Shown: piece by piece, positions 1 through 64,000 of the stretch | Layout of the letters: every line of letters starts with the position of its first letter | Numbering within the stretch: the first letter of the stretch is position 1 | Sequence record: NZ_CP142098.1 | DNA length: 64,000 bases | Reading direction: 5' to 3' (one strand) | Source of the DNA: a plasmid | Notes under the pieces: generated by a model | What the model was told of the DNA's origin: nothing | Databases searched by the model: none | The model's input: the letters and a program-made list of their open reading frames with translations, nothing else | Translations under genes and position numbers: made by a program

Positions 1-753
1 ATGGCTAAAGCCGAAGGCTTCACATCCCGTTTTGATTTCTCTATGCACGTTGCCTTTGCGCGATCGCTTGGTAAGCGCCGCCGTATGCCTCCGCTTCTTC
101 GCCGGCGGGCGATTGATGCGCTGTTGCAGGGGATGTGTTTCCACTATGATCCATTAGCTAATCGTGTACAGCGATCTATCACAAATTTGGCCATCGAATG
201 TGGATTAGCCACGGAGTCCCATAAGGGCAACTTGTCTATCACTCGGGCGACACGAGCCTTGTTCTTCATGTCCGAACTCGGGCTGATTACATATCATACG
301 GAATATGATCCGCAGATAGGTTGTAACATCCCGACCGATATTACTTTCACACCGGCGCTGTTTTCTGCTCTAGACGTTTCCGACGTAGCTGTTGTAGCTG
401 CACGGCGTAGTCGTGTGGAATGGGAAAATAAGCAGCGTGAAAAACAGCACCTGTCACGCCTTGGAATGGACGAATTGATCGCAAAAGCCTGGCGGTTCGT
501 GCGCGAACGCTTCCGCAGCTATCAGTCCGAACGTAAGGCACACGGACTCCGTCGCGCTCGAGCTCGCCGCGATGCCGAGCGCACTCGCCGCGATATTGAA
601 ACCATAGTGAAGCGACAGCTGACGCGTGAGATCGCTGAAGGGCGTTTCATTGGCAACCAGGCTGCAGTCTTCACTGAGGTGAAGCGACGAGTTAAAGAGC
701 GCATGCTCATGTCTAGGGGAAACTACACCCGCCTGGTACCTGATCCCACCTGA
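1..753 (+). CDS. repA: IncFII replication initiator RepA1, 5'-truncated by the window edge
   Basis: Translation (…GFTSRFDF…RRRMPP…[11 protein letters not shown]…ANRVQ…[14 protein letters not shown]…) is collinear with R100/F-type RepA1 from about residue 36. It ends with the C-terminal basic tail typical of RepA1. Confidence 0.9.
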
Positions 754-759
754 ACCACC

Positions 760-1010
760 TTTTTATGATCCGGTTGACGCCGGAGGACCCGTCACGCCTA
801 TCATACACAGCTGTTGAAAATTTGCACAAAACGACTTCTCGTGGTCGTGTTATTCACCGCTAGGTAGGCGTGAAAATATAGAAAAACCTATCACCGACAA
901 TCAACTGATGTAATCAGAACAGTTATACACATATAACTGCAAGGGAAAGTTCCACAAAGCTACAATCGATAGATCCATAGAGTGCGAAACGTGTATGTTT
1001 TAAGGTGCGT
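760..1010. other. Probable IncFII oriR region immediately downstream of repA1
   Basis: AT-rich non-coding stretch directly after the repA1 stop, in the position of the IncFII origin. No motif-level verification was possible. Confidence 0.3.
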
Positions 1011-1516
1011 GGTTCCTTTTAAAGAACTAATGAATTCTTCTTTTAAAGACCTTTCTTTTCTTCATATAAAAATAAAACCTATTCATCGTCTGCCCTGTGG
1101 ACAGACTCAAAAAATGTCCGCCCTTGCAGCGGGCATAGCCCGCGCCGGTTCGGTATCGAGTACCTCCCATTGCTACGCAACGGGCCCCATTAAGAAACAT
1201 AAGTTAAAGCCGCTACGTAGCTGTTATAGCGATAAGAACAAGATACACGCCCGTAACCAGCCCTAACGGGCTGCTAACGCGGAGATACGCTCCAGCTGCG
1301 GCATAGCCTTGCTGGACCCACTCCGACGGCGCTGAAGCGCTGTAAGCTCGCTCGGTCTAGCAGGGCGAGGGGAGGATTGAGGCTCTATGAAAATATCGAA
1401 CCGGCTTCGCCGGGCTACCGGCGACCCTAACCTGTCGCTGATATCTGTTTAGCCCATCTGTCGCCTACCTGTTACCCTCTTAATCTGATCGATAAGTGAT
1501 CAATCAAATTTAGAGC

Positions 1517-2497
1517 TTGCTCAAAGTCAGGGTATGTTGGCGATTGATTCAAGGGGTTTGGGGTGCTATCAGGATAAATCTTAAGTATATTAGGAATTTA
1601 GCAACTAACTTAACCAGACAGGCATTTATGGCGACGTTGTTCATCGATCTACTTATCAAACCGCGCAAAAGATTTCGAGTTAAAACAACGTCTCAGGATG
1701 AGTTGACGCAGCAACTGGTGTTGTATGTGCAACGTCATTATCTGCGAGTGCCTGGCTGGGAGCTCTATAAGTATGGGCGTAGCTGGGGGTGTTTATGCCA
1801 GGTCGTGCCGCTTCCGTTCTTAGACTGGTTATCTTCGAACGAGAACTGCGCAAAGGCTAAAGAGATCGCTGAGACTTGCCGGCCGTTCGTAGAAGGTGCA
1901 CGCAATACTGCCGTTCCGCCGATCGCTGTATATATTCCTTTAAGCTGGTTATGCATCATAATTCCGCCCCTGGAGCTCATGCTTCGAGAACATTGGCAAA
2001 CTCAACTCAGAACAACGCGGACGGCGCCAGATGTTGATAGCGATACATCCTTCAAACCGTCTGATTACTACCTGTTATGCGAAGGACGGGCAATTCCTGA
2101 CGTTTGGCAGCGGCATTTTGAATTATGTATGAAAAGAGGTATGCCGTTCATCGTTTTATGGCATTTTCCTCCTAAGCAGGCCAGATTTGCCTCACGCTAC
2201 GACATTCTTTTTTCTTGGGAAACCTTAGTTAAAAACCATGGCCATGTATTTGATAACCCCGATTTTCCTGATATCACTACGATCGTGACTAAACGTATTA
2301 TGCAGTTATTGAGGGAGCGACGACATGAAGAAGGCTTTGGCCGGGTATCTTTGCAGAATGTACTTGGAGAAGGGCAAATAAACATTTTAAAGTTAAGTTT
2401 TGAAGCTGCTGAACAGCTCACTCTTGAGCTGGTGAGATTGATCCAAGTGTTGATTAACGAAGCAGAAGTAAGTTTGCAGAATAACTTGTTAGGTTAA
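1517..2497 (+). CDS. Hypothetical protein (326 aa ORF; start may be the later Met at 1628)
   Basis: Long uninterrupted ORF between the two replicons with no recognisable motifs. Confidence 0.4.
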   Translation: MLKVRVCWRLIQGVWGAIRINLKYIRNLATNLTRQAFMATLFIDLLIKPRKRFRVKTTSQDELTQQLVLYVQRHYLRVPGWELYKYGRSWGCLCQVVPLPFLDWLSSNENCAKAKEIAETCRPFVEGARNTAVPPIAVYIPLSWLCIIIPPLELMLREHWQTQLRTTRTAPDVDSDTSFKPSDYYLLCEGRAIPDVWQRHFELCMKRGMPFIVLWHFPPKQARFASRYDILFSWETLVKNHGHVFDNPDFPDITTIVTKRIMQLLRERRHEEGFGRVSLQNVLGEGQINILKLSFEAAEQLTLELVRLIQVLINEAEVSLQNNLLG

Positions 2498-2589
2498 CAA
2501 AATAGATATCAATCAGTATGTTGGTTTTCCTTTCTAAGGAAAAGCCGCTTATGCGGATTTTTTATTTGGTCGTCAAATAAGATCTTAGC

Positions 2590-2720
2590 ATGAAGGCAGA
2601 CCAGACAGATTCAGGTATGGGAAACACCTAAAGTAGGTTCTTGAAGTAGTGCTATCAGGGTATGGGAAATAGCACATGTTCTTAAAGGCCATAGTATGTG
2701 GGAAACGGCTAAAGTAGATG
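2590..2720. repeat. Iteron set (GGGAAAC/TATGGGAAA-type) downstream of repB
   Basis: Three copies of ggtatgggaaa(c/t)… at about 2616, 2659 and 2694, matching the reverse complement of the upstream iterons. Confidence 0.55.
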
Positions 2721-3419
2721 GGCTGGTTCAGGGGTTTTGGTTACGATCGTGAAAATAAGTTTGCCATCACCAGATTCAGACATCGTGGCCATCAAAGGGG
2801 TTTCTTTGCTGATCTTTTCCAGTGCAGGCTTGATAAATGTGCGTTTCATCTCGGCGAAGTTATCGCGCTGTGACTGTGGGAGCTGATAACGTTCGGCTAG
2901 CCAATCCGCGGTGGTGATCCAGATCCCGGACTTTCGATACTGGCATAGGCTTTCGTACAAGCGGATTGCCCTCACACTGTTGATTCGGCCGCAATCATAA
3001 AGGTTGTAGGTCGTGAATTGACTGCTTAGGTCCAGCAAATACGGCATTACCTTGTTGTTAAATTCTATGTTCCATGAACCCCTTCCTCGCTTCAAGCCTG
3101 CCTCAGCAAGCCAGGGGCGTTTACGTTCTTCATATTCACCATCCGATGGGAAAAAGGTAACAGAGCTATTGGAAAGCGCGTCAATACCTTTCCTAACATC
3201 AGTGCTTGCAGTCGCCTGGCTAACCTTAAACAGGCGCTGATAATCAGCGACCCTGACAGTGAACGTGCCTGGATGCTCGTCTTGTCTGTAAGTTTCCATG
3301 AGGCACAACCACAGGACTCGCTTAGCCTGTAATGACAGATAATAGGCAGCTTCCGTTAGCTCGTTTGATTGAGCAATGGCAGGTCTGTTGGTTTTCACAA
3401 TCCCTTTATTTTCAGTCAT
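2709..3419 (-). CDS. repB: Rep_3-family iteron-binding replication initiator (RepFIB RepB-like)
   Basis: 236-aa protein with the typical Rep_3 architecture, flanked on both sides by tttcccata-type iterons, as in RepFIB. Confidence 0.8.
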   Translation of the reverse strand: MTENKGIVKTNRPAIAQSNELTEAAYYLSLQAKRVLWLCLMETYRQDEHPGTFTVRVADYQRLFKVSQATASTDVRKGIDALSNSSVTFFPSDGEYEERKRPWLAEAGLKRGRGSWNIEFNNKVMPYLLDLSSQFTTYNLYDCGRINSVRAIRLYESLCQYRKSGIWITTADWLAERYQLPQSQRDNFAEMKRTFIKPALEKISKETPLMATMSESGDGKLIFTIVTKTPEPAHLL

Positions 3420-3439
3420 ATGTTGTTCTATGGGTGGTT

Positions 3440-3625
3440 TGGATTTACCCCATAGTTACATTCGTTTTATAGCATGGTCAAGGCAAACTTTTGGTGATTC
3501 CCATACCTGAATTAACTTTAGCTATCCCCCATAGAAACTTTAGCTGTTTCCCATTCCAACTTAAGCTTTTACCCACAATAACTTTGGCTGTTTCCCATAC
3601 CTGCTTTATCCGTTTCCCATATTGA
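3440..3625. repeat. Iteron array upstream of repB (5 copies of a ttt/cccat(a/t)-containing 19-22 bp unit)
   Basis: Direct repeats at about 3487, 3520, 3541, 3587 and 3610, each containing (t)tcccat(a/t). Confidence 0.6.
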
Positions 3626-3985
3626 CAGCCCTGAGAGGCAAGCGTGACAAGGCTTTAGAGCATGTCTAAAAAGCATTTAAAATCTTTAAAAATCAAAAAA
3701 ATCTTTAAAAAACATTACTGTGGATATGTTGATATCTAAACTATGGGAAATACCAAAAGTTTCCTTCATGGAACTGCAGTAGCACCCACCGGGTAACCGG
3801 TGGGCCCCAAATCACTGCCTCAACAGCTCAGATCCTGCCTCAGAAACCCATGGTAGCTCTTTGTCTGTAAGCCAAGTGTCGCAACGGCTCGTTGCGATCT
3901 AGGCTCCTGTGGTGCGTCCAGCTTCGAAAAAAGACTGGTCTTAGCAGGATCGGGGGGGAGGATCCTTTAAGATCCTCTATGGTTG

Positions 3986-5959
3986 CTATTTGATGAAAGG
4001 ATTTCCTTTCGATTGGAGATACATCTGACCAAAAACATGTGATGCATAATCGTTGAGATGGCCAACATCCCTATACACGCTCACTCCATTAACTTCTGTA
4101 GCACATCCAGTCTCTGAACATTGAACGTCTTTTATGTCAATAATCACTAGAGATGGATGTGATTTTTTTAATTCTTCAAATTTTTCATCAAACCATGAAG
4201 GAGAAGGCTTAGTATTGCGAAGTGAGTTGCATTCACCATTTTCAAAATCATTTCTTCCTATCAGTTTCCTTTTCAAACAAAACTCATAGCCGTCTGGTCT
4301 ATTAAATATTTCTTTCATTATCACCGGAGTGGAGCCTGCTTTTTCGATGATTGTAAGCGCTTCATTAATAGCAGAGCTTAATCTCTCTTTTGAAAGTTCT
4401 AAGGTACGGGTATCTCCTTGATTATTTATAATCTTATCGCTGACATACATTGGCCATAGCTCACCAATAATAACATAGTCATATTTATTATTTTCTATTT
4501 GTTCATAATATTGCTTAGTGTTTTCATGACAAGTTTCATAAACTGTATTAGAAAAGTGCCACCAATCAAACTGATAGAGACCTGGCAACGTTAAACAACT
4601 TGCTGTGCTTTTTGCAGTAATTGCTAAATTAGCATCTTTTGCTAAAGTCTCTAAGAACATCCAGTAGTGATTAGAGTTTGAATCTCCAATGAAGAATGCA
4701 GTCTTTTTTGGGGATTCAACTCCGAACGTACAGTGTTCGTTTGAATATTTTCCTTCGATTTCATCTGTAAGACAATCTGAACGATGTCCCGACATTTTTT
4801 TGTACTTTAATTCAAGGTTTGTTGCTGTGTTAAATGAACTTCCAAATCGCCATGGGAAGTAGTTTTGATTTTTTGCAACAGAATATAGAACAATGCTTAA
4901 TAATAATGGCGTTACAATTAATAAAAGTATTGATGCTTTTAGGTTTTTATTGCATTTCCGCAGGGGCATCTCTATATAACTATAAGAAACACACGCAAGG
5001 AGTAATGATGATGTAAGTAATGAAATAAGCAGAAGTGAGTCGTTAAACACATCCATATAATGCAACAATGCCAGGCAAGGCCAGTGCCATAGGTAAAGAG
5101 AATATGAGCGTTTACCAATGGCTACGAGAGAATTTGATGCAAGCAACCTCGATGCATAGGATCTGGATGATTCACCAGAGAGGATTATAGCGCCAGTTGC
5201 TAATGCAACCACAAGGGTATACCCATTTGGGTAGCCAGATATTAATTCTGGAGACATTGAAAGAGTAATAATTAGAGATAGTGATACGATACCAACAATA
5301 TTGGATAGCTTATGTTCTATCCTAAATGAGGTAAATGCGATGCAACTGCCAATTTGCAATTCGAAGCAACGCGAGAAAAAATCATAGTATCTCACTTTAC
5401 TAGTTGTATAGGATAGGTATAAAGAAACAATAAGAAAAACGGCTGTAATCACATAGTTTGCTAAAGCGACTTTGTCTTTTTGATAAGACTTTAGTGTAAA
5501 ATACAGAATTACAGGGAATGTCAAATACCATTGCCACTCAATAGAGAGAGACCATGTATGAAGCAACAATAAGTAGCTGGAGTCTTCTGAAGCATAACTA
5601 GTTGTTACACCAGAAAAATACTGGTTTGATGTGAAGTACAGAACATTTTTTACGCTGTGCAGGAACGTGTTGTAATCGGCTGGAAGGTAAAAAATGCTAC
5701 CGATAATTATAGAAATGAAAACGATGAGTAGCAGCGATGGTTGTAGTCGCCAAATTCTACGAGTATAAAAATCACTTAAATTAAATTTTTGGTCATTAGT
5801 TCCGTCTAAAATTATTTTGGATATCAAATATCCCGATATGACGAAAAATACATCAACACCGATGAATCCTGCAGGGAATTGGCTTAGTCCCGCATGAAAA
5901 AAAATGACTAAAGCGACAGCTATAGCTCGTAAGCCGTCAATATCACTACGGTACTTCAT
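3986..5959 (-). CDS. Acyltransferase-3 family membrane protein with a C-terminal SGNH-like domain (OafA/YrhL-type O-acetyltransferase)
   Basis: N-terminal region (RSDIDGLRAIAVALVIFFHAG…GVDVFFVISGYLI) is the acyltransferase-3 signature. Multiple transmembrane segments are followed by a roughly 300-aa soluble C-terminus. Low GC content. The ATG (MKYRSD) with a GAGG ribosome-binding site is preferred over the TTG used by the ORF track. Confidence 0.8.
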   Translation of the reverse strand: MKYRSDIDGLRAIAVALVIFFHAGLSQFPAGFIGVDVFFVISGYLISKIILDGTNDQKFNLSDFYTRRIWRLQPSLLLIVFISIIIGSIFYLPADYNTFLHSVKNVLYFTSNQYFSGVTTSYASEDSSYLLLLHTWSLSIEWQWYLTFPVILYFTLKSYQKDKVALANYVITAVFLIVSLYLSYTTSKVRYYDFFSRCFELQIGSCIAFTSFRIEHKLSNIVGIVSLSLIITLSMSPELISGYPNGYTLVVALATGAIILSGESSRSYASRLLASNSLVAIGKRSYSLYLWHWPCLALLHYMDVFNDSLLLISLLTSSLLLACVSYSYIEMPLRKCNKNLKASILLLIVTPLLLSIVLYSVAKNQNYFPWRFGSSFNTATNLELKYKKMSGHRSDCLTDEIEGKYSNEHCTFGVESPKKTAFFIGDSNSNHYWMFLETLAKDANLAITAKSTASCLTLPGLYQFDWWHFSNTVYETCHENTKQYYEQIENNKYDYVIIGELWPMYVSDKIINNQGDTRTLELSKERLSSAINEALTIIEKAGSTPVIMKEIFNRPDGYEFCLKRKLIGRNDFENGECNSLRNTKPSPSWFDEKFEELKKSHPSLVIIDIKDVQCSETGCATEVNGVSVYRDVGHLNDYASHVFGQMYLQSKGNPFIK

Positions 5960-6035
5960 TTTTAACCTCAAAGTTGTTTTTTTCGTTTATATTATAATTT
6001 AATTCCGAGGTCAGATAAATATACAAGTTTACATT

Positions 6036-7298
6036 TTAAATTATTTTGGCAATCGGTATATCGCTTAATCGTGTGGTGTAGGAGGGAGAGAGTAATTCGC
6101 GGCGCATCTTCCAGGTTTTACTTATCCCTTGGCCGGCAAACCAGACTTTCCCCAGCCCGGAGTGATTTATGCCATCGACGGCTTTCATCAATTGTTCGCT
6201 ACCGGCGCGCGGTGGATGTTCGTCGAAGAGATCGATCTGGCCGGGTTTGTCACAGAAATCGTTAAGCATGATGCCCGCTTTTTGATAGCGAAAACCGTCA
6301 CGCCAGATCGCATCGAGGGCTTTCACAGCCGCCGCAACAATGTCGCGGGTGTCTTGCGTGGCCAACATGAGCTGGACGCTGTGGCTGTTGGCATAATAAG
6401 GCTCATGAGGTGCAAATGGGCTGGTTCGTGCAAACACTGAAATGTGCCGGCAGTATTGCCTCTCTCGGCGGAGTTTCTCGGCGGCCCGCTCGGCGTATTG
6501 GCACACCGCCTGGCGCATGTCCTGCAGCTGCGTGACGCGCTGGCCAAATGACCGGCTGACGATGATCTGCTGCTTTGCCGGCAGCGCATCGATCGAGATA
6601 CACGGCACACCGTTTAGTTCACGCACGGTGCGCTCGAGCACAACCCCGAACGTCCTGCGTATCAACGCCTGGTTGCTGTCGGCAAGCTGCAGTGCAGTCG
6701 TGATCCCCATCGCAGCCAGCTTTTTGGTCAACTGGCGCCCACATCCCCACACTTCGCTGACCGGCACCAGCGCCATCAACCGTCGTTGCCGATCGCGGTT
6801 TGTCAGATCAACCACACCGCCGGTAGCCGGCCAGGTTTTTGCGGCGTGATTAGCCAGCTTTGCAAGGGTCATCGACTGCGCAATTCCAATGCCACAGCTG
6901 AGGCCTGTCTGCTGTAGAACGGTATTACGCACACGGTGGCCGTAGTCTTCGAATGACTCTGTGGCATCGATGCCGGCAACGTGAAGAAATGCCTCGTCGA
7001 TGCTATAGATCGTCATCGCCGGCGCGAGGGATTCTAAAATCGTCATGCAGCGTGCCGACATGTCGCCGTACAAGGCATAATTGCTTGAAAAGACAGTTAC
7101 GTTTTGATTTTTAATGATTTCTCTGGCCTGAAAAAACGGCATGCCACGTTTCAGGCCGAGCTTTTTTCCCTCGCGGTTGATTGCCACCAGGGCGCCGTCG
7201 TTGTTCGAAAGAACAGCCACTGGACGCCCTTTAAGATCCGGACGGAAAACCTGTTCGCAGGCGCAGTACATCGAATTGACGTCAGCCAAGAGAAACAT
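6036..7298 (-). CDS. umuC: Y-family DNA polymerase V catalytic subunit UmuC
   Basis: MFLLADVNSMYCACEQVFRPDLKGRPVAVLSNNDG… is the canonical UmuC/DinB N-terminus. The start lies 2 nt downstream of the umuD stop. Confidence 0.9.
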   Translation of the reverse strand: MFLLADVNSMYCACEQVFRPDLKGRPVAVLSNNDGALVAINREGKKLGLKRGMPFFQAREIIKNQNVTVFSSNYALYGDMSARCMTILESLAPAMTIYSIDEAFLHVAGIDATESFEDYGHRVRNTVLQQTGLSCGIGIAQSMTLAKLANHAAKTWPATGGVVDLTNRDRQRRLMALVPVSEVWGCGRQLTKKLAAMGITTALQLADSNQALIRRTFGVVLERTVRELNGVPCISIDALPAKQQIIVSRSFGQRVTQLQDMRQAVCQYAERAAEKLRRERQYCRHISVFARTSPFAPHEPYYANSHSVQLMLATQDTRDIVAAAVKALDAIWRDGFRYQKAGIMLNDFCDKPGQIDLFDEHPPRAGSEQLMKAVDGINHSGLGKVWFAGQGISKTWKMRRELLSPSYTTRLSDIPIAKII

Positions 7299-7300
7299 GG

Positions 7301-7717
7301 TCACCTCACGAACGAGTGCAGGGCATGGATCACTACCCCGAAAATTTCCAGCGTTTCGGGATAAATAGGACTGTAGGCGGGATTCATCGGCGCCAGGCAA
7401 ACCTTGGGCGTAAGCAGCAGCCGCTTGACGGTAAACTCACCGTCGACCGCGGCGATCACGATGCTGCCATGCACGGGTTTTTCAGCCCGATCTACGATCA
7501 GCAAATCTCCTGACAGTATGCCGCCATCGCTCATTGACTCACCCGTTGCGCGGATGAAATACGTGGCGGCCGGGTGTCTAATAAAATCATTTAAATCAAT
7601 GGATTGCTCTATGTAATCGTCGGCAGGGCTGGGGAAACCTGCCGGGCATGGTGTCCCGTATAGCGGGAGTTTGACCGGTTGACCTGGTGAAAAAAAGTAC
7701 AATTCTCTGGCATTCAT
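7301..7717 (-). CDS. umuD: UmuD (LexA-like self-cleaving peptidase S24)
   Basis: 138 aa with the S24 serine/lysine dyad region (…GESMSDGGI…VKRLL…). Located directly upstream of umuC. Confidence 0.9.
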
Positions 7718-7733
7718 AATAGTAATAATTTAT

Positions 7734-7749
7734 CTGTATATATATACAG
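7734..7749. promoter_or_regulatory. LexA (SOS) box CTGTATATATATACAG, 17 bp upstream of umuD
   Basis: Perfect CTGT-N8-ACAG palindrome in the umuD promoter region. Confidence 0.75.
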
Positions 7750-7914
7750 TAAATCATAAACGAAACGTGCGCACACGCAAGCCTGAAACCGGGTCTCGTA
7801 GCGAGATCCGACGTAATATAATAATTTTCTGAGTGATTTTTTTCTGCAGCTTTTGGCGTTCCTCATGTGTGCTTGCACACATGATATCCACCAAAACTGT
7901 GGATAACGCGCAGT

Positions 7915-8601
7915 TCAGACCGTTGGTGTATCAATGGCCAGGATGAGTGAGGGATTGTCATTGCGAACGGCGCCCACAGCCGGCGAGACCGGTTGCCAGC
8001 TGAAATCCTCCGCTTGCAGGCTGTACACGTCAGCATGCATATGGCCAGAGGGCGGAACTAAGCTGGTATCGAGCCAGTCGCGCGCGGCAGCGGGTGGCAG
8101 CACCAGAGGACGTCGATCATGAATATCCGCCAGGCCGGCATGACTGGCGGCCGTGATAATGATAAAGCTGCCGCTGCCGTCGCTGGCTGCTACGTACAGC
8201 GCCGCAAAGAACAACGGCTGGCAAACGGCGCCACGGATAAAATAGGGCTGCTTCAGCCGTGGATTCTCCGTCGACTTTTTCCATTCGTACCAGCCCGATG
8301 CCGGCACCAGCGCGCGGCCATGCTTCCAGAGCGGGGCGAACATCCGGCTGTGCTCCGCGGTTTCAACGCGGGCATTGATGAGCGGTGGTTTTCCCTGTTC
8401 ACGCCACCATTCCGGTGCATAGCCCCAGTTGACCAGCGTCAGCTGCAGCTGGTCATCGTGGTGATGAAACACCGACACTGGCGTGCCGGGGGCGACGTTA
8501 TACCGTGCATGCCAGTCGCCGGCGGTGCTAACCGGCGTATCAAGCGCCAGGGCGGTGAGAAATTCGTCTCGGCAATGGAATTGTGCAAAACGGCCGCACA
8601 T
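7915..8601 (-). CDS. SOS response-associated peptidase (SRAP/YedK/HMCES family)
   Basis: N-terminal MCGRF catalytic Cys2 motif and a 228-aa length typical of SRAP. Confidence 0.85.
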   Translation of the reverse strand: MCGRFAQFHCRDEFLTALALDTPVSTAGDWHARYNVAPGTPVSVFHHHDDQLQLTLVNWGYAPEWWREQGKPPLINARVETAEHSRMFAPLWKHGRALVPASGWYEWKKSTENPRLKQPYFIRGAVCQPLFFAALYVAASDGSGSFIIITAASHAGLADIHDRRPLVLPPAAARDWLDTSLVPPSGHMHADVYSLQAEDFSWQPVSPAVGAVRNDNPSLILAIDTPTV

Positions 8602-8729
8602 TGCGCCTCCTGACTTAAATAAACTAAGTGTAGAAAATTATTATAAACCTTGCACAATATATATAAATTCAACTCGATTATTATGATAGTATTATAAATA
8701 CTGTATTTTATGGGTTTGGTTTTTATTCC

Positions 8730-8903
8730 ATGATTAGAAATTTATTTTTCATCTCTATTTTCTTTGTCTTTGTGGCGTTCCTTGCGTCCATTGGTGGCTA
8801 TTGGATGGTTTCGGGACTGGCTTTTATTAATTTATTTATTTGCTTGATTTTTATATTTATATTCTATGTGGTAAGGTTTTATAGATATAGAGGGGTGAGA
8901 TGA
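8730..8903 (+). CDS. Small hydrophobic peptide (57 aa, two predicted transmembrane segments), too short for the ORF track
   Basis: Hand translation: MIRNLFFISIFFVFVAFLASIGGYWMVSGLAFINLFICLIFIFIFYVVRFYRYRGVR. It lies in an AT-rich leader and ends 8 nt before the next ORF. Confidence 0.3.
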   Translation: MIRNLFFISIFFVFVAFLASIGGYWMVSGLAFINLFICLIFIFIFYVVRFYRYRGVR

Positions 8904-8910
8904 AGAAACT

Positions 8911-9906
8911 ATGAGTGATGATCCGGGAAGAAGTAAATTTGTCGATCTGCCGGCAGATGCCAGACCTTCTTTCTGGCGCAGCATAGCTGGCAGGGTATAC
9001 GAAGGGATTATGCATTCTCTGGGACGGCCTGCCCGCCTGGAGAATGCGATTGCTTCCGGGCAGCTTATTCCCTGTCCGCTCATCGCCCCTGTCGACACGT
9101 TCTGGACACGGTCTGTGGTTTACTGGCAGGACTGGATGTCTTCACCTTTGCCATCATTCCATTCTAGCCCTTGGACGATCGACTACCGCAAACTGGGCTA
9201 CCAGCGCGAACTCGAAAGTCATTCACTTGCTGTTCCCGAGCTTCAGCAGCTGATTAGCAAAGAAGATGTCCCTCATTTTACATGCGACATCACGGATATC
9301 CGGGGAATGTCGGCATCGAAATCTATGGAGCATGATATCCGGGACATTGATGAATTTCCCATCCTAAGATGCCGTGAACTGGCTGAACCCGTGACTAAAG
9401 AGTACTTGTGGAAAAATATGAGTCACAGGGAATTACGGCTCGACCGGATGCGATTTGCTGAATATCTGTGGGCAGAGCGGAGGCTCTACTGGCTGAACGA
9501 AGGTGGCTCACACCATTTTGGCGCTGCACGCTATCAGGCATGCCGCCTGGGCATTGCGGTTCCACTTACCGGCAGACTCTGTCGCTACAGTGTTAACGCG
9601 AGGATGGCCTCCGCTTTACGTCAGCAATGGCACCTGTTTGCTATTCCGGCAGACGAACTCTTCTGCAGCTTTTTAGATGCCATGAATGCTTTTGAATGCC
9701 CATTTGGTAATTCAGATTTGCCGCGTCACATGCATGATGCGGACAAATCAGGTATAGCTCTCAAACTCGTCTGGCTTGATCGTAGCCACCCCAGAGCCAA
9801 TGCTGTTGCTGATGTACTTTCCGCCGCGGGTTTCCCTGATTTCGGTAAACAGTTGAAGCTGCTGGCGACCCAGACGGCTGAAACAATATCCCGAGAAGTA
9901 AATTAA
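8911..9906 (+). CDS. Hypothetical protein (331 aa)
   Basis: Long ORF with a GAGG-like ribosome-binding site upstream. No recognisable motif. Confidence 0.5.
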   Translation: MSDDPGRSKFVDLPADARPSFWRSIAGRVYEGIMHSLGRPARLENAIASGQLIPCPLIAPVDTFWTRSVVYWQDWMSSPLPSFHSSPWTIDYRKLGYQRELESHSLAVPELQQLISKEDVPHFTCDITDIRGMSASKSMEHDIRDIDEFPILRCRELAEPVTKEYLWKNMSHRELRLDRMRFAEYLWAERRLYWLNEGGSHHFGAARYQACRLGIAVPLTGRLCRYSVNARMASALRQQWHLFAIPADELFCSFLDAMNAFECPFGNSDLPRHMHDADKSGIALKLVWLDRSHPRANAVADVLSAAGFPDFGKQLKLLATQTAETISREVN

Positions 9907-10003
9907 ACCTGTTCCTGGTCTTACCTCCCTGTTCATCCTTTGAACATTGATAACTTTTCTACCATTGGCTATGTTACGAACATATTTAGCCAAGGAAACG
10001 GGT

Positions 10004-10459
10004 ATGGATACTGTTGAAGAGTTAGGTGGCACCTATTTTTACGCTGGAATGGAGCGCCTTGGCGCTGGTGAGCTGTTCTTCTGGGTTTTTGTGGATAAAA
10101 CCATGCAGCAGCTGGGCGTCGGTGATGTGGGGGCTGTAGCGGCCATCGTCTCAGGCATGGCTATTTTACCGACCAGGCAGAAACCTGCCGGAGCCAAAAA
10201 GGGAACATCACTCGCCAGTGTGGCTTCACGAAAGGTCTTTGGGAACGCTAAATTCCCGTATGGAATTCAGCTACCAACATTTATCGGTAATCCCGTGGAA
10301 GGCATTAGGCGAAAGATGATCTCGAACATCGGCACCTTCGTTGGCCGGACAGTACCGGTCGTCGGCTGGCTCATTCTCGCCTATGATGTCTCACGGATCG
10401 GCGTCGAAAGCGTTGTAGCCTATAACAAAATCGCCCGTGCTGAGGATCGCTTATGGTAA
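10004..10459 (+). CDS. Hypothetical protein (STM2901-like); Gly-rich membrane-associated segment
   Basis: ORF starting at the ATG with an AAGGAA ribosome-binding site (10004). It overlaps the next gene by 7 nt, indicating translational coupling. Confidence 0.45.
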   Translation: MDTVEELGGTYFYAGMERLGAGELFFWVFVDKTMQQLGVGDVGAVAAIVSGMAILPTRQKPAGAKKGTSLASVASRKVFGNAKFPYGIQLPTFIGNPVEGIRRKMISNIGTFVGRTVPVVGWLILAYDVSRIGVESVVAYNKIARAEDRLW

Positions 10460-10788
10460 TCGAGACGCTTGAAGAGCAGGTAATCGCCCTCGTCAGAAAG
10501 CATTATGGTACGGTCATCACTGGCTGTTCACCCGAGATAACACCAGGTTCTGATATTGATGCTGACATTGGCATGGATTGGGCTGACGCAGAAGGGCTGA
10601 TGGAGGATTTTTTTGAAAAGTTCTCAGTCGATAAGGCCAGCTTCAATATCAAAACCTATTACCCCGATCCGCCGATGGGGACATTACTCAAAAATTTGTT
10701 TAGGCGTGAAAAGGAGCTCCCCGAAGTACCCCAATTTACCGTCAATATGCTTATCGAGTCCGCCAAGGCTGGGCGTTGGTTGTACTGA
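10453..10788 (+). CDS. DUF1493-like small acidic protein (acyl-carrier-protein-like fold family)
   Basis: 111-aa acidic protein coupled to the upstream gene. The family call rests on recalled architecture only. Confidence 0.4.
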   Translation: MVIETLEEQVIALVRKHYGTVITGCSPEITPGSDIDADIGMDWADAEGLMEDFFEKFSVDKASFNIKTYYPDPPMGTLLKNLFRREKELPEVPQFTVNMLIESAKAGRWLY

Positions 10789-10918
10789 CGCCAGCTATGC
10801 AGTGTTCAGTCAGGGATATACCAGGCGTATCAATCGTCGGCATGTCGGACACTGAGCAGCAAGAAATTTATTATGCCGTATTTCATTTGTGGGCATACGA
10901 CCTGCTGGGCACCATCCA

Positions 10919-10953
10919 GTGGCGTGGCGTGGCGTGGCGTGGCGTGGCGTGGC
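10919..10953. repeat. Pentanucleotide simple repeat (GGCGT)x6-7
   Basis: Perfect tandem ggcgt units lying between two convergent genes. Confidence 0.9.
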
Positions 10954-11120
10954 CTACCACTCGCGTGTCGCAGCTGCAGGCAGGTGACCTCAACTGGTTA
11001 AATAATGCTCTTAACGTACAAAATTTTCCGATCTCCAAACTGACCCCTATGTTGAAAAGGCCGCTGAGAAAAATTCTCCCGCAGCGGCCTCTTTAGCATA
11101 ACGTCATTATGCGAACCATA

Positions 11121-11927
11121 TTATATTATTTTTATTTTTGGAAGAACTTCCTCCATGACTTTGACGGCTTTTCCATCCTTGATTACATGGCTATTCCAAC
11201 TACTTGATTGTGCCATCGCATCATCGTATATTCCTTGTGATATAGCTAGTAAGTCCGTATTTACCCATGAGAATAGACCTTCATCAACAAACTTTTTTGA
11301 TATTAACTCATAGTGGCTGTTCTTTTTTAATGCAACATATAATGGGTATTTTTTTTCAATATTTTCAGCCAAACTGTCAAATGAAATTATTGAGAAGTCG
11401 CTTCGTTGCTGGCCTCTTATTAATGCTGTTTTCTGTGTGTTATTCTCATATTCTGATCTACGTCCATGCACTAAAACATACTTGAAGTTAAAAGGATTTT
11501 TACCCATGTGAGCAGGTTCAATGAAGCCTTGTAATATATTATTTTTGAAGTGACTTCTATTGGATTCTTCATCAAACCAAGCCCTCCATGTATTCATTTG
11601 CTGCAAGGCAAGATTAAAGTCAGCATGGAAAGTTGTGGAGTTATTCTTGAAATATTTTGAAGATGGCTTTTCTATCTCAACTAAAATTACATTCCAGTTG
11701 TCAGAGCTTTTAGAAAGATACACAAAGTCTGGTTTATAATCACTCGATAACGGTAATTTTCTGAATACCGTACAGAAATGAATTCCATGATTCTGTTCAA
11801 ACTCTCTAGGAATAAACATTGTATTTTCTTCAAGATAGGTTTGATAAACTTGTTCTTTTTCATTTTTATTTAGCAAGTCAATATACTCTTGCTTTTTTTT
11901 GTTTATTTCTTGACCTGTAATGTACAT
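11121..11927 (-). CDS. Low-GC hypothetical protein with a PD-(D/E)xK-like signature (possible DUF4263/Shedu-like nuclease fold)
   Basis: …KPDFVYLSKSSDNWNVILVEIEKPS…ALQQ… resembles a restriction-endonuclease-like core. GC content is far below that of neighbouring DNA. Confidence 0.45.
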   Translation of the reverse strand: MYITGQEINKKKQEYIDLLNKNEKEQVYQTYLEENTMFIPREFEQNHGIHFCTVFRKLPLSSDYKPDFVYLSKSSDNWNVILVEIEKPSSKYFKNNSTTFHADFNLALQQMNTWRAWFDEESNRSHFKNNILQGFIEPAHMGKNPFNFKYVLVHGRRSEYENNTQKTALIRGQQRSDFSIISFDSLAENIEKKYPLYVALKKNSHYELISKKFVDEGLFSWVNTDLLAISQGIYDDAMAQSSSWNSHVIKDGKAVKVMEEVLPKIKII

Positions 11928-12139
11928 GAGATTTCCGTTTTTTAAATTTAGGATTGTGTATAGTAACTATTTTTAACTCATTCTAATCTATAAAAACTCA
12001 ATGTTACTTGTAATCTAGCTGTTACGAGTATGCCGCGAAGCGGTTCGATGGCCTACATCAGTTAGTATTATTCTTGATGCCTCCTATTAGGTGAGCGAGG
12101 TTATCCGATATCTCTTTAGTCATGACTGTAATTCCAGTT

Positions 12140-13081
12140 TTAACCTCGTTGAAGCTGTTTGTTTTTTGTAAGTATTTCGCGATGAATCTGTGCTTTTTTG
12201 CGCTCGATTTGTAACGATAGCTGATGAATAGTATTTGGTAGTTCTTTTGTTAGGAATGCATGATTATTTTCTTCAAATTCTCCTGATTCGGATAATTCAG
12301 AGTGTATGAGTTCAAGCATCTTGATGATATCAATTTGATGTTCTACTATAAATCTACGATAAGCTGTTTTCCCTACTTCTCTAACGAACAGATCTAGAAA
12401 CTTACGGCCGTTACGAAATTCTTCAATGAAAAACTTTTCAATGATAAATGCAACCACAGGAACCATCAATGCCTTTATACGGGCAACTTCTTGCACTACA
12501 TTTCTTTTAACCCCTTGAGTGACGTTGTGAAACCTTGATGCCATACAAGTAATGGGATTCAAAACCCTGACTTTATCATGAGCTGTATATTGAAATTTCT
12601 CCATGGGTAAATGAAAAACTTCTGTATTGATAATAAGTTTTCTGCCGTTAAAATCAGAGGGAGTAAGATATGAAGCGCTCGACAGGACATCCACAATGTT
12701 GGGTTCTTCAATGTGACGGTCATCGAAAATTTCTTTATTGACAAACTTTTTATGAAAATATGTTTTAATTTTCCCGTCTTTTATGTTTTTTAACGGCAGG
12801 ATTGCCAGTGAAGGTGGTGAGCCATCATTATAATTTACGGGTACATCTAATACTGATGATATTACTGAAATGTCGATATTCCGTGCTGTCACATCAATAT
12901 CATTGGAAGTAATATAATCAATAGGGGGATGTTCGGAGTAAATATCCTTGTACCATACCACCCAGTAGTGCACAGCCTGACCGCCTACGGTCACGATTGG
13001 CGACGTGAATTTATCACCATGCTTCATTAGTTCAGCGTTAAGGATATAGAGTTGGTCCAACGGACTCATATGTTCTGACAT
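12140..13081 (-). CDS. Low-GC hypothetical protein with a nucleotidyltransferase-like N-terminal motif (GGxA…SxDIDV)
   Basis: VTVGGQAVHYW…ITSNDIDVTA resembles a pol-beta/AbiEii-type nucleotidyltransferase signature with longer spacing. 313 aa. Confidence 0.45.
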   Translation of the reverse strand: MSEHMSPLDQLYILNAELMKHGDKFTSPIVTVGGQAVHYWVVWYKDIYSEHPPIDYITSNDIDVTARNIDISVISSVLDVPVNYNDGSPPSLAILPLKNIKDGKIKTYFHKKFVNKEIFDDRHIEEPNIVDVLSSASYLTPSDFNGRKLIINTEVFHLPMEKFQYTAHDKVRVLNPITCMASRFHNVTQGVKRNVVQEVARIKALMVPVVAFIIEKFFIEEFRNGRKFLDLFVREVGKTAYRRFIVEHQIDIIKMLELIHSELSESGEFEENNHAFLTKELPNTIHQLSLQIERKKAQIHREILTKNKQLQRG

Positions 13082-13538
13082 AAAAAAACCACCTTAAAAA
13101 AGATGGCTTATTATCACGTAATCATATGATTAGGCAAACGAGAATTTTTTCTGCAGCTTTGCAGTAGACTTCAGCTGACCAAAGTCAGATTTTGGTGAAA
13201 ATGGTTGAGGCTCACGTTCACCTGCTTCGATCATGTGAAGCCTTTTTTCATAGAGCTCATGCTGTAACTGTTTAATGCTTCTCGCTGAAAGGTTTGCCAT
13301 CGCAATCACCTGAAGTTAGTCTTTCAAAACCTACTTAATGTACGAATTATGCGCGTTTTTACGAAGGTCGTCAAACTTTCCTAAAGGAGAGCCTATCTGC
13401 AAAGCGGTGGCTTCATGCTATTGCTTTGCATAGAGTGTTTCTGCCAAGGGCTCGATACCAAGCTGATAAGACTATCGGGTGGTAGGGTTCAGAAGTTACA
13501 TGAACTTATCAAATTTTTTAACCTCCCTGTCGCCGCGC

Positions 13539-13623
13539 CGCTGAGGTGCAGGGACAGGAACGGCGGCAGGCCGTCGTTGGCGCCCTGCCCCGCGATCAAC
13601 CACAATGAATTCCACGGTGATTA
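13539..13623. repeat. About 85-bp duplicated fragment of the 15873-16943 gene, immediately 3' of the KAP NTPase gene
   Basis: gcgccgctga(g/t)gtgcagggacaggaacggcggcag(g/t)ccgtcgt(t/c)ggcgcc… matches 16141-16232 at about 90% identity. Confidence 0.7.
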
Positions 13624-15870
13624 ACGGCTTCTACTGATCGACTGTTCGACCTGTTTAACCTGTTCCGCGAACTTGCCGGCCTGCTTGATGTGTTCAATAC
13701 GCGCTAGCACTTTCTGAGTCTCGCCCAGATATTCAGTCATATTAGTCAGTGGCAGCGCTTGATAATACCCATGCGCGCTACTGAAGCCATGATACCGGAG
13801 CTGCAGCAGCACGCTCAGAAAAGCCTCATCCTTCTTGACTTGGCGATCGACCCATTTCCGTACTGCCTGGATCCCGCTAATATCACGCCATGCCCAGATA
13901 TATCTATTCAGCAGGGGAAAGGCCGCCAACTGTTTGGTGATGGCCGGGCTGTTCAGTCTCTTCCCCATGGTTTTCTGTAAGATGACGACGTTACTCCGCT
14001 CCATCCACTCTTCCAGCTGATGGCCCGTTCTGTCTCCGACTATCCCATGTTGCCACAGCAGGTGACGGACATACTCAGCGCCCCAGTACCAGGCTTTCCC
14101 AAGCTGGAGTTGCGCAGTCAGGAACTTATTGGTAGATGTGACATCCTCACGTAGCATTCGTTGGATTAGCCGATCGGCCACGCTGTAGGTATCCAGGTCC
14201 TGCAGCTCAAACCACTCGTTGTCTTGCCGATAGCGTTTCACCATGTCATCCCCGTTGTCGAAGAAGAACTGCAGCAGACCCTGGCACTCGGCCAGCGTTC
14301 TGGAATCAATCTGGGGGGATGTTAGCTCGGCCAGCATGTGCTCAAACCAGGTGCGGGAAGATAAGTTCTTTTTTCTCTGGATATGACCGAGCAGGCGTTG
14401 TGCCAGTTCCTGCTGCTTTTCAGGCTGGTCATGCTGGCCGGCGAGCGCGAAGATTTGGTCAAAATCTTCCGGTAACAGGATATTTTGTGGCGCGCAGAAG
14501 GCGAAGTAGTAACGCCAGTATGCCTGGCTGCCAAGCCGCTTCCCTGCTGTGAGCCAAGCACTTTCCTGCGGACCGGTGCTTACAAAGAGTTTATCGGGAT
14601 GCACTGTCAGTCCATCTAAGATCCCCGGGACCCATTCACTCAGCTCCGTGATGGAATGCGCTTTGGCCGGGAAATACCGCATCAGGTGTTGCTTAAGGTT
14701 GTCTGTCAGGACTTTCTGCTCCTCTTTACTGACATGGCCATCTCCGGTCTGCACCACGTTCCGTTCCGACAGGTATTCTTCCACCCAGTCATACAGACCC
14801 GAATTTGTCGTGCGGAGCAGCTGCAGGAAGCACAGATCCGGGAAATACACATAGTCCCGTATGCCCGCATAACGGAACCGTAGTGCATTTAGAACGGTCT
14901 GGACTTCCCGGGGCGATTTCAGCATGGCGCCATAAATATTCGCGACTGCCGTCAGGTCATCCAGTATGCCCTTCTCCGGGGGAGATTTATTCACCGTTTG
15001 GTATAACTCAATGGCATCATCACGAAATTGCTGGCGCAGCGCAAAGGATTCCGGGCGCGGCAGTCCGAATGAGATCTGGACAATTTTCTGCAGGTACAGG
15101 CTCCCGTCGGTGACGCCCAGCCCCTGGCTGATGGCCTGTGACAGCACCGCCTTGTCATAACAGAGCAGGTAGCGGAAGCGGGGAAAATCCGCGACCGACT
15201 TCACCAGTCGGATCACCTCCACGGCCTGGGCCGGTTCGAGGCGATCGAGATCGTCGAGCAGGATAATGAAGCTCAGATCCAGCTCTTCGATTTTCTGAGC
15301 AATCTCGGCGCGCATGTCGGCCGTGGTTTTTTCCTTTTCTTTCAGCCAGTGCGAGTCTGCCACGGCGTTCAGTGCGCCGCTGGCATCGGGGACACCGGGA
15401 ATGACCGCGGCGATCTGAGCGACAGGCGACAGATTCCGGGCGGTGGCCCGGGTGTAGTCCATCAGCGTCTTGGCGGTACCGGTCAGCGCTTTTTTCTTTT
15501 TGAGGGCTGCCCGTTCCTTCGCTGAAAGCCGACGTTCTTCTTCCTCGGCAATGATGCCAGCTACCGGAAGCAGTAAGGACGCCACCAGAGGCGTATCACT
15601 GCCATCGAGCCAGGGGGAAATATTCAGCACGAAGGTTCGCGCTTCCTGTTGTTTATCCAGCGCCGTGCGCAGCAGATTAAGGAGGCTGGTTTTCCCCGTC
15701 CCCCAGGCGCCTTCGATACCGATCACGGCACTGCCCTCCCGGCCGATCTCCTTAATGGCGCGGGCCAACTCGGTGGCAATGTGGGTGAAACCATAGCGGT
15801 CTTCGTCGTTATTGCGGATGGCGCGATCGGGATGTTGCCCCTGGCGGTTTTCTTGCGGTGAATGCGTCAT
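13621..15870 (-). CDS. KAP-family P-loop NTPase
   Basis: Walker A GIEGAWGTGKTS and Walker B FIILLDDLDRL within a 749-aa protein with a long helical C-terminus, matching the KAP NTPase architecture. Confidence 0.85.
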   Translation of the reverse strand: MTHSPQENRQGQHPDRAIRNNDEDRYGFTHIATELARAIKEIGREGSAVIGIEGAWGTGKTSLLNLLRTALDKQQEARTFVLNISPWLDGSDTPLVASLLLPVAGIIAEEEERRLSAKERAALKKKKALTGTAKTLMDYTRATARNLSPVAQIAAVIPGVPDASGALNAVADSHWLKEKEKTTADMRAEIAQKIEELDLSFIILLDDLDRLEPAQAVEVIRLVKSVADFPRFRYLLCYDKAVLSQAISQGLGVTDGSLYLQKIVQISFGLPRPESFALRQQFRDDAIELYQTVNKSPPEKGILDDLTAVANIYGAMLKSPREVQTVLNALRFRYAGIRDYVYFPDLCFLQLLRTTNSGLYDWVEEYLSERNVVQTGDGHVSKEEQKVLTDNLKQHLMRYFPAKAHSITELSEWVPGILDGLTVHPDKLFVSTGPQESAWLTAGKRLGSQAYWRYYFAFCAPQNILLPEDFDQIFALAGQHDQPEKQQELAQRLLGHIQRKKNLSSRTWFEHMLAELTSPQIDSRTLAECQGLLQFFFDNGDDMVKRYRQDNEWFELQDLDTYSVADRLIQRMLREDVTSTNKFLTAQLQLGKAWYWGAEYVRHLLWQHGIVGDRTGHQLEEWMERSNVVILQKTMGKRLNSPAITKQLAAFPLLNRYIWAWRDISGIQAVRKWVDRQVKKDEAFLSVLLQLRYHGFSSAHGYYQALPLTNMTEYLGETQKVLARIEHIKQAGKFAEQVKQVEQSISRSR

Positions 15871-15872
15871 GG

Positions 15873-16943
15873 TTACAGATCCCCGTACAGTGCGGCGAGC
15901 TCGGCCAGCGCCGCGGCTGTGGACGGGTGCTCCAGCTGCGCCAGCAGCTCGGCCTCGAGCGCGGTGAAGGTGTCCGGCGCCAGCCGCAGCCGCAAATTCG
16001 GCAGCACCAGACCGATGTCGCCGCTCTCCGGCACATGCAGCGAGACATGCCGCCCCTGATAGCTGCGGGTGCGATCGCCGTCCTGACGCGCGCGCAGCAG
16101 GCGGCGCAGTTCGGCGAACACCGGCCAGCCGAAGGTCGACTGGAAGACCGCGCCGCTGATGTGCAGGGACAGGAACGGCGGCAGTCCGTCGTCGGCGCCC
16201 GGATAGGCGCCCTGACCGGCGACGATCTCCACCGTGGCGCTGAGCTCGCCGGCGGCGGCGATCAGCTGCTGGCGCTCCACGAAGGGCACGGTCAGCGCCA
16301 GGTACTCGGCCAGCGCCGGATCGTCGGCGCGCTGCGCGGCGACCGCCAGCGGGAAGATCGCCCGCAGCCGCACCGGGGTGCAGGCGCGGGCCAGCGCCTC
16401 GTCGCTGAAGTCATCGAGGTTCAGCACGCCGCTGGCCAGCGGTCGGGCGAAGAACTCGGCGCTGCCGGCCGGCGGGGTGCATGTGGCCGTAAAGCGGTCA
16501 CGCAGCGCCTGCAGCCAGTCCTCGCCGCGCAGGCCGAAGGTGCGCCGGTAATAGTGGGGATCGACATCGAGCCCGCCGCCCACCGCCGTCTCCAGCAGCG
16601 CATCGGTGATCAGCAGCAGCGCGGACAGCGGCGCCCGGTTGACCGGCCCGCGGCCATCGCGATAGGCGATCTGCGCCTGGCTGAACAGCCAGCGCAGTTC
16701 GGCGCGGCTCAGCGCCTGGCCGTCGACGGTTTCCGCGCGCACGACCTTGCGGTACAGCTGGCCCAGGGTGGTGTACGGCGCCGCGCAGAGCGCGCGGTAT
16801 TCGTCGCCGGCGACCGAAGTGGCCAGCGTTTGCTGCAGCAGACGTTCTGCCAGGGTGTTGACCGGCACGGCTTCGGCGGCGGCGCGGTTTTTCAGGGCGG
16901 CGATCAGGGATTTCGGAAAGCGGAGGTTCAGCTGGCTGAGCAT
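15873..16943 (-). CDS. High-GC (about 72%) protein with an N-terminal Arc/ribbon-helix-helix-like motif and an Ala-rich 300-aa C-terminal domain
   Basis: N-terminus LNLRFPKSLIAALKNRAAAEAVPVNTLAERLL fits the Arc-type ribbon-helix-helix pattern. The stop lies 2 nt from the KAP start. Strong codon bias supports this strand over the antisense ORF. Confidence 0.55.
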   Translation of the reverse strand: MLSQLNLRFPKSLIAALKNRAAAEAVPVNTLAERLLQQTLATSVAGDEYRALCAAPYTTLGQLYRKVVRAETVDGQALSRAELRWLFSQAQIAYRDGRGPVNRAPLSALLLITDALLETAVGGGLDVDPHYYRRTFGLRGEDWLQALRDRFTATCTPPAGSAEFFARPLASGVLNLDDFSDEALARACTPVRLRAIFPLAVAAQRADDPALAEYLALTVPFVERQQLIAAAGELSATVEIVAGQGAYPGADDGLPPFLSLHISGAVFQSTFGWPVFAELRRLLRARQDGDRTRSYQGRHVSLHVPESGDIGLVLPNLRLRLAPDTFTALEAELLAQLEHPSTAAALAELAALYGDL

Positions 16944-17226
16944 GGCGGTGTCCTGCTGTCATAGGAATCTATTGTGATGATAGCAACATCCTATAAAGCA
17001 GAAATGGAAATTACAATGCTTTATCCAATGCAGCTAGCTTCCTTTTACTATGGTTGCAACAATGAACCATTGCTAACAATTTCGCGGTCTGCTAGCGAAG
17101 CTGAGTGCGGCGGTCGGCGTTTTTGCGTCGCAGATCCGAAAAAGCCCATAATCGGAAATCCCGTACCTGAGCCGTCAGGCTGACCGGATGATATAGTGGA
17201 TTCTCGAACCGGAACGGGAGGGTTAA

Positions 17227-17727
17227 ATGGGAAATTATTCAGATTTTGAGACCGATTTTGTTCAGCGAACACTGGCGCTTATTGATCAATATAACGAAAT
17301 GATTGAGGTGCAGGGCAAGCCATTCAGGGAGCAGTACAACTACACATTGACCCTGAATTGCCTTCTGGGTCTTATCGTGTTACCGAAAGAGAGGGCGCTC
17401 TCTTTCCTGCCTGCCGAACGTTTAACGCTGCAGCTTAAAGCTGAAATGGGATTACATGAGTCACAGCTGCCCGGACCCGAAATGAACCTGCGGGAGTTGA
17501 TCCATAAGATGCGGAATTCAGTGGCTCATTTCTGTGTCCAGGTAGAGTCAGTCAACGATGCACACCTTGTAGACTGGATTGTTTTCAGGGAATCCCAGGG
17601 AGATGGGGACGTCTACGCCAGGTTCAGCGCTCCGGAGCTTTTACCCTTTTTGAAATATTATGCGACCCTGCTGCTCGACAATATGGCCCGCCGTCGAGCC
17701 AGAGCTGTTAACGTATTGGATTTGTAA
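17227..17727 (+). CDS. Putative HEPN-domain protein
   Basis: C-terminal LIHKMRNSVAHF contains the canonical HEPN R-N-x3-H (Rx4-6H) motif. 166 aa. Confidence 0.5.
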   Translation: MGNYSDFETDFVQRTLALIDQYNEMIEVQGKPFREQYNYTLTLNCLLGLIVLPKERALSFLPAERLTLQLKAEMGLHESQLPGPEMNLRELIHKMRNSVAHFCVQVESVNDAHLVDWIVFRESQGDGDVYARFSAPELLPFLKYYATLLLDNMARRRARAVNVLDL

Positions 17728-17739
17728 GGGATTTACACA

Positions 17740-18528
17740 ATGTTGATTCTCGATTGTTCCTCACGACCTCAGGCGTTGCATACATTATCTGCCGGGTTTG
17801 GCTGTAGCCCAGAAAAGCTGAAAAAATTACTGCTTTCGCTCGATCTTGAAAGTATCTACGAGCTTAATCCTCGCTTGTTGGTTGATGCACCCCATTACCT
17901 GAGAGAGTACGTCTGTGCGGAACTGGGCGAACCTGGTCCATTCACCCGAGCTCTGTGGTTTCATGGTACCCGGACTTTCGCCGGTAATACTTTTCCGGCG
18001 GGGTTACTGGCGCTAAATCAGTCAGAGCCACTCGCCATGAAAATGCTGCTCGAGCTGGCCCCGAGTGAGATGGTCCGTAAAAACCTGCGGGAATGGGATG
18101 TTCCGGGGGGCGTCCCGGACGAGATGTTTCAGCTCAGAACCGGCGATAAAATGCACTGGGGACCTTATGGTCATCTAGTCCGGGAATTACATTTTAACGC
18201 CAGTGAAAATGGACAGCATGATTACCTCTGGCTGCCGGAGCTGGTCGAGGATGTCTGTAATGCCTACCAGGAGAAATATGGTCACGATCTTAAACCGCAT
18301 TATCTCAGAGTGCTTCATCCCTGTATTGTCTGGTTCGAGGGGGAGATTGTTTATGAAAAAGGAGTTCTTGAAACAGCTCTGGCATATGCCTATACATCAG
18401 TCCGTGACCTCCCGCCGGACGGGAACGCAACTTTCGGCATAGACTGTGAGGGAAAATCTGTGTCCAGATCGGCCATTGCCAGAATTGAGTTTCTGCAGCA
18501 CCGGGTTCCTGGCCTCAGTGGCTCCTGA
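17740..18528 (+). CDS. Hypothetical protein (262 aa), co-operonic with the HEPN-like gene
   Basis: Starts 12 nt after the upstream stop. No motif recognised. Confidence 0.5.
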   Translation: MLILDCSSRPQALHTLSAGFGCSPEKLKKLLLSLDLESIYELNPRLLVDAPHYLREYVCAELGEPGPFTRALWFHGTRTFAGNTFPAGLLALNQSEPLAMKMLLELAPSEMVRKNLREWDVPGGVPDEMFQLRTGDKMHWGPYGHLVRELHFNASENGQHDYLWLPELVEDVCNAYQEKYGHDLKPHYLRVLHPCIVWFEGEIVYEKGVLETALAYAYTSVRDLPPDGNATFGIDCEGKSVSRSAIARIEFLQHRVPGLSGS

Positions 18529-18531
18529 CAG

Positions 18532-18837
18532 GTGGATGGCACGATGAGCAATCAAGCACACTTGGCGCACATCCACTTGCTGGTCAAAACCAATGCGTTT
18601 AACGTTTACACACTGGCCAGCACAGAGACCTGGCAGATGCCTTCGGTCCGGGACATCGCCGTGGTCCGGGGGCTGATCCCCCTGACCGACATGCAGCTGG
18701 CCCACCGGCTGGCGGTGGACGAGCGTACCATCCGCAAATGGAAATCCGGTCAGACCCGGATGGTGTACACCACCTGGTGCTGTCTGTGCTGGATGGCTGG
18801 ACTGGGGATGCCGCTCGATAACATTATCAGTGACTAA
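18532..18837 (+). CDS. Small HTH-containing protein (AlpA/Xis-like helix-turn-helix)
   Basis: …LTDMQLAHRLAVDERTIRKWKSGQ… is a helix-turn-helix signature. Starts 3 nt after the upstream gene. Confidence 0.4.
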   Translation: MDGTMSNQAHLAHIHLLVKTNAFNVYTLASTETWQMPSVRDIAVVRGLIPLTDMQLAHRLAVDERTIRKWKSGQTRMVYTTWCCLCWMAGLGMPLDNIISD

Positions 18838-19036
18838 AGATACGCTTCCAGATGCGTCTGAGTATGAAACGTCTCTGGAATCGCCAGTTTCGTTTCCAGA
18901 TATGAAGAAGGTCGTCAAAATTGGTCAAAAACCACGTTAGACCACGGTAAGCGACCACGATTGCCCAGATGAACTGGCCGATGGCGATTAGGGTATAGAT
19001 GACAGCTAATACTGCAGTTATTAATGTAGACATATT
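18827..19036 (-). CDS. Small membrane protein (about 69 aa from MSTLITAVLAV…)
   Basis: One strongly hydrophobic helix followed by a basic tail. Uncertain. Confidence 0.25.
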   Translation of the reverse strand, partial: NMSTLITAVLAVIYTLIAIGQFIWAIVVAYRGLTWFLTNFDDLLHIWKRNWRFQRRFILRRIWKRIFSH

Positions 19037-19601
19037 GTTCTCCTTAATGTCTGTGTTTATCTGCAAATATTTACTGCCAGGGGGGCGGCCTTTAAGGCCG
19101 GTTAGAAAAAAAAACTGAAAAAAAGTTTTCCTTTCCTCTTTGTTGCTATTTAAGGCTTAGTCATTAAAGAATTTTGCACATCAGGCAATAATCCCCAATT
19201 CGCAACAATGTGCAGGTTTTTGTGACTTTTTAGCAATAATTCTTCTTTCCCTCTCTGCAGATCCGAAAACTCATTGTTTCGGATCAGCGGATCGTCACAC
19301 TGCCCCGCTACCCCGGAAACCACAACATGTGGCACCGCTTAAGCTGCGTTTTCTTCTATATATTGTGTTTTACCGGGGTGATCGTTAACGGCGGTTTTTG
19401 GCCGACAACCGCGCTGGGATTATTTTTACGCCGTGGTACACTTCCGGAAAGTTGCCATAATCCAGAAAGTCGGATCACCTGAAAACCGTCGTCCGGTAAT
19501 TTAACGACGTGGCTATATGGCTGCTTATTATAATGTGAGTGATGTTTACGGCAGGAAACTGCGAGGGCGATCATCGTCACTGAGGGGAAGGGGTAAGGTG
19601 A

Positions 19602-19928
19602 TTGCGGGAAGTGATAATTTTATTAGAGGGTAAAGCTAGGATGGTTTATAAGGACGTGATTGATGAACTGATTGCTGACGGTCATAAAACAGTCACCCTC
19701 TATGAGAATAGGCTGAGCACCGATGACGACGATGTACCTATTACCCAATATCTGATTATTACAGTAAACGGTGACGTTGTTGCCCGACGGATCGTTTCCT
19801 TCGGCTGCAACTGGTCAATGATCTTTTGGCCGCTTCCTTCCTCAATGTGCTCATCCCTACGGGAGATTTGGGAAATCGATTTATCCAACAGAGAGGAAGC
19901 GTACTCACTATTGAGCATATTTCCGTAA
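19602..19928 (+). CDS. Hypothetical protein
   Basis: ORF only. Confidence 0.25.
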   Translation: MREVIILLEGKARMVYKDVIDELIADGHKTVTLYENRLSTDDDDVPITQYLIITVNGDVVARRIVSFGCNWSMIFWPLPSSMCSSLREIWEIDLSNREEAYSLLSIFP

Positions 19929-19992
19929 TGCTGTCCGGGGAGATTAAAGAGCTGTGAGGCAGACAGGATTTTACACTCAATAAGGAACACAC

Positions 19993-20643
19993 ATGGGTGA
20001 CTGGTTTATTGCCACCGAGGGCGTGAAGATCGTCAAAGACAGCCCCGGCCTGTGGCCGCAGATCATCACGGCGGTGGCGTCCATCGGGGCGGCGCTGGGT
20101 GGTGTGGGGCTGACGCACCGCTTTACCCGCAAACGGGAGCAGGCGGCCGCTGAGCAGAAACTCGCGGGGGAGCGTTATTTCATCGCCACGGAGCTGGTAT
20201 TCAAGCTGGAAGACTTTGCGGAAATGTGTGCGGAAGTCTCGCAAGATGATGGCAGGCGGGATGAAGGAGATGAATTCCGGCCTACTGTCAGTGTGTACTC
20301 CCTTGAATTTGATGATGTGACCGGTGACTGGCGTGCCCTGCCTCCCCCGATCATGTACCGGGTGCGGGAAATGAGCGTTCTGCAAGCTGAAGCGCGCGGT
20401 TCGATTAACTTCCGCGATGAAGTCGACACTTCCTCAAGGCATGACAGCTATTATCGAGAGAGGCAGTATCAGTATGCACGCCTCGGCCTGCGGGCTCTCT
20501 TGCTGGCCAAACGTCTGCGCAAACTCACCGGCATGCCCTCTTCTCGCCTCGACAAGTACGACTGGTCGCCGCAGAAAATCCTGTGGCAAAGCTGGCGTGA
20601 AGGGCGAAAGTTTAGAAATGAGGAACGACTGGATGAGGAATAA
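19993..20643 (+). CDS. Hypothetical membrane-anchored protein (216 aa) immediately upstream of the recombinase
   Basis: N-terminal transmembrane helix (WPQIITAVASIGAALGGVGL). Stop lies 3 nt before the recombinase start. Confidence 0.5.
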   Translation: MGDWFIATEGVKIVKDSPGLWPQIITAVASIGAALGGVGLTHRFTRKREQAAAEQKLAGERYFIATELVFKLEDFAEMCAEVSQDDGRRDEGDEFRPTVSVYSLEFDDVTGDWRALPPPIMYRVREMSVLQAEARGSINFRDEVDTSSRHDSYYRERQYQYARLGLRALLLAKRLRKLTGMPSSRLDKYDWSPQKILWQSWREGRKFRNEERLDEE

Positions 20644-20646
20644 TAC

Positions 20647-21456
20647 ATGAGCGGTTTAGTGGTGCCGGCATTCTACCCGGCGATGCCGGCGCAACCGTCG
20701 GTGGCTGGCGTTTCGTTGCCGGTCGCCATCGACTACCCGGCCGCGCTGGCGCTGCGCCAGATGGCTCTCGTCCATGACGAACTCCCGAAATACCTGCTGG
20801 CGCCGGAGATCAGCGCCCTGCTCCACTACGTGCCGGATCTGCACCGCAAACTGCTGCTGGCCACGCTGTGGAACAGCGGCGCCCGGATCAACGAGGCGCT
20901 GGCGCTGACGCGCGAGAATTTCGCGCTGGCGCCGCCCTACCCGTTCGTGCAGCTGGCCACCCTCAAGCAGCGCACGGAAAAGGCCACGCGCGGCGCCGGC
21001 CGGTTGCCGGCGGCCAGCACGCCGCCGCGCGTGGTGCCGCTGTCCGATCCGCAGTACGTCGCGCAGCTGCAGACGATGGTGGCCACGCTGAAAATTCCGC
21101 TCGAGCGCCGCAACGCGCGCACCGGCCGGATGGAAAAGGCGCGGCTGTGGACGATCACCGATCGGACGGTGCGCAGCTGGCTGGCGGAGGCGGTTGATGC
21201 CGCGGCGCGCGACGGCGTGACGTTCTCGGTGCCCGTCACCCCGCACACCTTCCGCCACAGCTACGCGATGCACATGCTGTATGCCGGCATTCCGCTCAAG
21301 GTGCTGCAGGCGCTGATGGGGCACAAGTCGGTAAGCTCGACCGAGGTGTATACGAAGGTGTTTGCGCTGGATGTGGCGGCGCGGCACCGGGTGCAGTTTC
21401 AGATGCCTGAGGCCGAAGCGGTCAGCATGCTGAAGGCCCTGAGTCCGGGGCAGTAA
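20647..21456 (+). CDS. Tyrosine site-specific recombinase (XerC/XerD/phage-integrase family)
   Basis: C-terminal …[39 protein letters not shown]… carries the R-H-R-Y catalytic signature. Confidence 0.85.
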   Translation: MSGLVVPAFYPAMPAQPSVAGVSLPVAIDYPAALALRQMALVHDELPKYLLAPEISALLHYVPDLHRKLLLATLWNSGARINEALALTRENFALAPPYPFVQLATLKQRTEKATRGAGRLPAASTPPRVVPLSDPQYVAQLQTMVATLKIPLERRNARTGRMEKARLWTITDRTVRSWLAEAVDAAARDGVTFSVPVTPHTFRHSYAMHMLYAGIPLKVLQALMGHKSVSSTEVYTKVFALDVAARHRVQFQMPEAEAVSMLKALSPGQ

Positions 21457-21730
21457 ACCCCTTCTGCATAAAGGCATCCTGTACTGTTCCGGATTGTCGT
21501 TCTACCTCAACGAAAAAATACGATCAGCAAAAATTTTTGATGGACAATTTTTCCGAAAGTGCCGGAATGTCCAGGCTGGATAGCATTTTTTGTGCGTCCC
21601 CGGGGGGCGTCAGTGGAAGGTTTATCATTGAGGAACGCGAGCTGGACAGAATACCTGAATGTCTAACGGCGCGGGTAATTAAACGAGAGCCGTAAAAAAG
21701 GCCGCTGGCGCGGCCTAAATGTATGACTGT

Positions 21731-21988
21731 TTACTCTAAAACCCACGTTATGCCACCATCGCGGCTTCTGTGGACAGTGTTAAATGCTGGTATATTTTCG
21801 TGATATTGCTTTATGACAATTTCACTGTCCGAAATTATCTCAACATCAGCGGTCATCGTGCCGTAGTTGATTCTGCACTGGCCGATGCAATAAATGTGAT
21901 AAAGCCCTGTTAATACATCACTTCTAAGCGGCTTATGCATACTCTCTCCTGTTTCCTTACTGAATGATTTTGGTACATAGATTTTCAC
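21731..21988 (-). CDS. Hypothetical small protein (85 aa)
   Basis: Overlaps the upstream small ORF by 4 nt (coupled pair). Confidence 0.3.
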   Translation of the reverse strand: MKIYVPKSFSKETGESMHKPLRSDVLTGLYHIYCIGQCRINYGTMTADVEIISDSEIVIKQYHENIPAFNTVHRSRDGGITWVLE

Positions 21989-22206
21989 GGGTTAATGCGT
22001 TTTTCGGTGTCATCCAGTAATCCCGGATTGTTGAACCAATTCCGCGCTTCTGCATAGTTACCAACATCGATTGCAGCCATGACGTGAGCCAGCGAATTCA
22101 TAGCGCTGTCACGCGACAAGGTTCCGTTCTTATAACCATCAAGAGCAGCATTGATCAGGTTTTCCATACCTTTATGGTCGGCGGTAGTTAAAGTTTTTTT
22201 AGTCAT
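21985..22206 (-). CDS. Hypothetical small helical protein (73 aa)
   Basis: ORF with a coupled downstream partner. Possibly an immunity/antitoxin-like module. Confidence 0.3.
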   Translation of the reverse strand: MTKKTLTTADHKGMENLINAALDGYKNGTLSRDSAMNSLAHVMAAIDVGNYAEARNWFNNPGLLDDTEKRINP

Positions 22207-22296
22207 ATAAAAGCCCAGAGCTATTGGTTAGTGGAATTGAGAATATGGGGATAAATCCGTGGGTTTCAAGGTGTTAGCCGCGTCAAAAAGTGCTAG

Positions 22297-22800
22297 ATGC
22301 AACTGAGGGAACTGGACAGAATGACCTGTATGTCTAACTGCGCGGGGATTAACGAAGCGCTGGCCCTGACCAGGGGTGATTTTTCACTGGCACCACCCTA
22401 TCCGTTTGTGCAGCTGGCGACACTCAAACAGCGTGCGGAGAAAGCGGGGAAACGGCCGGGAGGACTCCCGCCGGCAGTCAGGCGTACCGGCAGAACCGAG
22501 AAAGCGTGCATCTGGGAGATTACTGACCGCACCGCCCGCACCCGGCACACCTGCAGCAGACGGGGTGACCTTCTCTGTGCCGGTGACGCCGCACTCGTTT
22601 CGTCATTCCTACTCCATGCACATGCTGTATAACGGGATTCCGCTGAAAGTGCTGCAAAGTCTGATGGGACACAAGTCGAATCAGTTCGACGGAGGTGTAT
22701 ACCAAGGTGTTCGCCATGGATGTGGCGGCGCAGCAGCGCGTGCAATTCTCGATGCCGGGGGCAGAGGCGGTGGCGATCCTTAAAGGTCGGCGCTGAATGG
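22297..22800 (+). pseudogene. Decayed paralog of the tyrosine recombinase (N-terminally truncated, frameshifted)
   Basis: Two overlapping frames encode …[29 protein letters not shown]… and …[39 protein letters not shown]-(frameshift). These are collinear with residues from about 90 onward of the intact copy at 20647-21456. Confidence 0.65.
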
Positions 22801-22964
22801 CCGATAGGTGAAACAGGCAGGCCGGTCAAATGACCGGCCTATTTTTTTCCCTGGTGTTTTCTGGCGTACTGCATGGTTGGTGTCTCAGATGTTTAGTAAC
22901 TCTAAACAAGTTTGATGTTAAGTGATGCTAAACATGTCGTCAATCCCTTATCTGACGACTGCCT

Positions 22965-23243
22965 ATGGTTCCTCAACGACTGAAAGCCGCGCGCCGGCGA
23001 GCCGGACTCACCCAGGAAAAACTCGGTGTGCTGGCCGGTATCGATGAGTCCACCGCCCGCTCGCGGATCTCCCAGTACGAGAACGGTACTTACACGCCGG
23101 CGTTCACGACGATGTGCGCCCTGGCACGCGTGCTCAACGTGCCGGAGTGCTATTTCTATATACTGGATGAGGGGTTTGCGGAGAAAGTTCTGGGATTATA
23201 TGAGTCTGAGATTACATCATTACACGATGACAGGATTGTATAA
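22965..23243 (+). CDS. XRE-family HTH transcriptional regulator
   Basis: LKAARRRAGLTQEKLGVLAGIDESTARSRISQYENG is a classic XRE helix-turn-helix. Confidence 0.6.
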   Translation: MVPQRLKAARRRAGLTQEKLGVLAGIDESTARSRISQYENGTYTPAFTTMCALARVLNVPECYFYILDEGFAEKVLGLYESEITSLHDDRIV

Positions 23244-23275
23244 TCCTATAATTAAATAATTATAGGATTACATGA

Positions 23276-23479
23276 TTATTCATTATCTTTCAGCCAATTA
23301 CCAATCAACTCTATAGTGATCTCGGTCATTTCCTTATCTTGTTTCAGACAAGCTAGCTTAAATCTCTTATGCAGGTCTTCGTCGATATTCATCTGCAGTT
23401 TCTTCGTCAGCCCCTTAGGGGCCTGAATAGCCTGCAGAGCCGGGTTCAGCTGTTTATGTTGTCCCAGTTTCATCTTCAT
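23276..23479 (-). CDS. Small ribbon-helix-helix centromere-binding protein (ParG-like)
   Basis: 67 aa, overlaps the parA stop by 4 nt. C-terminal [26 protein letters not shown] is ribbon-helix-helix-like. Confidence 0.5.
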
Positions 23480-24102
23480 TGGATCAGCTCCAGGATTTCT
23501 TTGGTCATTACATCAATTTCTCCTTTCGCTTGGCTGTCTGTCGTATCATAGACGGTGCCGCCATCCAGCATGGTTCTGATGTATGCCTGCCGCTGGCCTG
23601 TCCCGGTTTTTAATGCTGGGATGCCAGTATCGGCAATGGATTCTTTGAGGACTTCCAGCATTTTTGCAGACGACACTTTTTTGGTTATCAGGAACCTGGC
23701 TGTTATAGGTTGTAGATTTTGCCTCGCCTCTATAACTGCAATAATTGCGCTGCATGCTGCGAAATCTAGCGGGGAAGGTGTTACCGGGATTAAAACGAGA
23801 TCGCTAACCATAACTGCAGCCGATGAGATTGCCGAGATTGCCGCGGCGCCATCGATGATGATGAAGTCATAACCTGTGAGCTGTTTCCGAACGGTGTAAA
23901 CCTCCTTCTCAGAAGACGCTTCCGCCAGGTCGAACTTGCATTTATCTTCCTCATACCAGTTGCCAATACTTGCCTGTGGATCTGTATCGACAACAACTAC
24001 GCGGAAACCTTGTCTCGCCAGACAGGTTGCAACGTTGATAGACGTCGTTGTCTTCCCGACCCCCCCTTTACCATTCAAAAATGAAATAACGTTAGTTTTC
24101 AT
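23476..24102 (-). CDS. parA: ParA/ParF-type Walker ATPase (type Ib partition)
   Basis: [20 protein letters not shown] deviant Walker A. 208 aa, typical of small ParA/ParF. ATG with a GAGG ribosome-binding site. Confidence 0.85.
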
Positions 24103-24120
24103 ACATAACCTCACTGTAGA

Positions 24121-24306
24121 GTAATCCTGTAATCCTGTAATCCTGTAATCCTGTAATCCTGTAATCCTGTAATCCTTGGCGGATCTCCGATTAGAATCAC
24201 ATAGTTATTTGATTATGTAAATATGTAATCACATGATTTTGTAATCCTGTAATCCTGTAATCCTGTAATTATGAAATCCTATGATTTTATGATTCTGTAA
24301 TCTTTT
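24121..24306. repeat. Centromere-like 8-bp direct repeat arrays (GTAATCCT x7, spacer, then x3 plus degenerate copies) upstream of parA
   Basis: Perfect tandem gtaatcct units at 24121-24176 and 24241-24264. Confidence 0.65.
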
Positions 24307-24410
24307 AAGGCTATGGCCAAGAAACTCTGTGTTGCCGTTGTTTCCATTGCAGCGTCACCCATTAACTCGCCGCGCCTAACATAGCCTCGCCTTGGTCTGC
24401 GGCAAGTATT

Positions 24411-24500
24411 CGCTACCGCCGGCTGCTTTACCCGTTCGCACTCCCTCCACGTTGTTCCAGTCGCTTGCGCATGCGGCTTCAGCAGCCGTACCTGCCTCAT
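24411..24500. promoter_or_regulatory. Leading-region GC-rich repeat copy H (ssDNA-promoter/ssi-like module), upstream of the methyltransferase-like gene
   Basis: Shares the core cgctaccgcc…cccgttcgcactc…cgcttgcgcatgcggc with the other copies. Confidence 0.45.
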
Positions 24501-24571
24501 CCCTTGCCGGCGTGGCTAGTTCTTGCGCTATGGCGAGAAATGGGTTCTCGCCTCCATAGGGAGACAACACC

Positions 24572-25342
24572 GTGAACAACCAACTTTCCTTCGATGCTTT
24601 GCTGACAACTGAAGCGCCAGTGAAAAATGAATCAAGAACCACGCCCAGTGAAGCCAGGAAACTATTTATCAAAACGTTCTCGTGCGTTGCTACTTACCAT
24701 CGGCGCCTCGATGTTTTCCGTGACTTTATTCGGCTGGCTTCTAATGAACTTGACCTGGCACGCGTGCGATCGGAGGAGGGGAGGGAAGAGGCAATGCAGA
24801 TTTGTAAACGGTATGAGGCTGCCGATTTAGAAAAGATGCACCATTTGTTCTGTTTCCTGGTTGATGCGTTGGAAGCTGGAATGCATGACCTGTTGGGGGG
24901 GGTATTCATGGAACTGGAATTCGGCGCCGCATCAATGGGGCAGTTTTTCACGCCGCTTGAACTTTCGCGCTTGATGGCAAGGCTGACAATCGGAGAACAC
25001 GTTAACGAGCTGAAACAGCGACCGTTTATTACGTTGGATGAGCCGGCCAGCGGATCGGGAGGGATGGTGATCGCTGTGGCCGAGCACTTGTTAACGCAAG
25101 GCTATAACCCGCAGCAGCAGTTGTATATTCGTTGTACTGATATCGATCCGATGGCCGCCGATATGTGTTTTGTACAGCTCGCATTATTGGGGTTGCCTGC
25201 AACAGTTTATACCGGCAATACCTTATCCATGAGTATGTCGAAGGTTCGCCATACGCCGATTTATTACATTAATGGATGGGGTGAGAAACTTCGCTTGCTT
25301 GATATCGCAACTCGATTCCAAAAAGTGCTGCAAGCGGTTTAG
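24572..25342 (+). CDS. SAM-dependent methyltransferase-like protein (gamma-class N6-adenine DNA methyltransferase motifs X and I; motif IV not recognisable)
   Basis: GQFFTP (motif X-like) and LDEPASGSGGMVIA (motif I). No clear NPPY. GTG start with a GGAGA ribosome-binding site. Confidence 0.5.
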   Translation: MNNQLSFDALLTTEAPVKNESRTTPSEARKLFIKTFSCVATYHRRLDVFRDFIRLASNELDLARVRSEEGREEAMQICKRYEAADLEKMHHLFCFLVDALEAGMHDLLGGVFMELEFGAASMGQFFTPLELSRLMARLTIGEHVNELKQRPFITLDEPASGSGGMVIAVAEHLLTQGYNPQQQLYIRCTDIDPMAADMCFVQLALLGLPATVYTGNTLSMSMSKVRHTPIYYINGWGEKLRLLDIATRFQKVLQAV

Positions 25343-25380
25343 TTTTAGGGAAGGGGAGACAATTCTCCCCTTTTTGCTAT

Positions 25381-25795
25381 TGGTTTCCGGCGACGTTGAG
25401 TCGCCAAAAACCAACGATCGGTCGCTTGCAGCCGGCGATGCCGGCGCCGCTTTCACTGCCCGGCCGCTTGTGCGGCCGTTCGCTAAGGCAGCCAGGCTAA
25501 AGGCCTGGCACTTTCTGGTGCATCCCCTCAGGCCCGGCATCCGCGCAGAGAGACTGTCCCCGTGACAGACGCTGAGCCGGGGCGCCGCCGGCACAAGGGT
25601 AAGCGTTGCCGGCGTCCTCACCCGTTCGCACTCCCTTCCTCCCTGCGGTCGTTTGGTCGCTTGCGCTGCGGCCTGCGGCGCCGCCCTTGTACCGTCAGCT
25701 GATACCCCGTCTCGGTCTTGTTGTCACGGCGCCAGGCTCCCCGCGCCGGCGAAAGCCAAAAGGGGAATACACCAGAAAGAAGTCGTAACGGGAGG
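25381..25795. promoter_or_regulatory. Leading-region modular repeat copy A (modules M2+M3)
   Basis: About 415 bp, more than 95% identical to 34850-35250 and 40430-40812. Confidence 0.55.
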
Positions 25796-25799
25796 GTTT

Positions 25800-26303
25800 A
25801 TGACGAAATCACTGAAAGAGATGTTGGCCGAGCTGGCTGTTAGCAAACAGGGCAATCCGCTGCAGGACGAGCGCACGGAGGACAATTTGGCCCGCATTTC
25901 ATTGGCAGCGGAGGCTGTGTTGGCTTTCTTGGCTAGATGTCCGGGTGATGAACGCGACGTCACGTCGATTTTCGCTGATTTAATGGCCGATTTATTCCAC
26001 TTGGGGCACCGCCTGCACATGGCTGGATTTTATGCCGATTTTCCATTATGGCGGCAGTCTGTATTACTCACCGCCATGGGCCATTTTGACGCTGAAATTA
26101 CCGAGTTTTCAGAGGAGGTGATTTGTCATCCTCATGCGGCCTTCGCACTGCTGTCGTTCCTAAACAGCCGTAAGCAACCTGATCAACACATCAGCGTATC
26201 GGCACGCTTACTTGCGACTGAACTGGTCATGATGAATACCCGTCTTGAATCGTTACCGAAAGCTAATGCACTGGCCGCCGTCATCGCCGAAATCTACAAG
26301 TAA
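25800..26303 (+). CDS. Hypothetical leading-region protein (168 aa)
   Basis: ATG with a GGAGGG ribosome-binding site, directly downstream of repeat copy A. Confidence 0.5.
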   Translation: MTKSLKEMLAELAVSKQGNPLQDERTEDNLARISLAAEAVLAFLARCPGDERDVTSIFADLMADLFHLGHRLHMAGFYADFPLWRQSVLLTAMGHFDAEITEFSEEVICHPHAAFALLSFLNSRKQPDQHISVSARLLATELVMMNTRLESLPKANALAAVIAEIYK

Positions 26304-26349
26304 TCATTAGGGCGGTGCGCCTGCCGCCCTATCTAATTATGGTATCAAT

Positions 26350-26691
26350 ATGAATAATAAGATTTATTTTAAGGGTAAAAAGACAATTGAGGTGATCACA
26401 CATGCGCGTCAACAGGGGAGTGATGTGCTGTTGGTCAAGGATGAGGGGGTGTATTTGATGGCGGCATCGCATGCCAAAGGAAAGCGGTTATTGGCCTATG
26501 CGGAAGGGTTGGATCCGACGACCCGTGACAGTAGAGACGTATTTGATGAAGCCTGCCGATTATGTGGCGGTGACGACTTTATGGAGCGTCTCCCGTCGGA
26601 CGACCCGACCTTTGATCATCTGCTGGAGAAACAAGGTTATCTTGAGTTTCTCATTACACAAACCGAGTTCTGTATGACGTCTGTGGGTTAA
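26350..26691 (+). CDS. Hypothetical protein (113 aa)
   Basis: ORF only. Confidence 0.4.
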   Translation: MNNKIYFKGKKTIEVITHARQQGSDVLLVKDEGVYLMAASHAKGKRLLAYAEGLDPTTRDSRDVFDEACRLCGGDDFMERLPSDDPTFDHLLEKQGYLEFLITQTEFCMTSVG

Positions 26692-26743
26692 AAGCGACGC
26701 CCGGTTCGCATTGGTGATAGTTCCGCGGTGTGGCAAAGCCCCC

Positions 26744-26935
26744 TTGATACTCATATTGAGCATCAAGGGGGCCTGTGGCGGGAACTCTTCAATAATAAAG
26801 TGACTCAGTTTGATGCGTAACAACGAAAGTTAGCAACCAATAAACTCATATTGAGTTATTTAAATTACTCATTTTGAGAAACTATAGCTTGATGCGCTCT
26901 CTGATTTACTTATAATGATACTCAAATTGAGTAAC
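26744..26935. repeat. parC-like centromere/operator: five copies of the palindromic 13-mer ACTCAnnnTGAGT
   Basis: Iterons at about 26744, 26800, 26848, 26868 and 26921. A TATAAT -10 element sits at about 26914, upstream of parM. Confidence 0.55.
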
Positions 26936-26949
26936 TAAAGGGTTGTGAA

Positions 26950-27924
26950 ATGCATATTTGCTGTGATGATGGTTCTACCAATGTGAAGCTGGCCTGGTAT
27001 ATGGCGGGGAATTTACATACGACCCTATCGCCTAATTCTTTCCGTCCAGGATGGAAAATCGACGGCATCGGCAGCCGTCGGACGTACAACTATTCCGTTG
27101 ATGGCCTGAAGTACACCTTTGACGATGTTAGCCAGCAGGCGATCAGCACGACCAATATTGAGTATCAGTACGGTGATACCAATCTGCTCGCGGTTCACCA
27201 TGCCTTGCTAAACAGTGGCATTGAGCCACAATCGGTTAAGCTGACTGTCACATTGCCAATCAGCGAGTTCTATACCGATGACTGTCAGAAAAACACAGTC
27301 AATATTCAGCGAAAAATCGACAACCTGCTTCGACCTGTGACGTTGAATAAAGGAGACGCTTTTACGGTGACAGCAGTTGAAGTGATGCCTGAATCCCTAC
27401 CGGCGGTGTTTTCTCACTTGGTCCAGGAGAATGTTGGGCCGCTGGAAACGTCCCTGGTTATCGATTTGGGTGGCACAACGCTTGATGCCGGGGTGATCGT
27501 CGGGCAATTCGACGATGTGACGGCGATCCACGGTAATCCTACCCTGGGTGTTTCTATGGTGACGCAGGCCGCGCTGACGGCGCTGCGTATGGCGGACAGC
27601 GATACGAGCGCCTATGTGGCGGATACGGTGATCCAGCGTCGTCACGATCGGGCCTTTTTGTCACAGCTGATAAATGATGCTTCCCGTGTTGATGACGTTA
27701 TCGCCGCGATAGAGCACGGTATCACCCGGCTTGGCGATCGTGTAGTGAACGAACTGGCGCGATTCCGCCACGTTAACCGGGTTTGGCTGGTCGGTGGGGG
27801 CGCTCCGCTGATAGAATCCGCCGTAAGAAAAGCCTGGAAACTGTCGGCGGAACGTATAACGTTGGTCGAAAACCCGCAAATGGCGCTGGCGAGTGAAATG
27901 GCATTGTATAAACAAGAGGGATAA
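26950..27924 (+). CDS. parM: Actin-like segregation ATPase ParM/StbA
   Basis: N-terminal CDDGSTNVKLAW and the LVIDLGGTTLD phosphate-2 motif are characteristic of ParM/StbA. Confidence 0.85.
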   Translation: MHICCDDGSTNVKLAWYMAGNLHTTLSPNSFRPGWKIDGIGSRRTYNYSVDGLKYTFDDVSQQAISTTNIEYQYGDTNLLAVHHALLNSGIEPQSVKLTVTLPISEFYTDDCQKNTVNIQRKIDNLLRPVTLNKGDAFTVTAVEVMPESLPAVFSHLVQENVGPLETSLVIDLGGTTLDAGVIVGQFDDVTAIHGNPTLGVSMVTQAALTALRMADSDTSAYVADTVIQRRHDRAFLSQLINDASRVDDVIAAIEHGITRLGDRVVNELARFRHVNRVWLVGGGAPLIESAVRKAWKLSAERITLVENPQMALASEMALYKQEG

Positions 27925-27926
27925 CC

Positions 27927-28331
27927 GTGAGCGAAAACAGCAGTGATACCCGCCGAAAATTTACCAGCTATTTGCAGCTGGACTGCGAGGCAGATCGCCA
28001 AGCTCTGAATGTGGTTGAATCCATTTCGCAGCGAGTGCGCGGGGATTTTCTGCGTAATGCCATCATCACAACGGCGGCATTACATCAGCTCGATTCACGA
28101 TTACCAGTATTGTTGGCCACGATGTATAACGGCCAGTTGACCAGCGAGCAGCTGGTCAACCTGGTCAGTCAAACAACAGGCTGGAGACCCGAAATGGCCG
28201 CGATCCGCGACGTGGTTATGGCGTTGTCTGGTGATAATTGTCGATTGGTGGATCCGGTTGAACCTGTACAGCAGCGTAGCGAATTGGGGCCCCTGGATGA
28301 GGCTCGCAAGAAATTGGATAAATTGCTCTAA
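27927..28331 (+). CDS. parR: ParR/StbB-type partition adaptor
   Basis: 134-aa protein immediately after parM, in the position of parR. Confidence 0.65.
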   Translation: MSENSSDTRRKFTSYLQLDCEADRQALNVVESISQRVRGDFLRNAIITTAALHQLDSRLPVLLATMYNGQLTSEQLVNLVSQTTGWRPEMAAIRDVVMALSGDNCRLVDPVEPVQQRSELGPLDEARKKLDKLL

Positions 28332-28410
28332 GGGGCAATTATTGCCGGTTTGTCTGCATTTTTGTCTCGTTTAGGGTGCAAAAATTGCCTGTTTTTTAAG
28401 GGGGCAATGC

Positions 28411-28801
28411 ATGGATGTTTTTGAGTTGAGATTATGGCGCGCCGGCCAATACTTTTCGCTGTCTGAGGCGCGTTCGCTGCGCCTGGGGAGCCATTGGCGG
28501 CAAGAGGATGCCGCCAATGCTCTGGGGGTGTCAGAACGGACTTATCGGACCTATGAAAATAGTGGCGTGTCCCGAACAGCTCGCCTGGGGATCCAGACAC
28601 TGATGCTGGTCCGCTTGTTACCCGATTTGCGTCGAATGGAGCAACCGCAAATCGTTTTGCAACTGCAGGCGCTAACGCGCCACGATCAGACTACACCTCA
28701 GTCCAGGGGCGTGGTATCACTTATTATGCCTTCAGCAGGTATGAAGGCATGGCGAGGGGCGCTGGGTTGGACGCAAAAGCAGACCGCGGATTATCTTGGG
28801 G
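28411..28801 (+). pseudogene. 5' part of a tandem-HTH (XRE-like) regulator gene interrupted by the IS66-family element
   Basis: The reading frame runs into the IS inverted repeat (…TQKQTADYLGG|KRHI*). The 3' part resumes at 32705 (…LGVSLRTVKNYEQG…), recreating a canonical helix-turn-helix across the insertion. Confidence 0.75.
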
Positions 28802-28887
28802 GTAAGCGTCACATTTGAACCGCCTGTCAGAGAGGCCCGCTTTCCCTGAAAATAATGTCCATCATCTGTTTAATGGACATTATTTTA

Positions 28888-29519
28888 TGAGTGAACGGGC
28901 ATGGTTGTTTGAGGTCTTTCGTCTTCACTATCAGGAACAGCTGTCTCAGAACCGCATCGCCAAACAGCTGGGGCTACCCAGGTCAACAGTCAACAGCTGT
29001 TTCCAGCGCGCTATCAAGGCCGGTGTTCGTTGGCCCGTCAACGAACTGACGCTGGAACGCACCCTTTATCCCGGTAAAAAACGGTCACGCTCCTCAGCAT
29101 CACCGCCGCTACAAACACCGATAACGGCCGTGCCATCAAAACCCAAAAGAAGGGGACGCAGACCCAACTTCCCGCTGGCGTTCAAGCTGGCGCTGGTTGA
29201 ACAATCAATGCAGCCTGGCGTCAGTACCGCCAGGCTGGCGCGCGAGCATGGCATCAACGACAACCTGTTGTTCAACTGGCGCAACCTTTACAAGCAGGGG
29301 CGCCTCGGCACGCCTCTTCCCGCTGAGCACTGCCTGTTGCCGGTGGAACTGGAAGATATGCCATCATCACCGCCTATAACTGAAGCAGATAAAACACCAC
29401 CCTCCGATGCCGCGGAATGTGAACTGGTGCTGCCTGCCGGCACGTTACGGCTCCGGGGTGCACTCAGTCCTGCCTTGCTGAGCATGTTGATCCACGAGTT
29501 GAAAGGAACGCGCCGATGA
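28888..29519 (+). CDS. tnpA: IS66-family accessory protein TnpA (orf1; HTH)
   Basis: C-terminal half (…FKLALVEQSMQPGVSTARLAREHGINDNLLFNWRNLYKQG) is the IS66 orf1 helix-turn-helix. The true start is uncertain; the ORF-track TTG at 28815 lies inside the inverted repeat. Confidence 0.7.
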
Positions 29520-29863
29520 TGTCGCTGCCGGCGGGCAGTCGCATCTGGATCGTGGCCGGCATCACCGACATGCGTAACGGTTTTAACGGGCTGGCTTCAC
29601 GGGTTCAAAATACTCTGCGTGACAATCCCTTCTCGGGCCAGGCCTTCATCTTCCGAGGGCGCCGCGGCGATATGATTAAAGTGCTGTGGGCCGACGCAGA
29701 TGGCCTGTGCCTGTTCACCAAACGCCTGGAGCGCGGTCGCTTCGTCTGGCCGGCGGCGAGAAACGGCAAAATTCATCTGACACCGGCCCAGCTGGCGATG
29801 CTGTTGGAAGGCATCAACTGGAAACACCCGCAACGGATGGAACGGCCTGGCCTGAGGATATAA
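29516..29863 (+). CDS. tnpB: IS66-family TnpB (orf2)
   Basis: …WIVAGITDMRNGFNGLASRVQ…DMIKVLWADADGLCLFTKRLERGRF… is a typical IS66 orf2. Overlaps orf1 by 4 nt. Confidence 0.85.
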   Translation: MMSLPAGSRIWIVAGITDMRNGFNGLASRVQNTLRDNPFSGQAFIFRGRRGDMIKVLWADADGLCLFTKRLERGRFVWPAARNGKIHLTPAQLAMLLEGINWKHPQRMERPGLRI

Positions 29864-29882
29864 CCTGTTGTAAGGTAGGGGT

Positions 29883-31448
29883 ATGGTTGCTTCCTACCCC
29901 GATGAAAACGCCCGACTCCGGGCGCAGCTGCTGGAGCAGCAAAACACGCTTCGACAAATGGCGGAGTACAATCGCCTGCTCTCGCAACGGGTGGCGGCGT
30001 ATGCCAGCGAAATCAACCGGCTGAAAGTCCTGGTTGCCAAACTGCAACGCATGCAGTTCGGCAAGAGCTCCGAAAAGCTGCGGGAAAAAACGCAGCGCCA
30101 GCTACGCGAAGCGGAAGAACACATCAACGCCCTGCAGGAAGAGCTGGCTGAGACGCTGGGCGAACAGCATGATCCGGCGTTGCCGCAGCCGTTACGGCAG
30201 TCCTCTGCTCGCAAGCCCTTGCCAGCTAGCATACCGCGCGAAACACGCGTGCTCCCTCCGCAAGAAAGTACCTGCCCGGCGTGTGGCGGCGGCCTCAGCC
30301 TGCTCGGGTGCGATATCTCGGAACAACTGGAGCTCATCAGCAGCGCCTTCAAGGTCATCGAAACGCAGCGGCCAAAGCTGAGCTGTTGCCGGTGCGACAC
30401 CATCGTGCAATCGCCGATGCCCTCAAAACCTCTCGAGCGCAGCTACGCCGGTCCCGGCTTACTGGCGCGCATCGTCACGGCGAAGTTCGCCGAACACACG
30501 CCGCACTACCGCCAGTCGGAAATCTACCGTCGACAGGGTGTGGAGCTGAGTCGGGCCACGCTCGGGCGCTGGTCTGGCGCGGTGAGTGAACTGCTGGAGC
30601 CGCTGTATGAGCTGTTGCGGGAGTATGTGCTGATGCCGGGCAAGGTGCATACCGACGACATCCCGGTGCCGGTCCAGGCGCCGGGGAGTGGCAAGACCCG
30701 CACCGGCCGTCTGTGGGTATACGTGCGTGATGATCGCAACGCGGGCTCGGTGATGCCGCCGGCGGTGTGGTTCGCGTACTCACCGGACCGCAAGGGCATC
30801 CATCCGCAGCAGCACCTGGCCGGGTACAGCGGTATCCTGCAGGCCGATGCGTATGGGGGCTACAACGCACTGTATGAGAACGGGCGCATCACGGAAGCCG
30901 CCTGCATGGCGCATGCGCGGCGAAAAATCCACGATGTTCATGTCCGCACACCGACCGACATCACCACGGAAGCGCTGAGACGCATCGGTGAGCTGTACGC
31001 CATCGAAGCCGAGATACGCGGCAGCCCTGCGGAGAAGCGGCTGTCGGTCAGAAAAGCGAAGACGGTGCCGCGGATGCAATCGCTGTACGACTGGATCCAG
31101 ATACAGATGAAAACGCTGTCACGCCACGCGGAGATGGCGAAGGCGTTCGCTTATCTGCTGAAACAGTGGAATGCGTTGACTCTCTACTGCGAGAAAGGCT
31201 GGGCGGAAATCGACAACAATATCGCAGAGAACGCCCTGCGCGGTGTCGCGCTGGGGCGAAAAAACTGGTTGTTCGCCGGGTCAGATGCAGGCGGAGAACG
31301 TGCTGCGATACTGTACTCGCTGATCGGCACGTGCAAACTCAACGGCGTGGAGCCGGAAGCGTGGCTGCGCTACGTCATCGGACATATCCAGGACTGGCCG
31401 GTAAACCGAGTCCGCGATCTGCTGCCATGGAAGGTCGATATCATTTAA
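29883..31448 (+). CDS. tnpC: IS66-family transposase (orf3/TnpC)
   Basis: 521 aa with a leucine zipper, a CxxC…CxxC zinc-finger region and a DDE core typical of IS66 transposases. Confidence 0.9.
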
Positions 31449-31663
31449 TATTGAGCGCCTGTACGACCTGTATGTAGCTCTTATAAAAATAACATCACTA
31501 ATTAAATTATAAAGTTGGTGTTATTGCATAAGTTTAGATATATCACGTCCTGTGAGCCCTCTCACAAACGTAACCTTTATACAAGGAGTACGACGCCGTC
31601 GTAATCTTACTTCGTCAATTACTGGCTCATTTAAACGGGCTCAACTTACGAAGAGAGGTTCCA

Positions 31664-32602
31664 ATGTCATATCCACAAACGAAACTATCTGGTCTGACTG
31701 GTTTTGCTAAAGCGGCCAACGTTACAGGGGGGTGGTCAGGTTCAGTGGTGAGTATTACCACGCTAGATCAACTTAAAGAAAATATCGCTGACAACACACC
31801 GCGAGTCTTGGTGATCGACAGAAACATTTCCGCACCAACCCTCACAAAAGTTCCGTTAGGCGCCAACAAAACCCTGGTTGGCTCCTTTCAAAGTCGTACG
31901 CTGAATAACATTCATCTGCGTGCCACGGCGAGCTCGCAAAATATCATATTTCAGAACTTGGTATTTCAGCACTCACAAAGCATCAAGGATAATGATGATA
32001 TTCAATTATACCTGAACTACGGTAGTAAGTATTGGGTCGACCATTGTTCGTTTGTGGGGCATAGTTGGTCATCAAATGATGGAAGTCTGGATAAGCTTCT
32101 ATATGTTGGTGATAAAGCGGATTATGCAACCATTAGTAACTGCTTGTTTTCAAACCACAAATACGGTCTAATCCTCGGCCATCCGGCGGACGACAATAAC
32201 ACCGCCTATAACGGCTTCCCTCACCTGACACTATGCCACAACCATTTCGAAAACATGGAGGTCCGTGCACCTGGCCTGATGCGTTACGGTTATTTTCACG
32301 TTTATAACAACTATATTAACCATTTCCACCTTGGTTTTACGCTGGCGCAAAACGCCAATATCCTTTCCGAGAACAACTATTTTGGTGCGGGTAGCGAGAA
32401 CAACGGCATGTTGGATGACAAAGCCAACGGTACTTTTACTGATACAGGCAGCGTTCCCGCCATCACAAATCAGAAATCGCCAAAAGCGAATTGGACAGCG
32501 TCGTCCAATTACAGCTACACCCTTAAAACCGCCGTGCAGGCGAAAGCCTTTGCCACCACTAACGCCGGAGCACAGTCTGCTTCGCTGGTATTTGGAGGAT
32601 AA
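31664..32602 (+). CDS. Pectate lyase, PL1 (PelC-like) family; passenger gene inside the IS66 element
   Basis: YWVDHCSF (vWiDH motif) and VRAPGLMRYGYFHVYNNY (R-x-P-x2-R-x-G-x2-H-x2-NN pectate-lyase signature). Low GC. No obvious Sec signal peptide. Confidence 0.75.
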   Translation: MSYPQTKLSGLTGFAKAANVTGGWSGSVVSITTLDQLKENIADNTPRVLVIDRNISAPTLTKVPLGANKTLVGSFQSRTLNNIHLRATASSQNIIFQNLVFQHSQSIKDNDDIQLYLNYGSKYWVDHCSFVGHSWSSNDGSLDKLLYVGDKADYATISNCLFSNHKYGLILGHPADDNNTAYNGFPHLTLCHNHFENMEVRAPGLMRYGYFHVYNNYINHFHLGFTLAQNANILSENNYFGAGSENNGMLDDKANGTFTDTGSVPAITNQKSPKANWTASSNYSYTLKTAVQAKAFATTNAGAQSASLVFGG

Positions 32603-32704
32603 TCAGGTAGTGACGTAAATTTATAAAAAAGGTTCCGGAGGGGGATTTGTCTCCTCTCCGGAGCATTATAGTAAGCATCAATACGGTCTGCATGTGACGC
32701 TTAC

Positions 32705-32879
32705 TCTTGGGGTTTCGCTTCGGACCGTCAAGAACTATGAGCAAGGGGTTTTGCCGCGTCGACTGATGTTGGCCGCACAGGCTGTTACGCTGATAACGTT
32801 GTTGCCGGTCTGGGCAACCTATCCGTCAGCCAGGTTACTGCAGGTTCTGGAGCAACTGGTTAATATTGAAGTGAAATAA
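32705..32879 (+). pseudogene. 3' part of the IS-interrupted tandem-HTH regulator gene
   Basis: …(G)VSLRTVKNYEQGVLPRRLMLAAQAV… continues the HTH begun at 28760-28801 across the inserted element. Confidence 0.7.
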
Positions 32880-33034
32880 CACACTGTTTATGGTGGCCAA
32901 TTCTGGCCACTCAAAGGATCCCCGGCCTTGCCGGGGCCCCATCTCTGACTTCAACTTCTGCGATTTGCATTTTTTCCGCCCTGCGGGCGGGGATCTAAAT
33001 GGTATGTCGTCGCCTGGGCTTACGCCGTAGCCCG

Positions 33035-33215
33035 AACGTAGCCGTGCCGCTGCGCCTGCAAGGGTACGCGTTGCCCATATCCTCACCCGTTCGCACTCAC
33101 TCTCTCCCTGCTGTCGTTCGCTCGCTTGCGCATGCGGCTTGCGGTATGGCCCCTGCATTCTCCGCTTTCCGCACGTCTGTGTTTTGGCTACGGCGCAAGC
33201 CGATATCCGACAACC
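33035..33215. promoter_or_regulatory. Leading-region repeat copy B (variant of module M3)
   Basis: …agggtacgcgttgccc…cctcacccgttcgcactc…cgcttgcgcatgcggc… as in the other copies. Confidence 0.5.
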
Positions 33216-33231
33216 TGACTGGAGAAGAATT

Positions 33232-33636
33232 ATGCCGAATTGGTGTGCAAACCGCCTTATCGTGACTGGGACGCCTGATCAACTTACCGCTTTGGCCGAA
33301 TTTTCACATTGCGAAGGAAGTGACAGTTTTTTCAGCGATGTTGATGTTGCATTAGTGGAGTTCGACGGTGAAATACAGCTGGATTTTCATACCCGGTGGG
33401 CTCCCCCTGAAGGTTCCGAGATCCGCAGTCTGAGTAAGCGTTTCTCCTGCCATATTTGCCACACGTTTTGCGAGGAGGGGGAGGGTTTTTGCGGGTATCA
33501 CGTCTATTCAAGTGGCGAATATATAGATAGTGCCAGTGACGATATTGAATGGTCAGACGATCTGGACGAATACGGATATGCCGAGGTTGTAGGCCCGGAG
33601 TATGTCTTGGGGAATGTACCAGATTACGGTGGTTAA
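33232..33636 (+). CDS. Hypothetical acidic leading-region protein (134 aa, Cys/His-rich centre)
   Basis: ATG with a GGAG ribosome-binding site directly downstream of repeat copy B. Confidence 0.45.
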   Translation: MPNWCANRLIVTGTPDQLTALAEFSHCEGSDSFFSDVDVALVEFDGEIQLDFHTRWAPPEGSEIRSLSKRFSCHICHTFCEEGEGFCGYHVYSSGEYIDSASDDIEWSDDLDEYGYAEVVGPEYVLGNVPDYGG

Positions 33637-33690
33637 CGATTTTCTCGCGCTCCTGACAGGGCGCTTAACTGAATAATACGGAATATTAGG

Positions 33691-33927
33691 ATGCTTGCAA
33701 AAATGACTATCGCAGGGCTTATTGCCCGGCTAAACCGTTATCCCAATGACGCGCTGTGCGTGGCCAGTTTTTGGCTGGATGATGATTTTCTCGCGTTGGA
33801 TGCAACGTTGACGGCTGACGATATTGAGCTGGCGATGGAGGTTGTCCATGACAATCATGATGCCAATATTGGCATCAACTGGGACGTGCTGCAGAACGCG
33901 ATTGATATTGTAAAAGTTCAAGAGTGA
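33691..33927 (+). CDS. Hypothetical small protein (78 aa)
   Basis: ORF only. Confidence 0.3.
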   Translation: MLAKMTIAGLIARLNRYPNDALCVASFWLDDDFLALDATLTADDIELAMEVVHDNHDANIGINWDVLQNAIDIVKVQE

Positions 33928-34054
33928 TAGCTTGCAGCCGGTCTATGACCGGCGCCGCATCCACTGGCCGCCATGGGCGGCCGTTAAGGAAAACCGTTAC
34001 AACGGCTTCATGGCGCACTTTTCCTGGCATCTTGTGCCGCGGCGTTCACTTATG

Positions 34055-34215
34055 CTGTGACGGACGCTGCCCCGTTCCGGTACGACAACAAGGGAAAGCT
34101 GGCGCCCGCTGTCCTCACCCGTTCGCACTCCCTGCGGTCGTTTGCGCTGCGGCTTCCGACATCGCCCTTGCTGTCGTCCCCAATGGAACGTGGCGGTCTG
34201 GTGTCACAGCAACGT
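34055..34215. promoter_or_regulatory. Leading-region repeat copy C (variant)
   Basis: …gtgacggacgctgccccgttccgg…cctcacccgttcgcactccctgcggtcgtttgcgctgcggc…. Confidence 0.5.
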
Positions 34216-34276
34216 GCTCCCCGCTCTGTGCAAGAGCGAGAAAAAGTGCACCATAAGTGAAGCCGGAGAATGAAGT

Positions 34277-34780
34277 ATGAATACTGCAGTAAACGCCACC
34301 CAGCCAGCAACAGAAGTGAGCAGAATTGAAATTACCGATCCGCGTCGCCGTTTAGCTTTTGTACCTCAATTATTCGCCACGCCGGTAGGTGAACGCTTGG
34401 CCATCAACTTTTTAAGCAGACACAGCAATTACGATGGGGGAATGTGGAATTTTTATGAGGTTCCAGTAGGGCTCACCGGCCGAGTCGGGCCATGGGCTGA
34501 CATGATTATTAACCACCCAACCGGTTACATCGCGCCAGCGGATGGGGTTTATCGTTTAACTATTCCGGGTAATTACTTCGATGCTGATGTTTCGGCGGAT
34601 GCTGCAGGGATCATCGCAACGCTTTTTGTTTTGAATCACCTTTCCTGGAAAGCTTCAGAACTGGGGAAAGATTATGCGCTGACCTGTCAACGATTAATCG
34701 AGCGCCAAGATGCGCTTAAAGATTACATCAGTATCATTCAACACCCTGAAAAGTCGCTGATATTCCAAGCCATCGATTAA
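34277..34780 (+). CDS. ArdB/KlcA-family antirestriction-like protein
   Basis: Conserved blocks RRLAFVPQLF…DGGMWNFYEV…AAGIIATLFVLNHLSW…IFQAID match my recollection of the KlcA/ArdB (PF03230) pattern. Confidence 0.5.
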   Translation: MNTAVNATQPATEVSRIEITDPRRRLAFVPQLFATPVGERLAINFLSRHSNYDGGMWNFYEVPVGLTGRVGPWADMIINHPTGYIAPADGVYRLTIPGNYFDADVSADAAGIIATLFVLNHLSWKASELGKDYALTCQRLIERQDALKDYISIIQHPEKSLIFQAID

Positions 34781-34849
34781 TAATTTATCCGGGCGAGTAG
34801 CCCGGATATCTCCTCCACGTGTGATGTATCGACGTTGCGCGCGTTTGGT

Positions 34850-35250
34850 TTTTAGCGACGTTGAGTCGCTAAAAACCAACGATCGGTCGCTTGCAGCCGG
34901 CTTCGCCGGCGCCGCTTTCACTGCCCGCCCGCTAATGCGGCCGTTCGCTAAGGCAGCCAGGCTAAAGGCCTGGCACTTTCTGGTGTATCCCCTCATGCCC
35001 GGCATCCGCGCAGAGAGACTGTCCCCGTGACAGACGCTGAGCCGGGGCGCCGCCGGCACAAGGGTACGCGTTGCCGGCGTCCTCACCCGTTCGCACTCCC
35101 TTCCTCCCTGCGGTCGTCCGTTCGTTTGCGCTGCGGCCTGCGGCGCCGCCCTTGTACCGTCAGCTGGTACCCCGTCTCGGTCTTGTTGTCACGGCGCCAG
35201 GCTCCCCGCGCCGGTGAAAGCCAAAAGGGGAATACACCAGAAAGAAGCCG
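34850..35250. promoter_or_regulatory. Leading-region modular repeat copy D (M2+M3)
   Basis: Near-identical to copies A and F. Confidence 0.55.
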
Positions 35251-35298
35251 GATTGGCCTACCGCTGGATGAAATTCATTACTGATGGAGGAGTTAACC

Positions 35299-37347
35299 AT
35301 GCCAAAGACCATAACTAAACCAAAAGCTAACAAAGCAGAGCCGAAGAAAAACGCGGCGGCGAAGTTTGTCGAAGCCGCGCTGGCCAAGGCCGAGCGTAAA
35401 AATCTCATGCTCAAAGAGCTGACTTTTTCGGATCAGAACGCGCGTATTACCCCTCGCTCTGAGGAAGATATTGAGGAGATGGCAACCAGCATCGAGGCCA
35501 CGGGTCTGTTGCAGAATCTCGTCGTTCACCGCATGGCGGATGGCCGATACGGTGTGGACGCCGGTGAGACCCGCCGTCTTGGGATGGATTTGTTGATGGT
35601 GCAAGGGCGTTCAGCTGCTGGCGTCCCGGTAACGCCGGAGTTTATCGTTCCTGTTTTAGTCGTCGATCAACAGGACGCCTATGCGATTTCTGTCGCGGAG
35701 AACGTGCGCCGCACCAACCTGCAACCTGCCGATCAGCTCGAAAATATCCGTTTGTTGGCGATGAAAGGAACGCCCCCTGAGCAAATCGGCGCCATCCTCG
35801 GCTTCAGTACCCTGCATGTTAAAAAATGCCTTAAGTTGACAACCGTAGCCCCTGCGCTGCTGGAGCTGCTGAAAAAGAATCAAATCAATTTTGACCAGCT
35901 GGCGGCGTTGGGCGCGACGGATGATCACCAGCGCCAGCTTCAGGCATGGGAAAAGAGCAGCTATTACGCGAACCTCCGCAAACCGAAGGCGTTACGCGAA
36001 GCTGTGTTGAACGATGAAGTGTCGGCGGCAGACAGCCATATCGTTGAATTTGTCGGACTGGAAGCCTATCAGGCTGCAGGGGGGGAAACTCGAGAAGATC
36101 TGTTTGCTGAAAGCGTCATCCTGACAAATCCGCTGATGCTGGAGACGTTGGCTATGGCCAAGCTGCAGGCTGCGGCAGATGAAGTGGCGAAAAATGAAGG
36201 GTGGGCATGGGCGGTTGGCCGCAGTCGAGAGGTGCGGAGTTATAACGGAGACGAAAAGACCTTCGAGATCCTTTTTGTTCAGGCGAAATTGAGCGACGAA
36301 TTGCAGACAGAGATGGATCAGCTGCTCACCGAGCAAGAACTGCTGGATGACATGTTTGATACTGCTGGACTCGATGCAGACGAAGAATGGGAACATGCGC
36401 CGCGCGTTGAGCAAATTGAGGCGCGCATCAACGAGATCAACGACGCCGCCGAGATCAATAAGTGGTCGCCGGAAGTTCGTGCGACGGCGGGCGTAGTCGC
36501 TTACCTGAAAGATGGCCAGATCCAAATCCAACGCGGCTTGATGAAAGTGGAAGACATCAAGCAACAAGAAAAAGCCAACCGCGAAGAAATCAAGAAGAAC
36601 ACCCCACCGTCAGAAAAAGGGCTTTCCCAAGTATTGGTGGCAAGTTTGTCCGCCGAACGTACTTTGGCAGTATCTGCGGCGCTGGCGCAGAACACCAACG
36701 TCGCGATTGCACTCCATACGTTCACGCTGGCACGGCGGGTGTTCGACGCGGGATATTTCTATGTGTTGCACACCTCTGTAGAAAGCATGCGCAGCGGCTG
36801 CTTATCCCAGTCAGAAGAGGCTGGCAGCGTGAATGGTATCGCTAACCTGAAACTTAACGAGATGCATGAGAGCTGGTTGAACCAATTTCCTGAAAATTGG
36901 AGCGAAAGCTTTGAGTGGCTGCTGGCGTGGCCACAGGGTGATGTTCTCCGGTTGTTGGCATACTGCGTTTCCCACGGCCTCGATGGCCGAGACAGTTATC
37001 TCAAGGATAAGCGGGTTGGCACCAAGCTGGATTCGGTAGAAAAAGCCCTCGATTTCCAGATCGGGGAATGGTGGAAGCCGACGAGTGACAACTATTTTTC
37101 GCGGATTGGCAAAGACCAGATCGTTGATGCTCTCAATAGCGCCGGTGAAACCGGGAAGGCCAAAGATGCCGAGGGCATGAAACGTAAAGATGCCGCTGAG
37201 TTCGCCGCGGCGGTGCTGAGCGAAACCGGTTGGTTGCCGAGCTGCATGGCACCGCAGCCGCAGGCCGATACGGAAAACCGGGCTAATGCTACGGCCAGTT
37301 CTACAAACGCCAATGATACTGACGCTGACGACAGCGCTGCCGCCTAA
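35299..37347 (+). CDS. ParB/Srx N-terminal nuclease-domain protein (large leading-region ParB-like protein)
   Basis: N-terminal …LTFSDQNARITPRSEEDIEEMATSIEATGLLQNLVVH… is a ParB-N/Srx fold motif. 683 aa. ATG with a GGAGG ribosome-binding site. Confidence 0.75.
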   Translation: MPKTITKPKANKAEPKKNAAAKFVEAALAKAERKNLMLKELTFSDQNARITPRSEEDIEEMATSIEATGLLQNLVVHRMADGRYGVDAGETRRLGMDLLMVQGRSAAGVPVTPEFIVPVLVVDQQDAYAISVAENVRRTNLQPADQLENIRLLAMKGTPPEQIGAILGFSTLHVKKCLKLTTVAPALLELLKKNQINFDQLAALGATDDHQRQLQAWEKSSYYANLRKPKALREAVLNDEVSAADSHIVEFVGLEAYQAAGGETREDLFAESVILTNPLMLETLAMAKLQAAADEVAKNEGWAWAVGRSREVRSYNGDEKTFEILFVQAKLSDELQTEMDQLLTEQELLDDMFDTAGLDADEEWEHAPRVEQIEARINEINDAAEINKWSPEVRATAGVVAYLKDGQIQIQRGLMKVEDIKQQEKANREEIKKNTPPSEKGLSQVLVASLSAERTLAVSAALAQNTNVAIALHTFTLARRVFDAGYFYVLHTSVESMRSGCLSQSEEAGSVNGIANLKLNEMHESWLNQFPENWSESFEWLLAWPQGDVLRLLAYCVSHGLDGRDSYLKDKRVGTKLDSVEKALDFQIGEWWKPTSDNYFSRIGKDQIVDALNSAGETGKAKDAEGMKRKDAAEFAAAVLSETGWLPSCMAPQPQADTENRANATASSTNANDTDADDSAAA

Positions 37348-37389
37348 CTGACAAAGGAGCTGCCGCCCTCGGGCGGCAGAACAAACATT

Positions 37390-37854
37390 ATGAAAAACCA
37401 AAAATTAAGCCTTGCGCAGTTAGCCGTAATGAGTGCCTTTGAGCTGGAGCAGTATCGTGACCGGGGCAGGGAGGCGCGTCGTCAGTTGAACAACGTTGTT
37501 CTCGGCCAACTGGCGCTGCCGGATGGGTGGAACGCCATTGCGGAAGAGGCCAGCGAGTTTTGCGGGCAGGTGCCTGTTGTTTGTCGTATCAGTCCAACAG
37601 GGGATGACAATCTGGCCATTTACCTGTGCAGTGCTGGGAGTGAAGTGCCGGAATGGTCAGCCTTTCTACCATTCCAGGAATCAACAAATCAGGCTGACCA
37701 GGGAAATCGTGTCGCCTGGTTACATACTGCGGAGAATTTTGACCCGGAGACGGTCAACAAGGTGTTGGAGACTGTCGGTGATTACTACCGGCACGGGTTT
37801 AACCAGTCAGCGCAGCTGGCCGCCGCTCTACGGATGGGAGGGCTGTGCGTATGA
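37390..37854 (+). CDS. psiB: Plasmid SOS-inhibition protein PsiB
   Basis: Collinear with F PsiB (…LALPDGW…SEFCGQVPVVCRISP…LCSAGSEV…). Confidence 0.7.
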   Translation: MKNQKLSLAQLAVMSAFELEQYRDRGREARRQLNNVVLGQLALPDGWNAIAEEASEFCGQVPVVCRISPTGDDNLAIYLCSAGSEVPEWSAFLPFQESTNQADQGNRVAWLHTAENFDPETVNKVLETVGDYYRHGFNQSAQLAAALRMGGLCV

Positions 37855-38615
37855 TCCCGAACAGCCGCGCACTGGTGCCGATAAACGAATATCAGCATGC
37901 CGCCGTCCACGCCGTGGCATTGGTCGAGCGCAAGAAGGAGCAGGGCAAGCGGCTCGCTGAATTCCCGTATGCCAAAGCCTTTTTTAAAGTGTTGAACAAT
38001 GGGCGGGTGCAGGTTTTAGCAAACGACATTCGCCTGATTTCATCCAATTATTTTCCTAATGAACGGGGCGGTGCAAACATCGCGCATTATGTAGCGGCAT
38101 TGGACAGACTGATCGAAAGCGGTGGACAGTACAGCCCGCTGCCGCTTGCTGGGGATGTCGCTGGCAAGCTGTTCCCGGCTTACGATGTCCTTTGCCGTGA
38201 GCGCCGCGAACGGCAGTGGGATATGCAGTATGAACGACAGGAACGGCGGCGTTCTCGTGAAGAACGGCAAAAGCGCCGACGCTACCAAAACCAGTTAGCG
38301 CAGGCAGAAGTCGAGCTGGCGTTTTCAACGCCGAGCACCCTTGGGACATGGTATGCACGTTGGAGCAAGCAGGACATATTTGAAGACGATCTGGTTGAAA
38401 GCGTTCTGACATGGGTAGAAAGATTCCCCAGTATGGCAGGCAGGGGGTTGCAGCATTACAAGAGCGACGCATTGTGGAGCGTGATGGATCGATTGACGCG
38501 AGCAGATGCTGATATTTCTGAGACAGAACGACTATTTAATGCACTGCTCATTCCAAATAAGTTAAGGCTTGCTGCAGGGGAATCTGCAATAGATACTGAG
38601 TTAAATTTGTCCTAA
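37845..38615 (+). CDS. psiA: PsiA
   Basis: …SAFPYAKAFF…LPLAGDVAGKLFP…RERRERQ… is collinear with F PsiA. Overlaps the psiB stop. Confidence 0.7.
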   Translation: MRMIPNSRALVPINEYQHAAVHAVALVERKKEQGKRLAEFPYAKAFFKVLNNGRVQVLANDIRLISSNYFPNERGGANIAHYVAALDRLIESGGQYSPLPLAGDVAGKLFPAYDVLCRERRERQWDMQYERQERRRSREERQKRRRYQNQLAQAEVELAFSTPSTLGTWYARWSKQDIFEDDLVESVLTWVERFPSMAGRGLQHYKSDALWSVMDRLTRADADISETERLFNALLIPNKLRLAAGESAIDTELNLS

Positions 38616-38631
38616 GAAACAATAAACTGAG

Positions 38632-38655
38632 AAGGCGCCAAGTGGCGCCTTTTTG
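38632..38655 (+). terminator. Rho-independent terminator after psiA
   Basis: aaggcgcc-aagt-ggcgcctt stem-loop followed by a run of T. Confidence 0.7.
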
Positions 38656-38687
38656 TTATTGGTATGTCAGGCAGACCACGGATGCTG

Positions 38688-38930
38688 GAGCTTCCTCCGG
38701 TGGCAGGCCGCTCGCGACCCGCCATCAGCCCTACTCGACTAGCAGTCCGCACGCGGTCAGCAAGTCTCGCCGAACCCGCGTTGCGGTTTCGGGCCAGTAG
38801 GCTAAGGTCTGAAAGCCAAAATCAAGATCGACAACCTACGCTTGCAGCCGGCTATGCCGGCGCCGCTCCCACTGATCGCCCCTAGGGCGGCGATCGCTAA
38901 GGGCGACCCGTCGTTCCGCCGTGCCGAGGG
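38688..38930. promoter_or_regulatory. Leading-region repeat copy E (module M1 plus a divergent M2)
   Basis: gagcttcctccggtg…gggccagt(a/c)ggcta(a/t)ggtctgaaagccaa…cgcttgcagccggc… shared with 40298-40470. Confidence 0.5.
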
Positions 38931-39133
38931 TGTTCATCCTCATCAATTCCCTGTGGCCATCTCTCTGAGAGTTTTTGCGGAGGGCTATTCGTAGCGCCAT
39001 TCCGTTCAAAAAACAAGGTTCTGGCAAGCCACGCCGCAAGCGGCGCCCTTGTTTTTCTCCGGGCCTGTCGCAACTCGGCCCTACGCCGCAAAGAACTCGC
39101 TGAGATATGGAATCACAAGAGGAATAGACCAGA

Positions 39134-39574
39134 ATGAACCCCGATAACGTCAACGTCAAAACCGCCGCTGCAGAATCTGCCGAGATATGTGAAAAGGCAG
39201 GAATGTGCGAACCAGAGGCCCCAGAGCCGTGGGAAAAGCCCGGCGTGCAATATCCTGCCGCCGTTCGAGCGTTGGAAATGGAGTTTTGCTATTTAGACGA
39301 TCTGAATGACCTGTATGCGCAAAGCAGCACGTCACCCGACGAGCTGGAGCAGGCGCTCTATGTGATTTTCGGCCGGATGACTGAGCTTGTCCAAAGCTGT
39401 GGTGCTGATTATAAGCAGCCGGACAAACCGCGAGTTGCCTACGAAATGATCCAATATTGGGTCAGAGCGCAACGGGTCGCACAGCGTGACTACGGGGAGA
39501 TCGGTCAGCGCGCCTGGGAGCATGCACGTTACAGACTGGCGCAAGAGATGGCAGTGGAGTATTCGTACAACTGA
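39134..39574 (+). CDS. Hypothetical leading-region protein (146 aa)
   Basis: ORF downstream of repeat copy E. Confidence 0.45.
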   Translation: MNPDNVNVKTAAAESAEICEKAGMCEPEAPEPWEKPGVQYPAAVRALEMEFCYLDDLNDLYAQSSTSPDELEQALYVIFGRMTELVQSCGADYKQPDKPRVAYEMIQYWVRAQRVAQRDYGEIGQRAWEHARYRLAQEMAVEYSYN

Positions 39575-39596
39575 CAAGCTGGACGATTTTTATCAA

Positions 39597-39618
39597 AAAG
39601 ACCTGTTAACAGGTCTTT
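39597..39618. promoter_or_regulatory. Palindromic operator AAAGACCTGTTAACAGGTCTTT upstream of the phd/relE-like pair
   Basis: Perfect 22-bp palindrome, with a second imperfect copy at 39632-39651. Confidence 0.55.
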
Positions 39619-39668
39619 TTGGTGGTATAATAAGACCACTTAACAGGTCTTATTAAGTCGAGGATACC

Positions 39669-39920
39669 ATGCCAAATATCATTCTGAGTGACACAAGTGC
39701 GAGCATCAGCGAGCTGAAGAAAAACCCAATGGAAACCGTTGGCGCCGGCGCCGGGTTTCCGGTGGCCATACTGAACCGCAATAAGCCAGAATTTTATTGC
39801 GTGCCGGCGGCGCTCTACGAGCAAATGCTCGATGCCCTCGATGATCAGGAGCTGGTGAAATTGGTCAATGAGCGTCGTAGCGAAGCGCTGGTTGATATCG
39901 ATCTGGATCAGTTCGCATGA
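39669..39920 (+). CDS. Phd/YefM-family antitoxin
   Basis: 83-aa protein (MPNIILSDTSASISELKKNPMETV…) with the Phd/YefM N-terminus. Overlaps the toxin start by 4 nt. Confidence 0.8.
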   Translation: MPNIILSDTSASISELKKNPMETVGAGAGFPVAILNRNKPEFYCVPAALYEQMLDALDDQELVKLVNERRSEALVDIDLDQFA

Positions 39921-40204
39921 CGTATACGGTCAAATTTCGTGAGTCGGCGCTGAAAGAGTGGGGCAAGCTGGACAAATCGCTGCAGCAGCAGTTCGCCAAA
40001 AAGCTGAAAAAATGCTGCGAGAACCCGCATATTCCGTCAGCAAAACTGCGGGGGATGCCGGGATGTTACAAAATCAAGCTGCGCGCCTCGGGGTTTCGTC
40101 TGGTTTACGAAGTGATCGACGATTGCCTGATTATCGCGGTGGTTGCCGTCGGCAAACGTGAGCGCGGCGATGTGTACCAGCTGGCCAGTGAACGTCTTAA
40201 ATAA
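39917..40204 (+). CDS. RelE/ParE-family toxin
   Basis: 95 aa. …WGKLDKSLQQQFAKKLKK…GCYKIKLRASGFRLVYEVIDDCLIIAVVAVGKRER is the RelE/StbE fold signature. Confidence 0.8.
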   Translation: MTYTVKFRESALKEWGKLDKSLQQQFAKKLKKCCENPHIPSAKLRGMPGCYKIKLRASGFRLVYEVIDDCLIIAVVAVGKRERGDVYQLASERLK

Positions 40205-40297
40205 AAAACCATGCAGGCAATTGGCCTGCATTAATCTCACTGCGGATAATAACGAGAATTTACTGTCGTACAGGCAGATGCATTAAAATTAAGCTAT

Positions 40298-40812
40298 GAG
40301 CTTCCTCCGGTGTCTGGCCGCACGCGTCCAGCCATCAGCCCAACTCGACTAGCCGCCCGCCTGCGGTCGTCAAGTCTCGCCGAACCCGCGTTGCGGTTTC
40401 GGGCCAGTCGGCTATGGTCTGAAAGCCAACTGCAACATCAAAGACTAGCGCTTGCAGCCGGCGATGCCGGCGCCGCTTTGACTGCCCGCCCGCTAATGCG
40501 GCCGTTCGCTAAGGCAGCCAGGCTAAAGGCCTGGCACTTTCTGGTGTATCCCCTCATGCCCGGCATCCGCGCAGAGAGACTGTCCCCGTGACAGACGCTG
40601 AGCCGGGGCGCCGCCGGCACAAGGGTACGCGTTGCCGGCGTCCTCACCCGTTCGCACTCCCTTCCTCCCTGCGGTCGTTTGGTCGCTTGCGCTGCGGCCT
40701 GCGGCGCCGCCCTTGTACCGTCAGCTGATACCCCGTCTCGGTCTTGTTGTCACGGCGCCAGGCTCCCCGCGCCGGCGAAAGCCAAAAGGGGAATACACCA
40801 GAAAGAAGCCGT
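40298..40812. promoter_or_regulatory. Leading-region modular repeat copy F (M1+M2+M3, the longest copy)
   Basis: Contains all three modules. M2+M3 is near-identical to copies A and D. Confidence 0.55.
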
Positions 40813-40841
40813 TGCGGCTTCTGAGTTACTGACTAACGGGA

Positions 40842-41306
40842 GTGGTTATGTCAACGATCGAGCAACAGCAGCAACAACAAATGGTTTTTTATATTCCGGG
40901 AACAACGTGGCCACTGGATGTCGCAATCTGGCTGGAAGATCGCTTTGTCACGTCGTCAGGCAAAACGCTTGAACAGCTACAGCAGCGTAATCCTGCATGT
41001 GTTCTGGTGTCGTATGAAGAAGCGAAGCGCGGGATGTATGAGGCCGCAAGTCTGCCTGTCCGTCGTATCAGCAAAGATGAGTACATGGACAAGTTGGAGA
41101 TGTTGCCGCCGCTCGATTGGAAGTATTTTGATGGCCAAGAATCTTTCAAGATGATGGAAATGTATTGCGGGAATATTACCGATATTTTCGCCCAGCTTGG
41201 CAATAGCTATTTTGCGATGCGCGATCATGTTTCGTTACCACATGCTGAGATCATGCAGCGTGTGCGTACATTTATAGATGCCGAGTCTGCGGCCGTAGCA
41301 GCCTGA
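40842..41306 (+). CDS. Hypothetical leading-region protein (154 aa, poly-Gln near the N-terminus)
   Basis: ORF downstream of repeat copy F. Confidence 0.45.
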   Translation: MVMSTIEQQQQQQMVFYIPGTTWPLDVAIWLEDRFVTSSGKTLEQLQQRNPACVLVSYEEAKRGMYEAASLPVRRISKDEYMDKLEMLPPLDWKYFDGQESFKMMEMYCGNITDIFAQLGNSYFAMRDHVSLPHAEIMQRVRTFIDAESAAVAA

Positions 41307-41363
41307 ATAGTTTCCCTCGGTGTTAGCAACACCGGGGGATCCTCGATAAGAAGGAAATCGACA

Positions 41364-41513
41364 ATGATTATTGATGACTATATCGCGGCAATCGGTCGTA
41401 AAATTTGGGAACAATGGCAAGAAAATAAACCGGTAATTATTCCAGCTCTTAAAGGTTTTGAGTGGGCACAGTTGCTCCGCTACTTAGAACTAAAACGGGG
41501 CTATGCGTGTTGA
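41364..41513 (+). CDS. Small protein (49 aa), missed by the ORF track
   Basis: Strong AAGGAA ribosome-binding site 8 nt upstream of the ATG. Followed by an intrinsic terminator. Confidence 0.35.
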   Translation: MIIDDYIAAIGRKIWEQWQENKPVIIPALKGFEWAQLLRYLELKRGYAC

Positions 41514-41530
41514 CTCATGATATGAACTGA

Positions 41531-41557
41531 GCCACCCAATTGGGTGGCTTTTTATTT
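41531..41557 (+). terminator. Rho-independent terminator
   Basis: gccaccca-att-tgggtggc perfect hairpin followed by ttttta. Confidence 0.7.
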
Positions 41558-41940
41558 CGGCTGTCGCCTGTCTGCGGCGTCGAGCCGCTGACAGGCGAAC
41601 AAAGCGCTTGCAGCGGGCTGAGCCCGCGCCGCTTTTGCAGTTTCCATCAAGATGAAAACTGTAAGGCTATCAGGCTCCGCCTGATGTTACGTTTTGGTGT
41701 TTCCATTTCCTCTGCGGTGCTTAGCGGCATGTCTTTTGCTGTGACAGACCTTGTGCCGGGGCACCTACATCGCAAGGGTTCGCTACCGCCGTCCATCCTC
41801 GCCCGTTCGCACTCACTCAACGCAGTTTCGTTCGCTTGCGCATGCGGCCTGCGGTGTCGCCCATGCGTTGCAGGTTTATACCCCGTCACGGTCATTGCGT
41901 CACAGCACAAGACGCGCCGCTCCGGCAAAACCGGAATAAA
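41545..41940. promoter_or_regulatory. Leading-region repeat copy G (variant M2/M3)
   Basis: …cgctaccgccgtccatcctcgcccgttcgcactcac…cgcttgcgcatgcggcctgcgg…. Confidence 0.5.
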
Positions 41941-41968
41941 TGGCAACACCGAAAACAGACTGAAGGGG

Positions 41969-42796
41969 ATGAATATGAAGCGACTGTATAGCGGATTTCG
42001 CCAGGCAAATGTGATCCGCCAAACTCGACCATTGACAAATGATGAGTTATTCCGTCACGTACCAAGTGTTTTCTCTGAAGAAAAACATGCATCACGTAGT
42101 GAGCGTTATACCTACATACCAACGATTAATTTGTTGGATAGACTCCGCGAAGAAGGTTTCCATCCATTTTATGCTTGCCAAACAAAAGTTCGCGATGATG
42201 ATAAACGTGGTCACACGCGGCACATGCTAAGGCTTCGTAGAAATGGTTTCGGTCAAAATGATGAGGTTCCTGAGATTATTTTACTTAATAGTCACGATGG
42301 GAGTAGCAGCTATCAAATGATTCCGGGCATATTTAGATTTGTTTGTAACAACGGTTTAGTGTGCGGCGACACGTTCGGGGAAGTCCGTGTTCCACACAAA
42401 GGGGATGTTGTTGGAAGAGTGATTGATGGTGCTTATGAAGTGCTAAGTTTTTTTGAAAAAGTAACGGATTCTCGTGATGAAATGAAGGCGGTTATTCTTG
42501 ATAAGAACGAGCAACATGTGTTTGCTGATGCCGCATTAGGGTACAAATATTTTGGAGAGCATCAACCAATAACAGCAGAACAGGTGCTGAGTCCACGACG
42601 CTGGCAGGATAAGAAAGATGATTTGTGGACAACGTTTCAAAGGGTGCAAGAAAACATAATAAAAGGTGAAATACCTGGAATCAGCGCCAACGGAAAGCGA
42701 AACAGAACTCGTGCAGTCAATAGCATAACTGGCGATGTAAAGCTCAATAATGCGTTGTGGAAAATGGCAGAAACCATGAAAAACCTGAAGTCGTAA
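41969..42796 (+). CDS. DUF932-family protein (leading-region protein)
   Basis: 276 aa from MNMKRLYSGFRQ…. The longer TTG-initiated ORF in the track runs through repeat copy G and is unlikely. Confidence 0.55.
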   Translation: MNMKRLYSGFRQANVIRQTRPLTNDELFRHVPSVFSEEKHASRSERYTYIPTINLLDRLREEGFHPFYACQTKVRDDDKRGHTRHMLRLRRNGFGQNDEVPEIILLNSHDGSSSYQMIPGIFRFVCNNGLVCGDTFGEVRVPHKGDVVGRVIDGAYEVLSFFEKVTDSRDEMKAVILDKNEQHVFADAALGYKYFGEHQPITAEQVLSPRRWQDKKDDLWTTFQRVQENIIKGEIPGISANGKRNRTRAVNSITGDVKLNNALWKMAETMKNLKS

Positions 42797-42818
42797 TGAT
42801 AGGGTTCTGGCGGTTTAA

Positions 42819-43145
42819 ATGCCGCCAGAAATTAAAAATATGAAAAGACAAATTGAATTTAAACGATGCCTTGTTTGCAGTACAGAACACTTGACTTATG
42901 AAGATAACTTGCTTTTAAGTAAAGCAACAAGTGAAAACTGGGTTTTTGGTTATGACTACGGGTTTGTTATTGATTTATGGAAAAGACATCATTTTGTTTT
43001 GCATGCAAAACGATTCGGATTATCTAAAGATTTCAGAAAATTGATTTTTACTCTTATAAAAAAGTATGAAATAGAAATGATACAGTTCGATTGTGATGCT
43101 GATATTATAGAAGGAGTTAAGTTGCATAAATCTGACTACTGGTGA
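42819..43145 (+). CDS. Low-GC hypothetical protein (about 100 aa)
   Basis: ORF only. Nearest plus-strand gene to oriT. Confidence 0.35.
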   Translation: MPPEIKNMKRQIEFKRCLVCSTEHLTYEDNLLLSKATSENWVFGYDYGFVIDLWKRHHFVLHAKRFGLSKDFRKLIFTLIKKYEIEMIQFDCDADIIEGVKLHKSDYW

Positions 43146-43152
43146 CCCGTTT

Positions 43153-43186
43153 TATCCGGTATCGGCATTGAACCGATACCGGATAA
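43153..43186. terminator. Bidirectional hairpin between convergent genes
   Basis: ttatccggtatcgg-cattgaa-ccgataccggataa, 14-bp perfect stem. Confidence 0.55.
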
Positions 43187-43216
43187 TCTGTCGTCATTGT
43201 GCATTAAAAAAGAAAT

Positions 43217-43531
43217 TCATACCTGTGATGATTCTGTTTTGTTTTTATCTTTGATATGACTATTTCTCTTCTTTCCTGATTTGATTGTGCTTGTGTTTTT
43301 TATAATTTCATTTATGGCTCTCTCACTGACAACGATTTCACAGCTTTCAAGTGCAGATTTGATATCTTTTGCTGTGTAACCTTTTTGCGTTGCTAGCGAT
43401 ATGATCTGTCCCTTAAGTTCATCCAAAACTTCCTTGGAACTTAATCTCTCTTTGCTCAAGTCCGGCAACTCTGTTAGAGCTACTTTTGCCAACTCAACTT
43501 GTTCTTGACTGTATTGGTTCTTAGCCGCCAT
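43217..43531 (-). CDS. Low-GC hypothetical helical/basic protein (possible DNA-binding protein)
   Basis: 104 aa with a Lys-rich C-terminus. Confidence 0.4.
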   Translation of the reverse strand: MAAKNQYSQEQVELAKVALTELPDLSKERLSSKEVLDELKGQIISLATQKGYTAKDIKSALESCEIVVSERAINEIIKNTSTIKSGKKRNSHIKDKNKTESSQV

Positions 43532-43599
43532 TTCTCTTTCCTGTGTTAGTCATCAATCAACATTGTGTATCAATGATATACGTCAGCGTCATCATGACA

Positions 43600-43800
43600 C
43601 AACAGGCAAATTTGTTCTCCCATGGTGTAATGACAATCCAGGCAAAGTAGGCCATAATACGCTAGTCCGGTCTCAAACACGGGACAGGATATGTTTTGTA
43701 GCACCGCCTGCACGCAGTCGGCTCTACAAAACGTCCTGGTCAGGGCAGAGCCCCGACACCCCACGAGACTGTAAACTGACGAGACTGATAGGGATAACAT
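43600..43800. other. Candidate oriT of the IncI-like transfer system
   Basis: Non-coding region immediately upstream of nikA. Inverted repeat ttttgtag…ctacaaaa (43694-43731) encloses a near-palindrome ctgcacgcag. Confidence 0.45.
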
Positions 43801-43804
43801 CACC

Positions 43805-44146
43805 ATGAGTAAAAGCGAGCGCCGGAACAGAACAGCCCTGCTGCCCAGCATTCGTTGCTTCCCAGAGGAAAAGTCAGTGATCCAGGAAAAGGCGACCGCG
43901 GCCGGTTTAAGTATCGGGGCGTACATGCTTAAGTGTGGCCTCGGTCGCCGAATCGATGCTCGTTGTGACGTTGAGCTCATCAATGAACTACGCCGTTTAG
44001 GTGGCCTTCAAAAACACCTCTTCAACGAGGGGAAGGGAAATGTAAGTGATGCTTTCAGCAAGCAGTATTCGGATGTGCTTGTTGCGATAAAAAAAGCCAT
44101 CATCGCAATCGATATGGGCATGACCAATGAAGGTGATAAGGCATGA
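43805..44146 (+). CDS. nikA: Relaxosome accessory protein NikA (ribbon-helix-helix)
   Basis: 113 aa. …GAYMLKCGLGRRIDARCD…LRRLGGLQKHLFNEGKG… is collinear with R64 NikA (…MRLGRMQKHLF…). Confidence 0.7.
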   Translation: MSKSERRNRTALLPSIRCFPEEKSVIQEKATAAGLSIGAYMLKCGLGRRIDARCDVELINELRRLGGLQKHLFNEGKGNVSDAFSKQYSDVLVAIKKAIIAIDMGMTNEGDKA

Positions 44147-46071
44147 TTCCTATCGTTCCTGAGAAGCGAAGAGATGGCCGCTCCAGCTTCATTCAGTTGG
44201 TCAGTTATCTGACTCTGCGCGATGAGGATAAGCCTGATTTGCCTATCTCTCCTGAGAATCCCTATGTTCGTCCATCGCGTTCAAAGGCTGCAATCTTTGA
44301 CCGCCTGGTAGGGTATCTTGATCGTAATGCTGGGGGGGGTCAGCAGACCCTTTTGGCTATGTTTGCAGACGGTACGCAGCAGGTTAAATCAGGCGAAGTG
44401 GTGTGTGAAACGAACTGCTTCAGTCTGGAAACTGCATCGGCGGAGATGAACGCCGTGGCTATGCAGAACACTCGCTGCGTCGACCCGGTTTATCACTGTA
44501 TTCTTTCGTGGCGTGAAGAGGACACTCCGACCGATCAGCAAATTTTCGAGAGTGCGCGTTATTGCATTAATCAGCTGGGAATGGCTGATCATCAGTACGT
44601 GTTTGCTGTCCATCGAGACACCGATAACGTCCATTGCCATATCGCGGTTAATCGTATCCATCCCGAGTCCTATCGTGCGGCTAACATGTATAAAGATGTC
44701 GACACACTTCACAAAGCCTGTCGTCATCTTGAGTTGAAGCATGGGTTTACACCTGATAATGGTGCATGGAAAGTAAATGAACATCAGCAGGTTGTTCGTA
44801 GCCAAAATGAATTCAAATGTATCCCACGTAAGGCTCGGCAGCTGGAGTATTATGCCGACTCAGAAAGCCTCTTTAGTTATGCTGTAGGTGAATGCCGTCA
44901 AGCGATTGGCGACATCATGGCAGATCCTGAACGCCTATCCTGGCAGAACCTCCATAATGAATTGAATCGTGCAGGCCTTGTATTGAAACAAAAGGGGGAA
45001 GGGTTAGCCATCTACTCGATTCAGGATTCGAGCTTGCCTCCTATTAAGGCAAGCGGCTTGCATCCTGATCTTACACGTTCCTGCATGGAACCGTATTTGG
45101 GGGAGTTCACTTCCGCGCTTGATGTTGACGCTGTGGCATCTCCTAAGCATCCAGAATACGTATATGACCCGCGTTTCCACGCACGCGATCTGATGGCTCG
45201 GGTTGAACGTCGCCAGGCTAGGGCTGAAGCAAGAGCAGATCTTAAAGCCCGTTATCAGGCGTACAAATCGGCATGGGTTCGTCCAAAATTGGATGCTGAT
45301 GAAATCAAAGCCAGGTATAAAAACATGTCCAAACGTTTTGCCTGGCGTAAGGCTAAAGCACGCGTTGAATTACGCGATCCCCTTTTGAGAAAACTGACTT
45401 ATCACATTATTGAAGTTGAGCGGATGAAGGCTATGGCCGCATTGCGATTGGCCATCAAGGAAGAACGACAGGCGTTCAAAGCTGCTCCGGAAAACCGACG
45501 TCTGTCATATAGAGGTTGGGTTGAACAACAGGCGTTGATGCACGATCAGGCCGCAATTGCTCAGTTGCGTGGATGGTCCTATAGATTGAAACGCTCATCC
45601 CTGACTCCTAGCGTTTCTTTGAACGGGATCCGTTTCGCGGTATCGGATGACAGCAAACCATTAGCCATAGACGGTTACCAGACCCGAATCATGCGAGACG
45701 GTGTTGTTCAGTATGTTCAGAATGGGGTTGTTCAATTGCAGGATCGTGGTGAGCGCATTGAGGTTGCCGATTCACAGGTTATGGATGGGCAGCACATTAT
45801 TACCGGGCTGGTGATAGCGCAGAGTAAATCGGGTGAGGAGATGGTACTGGAGGGCGATCGTCAATATGTCCAACAATCTTGCGAACTTGTCTCTTGGTTT
45901 AATGAAGAGTCAGGAACCTCCCTGCCATTAACAGAAACCAGTCAAAGAACGCTTGCAGGGTATGGATCATTGCCAACCGAAAATTCTCACGGAGCAACTG
46001 ATTCTAGTGTTAACGAGCAGCGTGAACTGGATGGTTATATCCAGCGGCCAAATGGTCCTCGTCCACACTAA
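44143..46071 (+). CDS. nikB: MOBP-family relaxase (NikB-like)
   Basis: Histidine-triad motif HRDTDNVHCHIAVNRI and an N-terminal relaxase domain. Overlaps the nikA stop. Confidence 0.85.
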   Translation: MIPIVPEKRRDGRSSFIQLVSYLTLRDEDKPDLPISPENPYVRPSRSKAAIFDRLVGYLDRNAGGGQQTLLAMFADGTQQVKSGEVVCETNCFSLETASAEMNAVAMQNTRCVDPVYHCILSWREEDTPTDQQIFESARYCINQLGMADHQYVFAVHRDTDNVHCHIAVNRIHPESYRAANMYKDVDTLHKACRHLELKHGFTPDNGAWKVNEHQQVVRSQNEFKCIPRKARQLEYYADSESLFSYAVGECRQAIGDIMADPERLSWQNLHNELNRAGLVLKQKGEGLAIYSIQDSSLPPIKASGLHPDLTRSCMEPYLGEFTSALDVDAVASPKHPEYVYDPRFHARDLMARVERRQARAEARADLKARYQAYKSAWVRPKLDADEIKARYKNMSKRFAWRKAKARVELRDPLLRKLTYHIIEVERMKAMAALRLAIKEERQAFKAAPENRRLSYRGWVEQQALMHDQAAIAQLRGWSYRLKRSSLTPSVSLNGIRFAVSDDSKPLAIDGYQTRIMRDGVVQYVQNGVVQLQDRGERIEVADSQVMDGQHIITGLVIAQSKSGEEMVLEGDRQYVQQSCELVSWFNEESGTSLPLTETSQRTLAGYGSLPTENSHGATDSSVNEQRELDGYIQRPNGPRPH

Positions 46072-46086
46072 TTTTTTGAAAAAAAA

Positions 46087-46121
46087 ACCGACTGCAGGCC
46101 TGATAACCTGAGTCGGCTTTT
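46087..46121. terminator. Bidirectional terminator hairpin between nikB and the convergent gene
   Basis: ccgactgcagg…cctgagtcgg stem flanked by an A-run and a T-run. Confidence 0.45.
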
Positions 46122-46123
46122 CA

Positions 46124-46441
46124 TTAATGGAGGCGTGAGTATAACGTCTTCAGCATGGGTTGATAGGCTTGCCAACCCTCGTCATCGTTCCCTTCCAGCT
46201 CTGTGAACATATCAATAAGACGGTGAAAAACATTGTCATGCTTTTCTTCAGTAAGTACATCGGGAGCTGGAAAATGGTTGAGTAGCCTGGCAGCTTCGTC
46301 ATGCAACGTTTCGATGTGAGTTTGTGATTTTTGATCTTCCGTATTCTTTAATTTTTTCTCTGCCAGGACTATCAACAGGGTGGCGCATAGTCGAACCATC
46401 TCAATGTACCCGCGTTGATAGTCCATGGTGTCTTCACTCAT
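46124..46441 (-). CDS. Hypothetical acidic protein (105 aa)
   Basis: ORF only. Confidence 0.35.
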   Translation of the reverse strand: MSEDTMDYQRGYIEMVRLCATLLIVLAEKKLKNTEDQKSQTHIETLHDEAARLLNHFPAPDVLTEEKHDNVFHRLIDMFTELEGNDDEGWQAYQPMLKTLYSRLH

Positions 46442-46731
46442 TTTTGTGCCTCAATATCCTGGGGGTTACGGTTGGCTTTCACGCCAAAGCCGTTCGAATT
46501 CTTTCTGGTATATTGCAACCAGATTAGGTTGATTGTGAATGACCAAGACGTACTCAGCATTTTTACGGCGGCAGCTGAATAGTTATAGCTTCCCAGCTGC
46601 ACAGTATTATCAACGTTCAACATCAGCTTATTGTGCATGATGACGTATTGGCCATTGCTACGTACAAAGATACCTTTGTTGGTAAGGCAAGTGGCAACGA
46701 TATATTTTGCGTTAGCCTTGGCTTCTACCAC
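46438..46731 (-). pseudogene. nuc: Fragment of a PLD-family endonuclease (Nuc-like)
   Basis: HxKx4D phospholipase-D motif (VIMHNKLMLNVD). Only about 97 aa. An in-frame stop lies immediately upstream, so the signal peptide and N-terminal half are missing. Confidence 0.5.
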
Positions 46732-46799
46732 AATGCGGAATTTTACTCCTCGGCGTTTTGCTGCAACAAGGCGCAGCTATTGCGGCAGCCGTTTGGCAT

Positions 46800-48980
46800 T
46801 TACCCATATCGCTCCTCTCGATGGTGTTCGGACGTAGCGAGAGCCTTCGCTATGTCCTTTGACACTCTTATTGGTTTTGGCGCCGTAGGTTGTTGTTTCC
46901 AACGTCGCTTGTGCAGCTTCAATGCCACCCTGGCGGCTTCAAACAGTAAAATACCGCGTTGTGCTGGCGTATAACTGACGTCTGCCCGGTGATTAAGATC
47001 CAGAGATAGCGCCACTACGCTTTGCAATACAGGGTCCATCAGGCCGTTGCAGGTTGTTTGAGATGGTGGCGATTCCAGGCGTGTAAGGATGGTTTCGACT
47101 TCTTGTGCGGACGGCGGCAGCTTTTTCTTGAGTGTGGGGTTTGCATCCAACAGTTCAGCCTCTGTTGGCATATCTAGGTTCACAAACCGGTTGATACGCA
47201 TTGGCAGTGCTGAAGTCATCTTATCGTCATCTTGGATATAGATGGCATTACTTGGGATCAGTGCGCTTTTGAAAGAGATCATACCTTCGCCAGGGTTCAT
47301 ATCTTTCAAATCCCCCAAATCGAGACGGTCCTTTTCCCTAATGACGTTACTGCCAGCATCCTCGAAGTGTGGGGTGATCAGCCCGCCCTGTTGCTCTACG
47401 GCTCCGAGCTCAGAATAGTACCCTTTACCGCCGGTAATCCGTGCAAGTTCGAAGGTATCCTTCTCGTCCTGCAACGTCATGAACCACTTTGTCAGTAGGT
47501 TGGCGTTTACGGTCATGTACTCGCCCTTGTGCTCGGCGATGAAACGTTGAATGTCCTGTGCAGATACGATGAGCATATAGCCCAGACTGCGCATCTGGCT
47601 TGCCAGATTATCCATGCCAGGACCGAAATAGGCGCCCAGCTCGTCCATGGCGATCGGGAACGGGAAATTTCCTTTGTATTTTTTGACGATCAACACATCG
47701 TTCATCATGCCCTCAAGCTCAAACCCCAAATCTCTGGCCATGGTCATGCGTATCGCCGAAATGTAGAGTTTGCCAATATTGGCAGCTTCGCCTTTAGATA
47801 ACTCCAACGCAGGAATTGTGGTGCAGAGGATGCGGTCGTTATGCAGAACGTCCTCAATATCGACGTCGCCGGCGTCAGTAGAAAAAATATGGCCGTAGAG
47901 ATCGTTAAACATGGTCAGCATGCGGTTGAATTGCTGAATGAGGTAGCCATGCTGGTCGTAAACCCCTTGTTCCCACTCAGAGGGGCGGCTGATCAGTTCG
48001 ATTCTAAAGCCTGCCAGAGTGTTGAAGTAGTTCTCCAGCGGGTTATAAGCCTCCTGATGCCAACCATCTCTTTTAGCTTCCAGATAAAGCTCCGCCAGTT
48101 TTCTCAGCGGTAAGTATTCCTGAATGACCCTTTGCGAGATCCGCCGCTTTTCGCGTTTGCACTTGTAGTAAACGGCATATACCAAAGCGGCAAGCATTGA
48201 TTTGGCCTTGTCTTGCCAGCCTTGGTCGCCGCTGCCGGCAGGCGGCAACATGGATTCCATCAACTGAATGATGAACGTTGTGTTGGCAGTACCGAATAGA
48301 TTTATGGTGTTCGAGGGCTGTCGCTTTTTGTCATTGAGCAGCAGCTGCAGCAGCTTGTCGGAACCGCCTGTCATGAAGTTGAGGACGTAGAAATCATCCT
48401 CACGCCCAAAACGGCGTGCGAGTGACCACATGGCAAATGCCAAGGTATTCTGCCCCTTACCATCGGAATAACAGATCCCCCGTCCCCAACAGATGGCATT
48501 GAGGAAGACAGATAACAGCGCTTCTGTTTTTCCGGAACCTGTTGTTGCCAATAGCAACATGTGCCTCAGTGCATCATCGAGTGTCAACCACAGCTCGCGT
48601 GCAAGGGCTTTGCCCCTGGCAAATCCCAGGCACATCACACCGGCCGCGCGCTGGTATTTACGGGTTCGCACCACATAACGGAAAAATCCGCCAATGCCGT
48701 TACGATATTTTGGCATTTCACGTTCTGTAGTCAGATCCATGCCACCTATATCAGTAGGTAAACGGAGCGGCATGCGAAAAGGCTGATCGCCGAATAGCAT
48801 CAACTGAAGTAACGCCGCCGGCGTTGTGAGCAGCAATGAAGCAGGTGAATGTATAGCGAGTCCAATGGCGCCGGCGAGAGAAAGCTGAACGCCTATCGGT
48901 GAAAGTAATGCATCTTGAATGATGGTTTGGCCAAGGGGGCGTCGAACTCGACGGACATCGACTTCTACAGGCTGAGACAT
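46800..48980 (-). CDS. trbC: Type IV coupling protein (R64 TrbC / DotL-IcmO-like)
   Basis: 726 aa with Walker A LLLATTGSGKTEAL. Position and size match R64 trbC. Confidence 0.75.
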   Translation of the reverse strand: MSQPVEVDVRRVRRPLGQTIIQDALLSPIGVQLSLAGAIGLAIHSPASLLLTTPAALLQLMLFGDQPFRMPLRLPTDIGGMDLTTEREMPKYRNGIGGFFRYVVRTRKYQRAAGVMCLGFARGKALARELWLTLDDALRHMLLLATTGSGKTEALLSVFLNAICWGRGICYSDGKGQNTLAFAMWSLARRFGREDDFYVLNFMTGGSDKLLQLLLNDKKRQPSNTINLFGTANTTFIIQLMESMLPPAGSGDQGWQDKAKSMLAALVYAVYYKCKREKRRISQRVIQEYLPLRKLAELYLEAKRDGWHQEAYNPLENYFNTLAGFRIELISRPSEWEQGVYDQHGYLIQQFNRMLTMFNDLYGHIFSTDAGDVDIEDVLHNDRILCTTIPALELSKGEAANIGKLYISAIRMTMARDLGFELEGMMNDVLIVKKYKGNFPFPIAMDELGAYFGPGMDNLASQMRSLGYMLIVSAQDIQRFIAEHKGEYMTVNANLLTKWFMTLQDEKDTFELARITGGKGYYSELGAVEQQGGLITPHFEDAGSNVIREKDRLDLGDLKDMNPGEGMISFKSALIPSNAIYIQDDDKMTSALPMRINRFVNLDMPTEAELLDANPTLKKKLPPSAQEVETILTRLESPPSQTTCNGLMDPVLQSVVALSLDLNHRADVSYTPAQRGILLFEAARVALKLHKRRWKQQPTAPKPIRVSKDIAKALATSEHHREERYG

Positions 48981-49036
48981 AGGTGTTCCTGGTGATCTAA
49001 CGGGGATTGGGCCCGGAGCTGAGTCCAGGCGAACAA

Positions 49037-49981
49037 TTATGGAGTGACGATGGTTTGGCTGAGGAATGTATCTAGAGCTTCATCGCTTTTCAGGGATGAC
49101 AGCGGGATATAGCGCCCATCATCAGCGATCAGTGAGGGGGTGCCCGGCAAATTGTAGATGTCGAAGGCCTGATCGTTTTTGGCGATCGCCTGGTTACCGG
49201 CATCACAGATTTTATTTGATACAGTGTTCTCACCAGGTGAAATGCCTGCGTCGGCCTGGAAAAGTTGTTTCCATAATTGGCGCCGATATTGCGGTGCCTG
49301 GCAAAGCACAGGGCTCACTTGGTCGACGGTTTGCTGTTTTCCGACGAGAGTGACCGGGAAGATCTCAATATTAAATCTTTCGGAGAGCGCTTCCAGGGCC
49401 GGCTCAATAATTTGGCAGTTGTGACATAACGGATCGGCAAAAACGTAGAGGGTACGCTGATGCCCACTGGATAGGGGAATGGTGTACTGCCCTGTTTTTG
49501 CCGCATTACGTAGTGCCTTGGCAACGGCCTGGTACTGATCTGCTGTTACTTTCAATTCAGGCTGTGAGGTTGCGGCAACGGTGTTCGAAAGCGTGTTTGG
49601 CGTAACTTGCTGCGTTAGTGTTGCTGACATATCCTCCGGTTGATTTGAATACCAGAAGCCTGCTATAGCCAAGCTGAGGGCTATGGCGCTCATCATGTAA
49701 CCTAATCGTTTCCAACAGCGGCGATATGCTTGGCGTCGGTGTAGTAACGCTGCATTAATCGCGTGAAGCATCTCAGCAGCATCCTTCGTTCCAGAGCCCT
49801 GTACGATTGCCGCTGGGCCAAGATCACGATTATCGTGCCAAATGGCGTCATCTTTTAGGTAGAAACGAGGATACGGGCCGGGATCGAGTATGGCGACCAC
49901 CTGGTCGTTTTCTTGTTTGTGATTAAATACGGACAAGGTTCTGCCCTGCAGTGAAGCAGTATAGTTCGATTTCATTGTCAT
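49037..49981 (-). CDS. trbB: Thioredoxin-fold disulfide isomerase (R64 TrbB / DsbC-like)
   Basis: CxxC motif DPLCHNCQ and an N-terminal transmembrane/signal segment. Confidence 0.7.
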   Translation of the reverse strand: MTMKSNYTASLQGRTLSVFNHKQENDQVVAILDPGPYPRFYLKDDAIWHDNRDLGPAAIVQGSGTKDAAEMLHAINAALLHRRQAYRRCWKRLGYMMSAIALSLAIAGFWYSNQPEDMSATLTQQVTPNTLSNTVAATSQPELKVTADQYQAVAKALRNAAKTGQYTIPLSSGHQRTLYVFADPLCHNCQIIEPALEALSERFNIEIFPVTLVGKQQTVDQVSPVLCQAPQYRRQLWKQLFQADAGISPGENTVSNKICDAGNQAIAKNDQAFDIYNLPGTPSLIADDGRYIPLSSLKSDEALDTFLSQTIVTP

Positions 49982-49999
49982 TGACTCTATGGTGTGGGC

Positions 50000-51325
50000 T
50001 TATCTCGCCCGAGGGATGAAGTGGGCGCGGCCAGGTTTTTGGGGGGAGGTATTCGCTCCAGGGATGGTGGCTTTCGTCTGCAGCGGTGCTGTTTCGCTGG
50101 TAGTCTTCTCCGTAGTGTCCATTAGAGGCTGCAATATCACGATTGGAGCATCTTCATCCTCATCGAAGACTGGTTCACTGAGGACAGAGGTATTCGTTGT
50201 GCGATTATCGATGATCAACCCGACGCTGCGGAGTTCGTCCTCGAGGCCTTTAATGGCTTTATCCATCCTGTTTTCCGGCACGGGGATTGATGTGTGAAGG
50301 CGTTCCTCCATCTGAGCTACAACGGTTTCCCAATTAGCGACAGCAATGACTCCTGCACCTTCAATAAAAGCCTTCGGGCGTCCCGTTGATGCCAGGGTGT
50401 ACCAAAGTGGCCGATCGAGACCTTTGAGCCAACGGAATCGAGCGCATGGCAGGCGCATATCCAGGTTATGTAAGGCATAAAGCGCTGTACGTGTTGTTGA
50501 ATGGTGTTTAAGCCAATCTTGAGCAGCTGGTGTCTGCGTTACTTTTTCGAATGCCTTGCTGGCGAGCTGAAGTACGGGATATCCCATTTGTCCTTTGTCC
50601 CGCCTGCTTTTGATAAGGCATGAACGGTTCAGGCTATCGAGCAGAGCTTCAGCGGCTTTACGATCGTTTAGAAATGCGACTAGGCCAAATATGGCAACCA
50701 GAGCTCGCTCATGGGCGCTAAAACTTGAAAAGCTTTCTAACGGAGTGCCAAGTTGGCATTCGAACGCAGTTTGGGTTCTATGGGTATCAAGGCGATCACC
50801 AATAATCAGCTTGTGTTCAACTGCAAATTCTTCCGGCCACTGGGCGCTGCGATGTTCAGGCGGGTCAACGTTCAGCAACTGTGTCTTTTTATCGCCATAG
50901 CAGAGTGCCGGTATTATGCTTGGAGAAAAGCGCGCCATGATATGGGGTAGGGTATAGACATCAATATGGCGCCGGGTCTGGTTCCGCGGATGGTTGCGCA
51001 CCATGAGCAGCCCACCCATAACAATCAGGACCATCGGCGCCAATAAGATCCCCGCAGTATGATTCATAACGTCGATAAACTGACCCCATGACAGTTGATT
51101 AACTTGACTGCCTGCCCAGGCAAGGAGGTTGAGCTTTTCTGCGACCTGGTTATGGACACGGGGAAAGTCGCATAATGACCACAGTTGGTAAAGTAGCCAA
51201 CAGCATCCGTACATTACAGGGGGTTGATAGATCCAAAGCAGAAATGCTGCCAAAGCGGCAACGAGTAGCAACATAAGACCTTGCTCGTTACCGGCTCTGG
51301 GCTGCAGGTGACTTTTGGCATTCAT
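50000..51325 (-). CDS. trbA: TrbA-like inner-membrane protein (DotM/IcmP-like)
   Basis: 441 aa with N-terminal transmembrane helices. Gene order as in R64. Confidence 0.6.
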   Translation of the reverse strand: MNAKSHLQPRAGNEQGLMLLLVAALAAFLLWIYQPPVMYGCCWLLYQLWSLCDFPRVHNQVAEKLNLLAWAGSQVNQLSWGQFIDVMNHTAGILLAPMVLIVMGGLLMVRNHPRNQTRRHIDVYTLPHIMARFSPSIIPALCYGDKKTQLLNVDPPEHRSAQWPEEFAVEHKLIIGDRLDTHRTQTAFECQLGTPLESFSSFSAHERALVAIFGLVAFLNDRKAAEALLDSLNRSCLIKSRRDKGQMGYPVLQLASKAFEKVTQTPAAQDWLKHHSTTRTALYALHNLDMRLPCARFRWLKGLDRPLWYTLASTGRPKAFIEGAGVIAVANWETVVAQMEERLHTSIPVPENRMDKAIKGLEDELRSVGLIIDNRTTNTSVLSEPVFDEDEDAPIVILQPLMDTTEKTTSETAPLQTKATIPGANTSPQKPGRAHFIPRAR

Positions 51326-51471
51326 GAATTACTCCAATATGTTTAAACCCAGTCATAAGGAAAATGACTGGGTTTAAACAAGAGGTTGCACCAAATAGGG
51401 ATGTTGGAAAAGAAAGAGCGCCTAGAAAGGCGCTCGATAATATGAACTGAGTTGAAAAAATTAAAAATGAG

Positions 51472-52050
51472 TTAATAAGCCAAAGATTTTTGTTTCACGA
51501 ACTTGTTGAAAGTGTTGCCTGAGTCTTTTTCTGGTCGATAAGATGATGACAGTAAAGCATCCAACTTGCGACCAAAGTTCATGCATTTACTTTCCGTTCC
51601 TGCACTGATACGGAAGTAGGGGAAATAAACGTCATTAAACTTCAGTGTTAGCATATTTCCATTGCACTCATACCCTGAAAGTTCGAGTGTCGTCTTTCCT
51701 TGGTAAATGGACTCAGTAGTTGACACCAACAACATGGTTCCACTTCTAACGTCAATGCCTAAATATTTACCTGCATCCAAGGTTTTGAGTTCATACTCAT
51801 CGGTTGGAGAAAACTCATTGCACTTGAATACCTCGATTACGTTACGTGTTTTTGATTTTGATTTTTCTTGCACTTTCGAAAATGCATAAATGAACGTTGC
51901 GCCAATTACCAGGAAGATGTAAGGCCACGATGGGTTGCTTCTTGCGTCTGATACGTAAAAAAGAACCATTGAAAAGAGTAGGCAGCCTACACCAGAGGTT
52001 AATGCAAAAAGTAAAAAGAGAGTCCTTAAGTGATTTTGGTATTTCGTCAT
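51472..52050 (-). CDS. excA: Low-GC membrane protein in the position of the entry-exclusion gene excA
   Basis: 192 aa with an N-terminal transmembrane hairpin, located between traY and trbA as R64 excA is. Confidence 0.4.
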   Translation of the reverse strand: MTKYQNHLRTLFLLFALTSGVGCLLFSMVLFYVSDARSNPSWPYIFLVIGATFIYAFSKVQEKSKSKTRNVIEVFKCNEFSPTDEYELKTLDAGKYLGIDVRSGTMLLVSTTESIYQGKTTLELSGYECNGNMLTLKFNDVYFPYFRISAGTESKCMNFGRKLDALLSSSYRPEKDSGNTFNKFVKQKSLAY

Positions 52051-54191
52051 TTTATACCATCTCCATTTCCATTGTTGTTACTTCTCATATTAGATCTTAC
52101 ACCAGGAGATCTTTGTAGTCCATTTGAAAAGCCGGCAAAGATACTTTTTGTTGATTCAACCATACCACCAAGAATGCTTGCAGCTTCACGACCGCCGAGC
52201 CATGAGATGATGTAGTCAGGCATGGTCACTTGCAACCCGAATACACGGGTAACTGTAGTAGTGCATATGCGGGCATAAAGAGTAAGAATGCCAATTAAAG
52301 AGAATATTCCGGTAATAGAGTTTGCTTGAACGTTCGCAATGGCAGGCCCTAGCATGAGGTTGAGTAGTGTACCCATTACGATCAACGTTATGCTTGCGAA
52401 GATAAATCCGAAAACCATTAACATTGGCCTAATCATAACGTCAATGAGAAAGATATATCCATATGCAGAACGATGGCCTCTATCTCCTTCTGTTCCGATA
52501 TGAGTTGCCGCCCATAAGGTACCACCAGTGACGCCAACAAACACACTGACTATCCAGTTCGCAGCCGCTGTTAACCAATAGATAAATGGTATAAATGGTA
52601 GATAGATTGACAGGCTAAAACCAATACCAAACAACATGAAAAGAATAAAGTAAACAATCGGAGAGAGGGCATCCAATCCAGCCGCGATACCTTGAGTAGC
52701 ATTACCAGAAAAGGCGCTGGCTACTTGCCCCCAAAAACCTTCAGTGGAAACCGCAGCAAGAATTTTCGCACCAGTGAATATGCCTAGCGCAGCTTCTGCA
52801 CCACCTAACGTAATATCACCGACATATTTCATTTTCAGCATTGGATTCATTTGGTTTCCAGTTCCAAAGTCACTGCCTAACTCTGATGTCGCGATAGCGT
52901 TCGCTAATTTCTGCATGGGGGAGTTCAAGAAACCGACAAATACTGCACTGGCCTCAGATGCATCTAAGGATTGCTGGGTATCTTTAGCGCTTTCGGTCCC
53001 GAGTGGAGGTACAAAAGAAGTATTTTGCTTTTGGGATCGATATACGGTGAATACATTATTAAATAGATCGCTTACGCCAACTTCACCAATTCCAGAGCGA
53101 CCAGTAATCACGGGTTTTAGCTGTACGGCATCGTTAATTTTATTATTTGCAGTGGCAAATGTTTGATACCACGATCCGAGGGCAAGCCACCCGCTTCTCT
53201 TCAACTGAGCGGCCAATACCTCAGCCAGTTCGCTGGTTTGGCCTTGAGCGTTTAGGGTTTGATCGATGCGATTTTCGTAGGCCTGTGCGGCCCTTTGGAT
53301 GTCAGTTTCGGCGTCCGGAAGCGCGCCAGCCCCACTGTTCTGCTTGTTGACTAATGCCGTTACAAACTGAGCGGCGGCTGTCGACAGGTTATTTTGCATT
53401 TCATTCATGGCGCTCCGTTGCGCGCTGATAATGCTTTCCGTGTTTACAGGGGCAGGGAACAACCAGCCTGTGGTTTTGTCGGCGAGGCTTTCCGGCAGTC
53501 GAGCTGCGCCGCACAAAGCGCTTCCGTTGCCGATTTCAAAACCATCGCTCAGGGCCTTGATGCCCATTAGTGGTGTGCCGGCCTGGCCGTATTGCTGATA
53601 CATGTCACGCAGTTCGGTGTTGGTACTGTACATGCACAGGTTCATTTCATAGATGGCTCTCGCGGCACTGACCGTTTGTGGTGCCACGGGTTGTACGACC
53701 AGGCTGTAGCCGTCCTTGAGCAGATCGACCGTGCGGTCGGTGACAACGTTCGCGCTGCCAATGCCCATAACGGATGCCGCCCACAAAAATATCAGTTGAG
53801 CGATAGACCAGCCTGACACAGTTGGCACCAAGGTCATGAACCCAGCGGCTGTGCTGACGGGACCGACCATTGAGCTCCCTTGGCTGAATACTTTGCCGCG
53901 CTGTCCGGCCTTGACCAGGTGCGTGAGGGTTACCACCAAGAACCACACCACGGCGATCGCCATGACGATGCCGTTAAAAACGAAGAAAAGTTCACCGACC
54001 ATGCTGGTTTCGGTAGATAACGGATTGGTGACAACGTCACCAAATATCATAACCAATGCCTGACGAGACAGATCATCGGTGCGTTTAGCTGCCTGCTCGA
54101 TCGTGCTGAAGCTGACTGCGGAATCCGCGTGCGCGCAAAGGCAGAACAGGCCCAACAACAGGCCTGTGGCGAGTTTTCGAAAGGCATTCAT
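52047..54191 (-). CDS. traY: TraY (DotA-like polytopic membrane protein)
   Basis: 714 aa with a signal peptide and many transmembrane segments. Position matches R64 traY. Confidence 0.65.
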   Translation of the reverse strand: MNAFRKLATGLLLGLFCLCAHADSAVSFSTIEQAAKRTDDLSRQALVMIFGDVVTNPLSTETSMVGELFFVFNGIVMAIAVVWFLVVTLTHLVKAGQRGKVFSQGSSMVGPVSTAAGFMTLVPTVSGWSIAQLIFLWAASVMGIGSANVVTDRTVDLLKDGYSLVVQPVAPQTVSAARAIYEMNLCMYSTNTELRDMYQQYGQAGTPLMGIKALSDGFEIGNGSALCGAARLPESLADKTTGWLFPAPVNTESIISAQRSAMNEMQNNLSTAAAQFVTALVNKQNSGAGALPDAETDIQRAAQAYENRIDQTLNAQGQTSELAEVLAAQLKRSGWLALGSWYQTFATANNKINDAVQLKPVITGRSGIGEVGVSDLFNNVFTVYRSQKQNTSFVPPLGTESAKDTQQSLDASEASAVFVGFLNSPMQKLANAIATSELGSDFGTGNQMNPMLKMKYVGDITLGGAEAALGIFTGAKILAAVSTEGFWGQVASAFSGNATQGIAAGLDALSPIVYFILFMLFGIGFSLSIYLPFIPFIYWLTAAANWIVSVFVGVTGGTLWAATHIGTEGDRGHRSAYGYIFLIDVMIRPMLMVFGFIFASITLIVMGTLLNLMLGPAIANVQANSITGIFSLIGILTLYARICTTTVTRVFGLQVTMPDYIISWLGGREAASILGGMVESTKSIFAGFSNGLQRSPGVRSNMRSNNNGNGDGIK

Positions 54192-54237
54192 AAGATTTCA
54201 CCAGTCGGAGTGCCTGACGTAAACAGGCAAGAGGGAG

Positions 54238-54876
54238 TTATTGAGTTGGGCGTTCGTACCGTAGAAGAACTTTCCACCAGGTGTTTTCCCGAAGAAAGTC
54301 GGGCAGGCTACCGGCCTCCTCCTGGGAAAGGCGTTGATTGCGTAATTGCCATAGCCGCCAGGTGGAAATAAACGCTTGTAGTAATGGTATCGCTGCCATA
54401 GCGAACAGTGTCAAACACAGTGTTGCGGTCCGGATCAGCAGAGCCGGGGTAAATACCTCGCCGGCCAGAACCAGCAGAATGATCGACAGAGCGATCAGTA
54501 TTGGTACTGCCCCCAAAACGAGACACAGATGCTTGCGCCGCCGGAATCTGTCTATCAAGGTGCTCACAGACTCGCCGCTTGCGATCACTGCTTCCTCAAA
54601 CTGTAGCGTGGGGAGTGTTTGTTGATGTTCAATCCGGTAGCCGTAAGCAAGCATCAGACTGCGCTTCAAGTTGTTGGCGAGTGAAGGGCCAATTTTTGTC
54701 GCTGCGTAACGCAGTTCCGATAACGGTAGGAACAGATTTGCAGTGAAATACAGTCCCTTGCTGGCGCGCTTCCAAGACGTTTTAGATTTCGGGGATTGGT
54801 CAGTCATTACGAGCCCCTCCGGCGCTGAGTTCGTGCAGCTTGGCCTGCAGTTGTGGACGATAAACCTCGTTGGCAT
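54238..54876 (-). CDS. traX: TraX-like membrane protein
   Basis: Position and size match R64 traX. Confidence 0.45.
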   Translation of the reverse strand: MPTRFIVHNCRPSCTNSAPEGLVMTDQSPKSKTSWKRASKGLYFTANLFLPLSELRYAATKIGPSLANNLKRSLMLAYGYRIEHQQTLPTLQFEEAVIASGESVSTLIDRFRRRKHLCLVLGAVPILIALSIILLVLAGEVFTPALLIRTATLCLTLFAMAAIPLLQAFISTWRLWQLRNQRLSQEEAGSLPDFLRENTWWKVLLRYERPTQ

Positions 54877-56020
54877 TTAGGCCCAGTTGTTGGCCTTGCA
54901 GGACGTTGCCTTTTTGCAGCTGCTGCTTTATCCCCAACAGCAACCAGTTTTGTTGCGCTTGCACACGGATAGATTCACGCGCCAGGTTGTCTCCGTCCAT
55001 CGCCTGCAGGTCGGTTTGATAGTCGGTGTTGGCATAGCGCCGACCGACGTCGAACTGCTCAAATTCCCGCTCCGACATCATCCCGGTACGCCGGGCTTCA
55101 TCAGATGCTGTCTGGTTGAAGTAGGCGGCAGCTGATGGGATCTGCATCACTTCTTTCAGTACATCGCGTGTTGCTTCACTGGGTTGACTGGAGGCCACCA
55201 TGGCCAACATGGGTTCGCGTGCCGCTGTGTTCACTGCTTCGTACTGCGTCATCAGGCCGATATATTGGCGGCCGGAGGCGCTTTTTACTTCGCCTTTACT
55301 GAGCTGTTTCCCGGCCGAGGCTGGAGCACTGTTAAGTGCGTAAGCCATTGCTGCGTCGGTCTGTTTCTGATCGAAGGTTAAATCAGGCGCTTTGCCTTCA
55401 GCGCCGGCGCCATCGAGTAGGGACGTAAACCGCTTATCACCCCCCGGCAATTCAGAGAGGCGGGTGCATACCCCCGTGCCGCCGTAAGCAGCCATATCGG
55501 TGGCATCGCAGTAATCGGCATGCACGCCTGCGGCCCGAAAGGCTGTCTGTTCAGGTGCTGGAGCCGGGGCGGTCCATCCTTGGCGGATCATGGCATTGCT
55601 GATTCCCTGGCCCCGCGACAGCGCACTTTGTCGCGCGCGAGCGCGACTTTGAACTTGTGTAGCCATACCCGAACCAGATTCAGTACACAGGCTATCCGGT
55701 ATGGTATAGGTTCGGCGCGATCGCTCGAGGCGTTCGGTTTGACGAGCAAAAATATCTTGATCGCGTTGTGCTTGTGCTGCTTGTTCGATTTGCGTGGCGA
55801 TCTTGCCGCCGTTTTGGTTAATGGCGGCGCCGATCTGCTGCTGTGTAGCGGCCATCCCTGTCAATGTACCGCTCATCTGCCCAAGGACCGGAGCGACCTG
55901 TGTCTCAATGGGAACGCTAGAGGTTACGACAACGGAGACAGCGTGCACTGGAGAAGCTAATGCGGAGAGTACCAGCACGACCAGAGGGGAGAGCCTCATG
56001 GTAGGAGGGTATGATTTCAT
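54800..56020 (-). CDS. traW: TraW-like lipoprotein
   Basis: Signal peptide MRLSPLVVLVLSALASPVHA. About 400 aa as in R64 TraW. Confidence 0.5.
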   Translation of the reverse strand: MKSYPPTMRLSPLVVLVLSALASPVHAVSVVVTSSVPIETQVAPVLGQMSGTLTGMAATQQQIGAAINQNGGKIATQIEQAAQAQRDQDIFARQTERLERSRRTYTIPDSLCTESGSGMATQVQSRARARQSALSRGQGISNAMIRQGWTAPAPAPEQTAFRAAGVHADYCDATDMAAYGGTGVCTRLSELPGGDKRFTSLLDGAGAEGKAPDLTFDQKQTDAAMAYALNSAPASAGKQLSKGEVKSASGRQYIGLMTQYEAVNTAAREPMLAMVASSQPSEATRDVLKEVMQIPSAAAYFNQTASDEARRTGMMSEREFEQFDVGRRYANTDYQTDLQAMDGDNLARESIRVQAQQNWLLLGIKQQLQKGNVLQGQQLGLNANEVYRPQLQAKLHELSAGGARND

Positions 56021-56150
56021 TTCAAAGCGTCCTCAAGAAAATACCGGCAAATAGCGCGGCCCAAAAAATAGTGTTGTAAGCGAGGATGTGGAGGTTAGGT
56101 CTGCGGAGGAAAGCACGGATATACCAGTGATAAAGGCGCATGGTTGCTCC

Positions 56151-59100
56151 TTATGCTGCATCCCCCTGCACATAGCCGAGGCTTGCCAGCATGTCGTTGG
56201 CCAGTTGACGAATGGCGCCGCTTTCATCGTCATTGCCGGCGCGCTTTTTCATCATCGCAATATGTTTTTCTGCTGAACCGCCTGGGAAGGTTTTGGCCAA
56301 TAAACGTCGGGCCGTTTGGCCATCCAACGCGTCATACAGCATGTTGCGTAGAGCGCGGTTTACCGGGGTCGAGTTTAATGCCCAGAGCCGCAGTGGCCCT
56401 GCGGTGTTTTTGAGCAGCTGAGCCACGTTGCCATTGGTGGTTTGGAAAACGGCCAGAAACGTGACGCCACTTCCATCCGGCGCGGCGCCGCGGGTTGTGT
56501 TGAGCAACCTATTTAGTGTGGTACGCGGCACCTTGAAAGTTTCCTGCAGAATAGGGAAGTCCTTAGTCCTTACCCGCATCAGATACAGGGAGTTGGCGGA
56601 CTCCAGGATTGTCTGCGGGTAATCATCCAAATATTGCGAAGCGAACACCGTGCGGATACCGAATTTTCGTTTCTCGCGATCTTCGGTTTCGAGTGCATCC
56701 CATAAAATGTCGATACCTCTGATGTTATGCAGCTCATCGATAAAGATGAGTTTGACCTCCTGATCCAGTTGTTCGATGCGTTTTCGATGCAGTGGTACAT
56801 AACGTGGATCCAGATGATTGTAGAGTTCATCCTGGTACTGTGGCAGATAGAAGTCGTTAGCGCCGGCCAGATGGCGGGCGAACTGATACATGATACCTGT
56901 CTTGATTTTACCTTCCGGAGTTTGATTGCCGGCTACGTTGTTAACGTCGACGATACGAATGCGCGTATTTGGGTTGATGGAGTACCGCGTGCGTCCCGAT
57001 ATCAACGGGTAATCGAACAGCGCCTGTGTCAGACAGCGTGACACATAATGCAGTAATGACTCATCCGATCCGGGACGGTTGACGTTAGCGAAGACATTGC
57101 GCATTTCCTCGCTGTTTAGCGCCCCCTGCAGGTCGTTGAGCTCAGGTACAGCTTGAGCCTGTGCTAACGCAGCCTCGGCAACGCAGCCGGCAGTGAACAG
57201 CATATCGCGGACTTCGTACCAGGTAGCGATCTCCCACCAAGCGGCATCATAGCGACTCAGACAGCCGCTTGTTTCCAGCGCGGCATCAACCTCCGGAACC
57301 AATGACGCTCCATAACGCACCGGTTCAATGTCGCTGTTCTTGCGGTACACCATCTCAATAGCGCGTGTCAGGATCTGCCTGCATGATGGGGCATCAGGTG
57401 CAGTGCCCAGCTGTGGATCGATACACAGGCTGGTCAACAGGCCGAGCAAGTAGTCACGTTCAGTGCTGATGGGCGCTTTAAGCCCAAGTTGGATATCGAA
57501 CGGATTGCGGCAGAAATCTGCTGTATTACGCAGAATAATACTGGCAATTTTGTCCTTTTGTCCGTGGGGTAGGCTGTCATAGACCAGATCGTAAAAGCCC
57601 TGAGCGGTAAAGCCTTTGTCAATGAAAGCCATAAACGGCAGATCAGTATTACCGTTAGTGAGAGCATCGAGGTGAAGGCTGTTCGCTAACAGGGATTTTC
57701 CCGATCCTGGAGGACCTGCGAGCAGCTCGGTGTGCTTTTCCTGCAACGAACTGCCCAAGCCGATCGGATAAGGTTTGCCGTCGACGGTCTGGAAAATTGC
57801 GTTACCTTCGTTGCCCCAGGGGCTCGCTGGCCGTTGCAGCGGCATCAGTTTTAACGCTTCAGACAAAGGGGGGTACATCAGCGTTGGCGCGCTGAAACTA
57901 GACACCATAGGTAGAGTGTTGACCCAGGCACGAATGGGATCGCCGAAAGTACGGGTCACTGTTGTAACACCCCAGCTCTGGATTGCTTTTTGCAGTAACG
58001 TCAGATTGCGTTTCAAACGGCTTTTGTCTGCGTCCCAGGTACTGGCGGTGATACTCATCATACAAACAGGCTCTTTCTTGTGCTGCGCCATCAACCATGA
58101 AATGGAGTCGTAAATATCTCGTAGTTTAGGGACGAAGGCGGCAAACGACAGTAGCTGCTGCTTTTTTTCCAAAGCCTCACCGCCGCCGGGCATCAAGTCC
58201 AGACGTAAGCGCCAGGGTAACTGCCGTGGTACTTTGGTGAACAGCTGGGCAAAGGATTCGGGGCGCTGAGGTGCCAGCGTCATGGCCAACTGACCGTGAT
58301 AGAGTCCGTCGACCTCGATCAGACTGCCGTGGGTGTCGACCTCGGTGTCGCAGAACTGGAAATTCAAGTGCGGCGCCAGGGCTGCGCTGATATCGTCGCC
58401 GCGCAATTTTCCTTGAGGGATCACGCGATCGCCTGGCAGCAGGGGGCGCCACTCTTCATGGGTACTTAGCCGCTCTATTTCATCGCGGATCACATGGCCA
58501 GCTTCATGCGCGTCAAGCAATCGAACCATCACGCCGTCGTTGCCGTCGGCCAAATCAGTGGCCAGCTTATCGATAAATGCGTCGTGGCGCAGCTTAAGGC
58601 CTTCAAACTCGGCGTAAATCGGGTTTTGCCCGAAACGGGCTTCAGGCAGATCTTTGAATTGAGTATTCTGCCGCTGTATTTCTTCTCTTCGTTCACTGAG
58701 CGGCAGGGCGCCAATGGCGGAATACACGGTAAGCCAGACTCGTTCGCGGGCGACATACGGCGTGAGTTTGACGATTTGCTCATCGACCAGGTCATCGAGA
58801 GCCAGACCAAGCTTGCGGTAGGCGCGGCGTTGCGGTTCGACGAGACGAGTGATTTCTTCGGCGCTGCGCGTTGGATCGCGTTCAAACACGATGCTGATTT
58901 TATGACCCAGGCTTTTGAAATCGCCGGTCAATGCATCGCGTAATTTCAGAACGAAGCGCAGGAAGCTGTCCGGCGTCGGTGTTTCATTTTCGTGCTGGGG
59001 AACTGCCTCACTGAACTCGCGAAAAGCGCCTAGGATCTCAAAAGTGCTGGCATAGTCGTTAGTTTTAGTGACGTGTATGTAGGGAGCATCAAGTGAGGGG

Positions 59101-59267
59101 TGTCGGATTTTGTCGTCTGGTGTCAGGCCTATGACGGTACGCAGGTCACAATACTGAGCGAAATCGCGGCCTAGGACATAACGGGAAAAATAGGCAAAGA
59201 GATCTTCGATTTTATCGATAATCACAGTTAACTCCGGGACAGATAGTCGTGATAGAAAGCGCGCCAC
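56151..59267 (-). CDS. traU: TraU (DotO/IcmB-type T4BSS ATPase)
   Basis: 1038 aa with Walker A AGPPGSGKS. Size matches R64 TraU. Confidence 0.8.
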   Translation of the reverse strand: MARFLSRLSVPELTVIIDKIEDLFAYFSRYVLGRDFAQYCDLRTVIGLTPDDKIRHPSLDAPYIHVTKTNDYASTFEILGAFREFSEAVPQHENETPTPDSFLRFVLKLRDALTGDFKSLGHKISIVFERDPTRSAEEITRLVEPQRRAYRKLGLALDDLVDEQIVKLTPYVARERVWLTVYSAIGALPLSERREEIQRQNTQFKDLPEARFGQNPIYAEFEGLKLRHDAFIDKLATDLADGNDGVMVRLLDAHEAGHVIRDEIERLSTHEEWRPLLPGDRVIPQGKLRGDDISAALAPHLNFQFCDTEVDTHGSLIEVDGLYHGQLAMTLAPQRPESFAQLFTKVPRQLPWRLRLDLMPGGGEALEKKQQLLSFAAFVPKLRDIYDSISWLMAQHKKEPVCMMSITASTWDADKSRLKRNLTLLQKAIQSWGVTTVTRTFGDPIRAWVNTLPMVSSFSAPTLMYPPLSEALKLMPLQRPASPWGNEGNAIFQTVDGKPYPIGLGSSLQEKHTELLAGPPGSGKSLLANSLHLDALTNGNTDLPFMAFIDKGFTAQGFYDLVYDSLPHGQKDKIASIILRNTADFCRNPFDIQLGLKAPISTERDYLLGLLTSLCIDPQLGTAPDAPSCRQILTRAIEMVYRKNSDIEPVRYGASLVPEVDAALETSGCLSRYDAAWWEIATWYEVRDMLFTAGCVAEAALAQAQAVPELNDLQGALNSEEMRNVFANVNRPGSDESLLHYVSRCLTQALFDYPLISGRTRYSINPNTRIRIVDVNNVAGNQTPEGKIKTGIMYQFARHLAGANDFYLPQYQDELYNHLDPRYVPLHRKRIEQLDQEVKLIFIDELHNIRGIDILWDALETEDREKRKFGIRTVFASQYLDDYPQTILESANSLYLMRVRTKDFPILQETFKVPRTTLNRLLNTTRGAAPDGSGVTFLAVFQTTNGNVAQLLKNTAGPLRLWALNSTPVNRALRNMLYDALDGQTARRLLAKTFPGGSAEKHIAMMKKRAGNDDESGAIRQLANDMLASLGYVQGDAA

Positions 59268-59893
59268 CAGGTTGTTCCAGCTTCAAGACCGTCAGTGGCC
59301 AGCTGGCCTTTTATACGTGCGGGATGTAACACCAACGCGAGATGTTGCCAGCGCTCCGCTGCAGTTTGTCGACCTTCCTCATCCAGTTTGCTCAGAGCCT
59401 GGGCGAACGCTTGCGGGTGTGTGGTGCCCCAAGCTTGTTTGACGGGACTGTCGTGGGTTGTCAGCCAGTCCAGTAACGCTTGTGCGTCGCTGCGATATTC
59501 ATCGTCGGTGGAAGATAACGCCTGCACGATAGCTCGCTGCAGATGATTTGCATCTTCCGGAGCCAAAGCAGGCAGATAAACCATCACACCCGCTTCGGCA
59601 GAAACAGAGTCGAGTTTTTGCCAGGCTTCGCAAATTGGATCTGCGACCCCCAGGTTGTCTTGGGCAGTATTCAATGGATTGGTGTCCCTAAACACGACCC
59701 TGTTATGTGGGGATGAATAACCGCAATAGTCACAACTATGACCGCCACGGCGAGCCTGATCATCCAATATGCCGCGCTGCGCAGGCGTGAGAGCATGCCC
59801 GGTAACTCGCCGGGAGATGGAGAAAATAAGCATGAATTTTTCCAGAGATCCTGGTAGCAGGAAGGCCATCCCGAATGGGATGGCCTGGTACAA
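59228..59893 (-). CDS. traT: TraT-like protein
   Basis: Position in the R64-like gene order. Contains Cys clusters (CDYCGY, CEAW). Confidence 0.4.
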   Translation of the reverse strand: MYQAIPFGMAFLLPGSLEKFMLIFSISRRVTGHALTPAQRGILDDQARRGGHSCDYCGYSSPHNRVVFRDTNPLNTAQDNLGVADPICEAWQKLDSVSAEAGVMVYLPALAPEDANHLQRAIVQALSSTDDEYRSDAQALLDWLTTHDSPVKQAWGTTHPQAFAQALSKLDEEGRQTAAERWQHLALVLHPARIKGQLATDGLEAGTTWWRAFYHDYLSRS

Positions 59894-60298
59894 TTAACCA
59901 GCAGTTACTGGCTGCATTCCCAACTGTTTCTGACTGCGGTTTGCGACCTGGTCAAGTGCCAATAATGCAGCGCCGGCTATAATTGCAATCATGATGTGAG
60001 AAACTTTAATCTGAGGGTTATTCTTCTTAGATATCATCATGATAATTCCGGAAGCTATTAAAATAAGGCCGATCACACCGCTAGATTTAACAAAGGGGTC
60101 TTTCAGTGAAATTATCCCGTTAAGGACGTTTGTGATTGAGTCGGCAATATCATCGTCTGCATGAGCCAGCGGGGCAACGACCATGCTAACCACAGCGGCC
60201 AGAATACTGGCGATATGTCGACGAATGGCATCGGCCACCATATAGATTTTGACTGCCGCGTGCAGGGGAGCATTTTTCAGGGTTTTCAGAACGTTCAT
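59894..60298 (-). CDS. traS: TraS-like small membrane protein
   Basis: 134 aa with transmembrane helices. Position in the R64-like order. Confidence 0.4.
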   Translation of the reverse strand: MNVLKTLKNAPLHAAVKIYMVADAIRRHIASILAAVVSMVVAPLAHADDDIADSITNVLNGIISLKDPFVKSSGVIGLILIASGIIMMISKKNNPQIKVSHIMIAIIAGAALLALDQVANRSQKQLGMQPVTAG

Positions 60299-60313
60299 TT
60301 CTACCTCGTAGTT

Positions 60314-60844
60314 TTACCAATGGATATTAAGAGTGTTTTGCAGTGCATCGAGTACACGCGGATTGGCGGCGAGCATAGTGCCGATGATCAGGCGCTTTGC
60401 GCCGCTAACAACGTCATCACCGGCACTGAGCCCGGTGTGGCCGTCTTTCTGTGAACGCCGCAGGCGCAAAAGCCCCTGAAGCGCGTAAATCACGCCGACC
60501 AGTTGTAACAAGGTCAGGGTTGCGTTGATGGCCGTGGCGGCCGGGCCGTATTTTCCTTCGGAGACATAGGCGATGGCGCCAAAGGTCACGCTACCGAGTG
60601 CCATCTGGTTCGATGTAGCGTTCATCACCTGGTGAAGGGCGATAGTGGCTCCGCACATCACGACAACGGTGACAATTTTGCCGGCGCCGTCCTGTACCTG
60701 CCCGCGTCGGGCTTTGCCGGCGATGCTGCTCAAGTGCATGGCCATCATGACCAACCCACCAACTAAACCGATCGCCAGCACCAGGCGAATACCGACGTCT
60801 GTCACATTGTTGACTGCGTTGGCCAGCATCTGGACCAAATCCAT
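60314..60844 (-). CDS. traR: TraR-like membrane protein
   Basis: 176 aa polytopic protein. Position in the R64-like order. Confidence 0.45.
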   Translation of the reverse strand: MDLVQMLANAVNNVTDVGIRLVLAIGLVGGLVMMAMHLSSIAGKARRGQVQDGAGKIVTVVVMCGATIALHQVMNATSNQMALGSVTFGAIAYVSEGKYGPAATAINATLTLLQLVGVIYALQGLLRLRRSQKDGHTGLSAGDDVVSGAKRLIIGTMLAANPRVLDALQNTLNIHW

Positions 60845-60852
60845 AGCGTTCC

Positions 60853-61623
60853 TTACCGAATGGTTCCGGCGGAGGTGATCACCTCACGTTTTTCAGTATC
60901 GATACGCAGTACTGTTGCGCGCCCCAGGGCATCGCCTGGTCGTAATGCCCAACTACTCCCCTGATAAGTCACCCAAGCCAGGTCCGGATACAGACTGGTT
61001 ATCGAGGCTCCTTTGAGGCTGTGGTTCGCGTTTGAGCGACGTGAGGCAGTATTTCCGGTTGGCTTAGCGGTAGGCATAACCGCAGCAGGTTGGGGCTGTC
61101 TTACAGCTTGTGCAGCAACTTGCTGCTCAAGAGCACGCAAGCGCTGATCCAGTGATTTGAGACCTTCTCGATTATCGCGAGCGTATACCCACACGTTGTC
61201 TAAAGCTTGTGCCGTTGCCTGCTGCGCATTGTCCTCGACGTTAGTTAGCGATGAGGTTTCACCGACAGGTTCAAGTTCGCGATCTGCTGATTCGATATGC
61301 ACTCCTGCTTGGGGGGACCGGGGTGCTGCTGGCGCTGGAGTTGGAGCTGGCGTGGGCTGTATTGGTGTCTCTTGAGTCACGAATTGGGTGCTGCCGCTAC
61401 TACCACTGGACTGTGGTGTGTTGCGTAGCACACCATAGGTGATGATGGCTAACAGCGTGATTATTAGGGCGATCATCTGAAGACGTGTAACTTTTAAGCC
61501 TAAGGGCAATGTGATCAGCCGTGGTTCTGATGGCTTACGAACGATCGAAGTCTCTGCCTCGATTGGTTCATCCAGTTGCTCGTCCGGGGGGGGGTTATTC
61601 AGGTCGAAATGAGACTTAGACAT
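60853..61623 (-). CDS. traQ: TraQ-like protein (single transmembrane helix, Pro/Ala-rich linker)
   Basis: Position and size match R64 traQ. Confidence 0.45.
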   Translation of the reverse strand: MSKSHFDLNNPPPDEQLDEPIEAETSIVRKPSEPRLITLPLGLKVTRLQMIALIITLLAIITYGVLRNTPQSSGSSGSTQFVTQETPIQPTPAPTPAPAAPRSPQAGVHIESADRELEPVGETSSLTNVEDNAQQATAQALDNVWVYARDNREGLKSLDQRLRALEQQVAAQAVRQPQPAAVMPTAKPTGNTASRRSNANHSLKGASITSLYPDLAWVTYQGSSWALRPGDALGRATVLRIDTEKREVITSAGTIR

Positions 61624-62837
61624 TAACGCTCTCCTGCGAGGGATGTGGTAATAGCATCCCGATTGATGCGATCGCTGGCGTATACGCCTTTCATGAAATG
61701 AATCGCGATGGTTTGGTTTTTGAAGACTTTCACCTGTTTGACCGGTAGCCGTGCCGCGTCGGCCGCCATCACCTGCCCGGCTTGAGTACCGATACCGCCG
61801 GCGACGGTGCCCGCGAGGGCTGAACCTTTCACCTGTCCTGTACCGCCGCTGATGGTGCCGGCATTGGTGGCAAGGATTTGGGTATTTTGCTGTTCGTACA
61901 GCTGACCGGCTTTCCCTATGCCCATGGCCAATGCAGGCAGCAAGATGCGACTGACGTACCGATTATTGACGTCGCTGGCGACGGTAGATTGCAGGGTGTC
62001 GTCCTGCAGCGCGTAGGCATCAACCTGGTAGTCGACGCCATTAAGCGTCATACGAGTGAAGTGGATCACGACACCATCGCCAGCCAACTGTATGCCCTTA
62101 GCGGTGAATTCTGCGCCGGCAAACTGACCGGCGGGTATGTGGGCCAGCACCAGTGAGTTGAGGTTGTCAGAATCGATGGCATTGTCGACCACCGCCGGGC
62201 GGCGAGTGTTTGGCGGCACAATGACGGCATCACCAGATGTACGAGCTGAGGAAGGGATTTCCGCGGATACAGTTGCCTCTCTTCCTGGCAGGCTCTGTGA
62301 CCACTGACTGAAAGCGTTATTGCCGTTCCCTGGTTCGTGTTCCCCTGCAGCTGGTGCCTGCCCAAAGGTGCCAGCTAACTGCATGTTTCCCGGTCGCCAG
62401 CGATCATTGAGTAGCTTCAGATAGCTTTTTAACGCTGCTTTTTGATCCTCTTGGATGGCTCCGCCAGACTGCGGAACTGAGGTAGTGTCGGTTTCCGCGG
62501 TTGTTTTAAGGGCTACCGGCGGAGGCGGCTCATTTGGTGTTTCGATTTGCACATCACTCATGCGTAATGAAGCGATAAAACTACCATCGCTGGCAGCTGC
62601 CGCTTCTGAACCAATACGGTTACCCGTTTTGATCAACTGCTGATATTGCGCAGTTTCCTGAGAGGTAACCGGCGCGCTATTGGCCAGGTTGTTAATAGCG
62701 TATTGCGATGGGGTCGGCGCCGGTTGGTGCAAATAGCCCCAGCCCACAAATAACAGCGCGAGCAGGCCGATACCTCCGGATAACAGCAGGAGCAGGCTTT
62801 TTTTGCCGTCACTCGCCGCATCTTTTTCGATGGCCAT
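61623..62837 (-). CDS. traP: TraP-like protein
   Basis: 404 aa with an N-terminal transmembrane helix. Position in the R64-like order. Confidence 0.5.
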   Translation of the reverse strand: MAIEKDAASDGKKSLLLLLSGGIGLLALLFVGWGYLHQPAPTPSQYAINNLANSAPVTSQETAQYQQLIKTGNRIGSEAAAASDGSFIASLRMSDVQIETPNEPPPPVALKTTAETDTTSVPQSGGAIQEDQKAALKSYLKLLNDRWRPGNMQLAGTFGQAPAAGEHEPGNGNNAFSQWSQSLPGREATVSAEIPSSARTSGDAVIVPPNTRRPAVVDNAIDSDNLNSLVLAHIPAGQFAGAEFTAKGIQLAGDGVVIHFTRMTLNGVDYQVDAYALQDDTLQSTVASDVNNRYVSRILLPALAMGIGKAGQLYEQQNTQILATNAGTISGGTGQVKGSALAGTVAGGIGTQAGQVMAADAARLPVKQVKVFKNQTIAIHFMKGVYASDRINRDAITTSLAGER

Positions 62838-62841
62838 AAGG

Positions 62842-63831
62842 TTACTCCAGATTGATGGTCAGTGGTGTATTGCGGCCCTGCACAGAGAACACCACCTCCG
62901 GAGTGAGCGGCAGTTTCCACACATGGGTGCCGTCAGCCGCGGAAGAGGTTTCAACAAATGCATCGCGTAATTCGCTTCGTGAGCGGATATAGAGGTCGTC
63001 TCCCATCTGCCAAACGGCAGTCAACGGAACTCCACCGCCAGTTTTGAGATGACGGGCGCCATCGGGCGGGACGCCGTCCAGAAACGCCTGCAGCGTAGGA
63101 TTATCGAGGCTGATTTTCTCGCGTGCGATCGGCAGGGCTTTTGCCGATGGTCCGCGAAGAGGGATCCTCAGGTTTAGACTGCTGTCGGTGATCTGGGCCC
63201 TGCCGGCGTTGTCCGGTTCGCCACTGGTCAGTGCTATGACGACGGGAACCGGTAATCCCTTCAGGTAGACCGTTACGCTGCCGGTGTCGTAAGCGCGCCG
63301 GGCCTGAACGGACATAGCTGGGCTGTCGGGAATGTAATTCACTTCAAAACCAGCGTTGTTGCCATTAAGAGGTGGTGCTGCAATCGGCCACGGCGCCCCG
63401 GTTTCGTCTGTAAACGAAACAGAGCTCGGGAAATTCGGTAGGGCGCGGAGCATCGGCAATGAGGCACCTGGCGACAGGTTGACTGTCAGAGAGCTAACCC
63501 GTGGTACCGCTGTTACCGGTGAACGGCTTTCACTGCGTTGAAGTTGGTCAAAAGTATTACGTAGGCTGTCCACCTCGCGTGGTGAGAGCGGCGCCATTTG
63601 CTTTTGGGCATAATCCAGCGCCGGCAAAGGCAGCGGTGGCGAGCCATCCTCCGGTAAGGACGTTGTTGGCTCAGGTGTTGTTGTTACGGGGACATGTTGC
63701 GGGGCATTGACAGGTGCCTCGCTCAACGTTTGTGCCGGTTTCCAGGCGGGGGCAGGCGCAACTTCGGTTGTAGCCGCGCCTGCTGCTTGCGCCAGGGTCA
63801 GCAGAAGCAAACCGGTCAGAGGGGTTTTCAT
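62842..63831 (-). CDS. traO: TraO-like secreted protein (DotG/IcmE-like C-terminal domain)
   Basis: Signal peptide MKTPLTGLLLLTLAQAAGA followed by a Pro-rich region and a beta-rich C-terminus. Confidence 0.5.
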   Translation of the reverse strand: MKTPLTGLLLLTLAQAAGAATTEVAPAPAWKPAQTLSEAPVNAPQHVPVTTTPEPTTSLPEDGSPPLPLPALDYAQKQMAPLSPREVDSLRNTFDQLQRSESRSPVTAVPRVSSLTVNLSPGASLPMLRALPNFPSSVSFTDETGAPWPIAAPPLNGNNAGFEVNYIPDSPAMSVQARRAYDTGSVTVYLKGLPVPVVIALTSGEPDNAGRAQITDSSLNLRIPLRGPSAKALPIAREKISLDNPTLQAFLDGVPPDGARHLKTGGGVPLTAVWQMGDDLYIRSRSELRDAFVETSSAADGTHVWKLPLTPEVVFSVQGRNTPLTINLE

Positions 63832-63832
63832 G

Positions 63833-64000
63833 TTATTTAGCCTCGAAAGTAATGAGCTGGGACACTTCCATGCCGGTGTGTTTAAGACGGGGGTCGGTAC
63901 GCTGGATAAGCAGTGACATCACAAATGACTGTTCGGGCAACGATGTCACTTGGCCGGTGAGCTTGAGTTTTATCGGATATTGGATCTTCCAGGCATAAAT
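63833..64000 (-). CDS. traN: 3' end of the next T4BSS gene (traN-like), truncated by the window edge
   Basis: Reading frame ends 1 nt before the traO start and continues beyond the window. Confidence 0.35.
   Translation of the reverse strand: MYAWKIQYPIKLKLTGQVTSLPEQSFVMSLLIQRTDPRLKHTGMEVSQLITFEAK

What the first reader, a model, noticed from the sequence alone, without database searches (positions are those of the whole stretch)
24411..42796. Leading-region anti-defence island driven by eight copies of a modular GC-rich repeat (putative ssDNA promoter/ssi elements)
A composite repeat built from three modules recurs eight times: 24411-24500, 25381-25795, 33035-33215, 34055-34215, 34850-35250, 38688-38930, 40298-40812 and 41545-41940.
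- M1: gagcttcctccggtg…ggtctgaaagccaa.
- M2: cgcttgcagccggcgatgccggcgccgct…gtccccgtgacagacgctgagccggggcgccgccggcacaagggt.
- M3: …cctcacccgttcgcactcc…cgcttgcgctgcggc…cccttgtaccgtcagc…aaagccaaaagggg.

Each copy sits immediately upstream of a plus-strand gene:
- methyltransferase-like;
- 168-aa unknown;
- acidic 134-aa unknown;
- ArdB/KlcA-like;
- ParB-nuclease-like;
- 146-aa unknown;
- 154-aa unknown;
- DUF932.

The repeats contain long-range inverted complements (ggcacaagggt…cccttgtacc) able to form extended hairpins in single-stranded DNA, like Frpo-type promoters.

All these genes are on the plus strand and oriT (about 43.7 kb) lies to their right. The minus strand would therefore be the transferred strand, entering the recipient from about 43.5 kb down to about 24.4 kb. 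That makes it a correct template for early single-strand transcription.

Several repeat-driven genes are unannotated candidates for new anti-defence functions. Recognisable ssb and ardA genes are absent.
Basis: partly seen in the sequence, partly recalled or inferred. Interest (0 to 1): 0.7.

Follow-up and report, generated by a model that had tools for sequence, protein, structure and literature searches.

The report
Single-strand DNA promoter hairpins, plasmid leading region
The repeats are real and are best read as eight hairpin promoters that work only while the incoming plasmid strand is still single-stranded, relatives of elements recently proven in F and IncI1 plasmids, so this is a good new example of a known mechanism rather than a new one.

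Summary
The window is a Serratia MPF-I/MOBP conjugative plasmid of the pADAP-like backbone. Between the parA side (24.3 kb) and oriT (nick at 43685/43684, minus strand) lie eight repeat units. All are on one strand, and each sits directly upstream of a plus-strand gene or operon.

Seven units (A-E, G, H) share a homologous core of about 230-265 nt. This core folds on the minus (transferred) strand into a long imperfect hairpin. Copy F shares only the distal modules (M1/M2). Its gene-proximal hairpin is a distant relative of canonical Frpo/ssi (class 1).

Evidence for the structure:
- The hairpin shows strong covariation, with 27 of 46 pairs carrying compensatory changes.
- It is more stable on the transferred strand in 19 of 19 copies.
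- Its 3' arm carries an invariant, paired TTG (-35), then 15-16 nt, then nAnnnT (-10) in an internal loop.
- The duplex reading lacks these signals.

It is a new member of a known kind. The unknown downstream genes stay unknown.

The parts
24350..24579 (-). Hairpin A (class 2/3-type single-strand promoter). -35 TTGCCG at 24405-24400, -10 TATGTT at 24383-24378, predicted +1 near 24532. Its lower stem overlaps the RBS and GTG start of the methylase gene.
   Evidence: nhmmer E 3.5e-36; fold; promoter elements
24572..25342 (+). N-6 DNA methylase-like gene, 256 aa, driven by A
   Evidence: Pfam N6_Mtase 9e-10
25424..25450 (+). M2 core motif GCTTGCAGC-[covarying hairpin]-GCGCCGC at the distal edge of unit B. 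The same motif occurs at 33930-33958, 34889-34915, 38840-38866, 40450-40476 and 41606-41632.
   Evidence: regex scan and context; family D7
25516..25781 (-). Hairpin B. -35 TTGTGC at 25596-25591, -10 CAGCGT at 25574-25569, predicted +1 near 25727.
25800..26303 (+). 167-aa protein of unknown function, followed by DUF3085, parM and stbB
   Evidence: no Pfam or NCBIfam hit; only 9 homologues; AF2 pLDDT 49
32972..33239 (-). Hairpin C. -35 TTGCAG at 33061-33056, -10 TACGTT at 33040-33035, predicted +1 near 33190. This copy is closest to Samuel et al.'s candidate Frpo*1.
33232..33636 (+). 134-aa protein with a DUF1281 C-terminal domain, a shortened relative of the first gene of the pESBL class 3 operon
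   Evidence: Pfam DUF1281_C 1.8e-13; tblastn with pESBL DUF1281 7e-18
34024..34257 (-). Hairpin D. -35 TTGTTG at 34091-34086, -10 CAGCGT at 34069-34064, predicted +1 near 34207.
34277..34780 (+). ArdB/KlcA-type antirestriction gene, 167 aa
   Evidence: Pfam Antirestrict 2e-18
34981..35246 (-). Hairpin E. -35 at 35061-35056, -10 at 35039-35034, predicted +1 near 35192.
35284..38615 (+). Operon of a ParB_N-domain protein (687 aa), psiB (37390-37854) and psiA (37845-38615)
   Evidence: Pfam ParB_N, PsiB 2e-41, PsiA 7e-29
38681..38840 (+). Module M1, copy 1. The second copy is at 40291-40450. Structured on the minus strand; function unknown.
   Evidence: family D5; nhmmer; fold
38904..39132 (-). 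Hairpin F, a distant class 1 (Frpo/ssi) relative with an A/T-rich apex (AAAAACAAGG...CCTTGTTTTTT)
   Evidence: class 1 profile E 6e-5; blastn to Frpo*5 and Frpo*7; fold
39134..40204 (+). 146-aa unknown gene, then a Phd/YefM-RelE/ParE toxin-antitoxin pair (39669-40204)
40542..40807 (-). Hairpin G. -35 at 40622-40617, -10 at 40600-40595, predicted +1 near 40753.
40842..41306 (+). 154-aa protein of unknown function
   Evidence: 6 homologues; AF2 pLDDT 82; no fold match
41695..41957 (-). Hairpin H. -35 TTGCGA at 41775-41770, -10 CAAGGT at 41753-41748, predicted +1 near 41903.
   Evidence: fold z -6.6 on minus versus -3.7 on plus
41975..43145 (+). DUF932 gene (273 aa) and DUF5983 gene (42819-43145)
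   Evidence: Pfam
43684..43730 (-). oriT core: an inverted repeat followed by CATATCCTG|TCCC. The predicted nick lies between 43685 and 43684 on the minus strand.
   Evidence: MOBP nick consensus (PMC3772185)
43217..46071 (.). Relaxosome genes: mobC (43217-43531, minus), nikA/mobA-like (43805-44146, plus) and the MOBP relaxase (44143-46071, plus)
   Evidence: ORFs; annotation of relatives

Best explanation
The eight units are single-stranded-DNA promoters of the plasmid's leading region.

**Proposed mechanism.**
1. During conjugation the minus strand is nicked at 43685/43684 and enters the recipient 5' end first. The region from 43.6 kb down to 24.3 kb therefore arrives first, as single-stranded DNA.
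2. Each repeat core folds on that strand into a hairpin of about 230-265 nt.
3. The gene-distal (3') arm acts as the non-template strand. It offers a base-paired -35 (invariant TTG), a spacer of 15-16 nt, and a -10-like nAnnnT whose key A sits unpaired in a conserved internal loop, that is, a pre-opened bubble.
4. Host sigma-70 RNA polymerase would start about 7 nt further on, in the GTCAC/GTGAC helix. It would use the gene-proximal (5') arm as template and run out of the hairpin base into the downstream gene, leaving 5' leaders of about 40-75 nt.
5. When the complementary strand is made the hairpin disappears. The duplex reading lacks the -10 and often the TTG, so expression switches off.

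**Which units belong to which class.** Seven units (A-E, G, H) form a subfamily of the class 2/class 3 (ssp2 / M.EcoGIX-promoter) superfamily. Unit F is a diverged class 1 (Frpo) element.

**Shown here:** the repeats, their orientation, the nick-strand polarity by homology, the conserved structure, its strand specificity, and homology to validated elements.

**Inferred:** actual transcription, the start sites, and silencing in the duplex form.
For: **Context and polarity**
- Leading-region architecture is collinear with pESBL and F: parA(-), methylase, klcA, ParB, psiB/psiA, DUF932, mobC(-), nikA, relaxase.
- The nick motif is on the minus strand.

**Structure**
- Minus-strand MFE is lower than plus-strand MFE in all 8 upstream regions and in 19 of 19 aligned copies.
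- Composition-corrected mean z is -3.4 on the minus strand versus -1.8 on the plus strand, and lower on the transferred strand in 17 of 19 copies. The tool check on copy H gives -6.6 versus -3.7.
- Covariation in the 19-sequence alignment: 27 of 46 pairs have compensatory changes. 92.3% of cells are paired versus 79.4% in shuffles (0 of 500 shuffles reach the observed value), and slid controls give 30-42%.
- Covariation in the 44-sequence alignment, which includes pESBL and F class 3: 24 of 30 pairs have compensatory changes.

**Promoter signals**
- TTGnnn, 15-16 nt, nAnnnT is present on the transferred-strand 3' arm in 19 of 19 copies. TTG is paired and the -10 A is unpaired in 17 of 19 MFE structures.
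- On the plus strand the equivalent reading has TTG in 9 of 19 and nAnnnT in 1 of 19.
- More distant members carry TAnnGT (TACAGT, TAAGGT, TAACGT) at the same place.
- No consensus duplex sigma-70 promoter lies inside any repeat. The region has 15 hits in total against 15.9 expected.

**Homology**
- The window-family profile hits pESBL only at 3405-3278 (E 5e-10; upstream of the DUF1281/M.EcoGIX operon, class 3), upstream of klcA and upstream of ardA (class 2). It hits F only at 8789-8662 (E 1e-8) and at ssp2.
- Those elements have RNA-seq induction and 5' RACE start sites (PMC12672017). ssp2 is also a mapped replication roadblock (bioRxiv 10.64898/2026.01.09.698686).
- Copy C matches Samuel et al.'s candidate Frpo*1 at 72% over 191 nt, E 3e-19.
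Against: - No expression data exist for this plasmid. Start sites are extrapolated.
- The -10 of copies B, D, E, G and H is weak: CAGCGT or CAAGGT, 2 of 6 to consensus.
- The spacer of 15-16 nt is short.
- Reciprocal searches are weak. The class 3 profile reaches the window only at E 0.04 (copy A) and the class 2 profile only at E 0.09 or worse. Homology therefore rests on the window-family profile and shared architecture.
- Inverted repeats fold on both strands. The strand preference comes only from G-T wobbles and loop asymmetry.
- The long, invariant apical domain (GCCGCA.GCGCAA ... GTGCGAACGGGTGAGGA) is not explained by a promoter role alone.
Confidence: 0.8

Rival explanations
1. The repeats are conventional double-stranded regulatory cassettes, like the CUP repeats of IncN plasmids. 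Each would supply an ordinary promoter plus operator sites for a plasmid repressor, for example the two-HTH protein encoded at 28411. The invariant apical sequences would be the operators.
For: - The units are repeated upstream of leading-region genes, as CUP is (from memory: Delver and Belogurov 1997).
- A conserved HTH regulator gene sits in the island in all relatives.
- The apical about 35 nt are invariant without needing covariation.
Against: - No consensus sigma-70 promoter lies inside any repeat on the plus strand.
- The plus-strand reading lacks nAnnnT in 18 of 19 copies and has CTG instead of TTG in about half.
- Compensatory changes and G-T wobbles point to selection on a folded minus strand.
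- The profile gives no hit in R46 (IncN) at E below 1.
- The regulator gene is truncated by an IS66 insertion in this plasmid while the repeats remain intact.
Confidence: 0.07
2. The hairpins mainly serve DNA processing on the incoming strand rather than transcription. They would act as priming sites (ssi) or as roadblocks that time complementary-strand synthesis.
For: - Frpo also makes primer RNA (Masai and Arai 1997, as cited in PMC12672017).
- ssp2 of F stalls complementary-strand synthesis at the stem end (10.64898/2026.01.09.698686).
- The invariant apical junction and the M2 two-hairpin module have no obvious promoter role.
Against: - Every copy sits immediately upstream of a gene in the right orientation.
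- The -35/-10 pattern is conserved in 19 of 19 copies.
- Homologous elements have mapped transcription start sites (PMC12672017).
- These roles are not exclusive of a promoter role, so this is more an addition than a rival.
Confidence: 0.08
3. The structure acts in RNA, as 5' leader or attenuator elements, or terminators, of transcripts made from duplex DNA.
For: - Terminator-like stem-loops with T-runs lie on the plus strand at unit boundaries: 25348-25375, 38628-38655, 41529-41550 and 25491-25509.
- The hairpin lies between genes.
Against: - The plus (RNA-sense) strand folds less well in 19 of 19 copies, and its z-scores are near background.
- Conserved wobble positions are G-T on the minus strand, which become C-A mismatches in the RNA sense.
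- There is no Rfam match.
Confidence: 0.03
4. The repeats are selfish or neutral palindromic elements (REP/MITE-like) that have spread within the region. Their only effect would be to promote recombination between cassettes.
For: - Near-identical copies exist: B, E and G are 95-98% identical.
- Gene content between repeats differs among related plasmids, which suggests cassette shuffling at the repeats.
Against: - The orientation is strict in every plasmid examined.
- The position relative to start codons is fixed.
- Structure is conserved at 55% mean identity across genera.
- No copies lie outside the leading region in the 64-kb window.
Confidence: 0.02

Closest known systems
Class 3 single-strand promoter of pESBL and F (promoter of the DUF1281/M.EcoGIX operon; Wen et al., NAR 2025, PMC12672017)
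   Same: - Same place in a collinear leading region, next to the parA/umuDC end and upstream of a methylase-containing block.
- Same hairpin plan on the transferred strand: GCCGTG...ACCGGGCG...GCAGG on the 5' arm, an apical GCCGCAGCGC...CGGGTGAGGA, and CTTG...GCCCGG-TAnnGT...CACGGC on the 3' arm.
- Best outside hit of the window-family profile: E 5e-10 in pESBL and 1e-8 in F.
   Different: - About 55% identity or less.
- The reciprocal class 3 profile barely reaches the window (E 0.04).
- Most window copies have CAnnGT instead of TAACGT at -10, a longer lower stem that includes the RBS region, and seven paralogous copies instead of one.
Class 2 single-strand promoter / ssp2 (upstream of klcA/ardB and ardA in pESBL and F; = Frpo'4 of Samuel et al. 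2024)
   Same: - Same overall hairpin and the same CCCTTGCAT...AGCCCGGCTAAGAT...CACGGC 3' arm.
- Drives klcA, as copy D does here.
- Hit by the window-family profile at E 1e-6 to 1e-7.
   Different: - Class 2 has a much longer apical domain.
- The class 2 profile does not reach the window copies (E 0.09 or worse). It does find true class 2 copies in pADAP, the Y. ruckeri plasmid and the Erwinia plasmid.
- The roadblock function is known only for ssp2.
Frpo / ssi1-3 (class 1; F Frpo1/Frpo2, ColIb-P9 ssi)
   Same: - Same concept and same orientation.
- Copy F (38904-39132) is a distant homologue (E 6e-5) with an A/T-rich apex.
- The distal motif GCTTGCAGC-hairpin-GCGCCGC flanks Frpo1 and Frpo2 in F and the class 1 elements in pESBL, just as it flanks six units here.
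   Different: The seven core copies show no similarity to class 1, by blastn or with the class 1 profile. Their apex is a GC-rich branched junction, not an A/T-rich tip.
Frpo*1 and Frpo*3 'low-certainty candidates' from an insect-gut metagenome element (Samuel et al., Nature 2024, Supplementary Table 2)
   Same: Direct sequence relatives: 72% over 191 nt to copy C, E 3e-19. Same orientation upstream of leading-region ORFs.
   Different: Those were proposed from motif inspection only and flagged as doubtful. Here the structure gains covariation and strand-asymmetry support and a link to validated classes.
CUP repeats of IncN plasmids (pKM101/R46)
   Same: Repeated elements of several hundred bp upstream of leading-region antirestriction genes (recalled from the literature, not tested functionally).
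   Different: No sequence similarity in R46 (nhmmer, E below 1). CUP is described as a duplex promoter/operator unit.

Membership tests
Single-strand DNA promoters of plasmid leading regions (general kind) | Located in the leading region, on the side of nic that enters first, with the transferred strand as template of the downstream gene | tested here: met
   The nick motif TATCCTG|T is on the minus strand at 43691-43684 and aligns with pESBL. All eight units and their genes lie at lower coordinates, with genes on the plus strand.
Single-strand DNA promoters of plasmid leading regions (general kind) | Long imperfect hairpin formed by the transferred strand and maintained by selection | tested here: met
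   MFE -55 to -169 kcal/mol. z of -3.4 versus -1.8 on the other strand. 27 of 46 and 24 of 30 pairs have compensatory changes.
Single-strand DNA promoters of plasmid leading regions (general kind) | -35 and -10 boxes reconstituted in the stem | tested here: met
   TTGnnn, 15-16 nt, nAnnnT in 19 of 19 copies on the 3' arm. The -35 is paired and the -10 A is unpaired. The -10 is weak (2-4 of 6). The pattern is absent from the duplex reading.
Single-strand DNA promoters of plasmid leading regions (general kind) | Early, transient transcription in transconjugants from the single-stranded form; inactive as duplex | not testable with these tools
   Needs RNA-seq or 5' RACE after mating, or in vitro transcription on single-stranded templates.
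Class 3 (M.EcoGIX promoter type) | Sequence homology to the pESBL/F class 3 hairpin | tested here: inconclusive
   Window-family profile to class 3: E 5e-10 and 1e-8. The sequences align over the whole core, with pairs kept. The reciprocal class 3 profile to the window reaches only E 0.04. Best described as a sister subfamily.
Class 2 (ssp2 type) | Sequence homology to ssp2, including its extended apical domain | tested here: not met
   The class 2 profile does not reach the window (E 0.09 or worse), although it finds class 2 copies in related plasmids. Only the window-family profile links them (E about 1e-6). The extended apex is absent.
Class 1 (Frpo/ssi) | Sequence homology to F Frpo or ColIb-P9 ssi | tested here: not met
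   For the seven core copies there are no blastn or profile hits. For copy F alone the feature is met weakly (E 6e-5).
ssi (single-strand initiation / priming signal) | Supports primer synthesis for complementary-strand replication on single-stranded templates | not testable with these tools
   No sequence criterion is available. Needs M13 ori-defective rescue or 3'-end mapping.
IncN CUP repeats | Sequence similarity to the CUP units of R46/pKM101 | tested here: not met
   No nhmmer hit in R46 positions 1-50000 at E below 1.

The most novel reading that the evidence does not exclude
Each unit may be more than a promoter. It could be a composite 'establishment module' whose two unexplained conserved parts are recognition sites for a second machinery acting on the incoming single strand, such as a primase or primosome, UvrD, SSB, or a termination device for single-strand-templated transcription.

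The two unexplained parts are:
- the invariant GC-rich apical junction, GCCGCA(N)GCGCAA ... GTGCGAACGGGTGAGGA;
- the distal two-hairpin M2 element, GCTTGCAGC-hp-GCGCCGC-TTYCACTG-hp-CTAAGG. Its core motif also flanks Frpo1 and Frpo2 in F and the class 1 elements in pESBL.

If so, classes 1, 2 and 3 would share a common, so far undescribed accessory signal. Classes 2 and 3 would be one superfamily bridged by this Serratia/Yersinia subfamily.
Probability: 0.2. Interest if true: 0.6.

Novelty: new member of a known kind. Interest (0 to 1): 0.35.

Why it matters
**Background.** Single-strand promoters are how conjugative plasmids express anti-restriction, anti-SOS and other protective genes before the recipient's defences act. 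Only a handful have been validated: F Frpo1 and Frpo2, ssp2, and six in pESBL.

**What this window adds.**
- It is a dense natural array of eight promoters in 19 kb, seven of them paralogues of one subfamily.
- Together with homologues from other genera, it gives the first covariation-level support for the class 2/3 hairpin architecture.
- It shows that the -35 TTG and the -10 A/T are conserved only on the folded transferred strand.
- It links classes 2 and 3, which were described as unrelated.

**Practical uses.**
- A profile for annotating such promoters in plasmids of Serratia, Yersinia, Pantoea, Enterobacter, Aeromonas, Xanthomonas and PromA-type broad-host-range plasmids.
- Defined early-expressed ORFs as candidates for establishment or anti-defence functions.
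- An explanation for gene callers extending ORFs through these GC-rich hairpins.

Tried and rejected
- **IncN CUP relationship.** No hit in R46.
- **pCTX-M3 (IncM).** The first 50 kb, which include its leading region, gave no core hit and only a marginal M1 hit (E 0.0055).
- **Rfam.** No family matched at E of 1 or below beyond chance miRNA and histone hits.
- **Duplex promoter scan.** Nothing lay inside the repeats.
- **G-T versus A-C counting on structures predicted with wobble pairs allowed.** This was not clean: the plus-strand prediction also collects many G-T pairs. I relied instead on structures predicted without wobble pairs (8-9 G-T versus 2 A-C), on z-scores and on column asymmetry.
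- **Function of the unknown proteins.**
  - Pfam, NCBIfam, PHROGs and PDB sequence searches were empty or matched only families of unknown function.
  - Homologue searches found 9 and 6 clusters, all unnamed.
  - The AF2 model of the 167-aa protein is unusable (pLDDT 49.5).
- **Supplement of PMC12672017.** It is not held, so I could not compare my predicted start sites with their mapped ones.
- **17-mer scan of genome contigs.** About half the hits were chance matches in unrelated phyla. These were filtered out with the profile.

Full report
**1. What is there**

The repeats are real. A self-comparison finds several direct-repeat families between 24.4 and 42.0 kb.

A profile built from the copies finds exactly seven core elements in the 64-kb window (A 24350-24579, B 25516-25781, C 32972-33239, D 34024-34257, E 34981-35246, G 40542-40807, H 41695-41957). 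They score E 1e-36 to 1e-63 and none lies elsewhere.

The eighth place (F, 38688-38930) shares only the distal modules M1 and M2. Between these and its gene lies a different hairpin, 38904-39132.

**2. Context and polarity**

The window is a Serratia plasmid. It is 99% identical in parts to S. marcescens p14BL03_1 and 95% identical to S. nevei pSNEVa. It shares a backbone with pADAP and Yersinia ruckeri plasmids, which have an MPF-I transfer system and a MOBP relaxase.

Gene order runs as follows:
- parG/parA (minus strand);
- methylase, 167-aa unknown, DUF3085, parM/stbB;
- HTH regulator, here cut by an IS66 element carrying a pectate lyase gene;
- DUF1281_C protein, KlcA/ArdB;
- ParB-like protein, PsiB, PsiA;
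- 146-aa unknown, Phd/RelE toxin-antitoxin pair;
- 154-aa unknown, DUF932, DUF5983;
- mobC (minus strand), nikA-like gene, relaxase.

This order is collinear with the leading regions of IncI1 pESBL and of F.

On the minus strand at 43730-43681 an inverted repeat is followed by CATATCCTGTCCC. This aligns with the pESBL sequence ...ACACATCCTGTCCCG and fits the MOBP nick consensus (C/T)ATCCTG(C/T) with its 5'-proximal inverted repeat (PMC3772185).

The relaxase stays on the 5' end, so the minus strand is transferred starting at 43684 and running to lower coordinates. It is the template strand of every plus-strand gene in the island. This step rests on homology, not on an experiment with this plasmid.

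**3. Structure**

All eight upstream regions fold better on the minus strand than on the plus strand.

I aligned 19 copies from the window, pADAP, a Y. ruckeri plasmid and a Candidatus Erwinia plasmid.
- RNAalifold predicts a long hairpin with a branched apex. It has 46 pairs, 27 of them with compensatory changes.
- 92.3% of cells are paired versus 79.4% in column shuffles (0 of 500 shuffles reach the observed value). With partners slid by 1-3 columns the figure is 30-42%.
- A wider alignment of 44 sequences at 55% mean identity, including the pESBL and F class 3 elements, keeps 24 of 30 pairs through compensatory change.

The fold is strand-specific.
- The transferred strand is more stable in 19 of 19 copies.
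- Its composition-corrected mean z-score is -3.4 versus -1.8, and lower in 17 of 19 copies.
- The tool check on copy H gives z -6.6 versus -3.7.

This argues against an RNA-level or purely duplex (cruciform) function.

**4. Promoter anatomy**

On the gene-distal (3') arm of the transferred strand every one of the 19 copies has TTGnnn, then 15-16 nt, then nAnnnT.
- The CTTG is invariant and base-paired with CA(A/G)G on the other arm. G-T wobble is tolerated there, so the plus strand reads TTG in only 9 of 19 copies.
- The -10-like hexamer lies in a conserved internal loop, and its A is unpaired in 17 of 19 MFE structures.
- The equivalent plus-strand reading has nAnnnT in only 1 of 19 copies.
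- More distant family members carry clearer -10 boxes at the same column: TACAGT, TAAGGT, TAACGT.

With the 3' arm as non-template strand, transcription would start in the GTCAC/GTGAC helix and leave the hairpin base toward the gene. That predicts start sites near 24532, 25727, 33190, 34207, 35192, 40753 and 41903. This geometry is my inference.

A consensus scan finds no duplex sigma-70 promoter inside any repeat.

**5. Relation to known elements**

*Published candidates.* Samuel et al. (Nature 2024, PMC11541004) listed known Frpo/ssi sequences and new candidates. The window copies do not match the canonical ones. Copy C matches their low-certainty candidate Frpo*1 at 72% over 191 nt (E 3e-19), and copy F's hairpin matches Frpo*5 and Frpo*7.

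*Validated elements.* Wen et al. (NAR 2025, PMC12672017) showed six early-induced operons in pESBL by RNA-seq and 5' RACE in transconjugants. They defined class 1 (ssi/Frpo), class 2 (upstream of klcA and ardA) and class 3 (upstream of the M.EcoGIX operon), all conserved in F. The class 2 element of F, ssp2, is also a mapped roadblock for complementary-strand synthesis (see also PMC13478746).

*Profile searches.* The profile of the window family hits the following sites and nothing else:
- in pESBL, 3405-3278 (E 5e-10, class 3), upstream of klcA and upstream of ardA (class 2, E about 1e-6);
- in F, 8789-8662 (E 1e-8) and ssp2.

Folding those regions shows the same plan and shared strings: GCCGCAGCGC, CGGGTGAGGA, CTTGCAT, GCCCGG-TAAnnT, CACGGC.

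*Reciprocal searches.* These are weak:
- the class 3 profile reaches the window at E 0.04;
- the class 2 profile reaches it at E 0.09 or worse;
- class 2 and class 3 reach each other only at E 0.02-0.1.

The window copies are therefore best seen as a sister subfamily that bridges classes 2 and 3, which were described as unrelated.

*Copy F.* A class 1 profile hits 39132-38904 (E 6e-5), so unit F is a diverged Frpo-type element.

*Negative results.* R46 (IncN, CUP repeats) and the pCTX-M3 leading region give no core hit. Rfam has no match.

**6. Modules**

*M2.* Its core is a 27-29-nt motif, GCTTGCAGC-[4-5-bp stem with a covarying sequence]-GCGCCGC. In the window-type copies it is followed by TTYCACTG, a second covarying hairpin and CTAAGG.
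- It occurs at the distal edge of six units here, always on the plus strand.
- The same core motif sits directly beside Frpo1 and Frpo2 in F and beside the class 1 elements in pESBL.

*M1.* This module (two copies, 38681-38840 and 40291-40450) is also structured on the minus strand.

*Terminators.* Plus-strand terminator-like hairpins close the upstream operons at 25348, 38628 and 41529.

The roles of M1, M2 and the invariant apical junction are unexplained. A priming, roadblock or termination role is possible but untested.

**7. Genes**

- ssb and ardA are absent from the whole window.
- The 134-aa protein is a shortened DUF1281 relative of the first gene of the pESBL class 3 operon.
- The 167-, 146- and 154-aa proteins have no family, few homologues and no informative structure match. 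Calling them anti-defence candidates is reasonable by position only.

**8. Distribution**

- The core repeat occurs in 158 PLSDB plasmids, with 3-6 copies each, mostly in Serratia, Yersinia and Enterobacter.
- A scan for the apical 17-mer followed by profile filtering confirms copies in 56 of 118 loci. These come from Pantoea, Rahnella, Kluyvera, Leclercia, Buttiauxella, Aeromonas, Xanthomonas, Methylomonas and Pseudomonas.
- Copies also lie in the ardC region of PromA-type broad-host-range plasmids.
- Some copies in Y. ruckeri and Erwinia plasmids lack the apical domain but keep both arms.

**9. Verdict**

It is a new member of a known kind, already foreshadowed by published low-certainty candidates. 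Interest is moderate. The value lies in the covariation support, the link between classes 2 and 3, and the unexplained conserved accessory modules.

Noticed in passing
window 28800-32700: A 3.9-kb insertion interrupts the two-HTH regulator gene that starts at 28411. It consists of an IS66-family element (tnpA/tnpB/DDE transposase, 28815-31448) plus a pectate lyase gene (31664-32602). The product is 135 aa here versus 185 aa in pSNEVa. p14BL03_1 and pSNEVa lack the insertion.
   Followed up: partly
window 24097-24328: Two blocks of the 8-bp tandem repeat GTAATCCT (7 + 4 or more units) lie between parA/parG (minus strand) and hairpin A. They are probably the partition site or operator of the ParA/ParG system.
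   Followed up: no
window 25424-25450, 33930-33958, 34889-34915, 38840-38866, 40450-40476, 41606-41632; L008 14183-14211 and 19572-19600; L007 8795-8823 and 15139-15167: The conserved motif GCTTGCAGC-[covarying 4-5-bp hairpin]-GCGCCGC lies at the distal edge of single-strand promoters of different classes. This includes Frpo1 and Frpo2 of F and class 1 of pESBL. One further copy sits about 330 bp downstream of the end of repA in pESBL (L006 37886). Its function is unknown.
   Followed up: partly
window 38681-38840 and 40291-40450: Module M1 is present in two copies at 85% identity. It forms its own long structure on the minus strand. There is a weak hit in pCTX-M3 (L010 24025-24115, E 0.0055), and a related string (CCCGAAACCGC...GCGGGTTCGGCG) occurs distal to a class 1 element in pESBL.
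   Followed up: partly
L004 20030-20226 and 33463-33660; L005 22131-22330: Natural deletion variants of the hairpin lack the whole conserved apical domain (model positions about 103-160) but keep both promoter arms. They would serve as a ready-made test of whether the apex is needed.
   Followed up: no
L003 24561-24782; L004 25634-25856; L005 32810-33036 and 36427-36668: Related plasmids (pADAP, Y. ruckeri pYR6, a Candidatus Erwinia plasmid) carry true class 2 (ssp2-like) copies (E 1e-13 to 1e-18) alongside the window-type subfamily. The window itself has none.
   Followed up: partly
L013 343-474 and PromA plasmids such as LC623899 3192-5688: A partial homologue of the hairpin (model positions 9-161, E 1.8e-12) lies in the ardC-kleA region of about 41-kb PromA-type broad-host-range plasmids. 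It is found in Hydrogenophaga, Thiobacillus and Burkholderiaceae assemblies.
   Followed up: partly
window 41540-42796; L002 26368-27492; protein P0009: ORF finders and deposited annotations extend genes upstream through the GC-rich hairpins.
- DUF932 is called as 418 or 374 aa instead of 273 aa.
- A 250-aa version of the 167-aa protein begins inside hairpin B.
These are a source of mis-annotated N-termini.
   Followed up: partly
window 39595-39654: Two 26-bp palindromes (AAAAAGACCTGTTAACAGGTCTTTTT and AATAAGACCACTTAACAGGTCTTATT) lie just upstream of the Phd/YefM-RelE pair. They are likely antitoxin operators or a bidirectional terminator.
   Followed up: no
window 40842-41306: The 154-aa protein gives a confident AF2 model (pLDDT 82, alpha/beta) with no significant match in the PDB. 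It carries an invariant SFK.ME..GN.T.IF motif and is restricted to a few Serratia and Salmonella plasmids.
   Followed up: partly

Follow-up and report, generated by a model that had tools for sequence, protein, structure and literature searches.

Genes and features of the locus

The window analysed is the whole 64-kb (64,000-nucleotide) stretch of plasmid DNA from record NZ_CP142098.1. Between positions 28411 and 32879 it contains a regulator gene interrupted by a 3,903-bp unit (28802-32704), in which the genes of an IS66-family insertion sequence (IS) are followed by a lyase gene, pnl. The features, with strand in brackets, are as follows.

28411..28801 (+): 5′ part of a disrupted 185-aa two-HTH (XRE-type) regulator gene (Pfam HTH_3; restored ORF), ending in the left duplication
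28794..28801 (no strand): left copy of the 8-bp target-site duplication, TCTTGGGG, which occurs just once at this position in the empty-site plasmid
28802..28822 (+): left inverted repeat (IRL), GTAAGCGTCACATTTGAACCG; 13/13 and 17/21 matches to the outer right repeat; same end in the cargo-free Serratia IS
28887..29519 (+): tnpA, 210 aa, accessory protein of IS66 that has an additional HTH at its N terminus (NCBIfam NF038385, IS66_access_TnpA, E=5e-55, full length; Pfam HTH_Tnp_1)
29516..29863 (+): tnpB, IS66 Orf2, 115 aa (Pfam PF05717, TnpB_IS66, E=2e-38)
29883..31448 (+): tnpC, intact IS66 DDE transposase, 521 aa (Pfam DDE_Tnp_IS66, positions 1-283/284, E=4e-101)
31400..31484 (+): mosaic 3′ terminal segment of the IS, in which sliding identity to the cargo-free Serratia IS drops from 91-100% to 56-62%
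31452..31484 (+): inner vestigial right inverted repeat, TGAGCGCCTGTACGACCTGTATGTAGCTCTTAT, at which the IS formerly ended; it aligns colinearly with the canonical right repeat
31485..32671 (+): cargo block of 1,187 bp, 44.7% GC, with pnl, its own upstream region and a terminator (GC values; match to an IS-free locus)
31551..31566 (+): perfect CRP-type core, TGTGA-N6-TCACA, some 100 bp before the start codon of pnl; present nowhere else in the window
31664..32602 (+): pnl, encoding a PL1 lyase of 312 aa from the leaderless Pnl (pectin lyase) family (PF00544, E=5e-61; homologues and key residues)
32634..32662 (+): imperfect GC-rich hairpin 3′ of pnl, a likely terminator, read from the sequence and conserved in the IS-free locus L005
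32672..32704 (-): outer right inverted repeat, functional and 33 bp long (reverse complement GTAAGCGTCACATGCAGACCGTATTGATGCTTA), a homologue of the canonical IS66-type right repeat
32705..32712 (no strand): right copy of the 8-bp target-site duplication, TCTTGGGG (sequence check)
32713..32879 (+): 3′ part of the disrupted HTH regulator gene (restored ORF compared with AP028474.1)

The gene order tnpA, tnpB and tnpC (DDE) is that of the IS66 family, with the tnpB start overlapping the tnpA stop (ATGA). In addition to the DDE domain, tnpC matched zf-IS66, LZ_Tnp_IS66 and IS66_C, and NCBIfam transpos_IS66 with E=1e-136. All three genes, which the original prediction had placed between the ends as orf1 to orf3, were intact by their Pfam and NCBIfam matches.

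Boundaries and insertion site

A scripted sequence check showed that the terminal inverted repeats of the 3,903-bp unit have identical tips (13/13) and match at 17 of the first 21 bp, in agreement with the earlier estimate of 13 identical and about 17 of 21 bp. The left end opens with GTAAGCGTCACAT at 28802 and the right end closes with ATGTGACGCTTAC at 32704; both ends thus start with GTAAGCGTCACAT, a tip of the GTAAGCG type of IS66 and the same as that of cargo-free relatives. This 13-mer tip was present at exactly two sites in the 64-kb window, namely the two element ends, and the remaining matches in the scan required 3 mismatches, which is chance level. Homology to every other copy ends at the outer right repeat, and TCTTGGGG comes immediately after it; the predicted 8-bp direct repeats are present at 28794-28801 and 32705-32712. 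Duplications of 8 bp, as in the IS66 family, were observed here (TCTTGGGG), in a second copy of the element (CAACGATC) and in a cargo-free relative (TCCTCCGA).

The element lies at about codon 130 of the 185-aa two-HTH gene. Joining the flanks without it gave an in-frame 185-aa ORF, confirming that a continuous XRE-type HTH gene is restored, and this ORF was identical to the annotated protein of the uninterrupted gene on S. marcescens p14BL03_1 (AP028474.1). The latter plasmid matched the joined flanks at 99.9% in one piece, with a single TCTTGGGG at the site and neither IS nor pnl, and hence represents the empty site on a related plasmid that the original prediction had called for. In a related S. 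nevei plasmid backbone, homology breaks exactly at 28801/32701. The host of the element is an IncI-like (MPF_I, MOBP), conjugative-type Serratia plasmid, with the insertion situated in the leading/partition region.

Recurrence of the element in other replicons

The passenger-carrying form with the same ends was found on an Enterobacter-type IncFII plasmid, 91.4% identical over exactly 28802-32704. This second copy carries its own 8-bp duplication, CAACGATC, and a matching empty site was located in E. ludwigii NZ_CP134669.1. The third context is a Serratia chromosome (CP047679.1) together with related contigs, in which the 3.9-kb unit has the same boundaries; the chromosomal copy in CP047679.1 lacks a target duplication. 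Since the unit recurs with the same boundaries in two other contexts, it appears to move as one piece, a movement read here from historical insertions, and the duplications and empty sites show that the unit moving today ends at the outer repeat. Together with the cargo-free relative described below, they bear out the claim that an IS66-family transporter IS (tIS) with a PL1 passenger had inserted as a unit. The structure is that of a tIS: pnl lies between tnpC and the outer right end, and the three contexts share identical outer boundaries, two of them with duplications of their own.

The transposase genes are decayed in the other copies and intact, among the copies compared, only in the present plasmid, and pnl is intact in all four full-length copies compared, which represent three genomic contexts. 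Between IS-borne copies the dN/dS of pnl was 0.09-0.17, and purifying selection acts on the gene. By exact-protein look-up, 128 blocks of the collection contain the gene; the plasmid context was the same in each of the 24 contigs read, and there is therefore no sign of recent movement from the present copy.

The inner right end and origin of the element

A second IS boundary between tnpC and the lyase gene, which the original prediction had named as a sign that the lyase lies outside the IS, does exist at 31452-31484; the location of the lyase outside the IS does not follow from it, because the duplications and empty sites place the end of the moving unit at the outer repeat. The inner repeat stops exactly where the cargo begins. 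Its tip reads ...CTTAT here, mutated from the ...CTTAC that other copies keep, and matches the left repeat at 9-10 of 13 positions. The last ~85 bp before it are far more diverged than the remaining IS, and the PLSDB matches all stop at about 31443, except for a pnl-linked remnant. No cargo-free IS with an inner-type end was found among 2,498 matching PLSDB records. The history of the element included recombination between IS66 lineages and is only partly reconstructable.

The diverged right repeat between tnpC and the cargo suggests that the cargo began as DNA flanking an IS, and hence that the element arose from an IS beside pnl that switched to a downstream right end. By this account, an IS66 element would first have inserted just upstream of pnl, the order of events being deduced from the arrangement; its own right end would survive as the diverged inner repeat at 31452-31484, now bypassed and presumably inactive, and a second IS66-type right end, 1.19 kb downstream, would have become the working end. 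TnpC, with the accessory TnpA and TnpB, would then act on the left repeat (from 28802) and the outer right repeat (up to 32704), so that everything between them would be moved together and an 8-bp target duplication made. It is thus highly probable (about 0.85) that the locus contains a 3,903-bp passenger-carrying IS66-family element (tIS66) which moves pnl between its outer ends and arose by insertion of an IS beside pnl and recruitment of a second right end. The element may already bear a name in ISfinder.

Three other explanations were weighed against this reading. That an ordinary 2.7-kb IS66 had inserted beside a pectinase gene already resident on the plasmid, with both the outer and the 8-bp repeat there by coincidence, would agree with the recognisable, though diverged, right repeat directly 3′ of tnpC at 31452-31484, which is the usual IS66 end point. 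However, no duplication surrounds this inner boundary, plasmids with the uninterrupted HTH gene and one TCTTGGGG lack pnl as well as the IS, homology to the two other contexts begins and ends exactly at 28802 and 32704, and the second copy is flanked by an 8-bp duplication of its own and has a separate empty site; this explanation is extremely unlikely, and a location of the lyase outside the mobile element is refuted by the empty sites. The two IS66-type right ends would also be expected if two IS66 copies bracketed pnl and mobilised it jointly as a compound (composite) transposon, and a composite intermediate is one plausible route by which the outer end arrived. A compound transposon would have a complete IS copy on either side of the cargo, but the IS66 sequence downstream of pnl amounts to just 33 bp, with no second transposase gene set, and the same solo end is present in all copies examined; by definition, therefore, the present structure is a tIS and not a compound transposon, which we regard as very unlikely.

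One-ended or read-through transposition as in ISEcp1, in which a weak right end is skipped for an ad hoc surrogate end and the cargo length is accidental, could draw on the degraded inner end (...CTTAT; 9-10/13 against the left repeat) and on the poor match of the outer end to the left repeat beyond 21 bp. Three independent contexts with an identical outer end and the same 3.9-kb length argue against it, as does the nature of the outer end, whose 33 bp are a genuine right repeat of IS66 type, with homologues in cargo-free elements, and no chance look-alike, making such a process very unlikely. Within the preferred reading, that of a tIS66 with a recruited right end, we tentatively suggest that the element is a caught-in-the-act record of tIS formation, in which the original right end became mosaic and inactive, a second end was recruited, the neighbouring gene was fixed as cargo, and selection kept the cargo rather than the transposase; this is possible, but we would not assume it. 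If true, a leaderless, possibly CRP-controlled pectin lyase would be a trait under selection on plasmids that circulate in Serratia from clinical and environmental settings, and a plant or decaying-vegetation reservoir would be indicated for such lineages.

The cargo block and the Pnl protein

The extra low-GC DNA noted between the ends corresponds to the cargo block, whose GC content is 44.7%; that of the IS part is 59.4%. Positions 31533-32645 are matched at 82% by L005, an IS-free locus from a soil MAG. The CRP-type core, present once in the window against 0.04 expected by chance and partly conserved at loci L005, L026 and L003, is a candidate catabolite-control site for pnl. No sigma-70 consensus promoter was called in the pnl upstream region, and the hairpin at 32634..32662 was not called in a simple terminator scan.

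The original assignment of the cargo enzyme to PL1 is supported by PF00544 (E=5e-61) and by PDB matches to PL1 lyases (down to E=6e-19); its designation as a pectate lyase is not, as homologues and key residues place it in the Pnl pectin-lyase family. At the sequence level, Pnl has the Pectate_lyase_4/parallel beta-helix domain, the catalytic Arg, and the WVDH and RxPxxxRxGxxHxxNN motifs of PL1. The latter motif, earlier given as RAPxxRxGxxHxxNN, is present but one residue longer, RAPxxxRxGxxHxxNN (RAPGLMRYGYFHVYNN). Arg201 and Arg207 are kept and align with the catalytic and substrate-binding Arg of PL1 lyases. Asp112 and Asp143 are also kept, and the VdPelB Ca ligand Asp155 aligns with the family-invariant Tyr147, so that by alignment one Ca ligand of the triad is replaced; VdPelB Lys175, carboxylate-binding in pectate lyases, aligns with the family-invariant Tyr167. 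Identities of Pnl are 85% to a protein from P. marginalis, 79% to that of Erwinia persicina, 63-65% to those of Pectobacterium (63% to P. carotovorum protein P0052), 62% over 82% of the query to UniProt Q02726, 'Pectin lyase', and 54% to 'pectin lyase [Paenibacillus amylolyticus]', the names being the sources' own; the last is probably the biochemically characterised endo-pectin lyase of that species (PMC7267202). An incomplete Ca-binding triad, an aromatic residue in place of the carboxylate-binding Lys and full-length similarity to named pectin lyases, all on alignment, point to a Pnl-type pectin lyase and not a classical pectate lyase, which most likely cleaves methyl-esterified pectin by Ca-independent beta-elimination.

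The absence of an obvious Sec signal peptide, correctly noted before, is common to all sampled Gram-negative Pnl members, which start MSYP/MAYP and have no leader peptide; Gram-positive homologues are extended at the N terminus by about 30-45 aa. Pnl is probably not Sec-exported, like its Pectobacterium and Pseudomonas relatives.

Comparison with known systems

The Pnl proteins of Pectobacterium carotovorum (Q02726) and P. marginalis are likewise leaderless PL1 enzymes of 312-315 aa, colinear with the present one over the full length, and in E. coli expressing the P. marginalis enzyme, the protein builds up in the cytoplasm (PMC1325241). In contrast to the Serratia gene, theirs lie on chromosomes and are not carried by an IS. 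In Pectobacterium, to judge by the titles of studies that PMC6963963 and PMC7843439 cite, DNA damage induces Pnl together with carotovoricin under the control of RdgA/RdgB, whereas the region upstream of the Serratia pnl has no sign of either control and has a CRP-type site instead.

The cargo-free IS66 relative is a 2,684-bp IS on S. marcescens plasmids (CP018916.1 at 64205-66888; also AP028507.1) with its own duplication, TCCTCCGA. It shares with the present element the left repeat, the three genes and an 8-bp duplication, and the two are 93-95% identical in nucleotide sequence from the left repeat up to a point ~45 bp short of the tnpC end. Its right repeat, near-perfect and 23-24 bp long, overlaps the tnpC stop, and it has no cargo, whereas in the present element the last ~85 bp of the IS part are diverged and are followed by 1.19 kb of cargo and another right end.

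Elements of the tIS type, in which passenger genes with no role in transposition lie inside the repeats of a single IS and move with it, have been described for the IS66 family (bioRxiv 10.1101/2021.05.26.445724; PMC12888890); examples in the latter are ISPa75-fosZ, ISPsp18, ISPa120, ISPa128 and ISPsy43 of Pseudomonas. A gene for a plant-pectin-degrading enzyme carried by an IS66 tIS on a Serratia plasmid is thus a new example of an established category. According to PMC12888890, the ISPa75-fosZ group resembles the present element in having tnpA, tnpB and a DDE transposase, one passenger gene, with a promoter of its own, that follows the transposase and is enclosed by the terminal repeats, GTAA(G/C)CG-type repeats, target-site duplications at multiple sites, left and right ends from different IS66 lineages, and a passenger that was acquired from the chromosome of environmental bacteria. 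The present element still shows a vestigial inner right end, and the passages of PMC12888890 consulted mention none for ISPa75. The present element is also larger (3.9 kb as against 3.0 kb for ISPa75), its hosts are Serratia and Enterobacter-type plasmids and a Serratia chromosome, and its passenger, unlike the resistance gene of ISPa75-fosZ, encodes a plant-cell-wall enzyme.

Element ends and gene content

Sequence reading and a scripted check placed the 8-bp TCTTGGGG at 28794-28801 and again at 32705-32712, flanking an element whose left end reads GTAAGCGTCACATTTGAACCG from 28802 and whose right end, ...CGGTCTGCATGTGACGCTTAC, finishes at 32704. The inverted repeats at these ends have identical tips (13/13) and match at 17 of 21 positions. 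The 13-mer tip occurred exactly twice in the 64-kb window, both times at the element ends; the remaining matches needed 3 mismatches and were at chance level (15 found, 15.5 expected). Boundaries, inverted repeats and duplication had all been placed correctly in the original prediction, and the IS66 orf1, orf2 and orf3 and the PL1 gene in a low-GC block that it described were confirmed by family profiles and GC content. The features are as follows.

Features of the element (window positions)
28887-29519, tnpA, 210 aa (NCBIfam IS66_access_TnpA, E=5e-55)
29516-29863, tnpB, 115 aa (Pfam TnpB_IS66, E=2e-38)
29883-31448, tnpC, 521 aa (four of four IS66 transposase domains; DDE_Tnp_IS66 full length, E=4e-101)
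31452-31484, inner right repeat, diverged, TGAGCGCCTGTACGACCTGTATGTAGCTCTTAT (alignment with right ends of cargo-free relatives)
31664-32602, pnl, PL1 protein, 312 aa (PF00544, E=5e-61)
32672-32704, outer right repeat, TAAGCATCAATACGGTCTGCATGTGACGCTTAC (alignment with right ends of cargo-free relatives)

The IS part has a GC content of 59.4%, the extra block one of 44.7%, and the window as a whole one of 51.0%. In every respect that can be judged from sequence, the element is an IS66-family transporter IS (tIS), i.e. a single IS carrying a passenger gene inside its terminal repeats.

Insertion site and plasmid backbone

When the flanks were joined with a single TCTTGGGG, an in-frame 185-aa ORF with two HTH regions was restored, as had been predicted, and this ORF corresponds to the annotated protein of the uninterrupted gene. 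A search with the joined flanks found the uninterrupted gene in 67 Serratia plasmids, the best match being S. marcescens p14BL03_1 (GenBank:AP028474.1), which is unbroken, 99.9% identical over 695 bp, and has one TCTTGGGG at the site and an annotated protein identical to the restored ORF; the proposed comparison with such plasmids had therefore yielded an empty site. Colinearity with a PGAP-annotated S. nevei relative breaks exactly at 28801/32701. The 3.9-kb unit at 28802-32704 was inserted as a whole, in a simple event.

The target gene (28411-28801 plus 32713-32879) lies directly downstream of parM/stbB, and is conserved at 87% nucleotide identity or more in the 67 Serratia plasmids. Its 185-aa product has two XRE-type HTH regions in tandem, of which the insertion left the first intact and removed the second. 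The backbone carries parM/stbB, antirestriction genes, psiB/psiA, a MOBP relaxase gene and MPF_I transfer genes, the last two being covered by window positions 40297-57965, and the predicted conjugative-plasmid setting is therefore reasonable. It was also noticed that the plasmid leading region contains three copies (25380-25786, 34841-35250 and 40406-40811; 86-94% identical) of a repeat of about 300-400 bp, in the neighbourhood of the antirestriction, psiB and parB genes; a partial copy of 92 bp (33040-33131) follows the insertion at a distance of about 330 bp. Single-strand initiation or promoter elements are known from leading regions, and the repeat may be one of these.

Cargo-free relatives and the two right ends

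The closest PLSDB matches (93-95% identical) covered query positions 9 to about 2650 only, a stretch bounded by the left end and the end of tnpC. The cargo-free element of S. marcescens CP018916.1 is 2,684 bp long, has its own duplication, TCCTCCGA, and ends in a near-perfect right repeat of 23-24 bp that overlaps the tnpC stop; that of AP028507.1 resembles it. Alignment of these cargo-free right ends to the window revealed two homologues, the outer and the inner right repeats. Many cargo-free IS66 elements on Serratia, Enterobacter, Pantoea and Edwardsiella plasmids have right ends with 88-94% identity to the outer end, which matches the left repeat at 13 of the first 13 positions. The inner repeat, matching at 9-10 of these 13, is colinear with the tnpC end and finishes exactly at the start of the low-GC block, its tip being ...CTTAT in the window versus ...CTTAC in other copies. 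Identity to the cargo-free IS was 91-100% per 100-bp bin up to about 31400 and then fell to 56-62%, which argues that the last ~85 bp of the IS before the inner end come from another IS66 lineage. Among the 2,498 PLSDB records matching the region, none extended through an inner-type end, except for one pnl-linked remnant.

It had been stated beforehand that a second IS boundary between tnpC and the lyase gene would place the lyase outside the IS. Such a boundary does exist, in the form of the diverged inner right end, but the empty sites show that the lyase is not outside the unit, and they rule out pnl as resident plasmid DNA lying beside an IS. An assembly artefact was rejected in view of the identical sequence in many independent assemblies.

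Recurrence of the unit

A PLSDB search with the whole element found no record holding at least 80% of it, and the exact plasmid form is therefore absent from PLSDB; the copies described here were found by protein-based look-ups. In the plasmid context of the window, the exact pnl protein was present in 128 blocks of the assembly collection, all 24 contigs read had the same context, and one of them (L031) was 100% identical to the window over 4.3 kb; NCBI names this protein 'pectate lyase (plasmid) [Serratia sarumanii]' and MULTISPECIES Serratia. The passenger-carrying form recurs with identical ends in two further contexts, as the original prediction had proposed to check: 1) contigs L025-L028 encode a 97%-identical pnl protein, and their homology to the window spans exactly 28802-32704 (91.4%), flanked by a different 8-bp duplication, CAACGATC, in a backbone resembling Enterobacter IncFII-type plasmids, for which E. 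ludwigii NZ_CP134669.1 provides the empty site with one CAACGATC, and 2) the Serratia chromosome CP047679.1 and related contigs L036-L041 also match exactly 28802-32704 (93.4%), with no target duplication at the flanks, CTTAGCCA and ACCTGTTT, of the chromosomal copies. In copies outside the plasmid lineage of the window, the transposase genes are broken and pnl is intact, and the dN/dS of pnl between copies was 0.09-0.17. Therefore, at least two independent insertions have occurred and the cargo is under purifying selection.

In CP047679.1 (4508615-4521553), the full unit has a TraG_N-containing region on one side and a GerE-family regulator gene on the other, and in one genome an IS91-family transposase is nearby; the chromosomal copy may lie within an integrative element or may have been rearranged after insertion.

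S. marcescens plasmid OY970407.1 and one metagenome contig contain a remnant made up of the 3′ end of tnpC, the inner end and the first 130 bp of pnl. In the plasmid (5788-6344), and also in L034, an internal tnpC position (equivalent to ~31246) is joined directly to an IS66-type tip, GTAAGCG; the inner right end, the 130 bp of pnl and unrelated DNA follow. The arrangement looks like an internal deletion starting at the left end; more GTAAGC(G)-like motifs are located just upstream, at 5602 and 5653 of the plasmid. A PLSDB distant-mode search with the cargo block gave this remnant (344 bp, 96%) as the only close match, the other three being weak (65-73%) and inside the lyase gene. Metagenome scans with the outer right end gave no match, and those with the inner-end/cargo junction gave one 1.8-kb contig of the same structure as the OY970407.1 remnant; neither scan gave a new insertion site.

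The cargo gene and its product

The closest relatives of the pnl product are 312-aa Pseudomonas proteins (P. marginalis, 85%; P. fluorescens group, about 78-84%), with 79% identity to Erwinia persicina and 61-65% to Pectobacterium, Dickeya and Brenneria homologues; the matches include the P. carotovorum 'Pectin lyase' (UniProt:Q02726), and an NCBIfam search with the lyase gave no family match. Active-site roles were transferred from the VdPelB study by alignment to the VdPelB structure. The catalytic Arg (R201) and R207 are conserved, the Ca ligand Asp155 is replaced by an invariant Tyr147 in the Pnl family, and the carboxylate-binding Lys175 by an invariant Tyr167; both replacements, as aligned, go in the pectin-lyase direction as described. 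The predicted PL1 membership was thus correct and the pectate lyase assignment probably was not: judged by relatives and active-site residues, the cargo is a putative Pnl-type PL1 lyase, and the label 'pectate lyase' in the Serratia records would be better replaced by Pnl-type pectin lyase. A HrpW/HopAK1-type type III helper was considered and rejected, the nucleotide match to Pantoea hopAK1 being weak (68-73% over 143-242 bp) and the protein being colinear with Pnl enzymes over its full length.

In the family alignment, every Gram-negative member starts with MSYP or MAYP and has no leader; therefore the absence of a signal peptide, noted originally for this protein, is common to all sampled Gram-negative members. 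The original pnlA and pnl papers reportedly noted that a signal peptide is absent. In Paenibacillus and Bacillus homologues the N-terminus is extended by about 30-45 residues, and a signal peptide is predicted for P. amylolyticus Pnl (PMC7267202). P. marginalis Pnl accumulated in the cytoplasm of E. coli, and its secretion needed an added signal sequence (PMC1325241). According to the titles of works cited in PMC6963963 and PMC7843439, Pectobacterium pectin lyase is co-induced with carotovoricin by DNA damage under RdgA/RdgB.

The closest IS-free locus, in a soil MAG (L005), encodes an 89%-identical protein, and DNA identity to it is 82% over a stretch that begins 130 bp before the pnl start codon and extends through the post-gene hairpin; thus, the cargo is a whole gene that has kept its native control region and terminator. 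Consensus scans called neither a sigma-70 promoter upstream of pnl nor the hairpin after it. A perfect CRP-type core, TGTGA-N6-TCACA (TGTGAGCCCTCTCACA, 31551-31566), precedes pnl by about 100 bp; it occurs nowhere else in the 64-kb window (0.04 occurrences expected), and the other copies and the MAG locus retain it in part. This post hoc observation suggests catabolite control of pnl via the candidate site. The pnl 5′ region, which is strongly conserved in the MAG locus, has short inverted repeats at 31589-31603 (TACGACGCCGTCGTA) and 31600-31660 (CTTACTTCG...CTTACGAAG) that might fold into a leader structure.

Proteins 55-73% identical to the pnl product are annotated in insect genomes (P0041, P0047, P0059, P0063, P0066 and P0080), namely those of the gall midges Sitodiplosis mosellana and Contarinia nasturtii, the fungus gnat Bradysia odoriphaga and the bee Ceratina calcarata, which suggests horizontal transfer into insects or assembly contamination.

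Proposed capture model and comparison with known systems

The mobile unit, shown to make 8-bp duplications, runs from the left repeat through tnpABC, the inner end and pnl to the outer right repeat. Since the 13-bp tip is common to the left and outer right repeats only, TnpC with TnpA and TnpB would pair these two, the inner right end being presumably dead and bypassed. As to history, an IS66-family element would have come to lie immediately upstream of pnl, its 3′ end would have become mosaic by recombination among IS66 lineages, and a second IS66 right end downstream, which could be the leftover of another copy or derive from a composite intermediate, would have become the working end. The preserved inner end is the most useful feature of the element, since it documents cargo capture and provides a concrete, testable model in which the original end is lost and a second one downstream is used.

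Literature searches on Serratia together with pectin lyase and IS66 brought up no paper that describes the element. Both passenger-carrying IS66 elements and leaderless Pnl enzymes are already established, and current understanding is not overturned. The element shows that IS66 transporter elements move ecological traits, beyond resistance genes, between replicons and genera, the trait here being a plant-pectin-degrading enzyme and the hosts comprising plasmids and a chromosome of Serratia together with an Enterobacter-type plasmid. ISfinder/TnCentral recognises transporter ISs as a category, which is said to be confined to the IS1595 and IS66 families (bioRxiv 10.1101/2021.05.26.445724). According to PMC12888890, 7 of 25 IS66 entries of Pseudomonas carry passengers, and the left and right ends of ISPa75-fosZ resemble different IS66 elements; the capture outlined here parallels that proposed there for ISPa75-fosZ.
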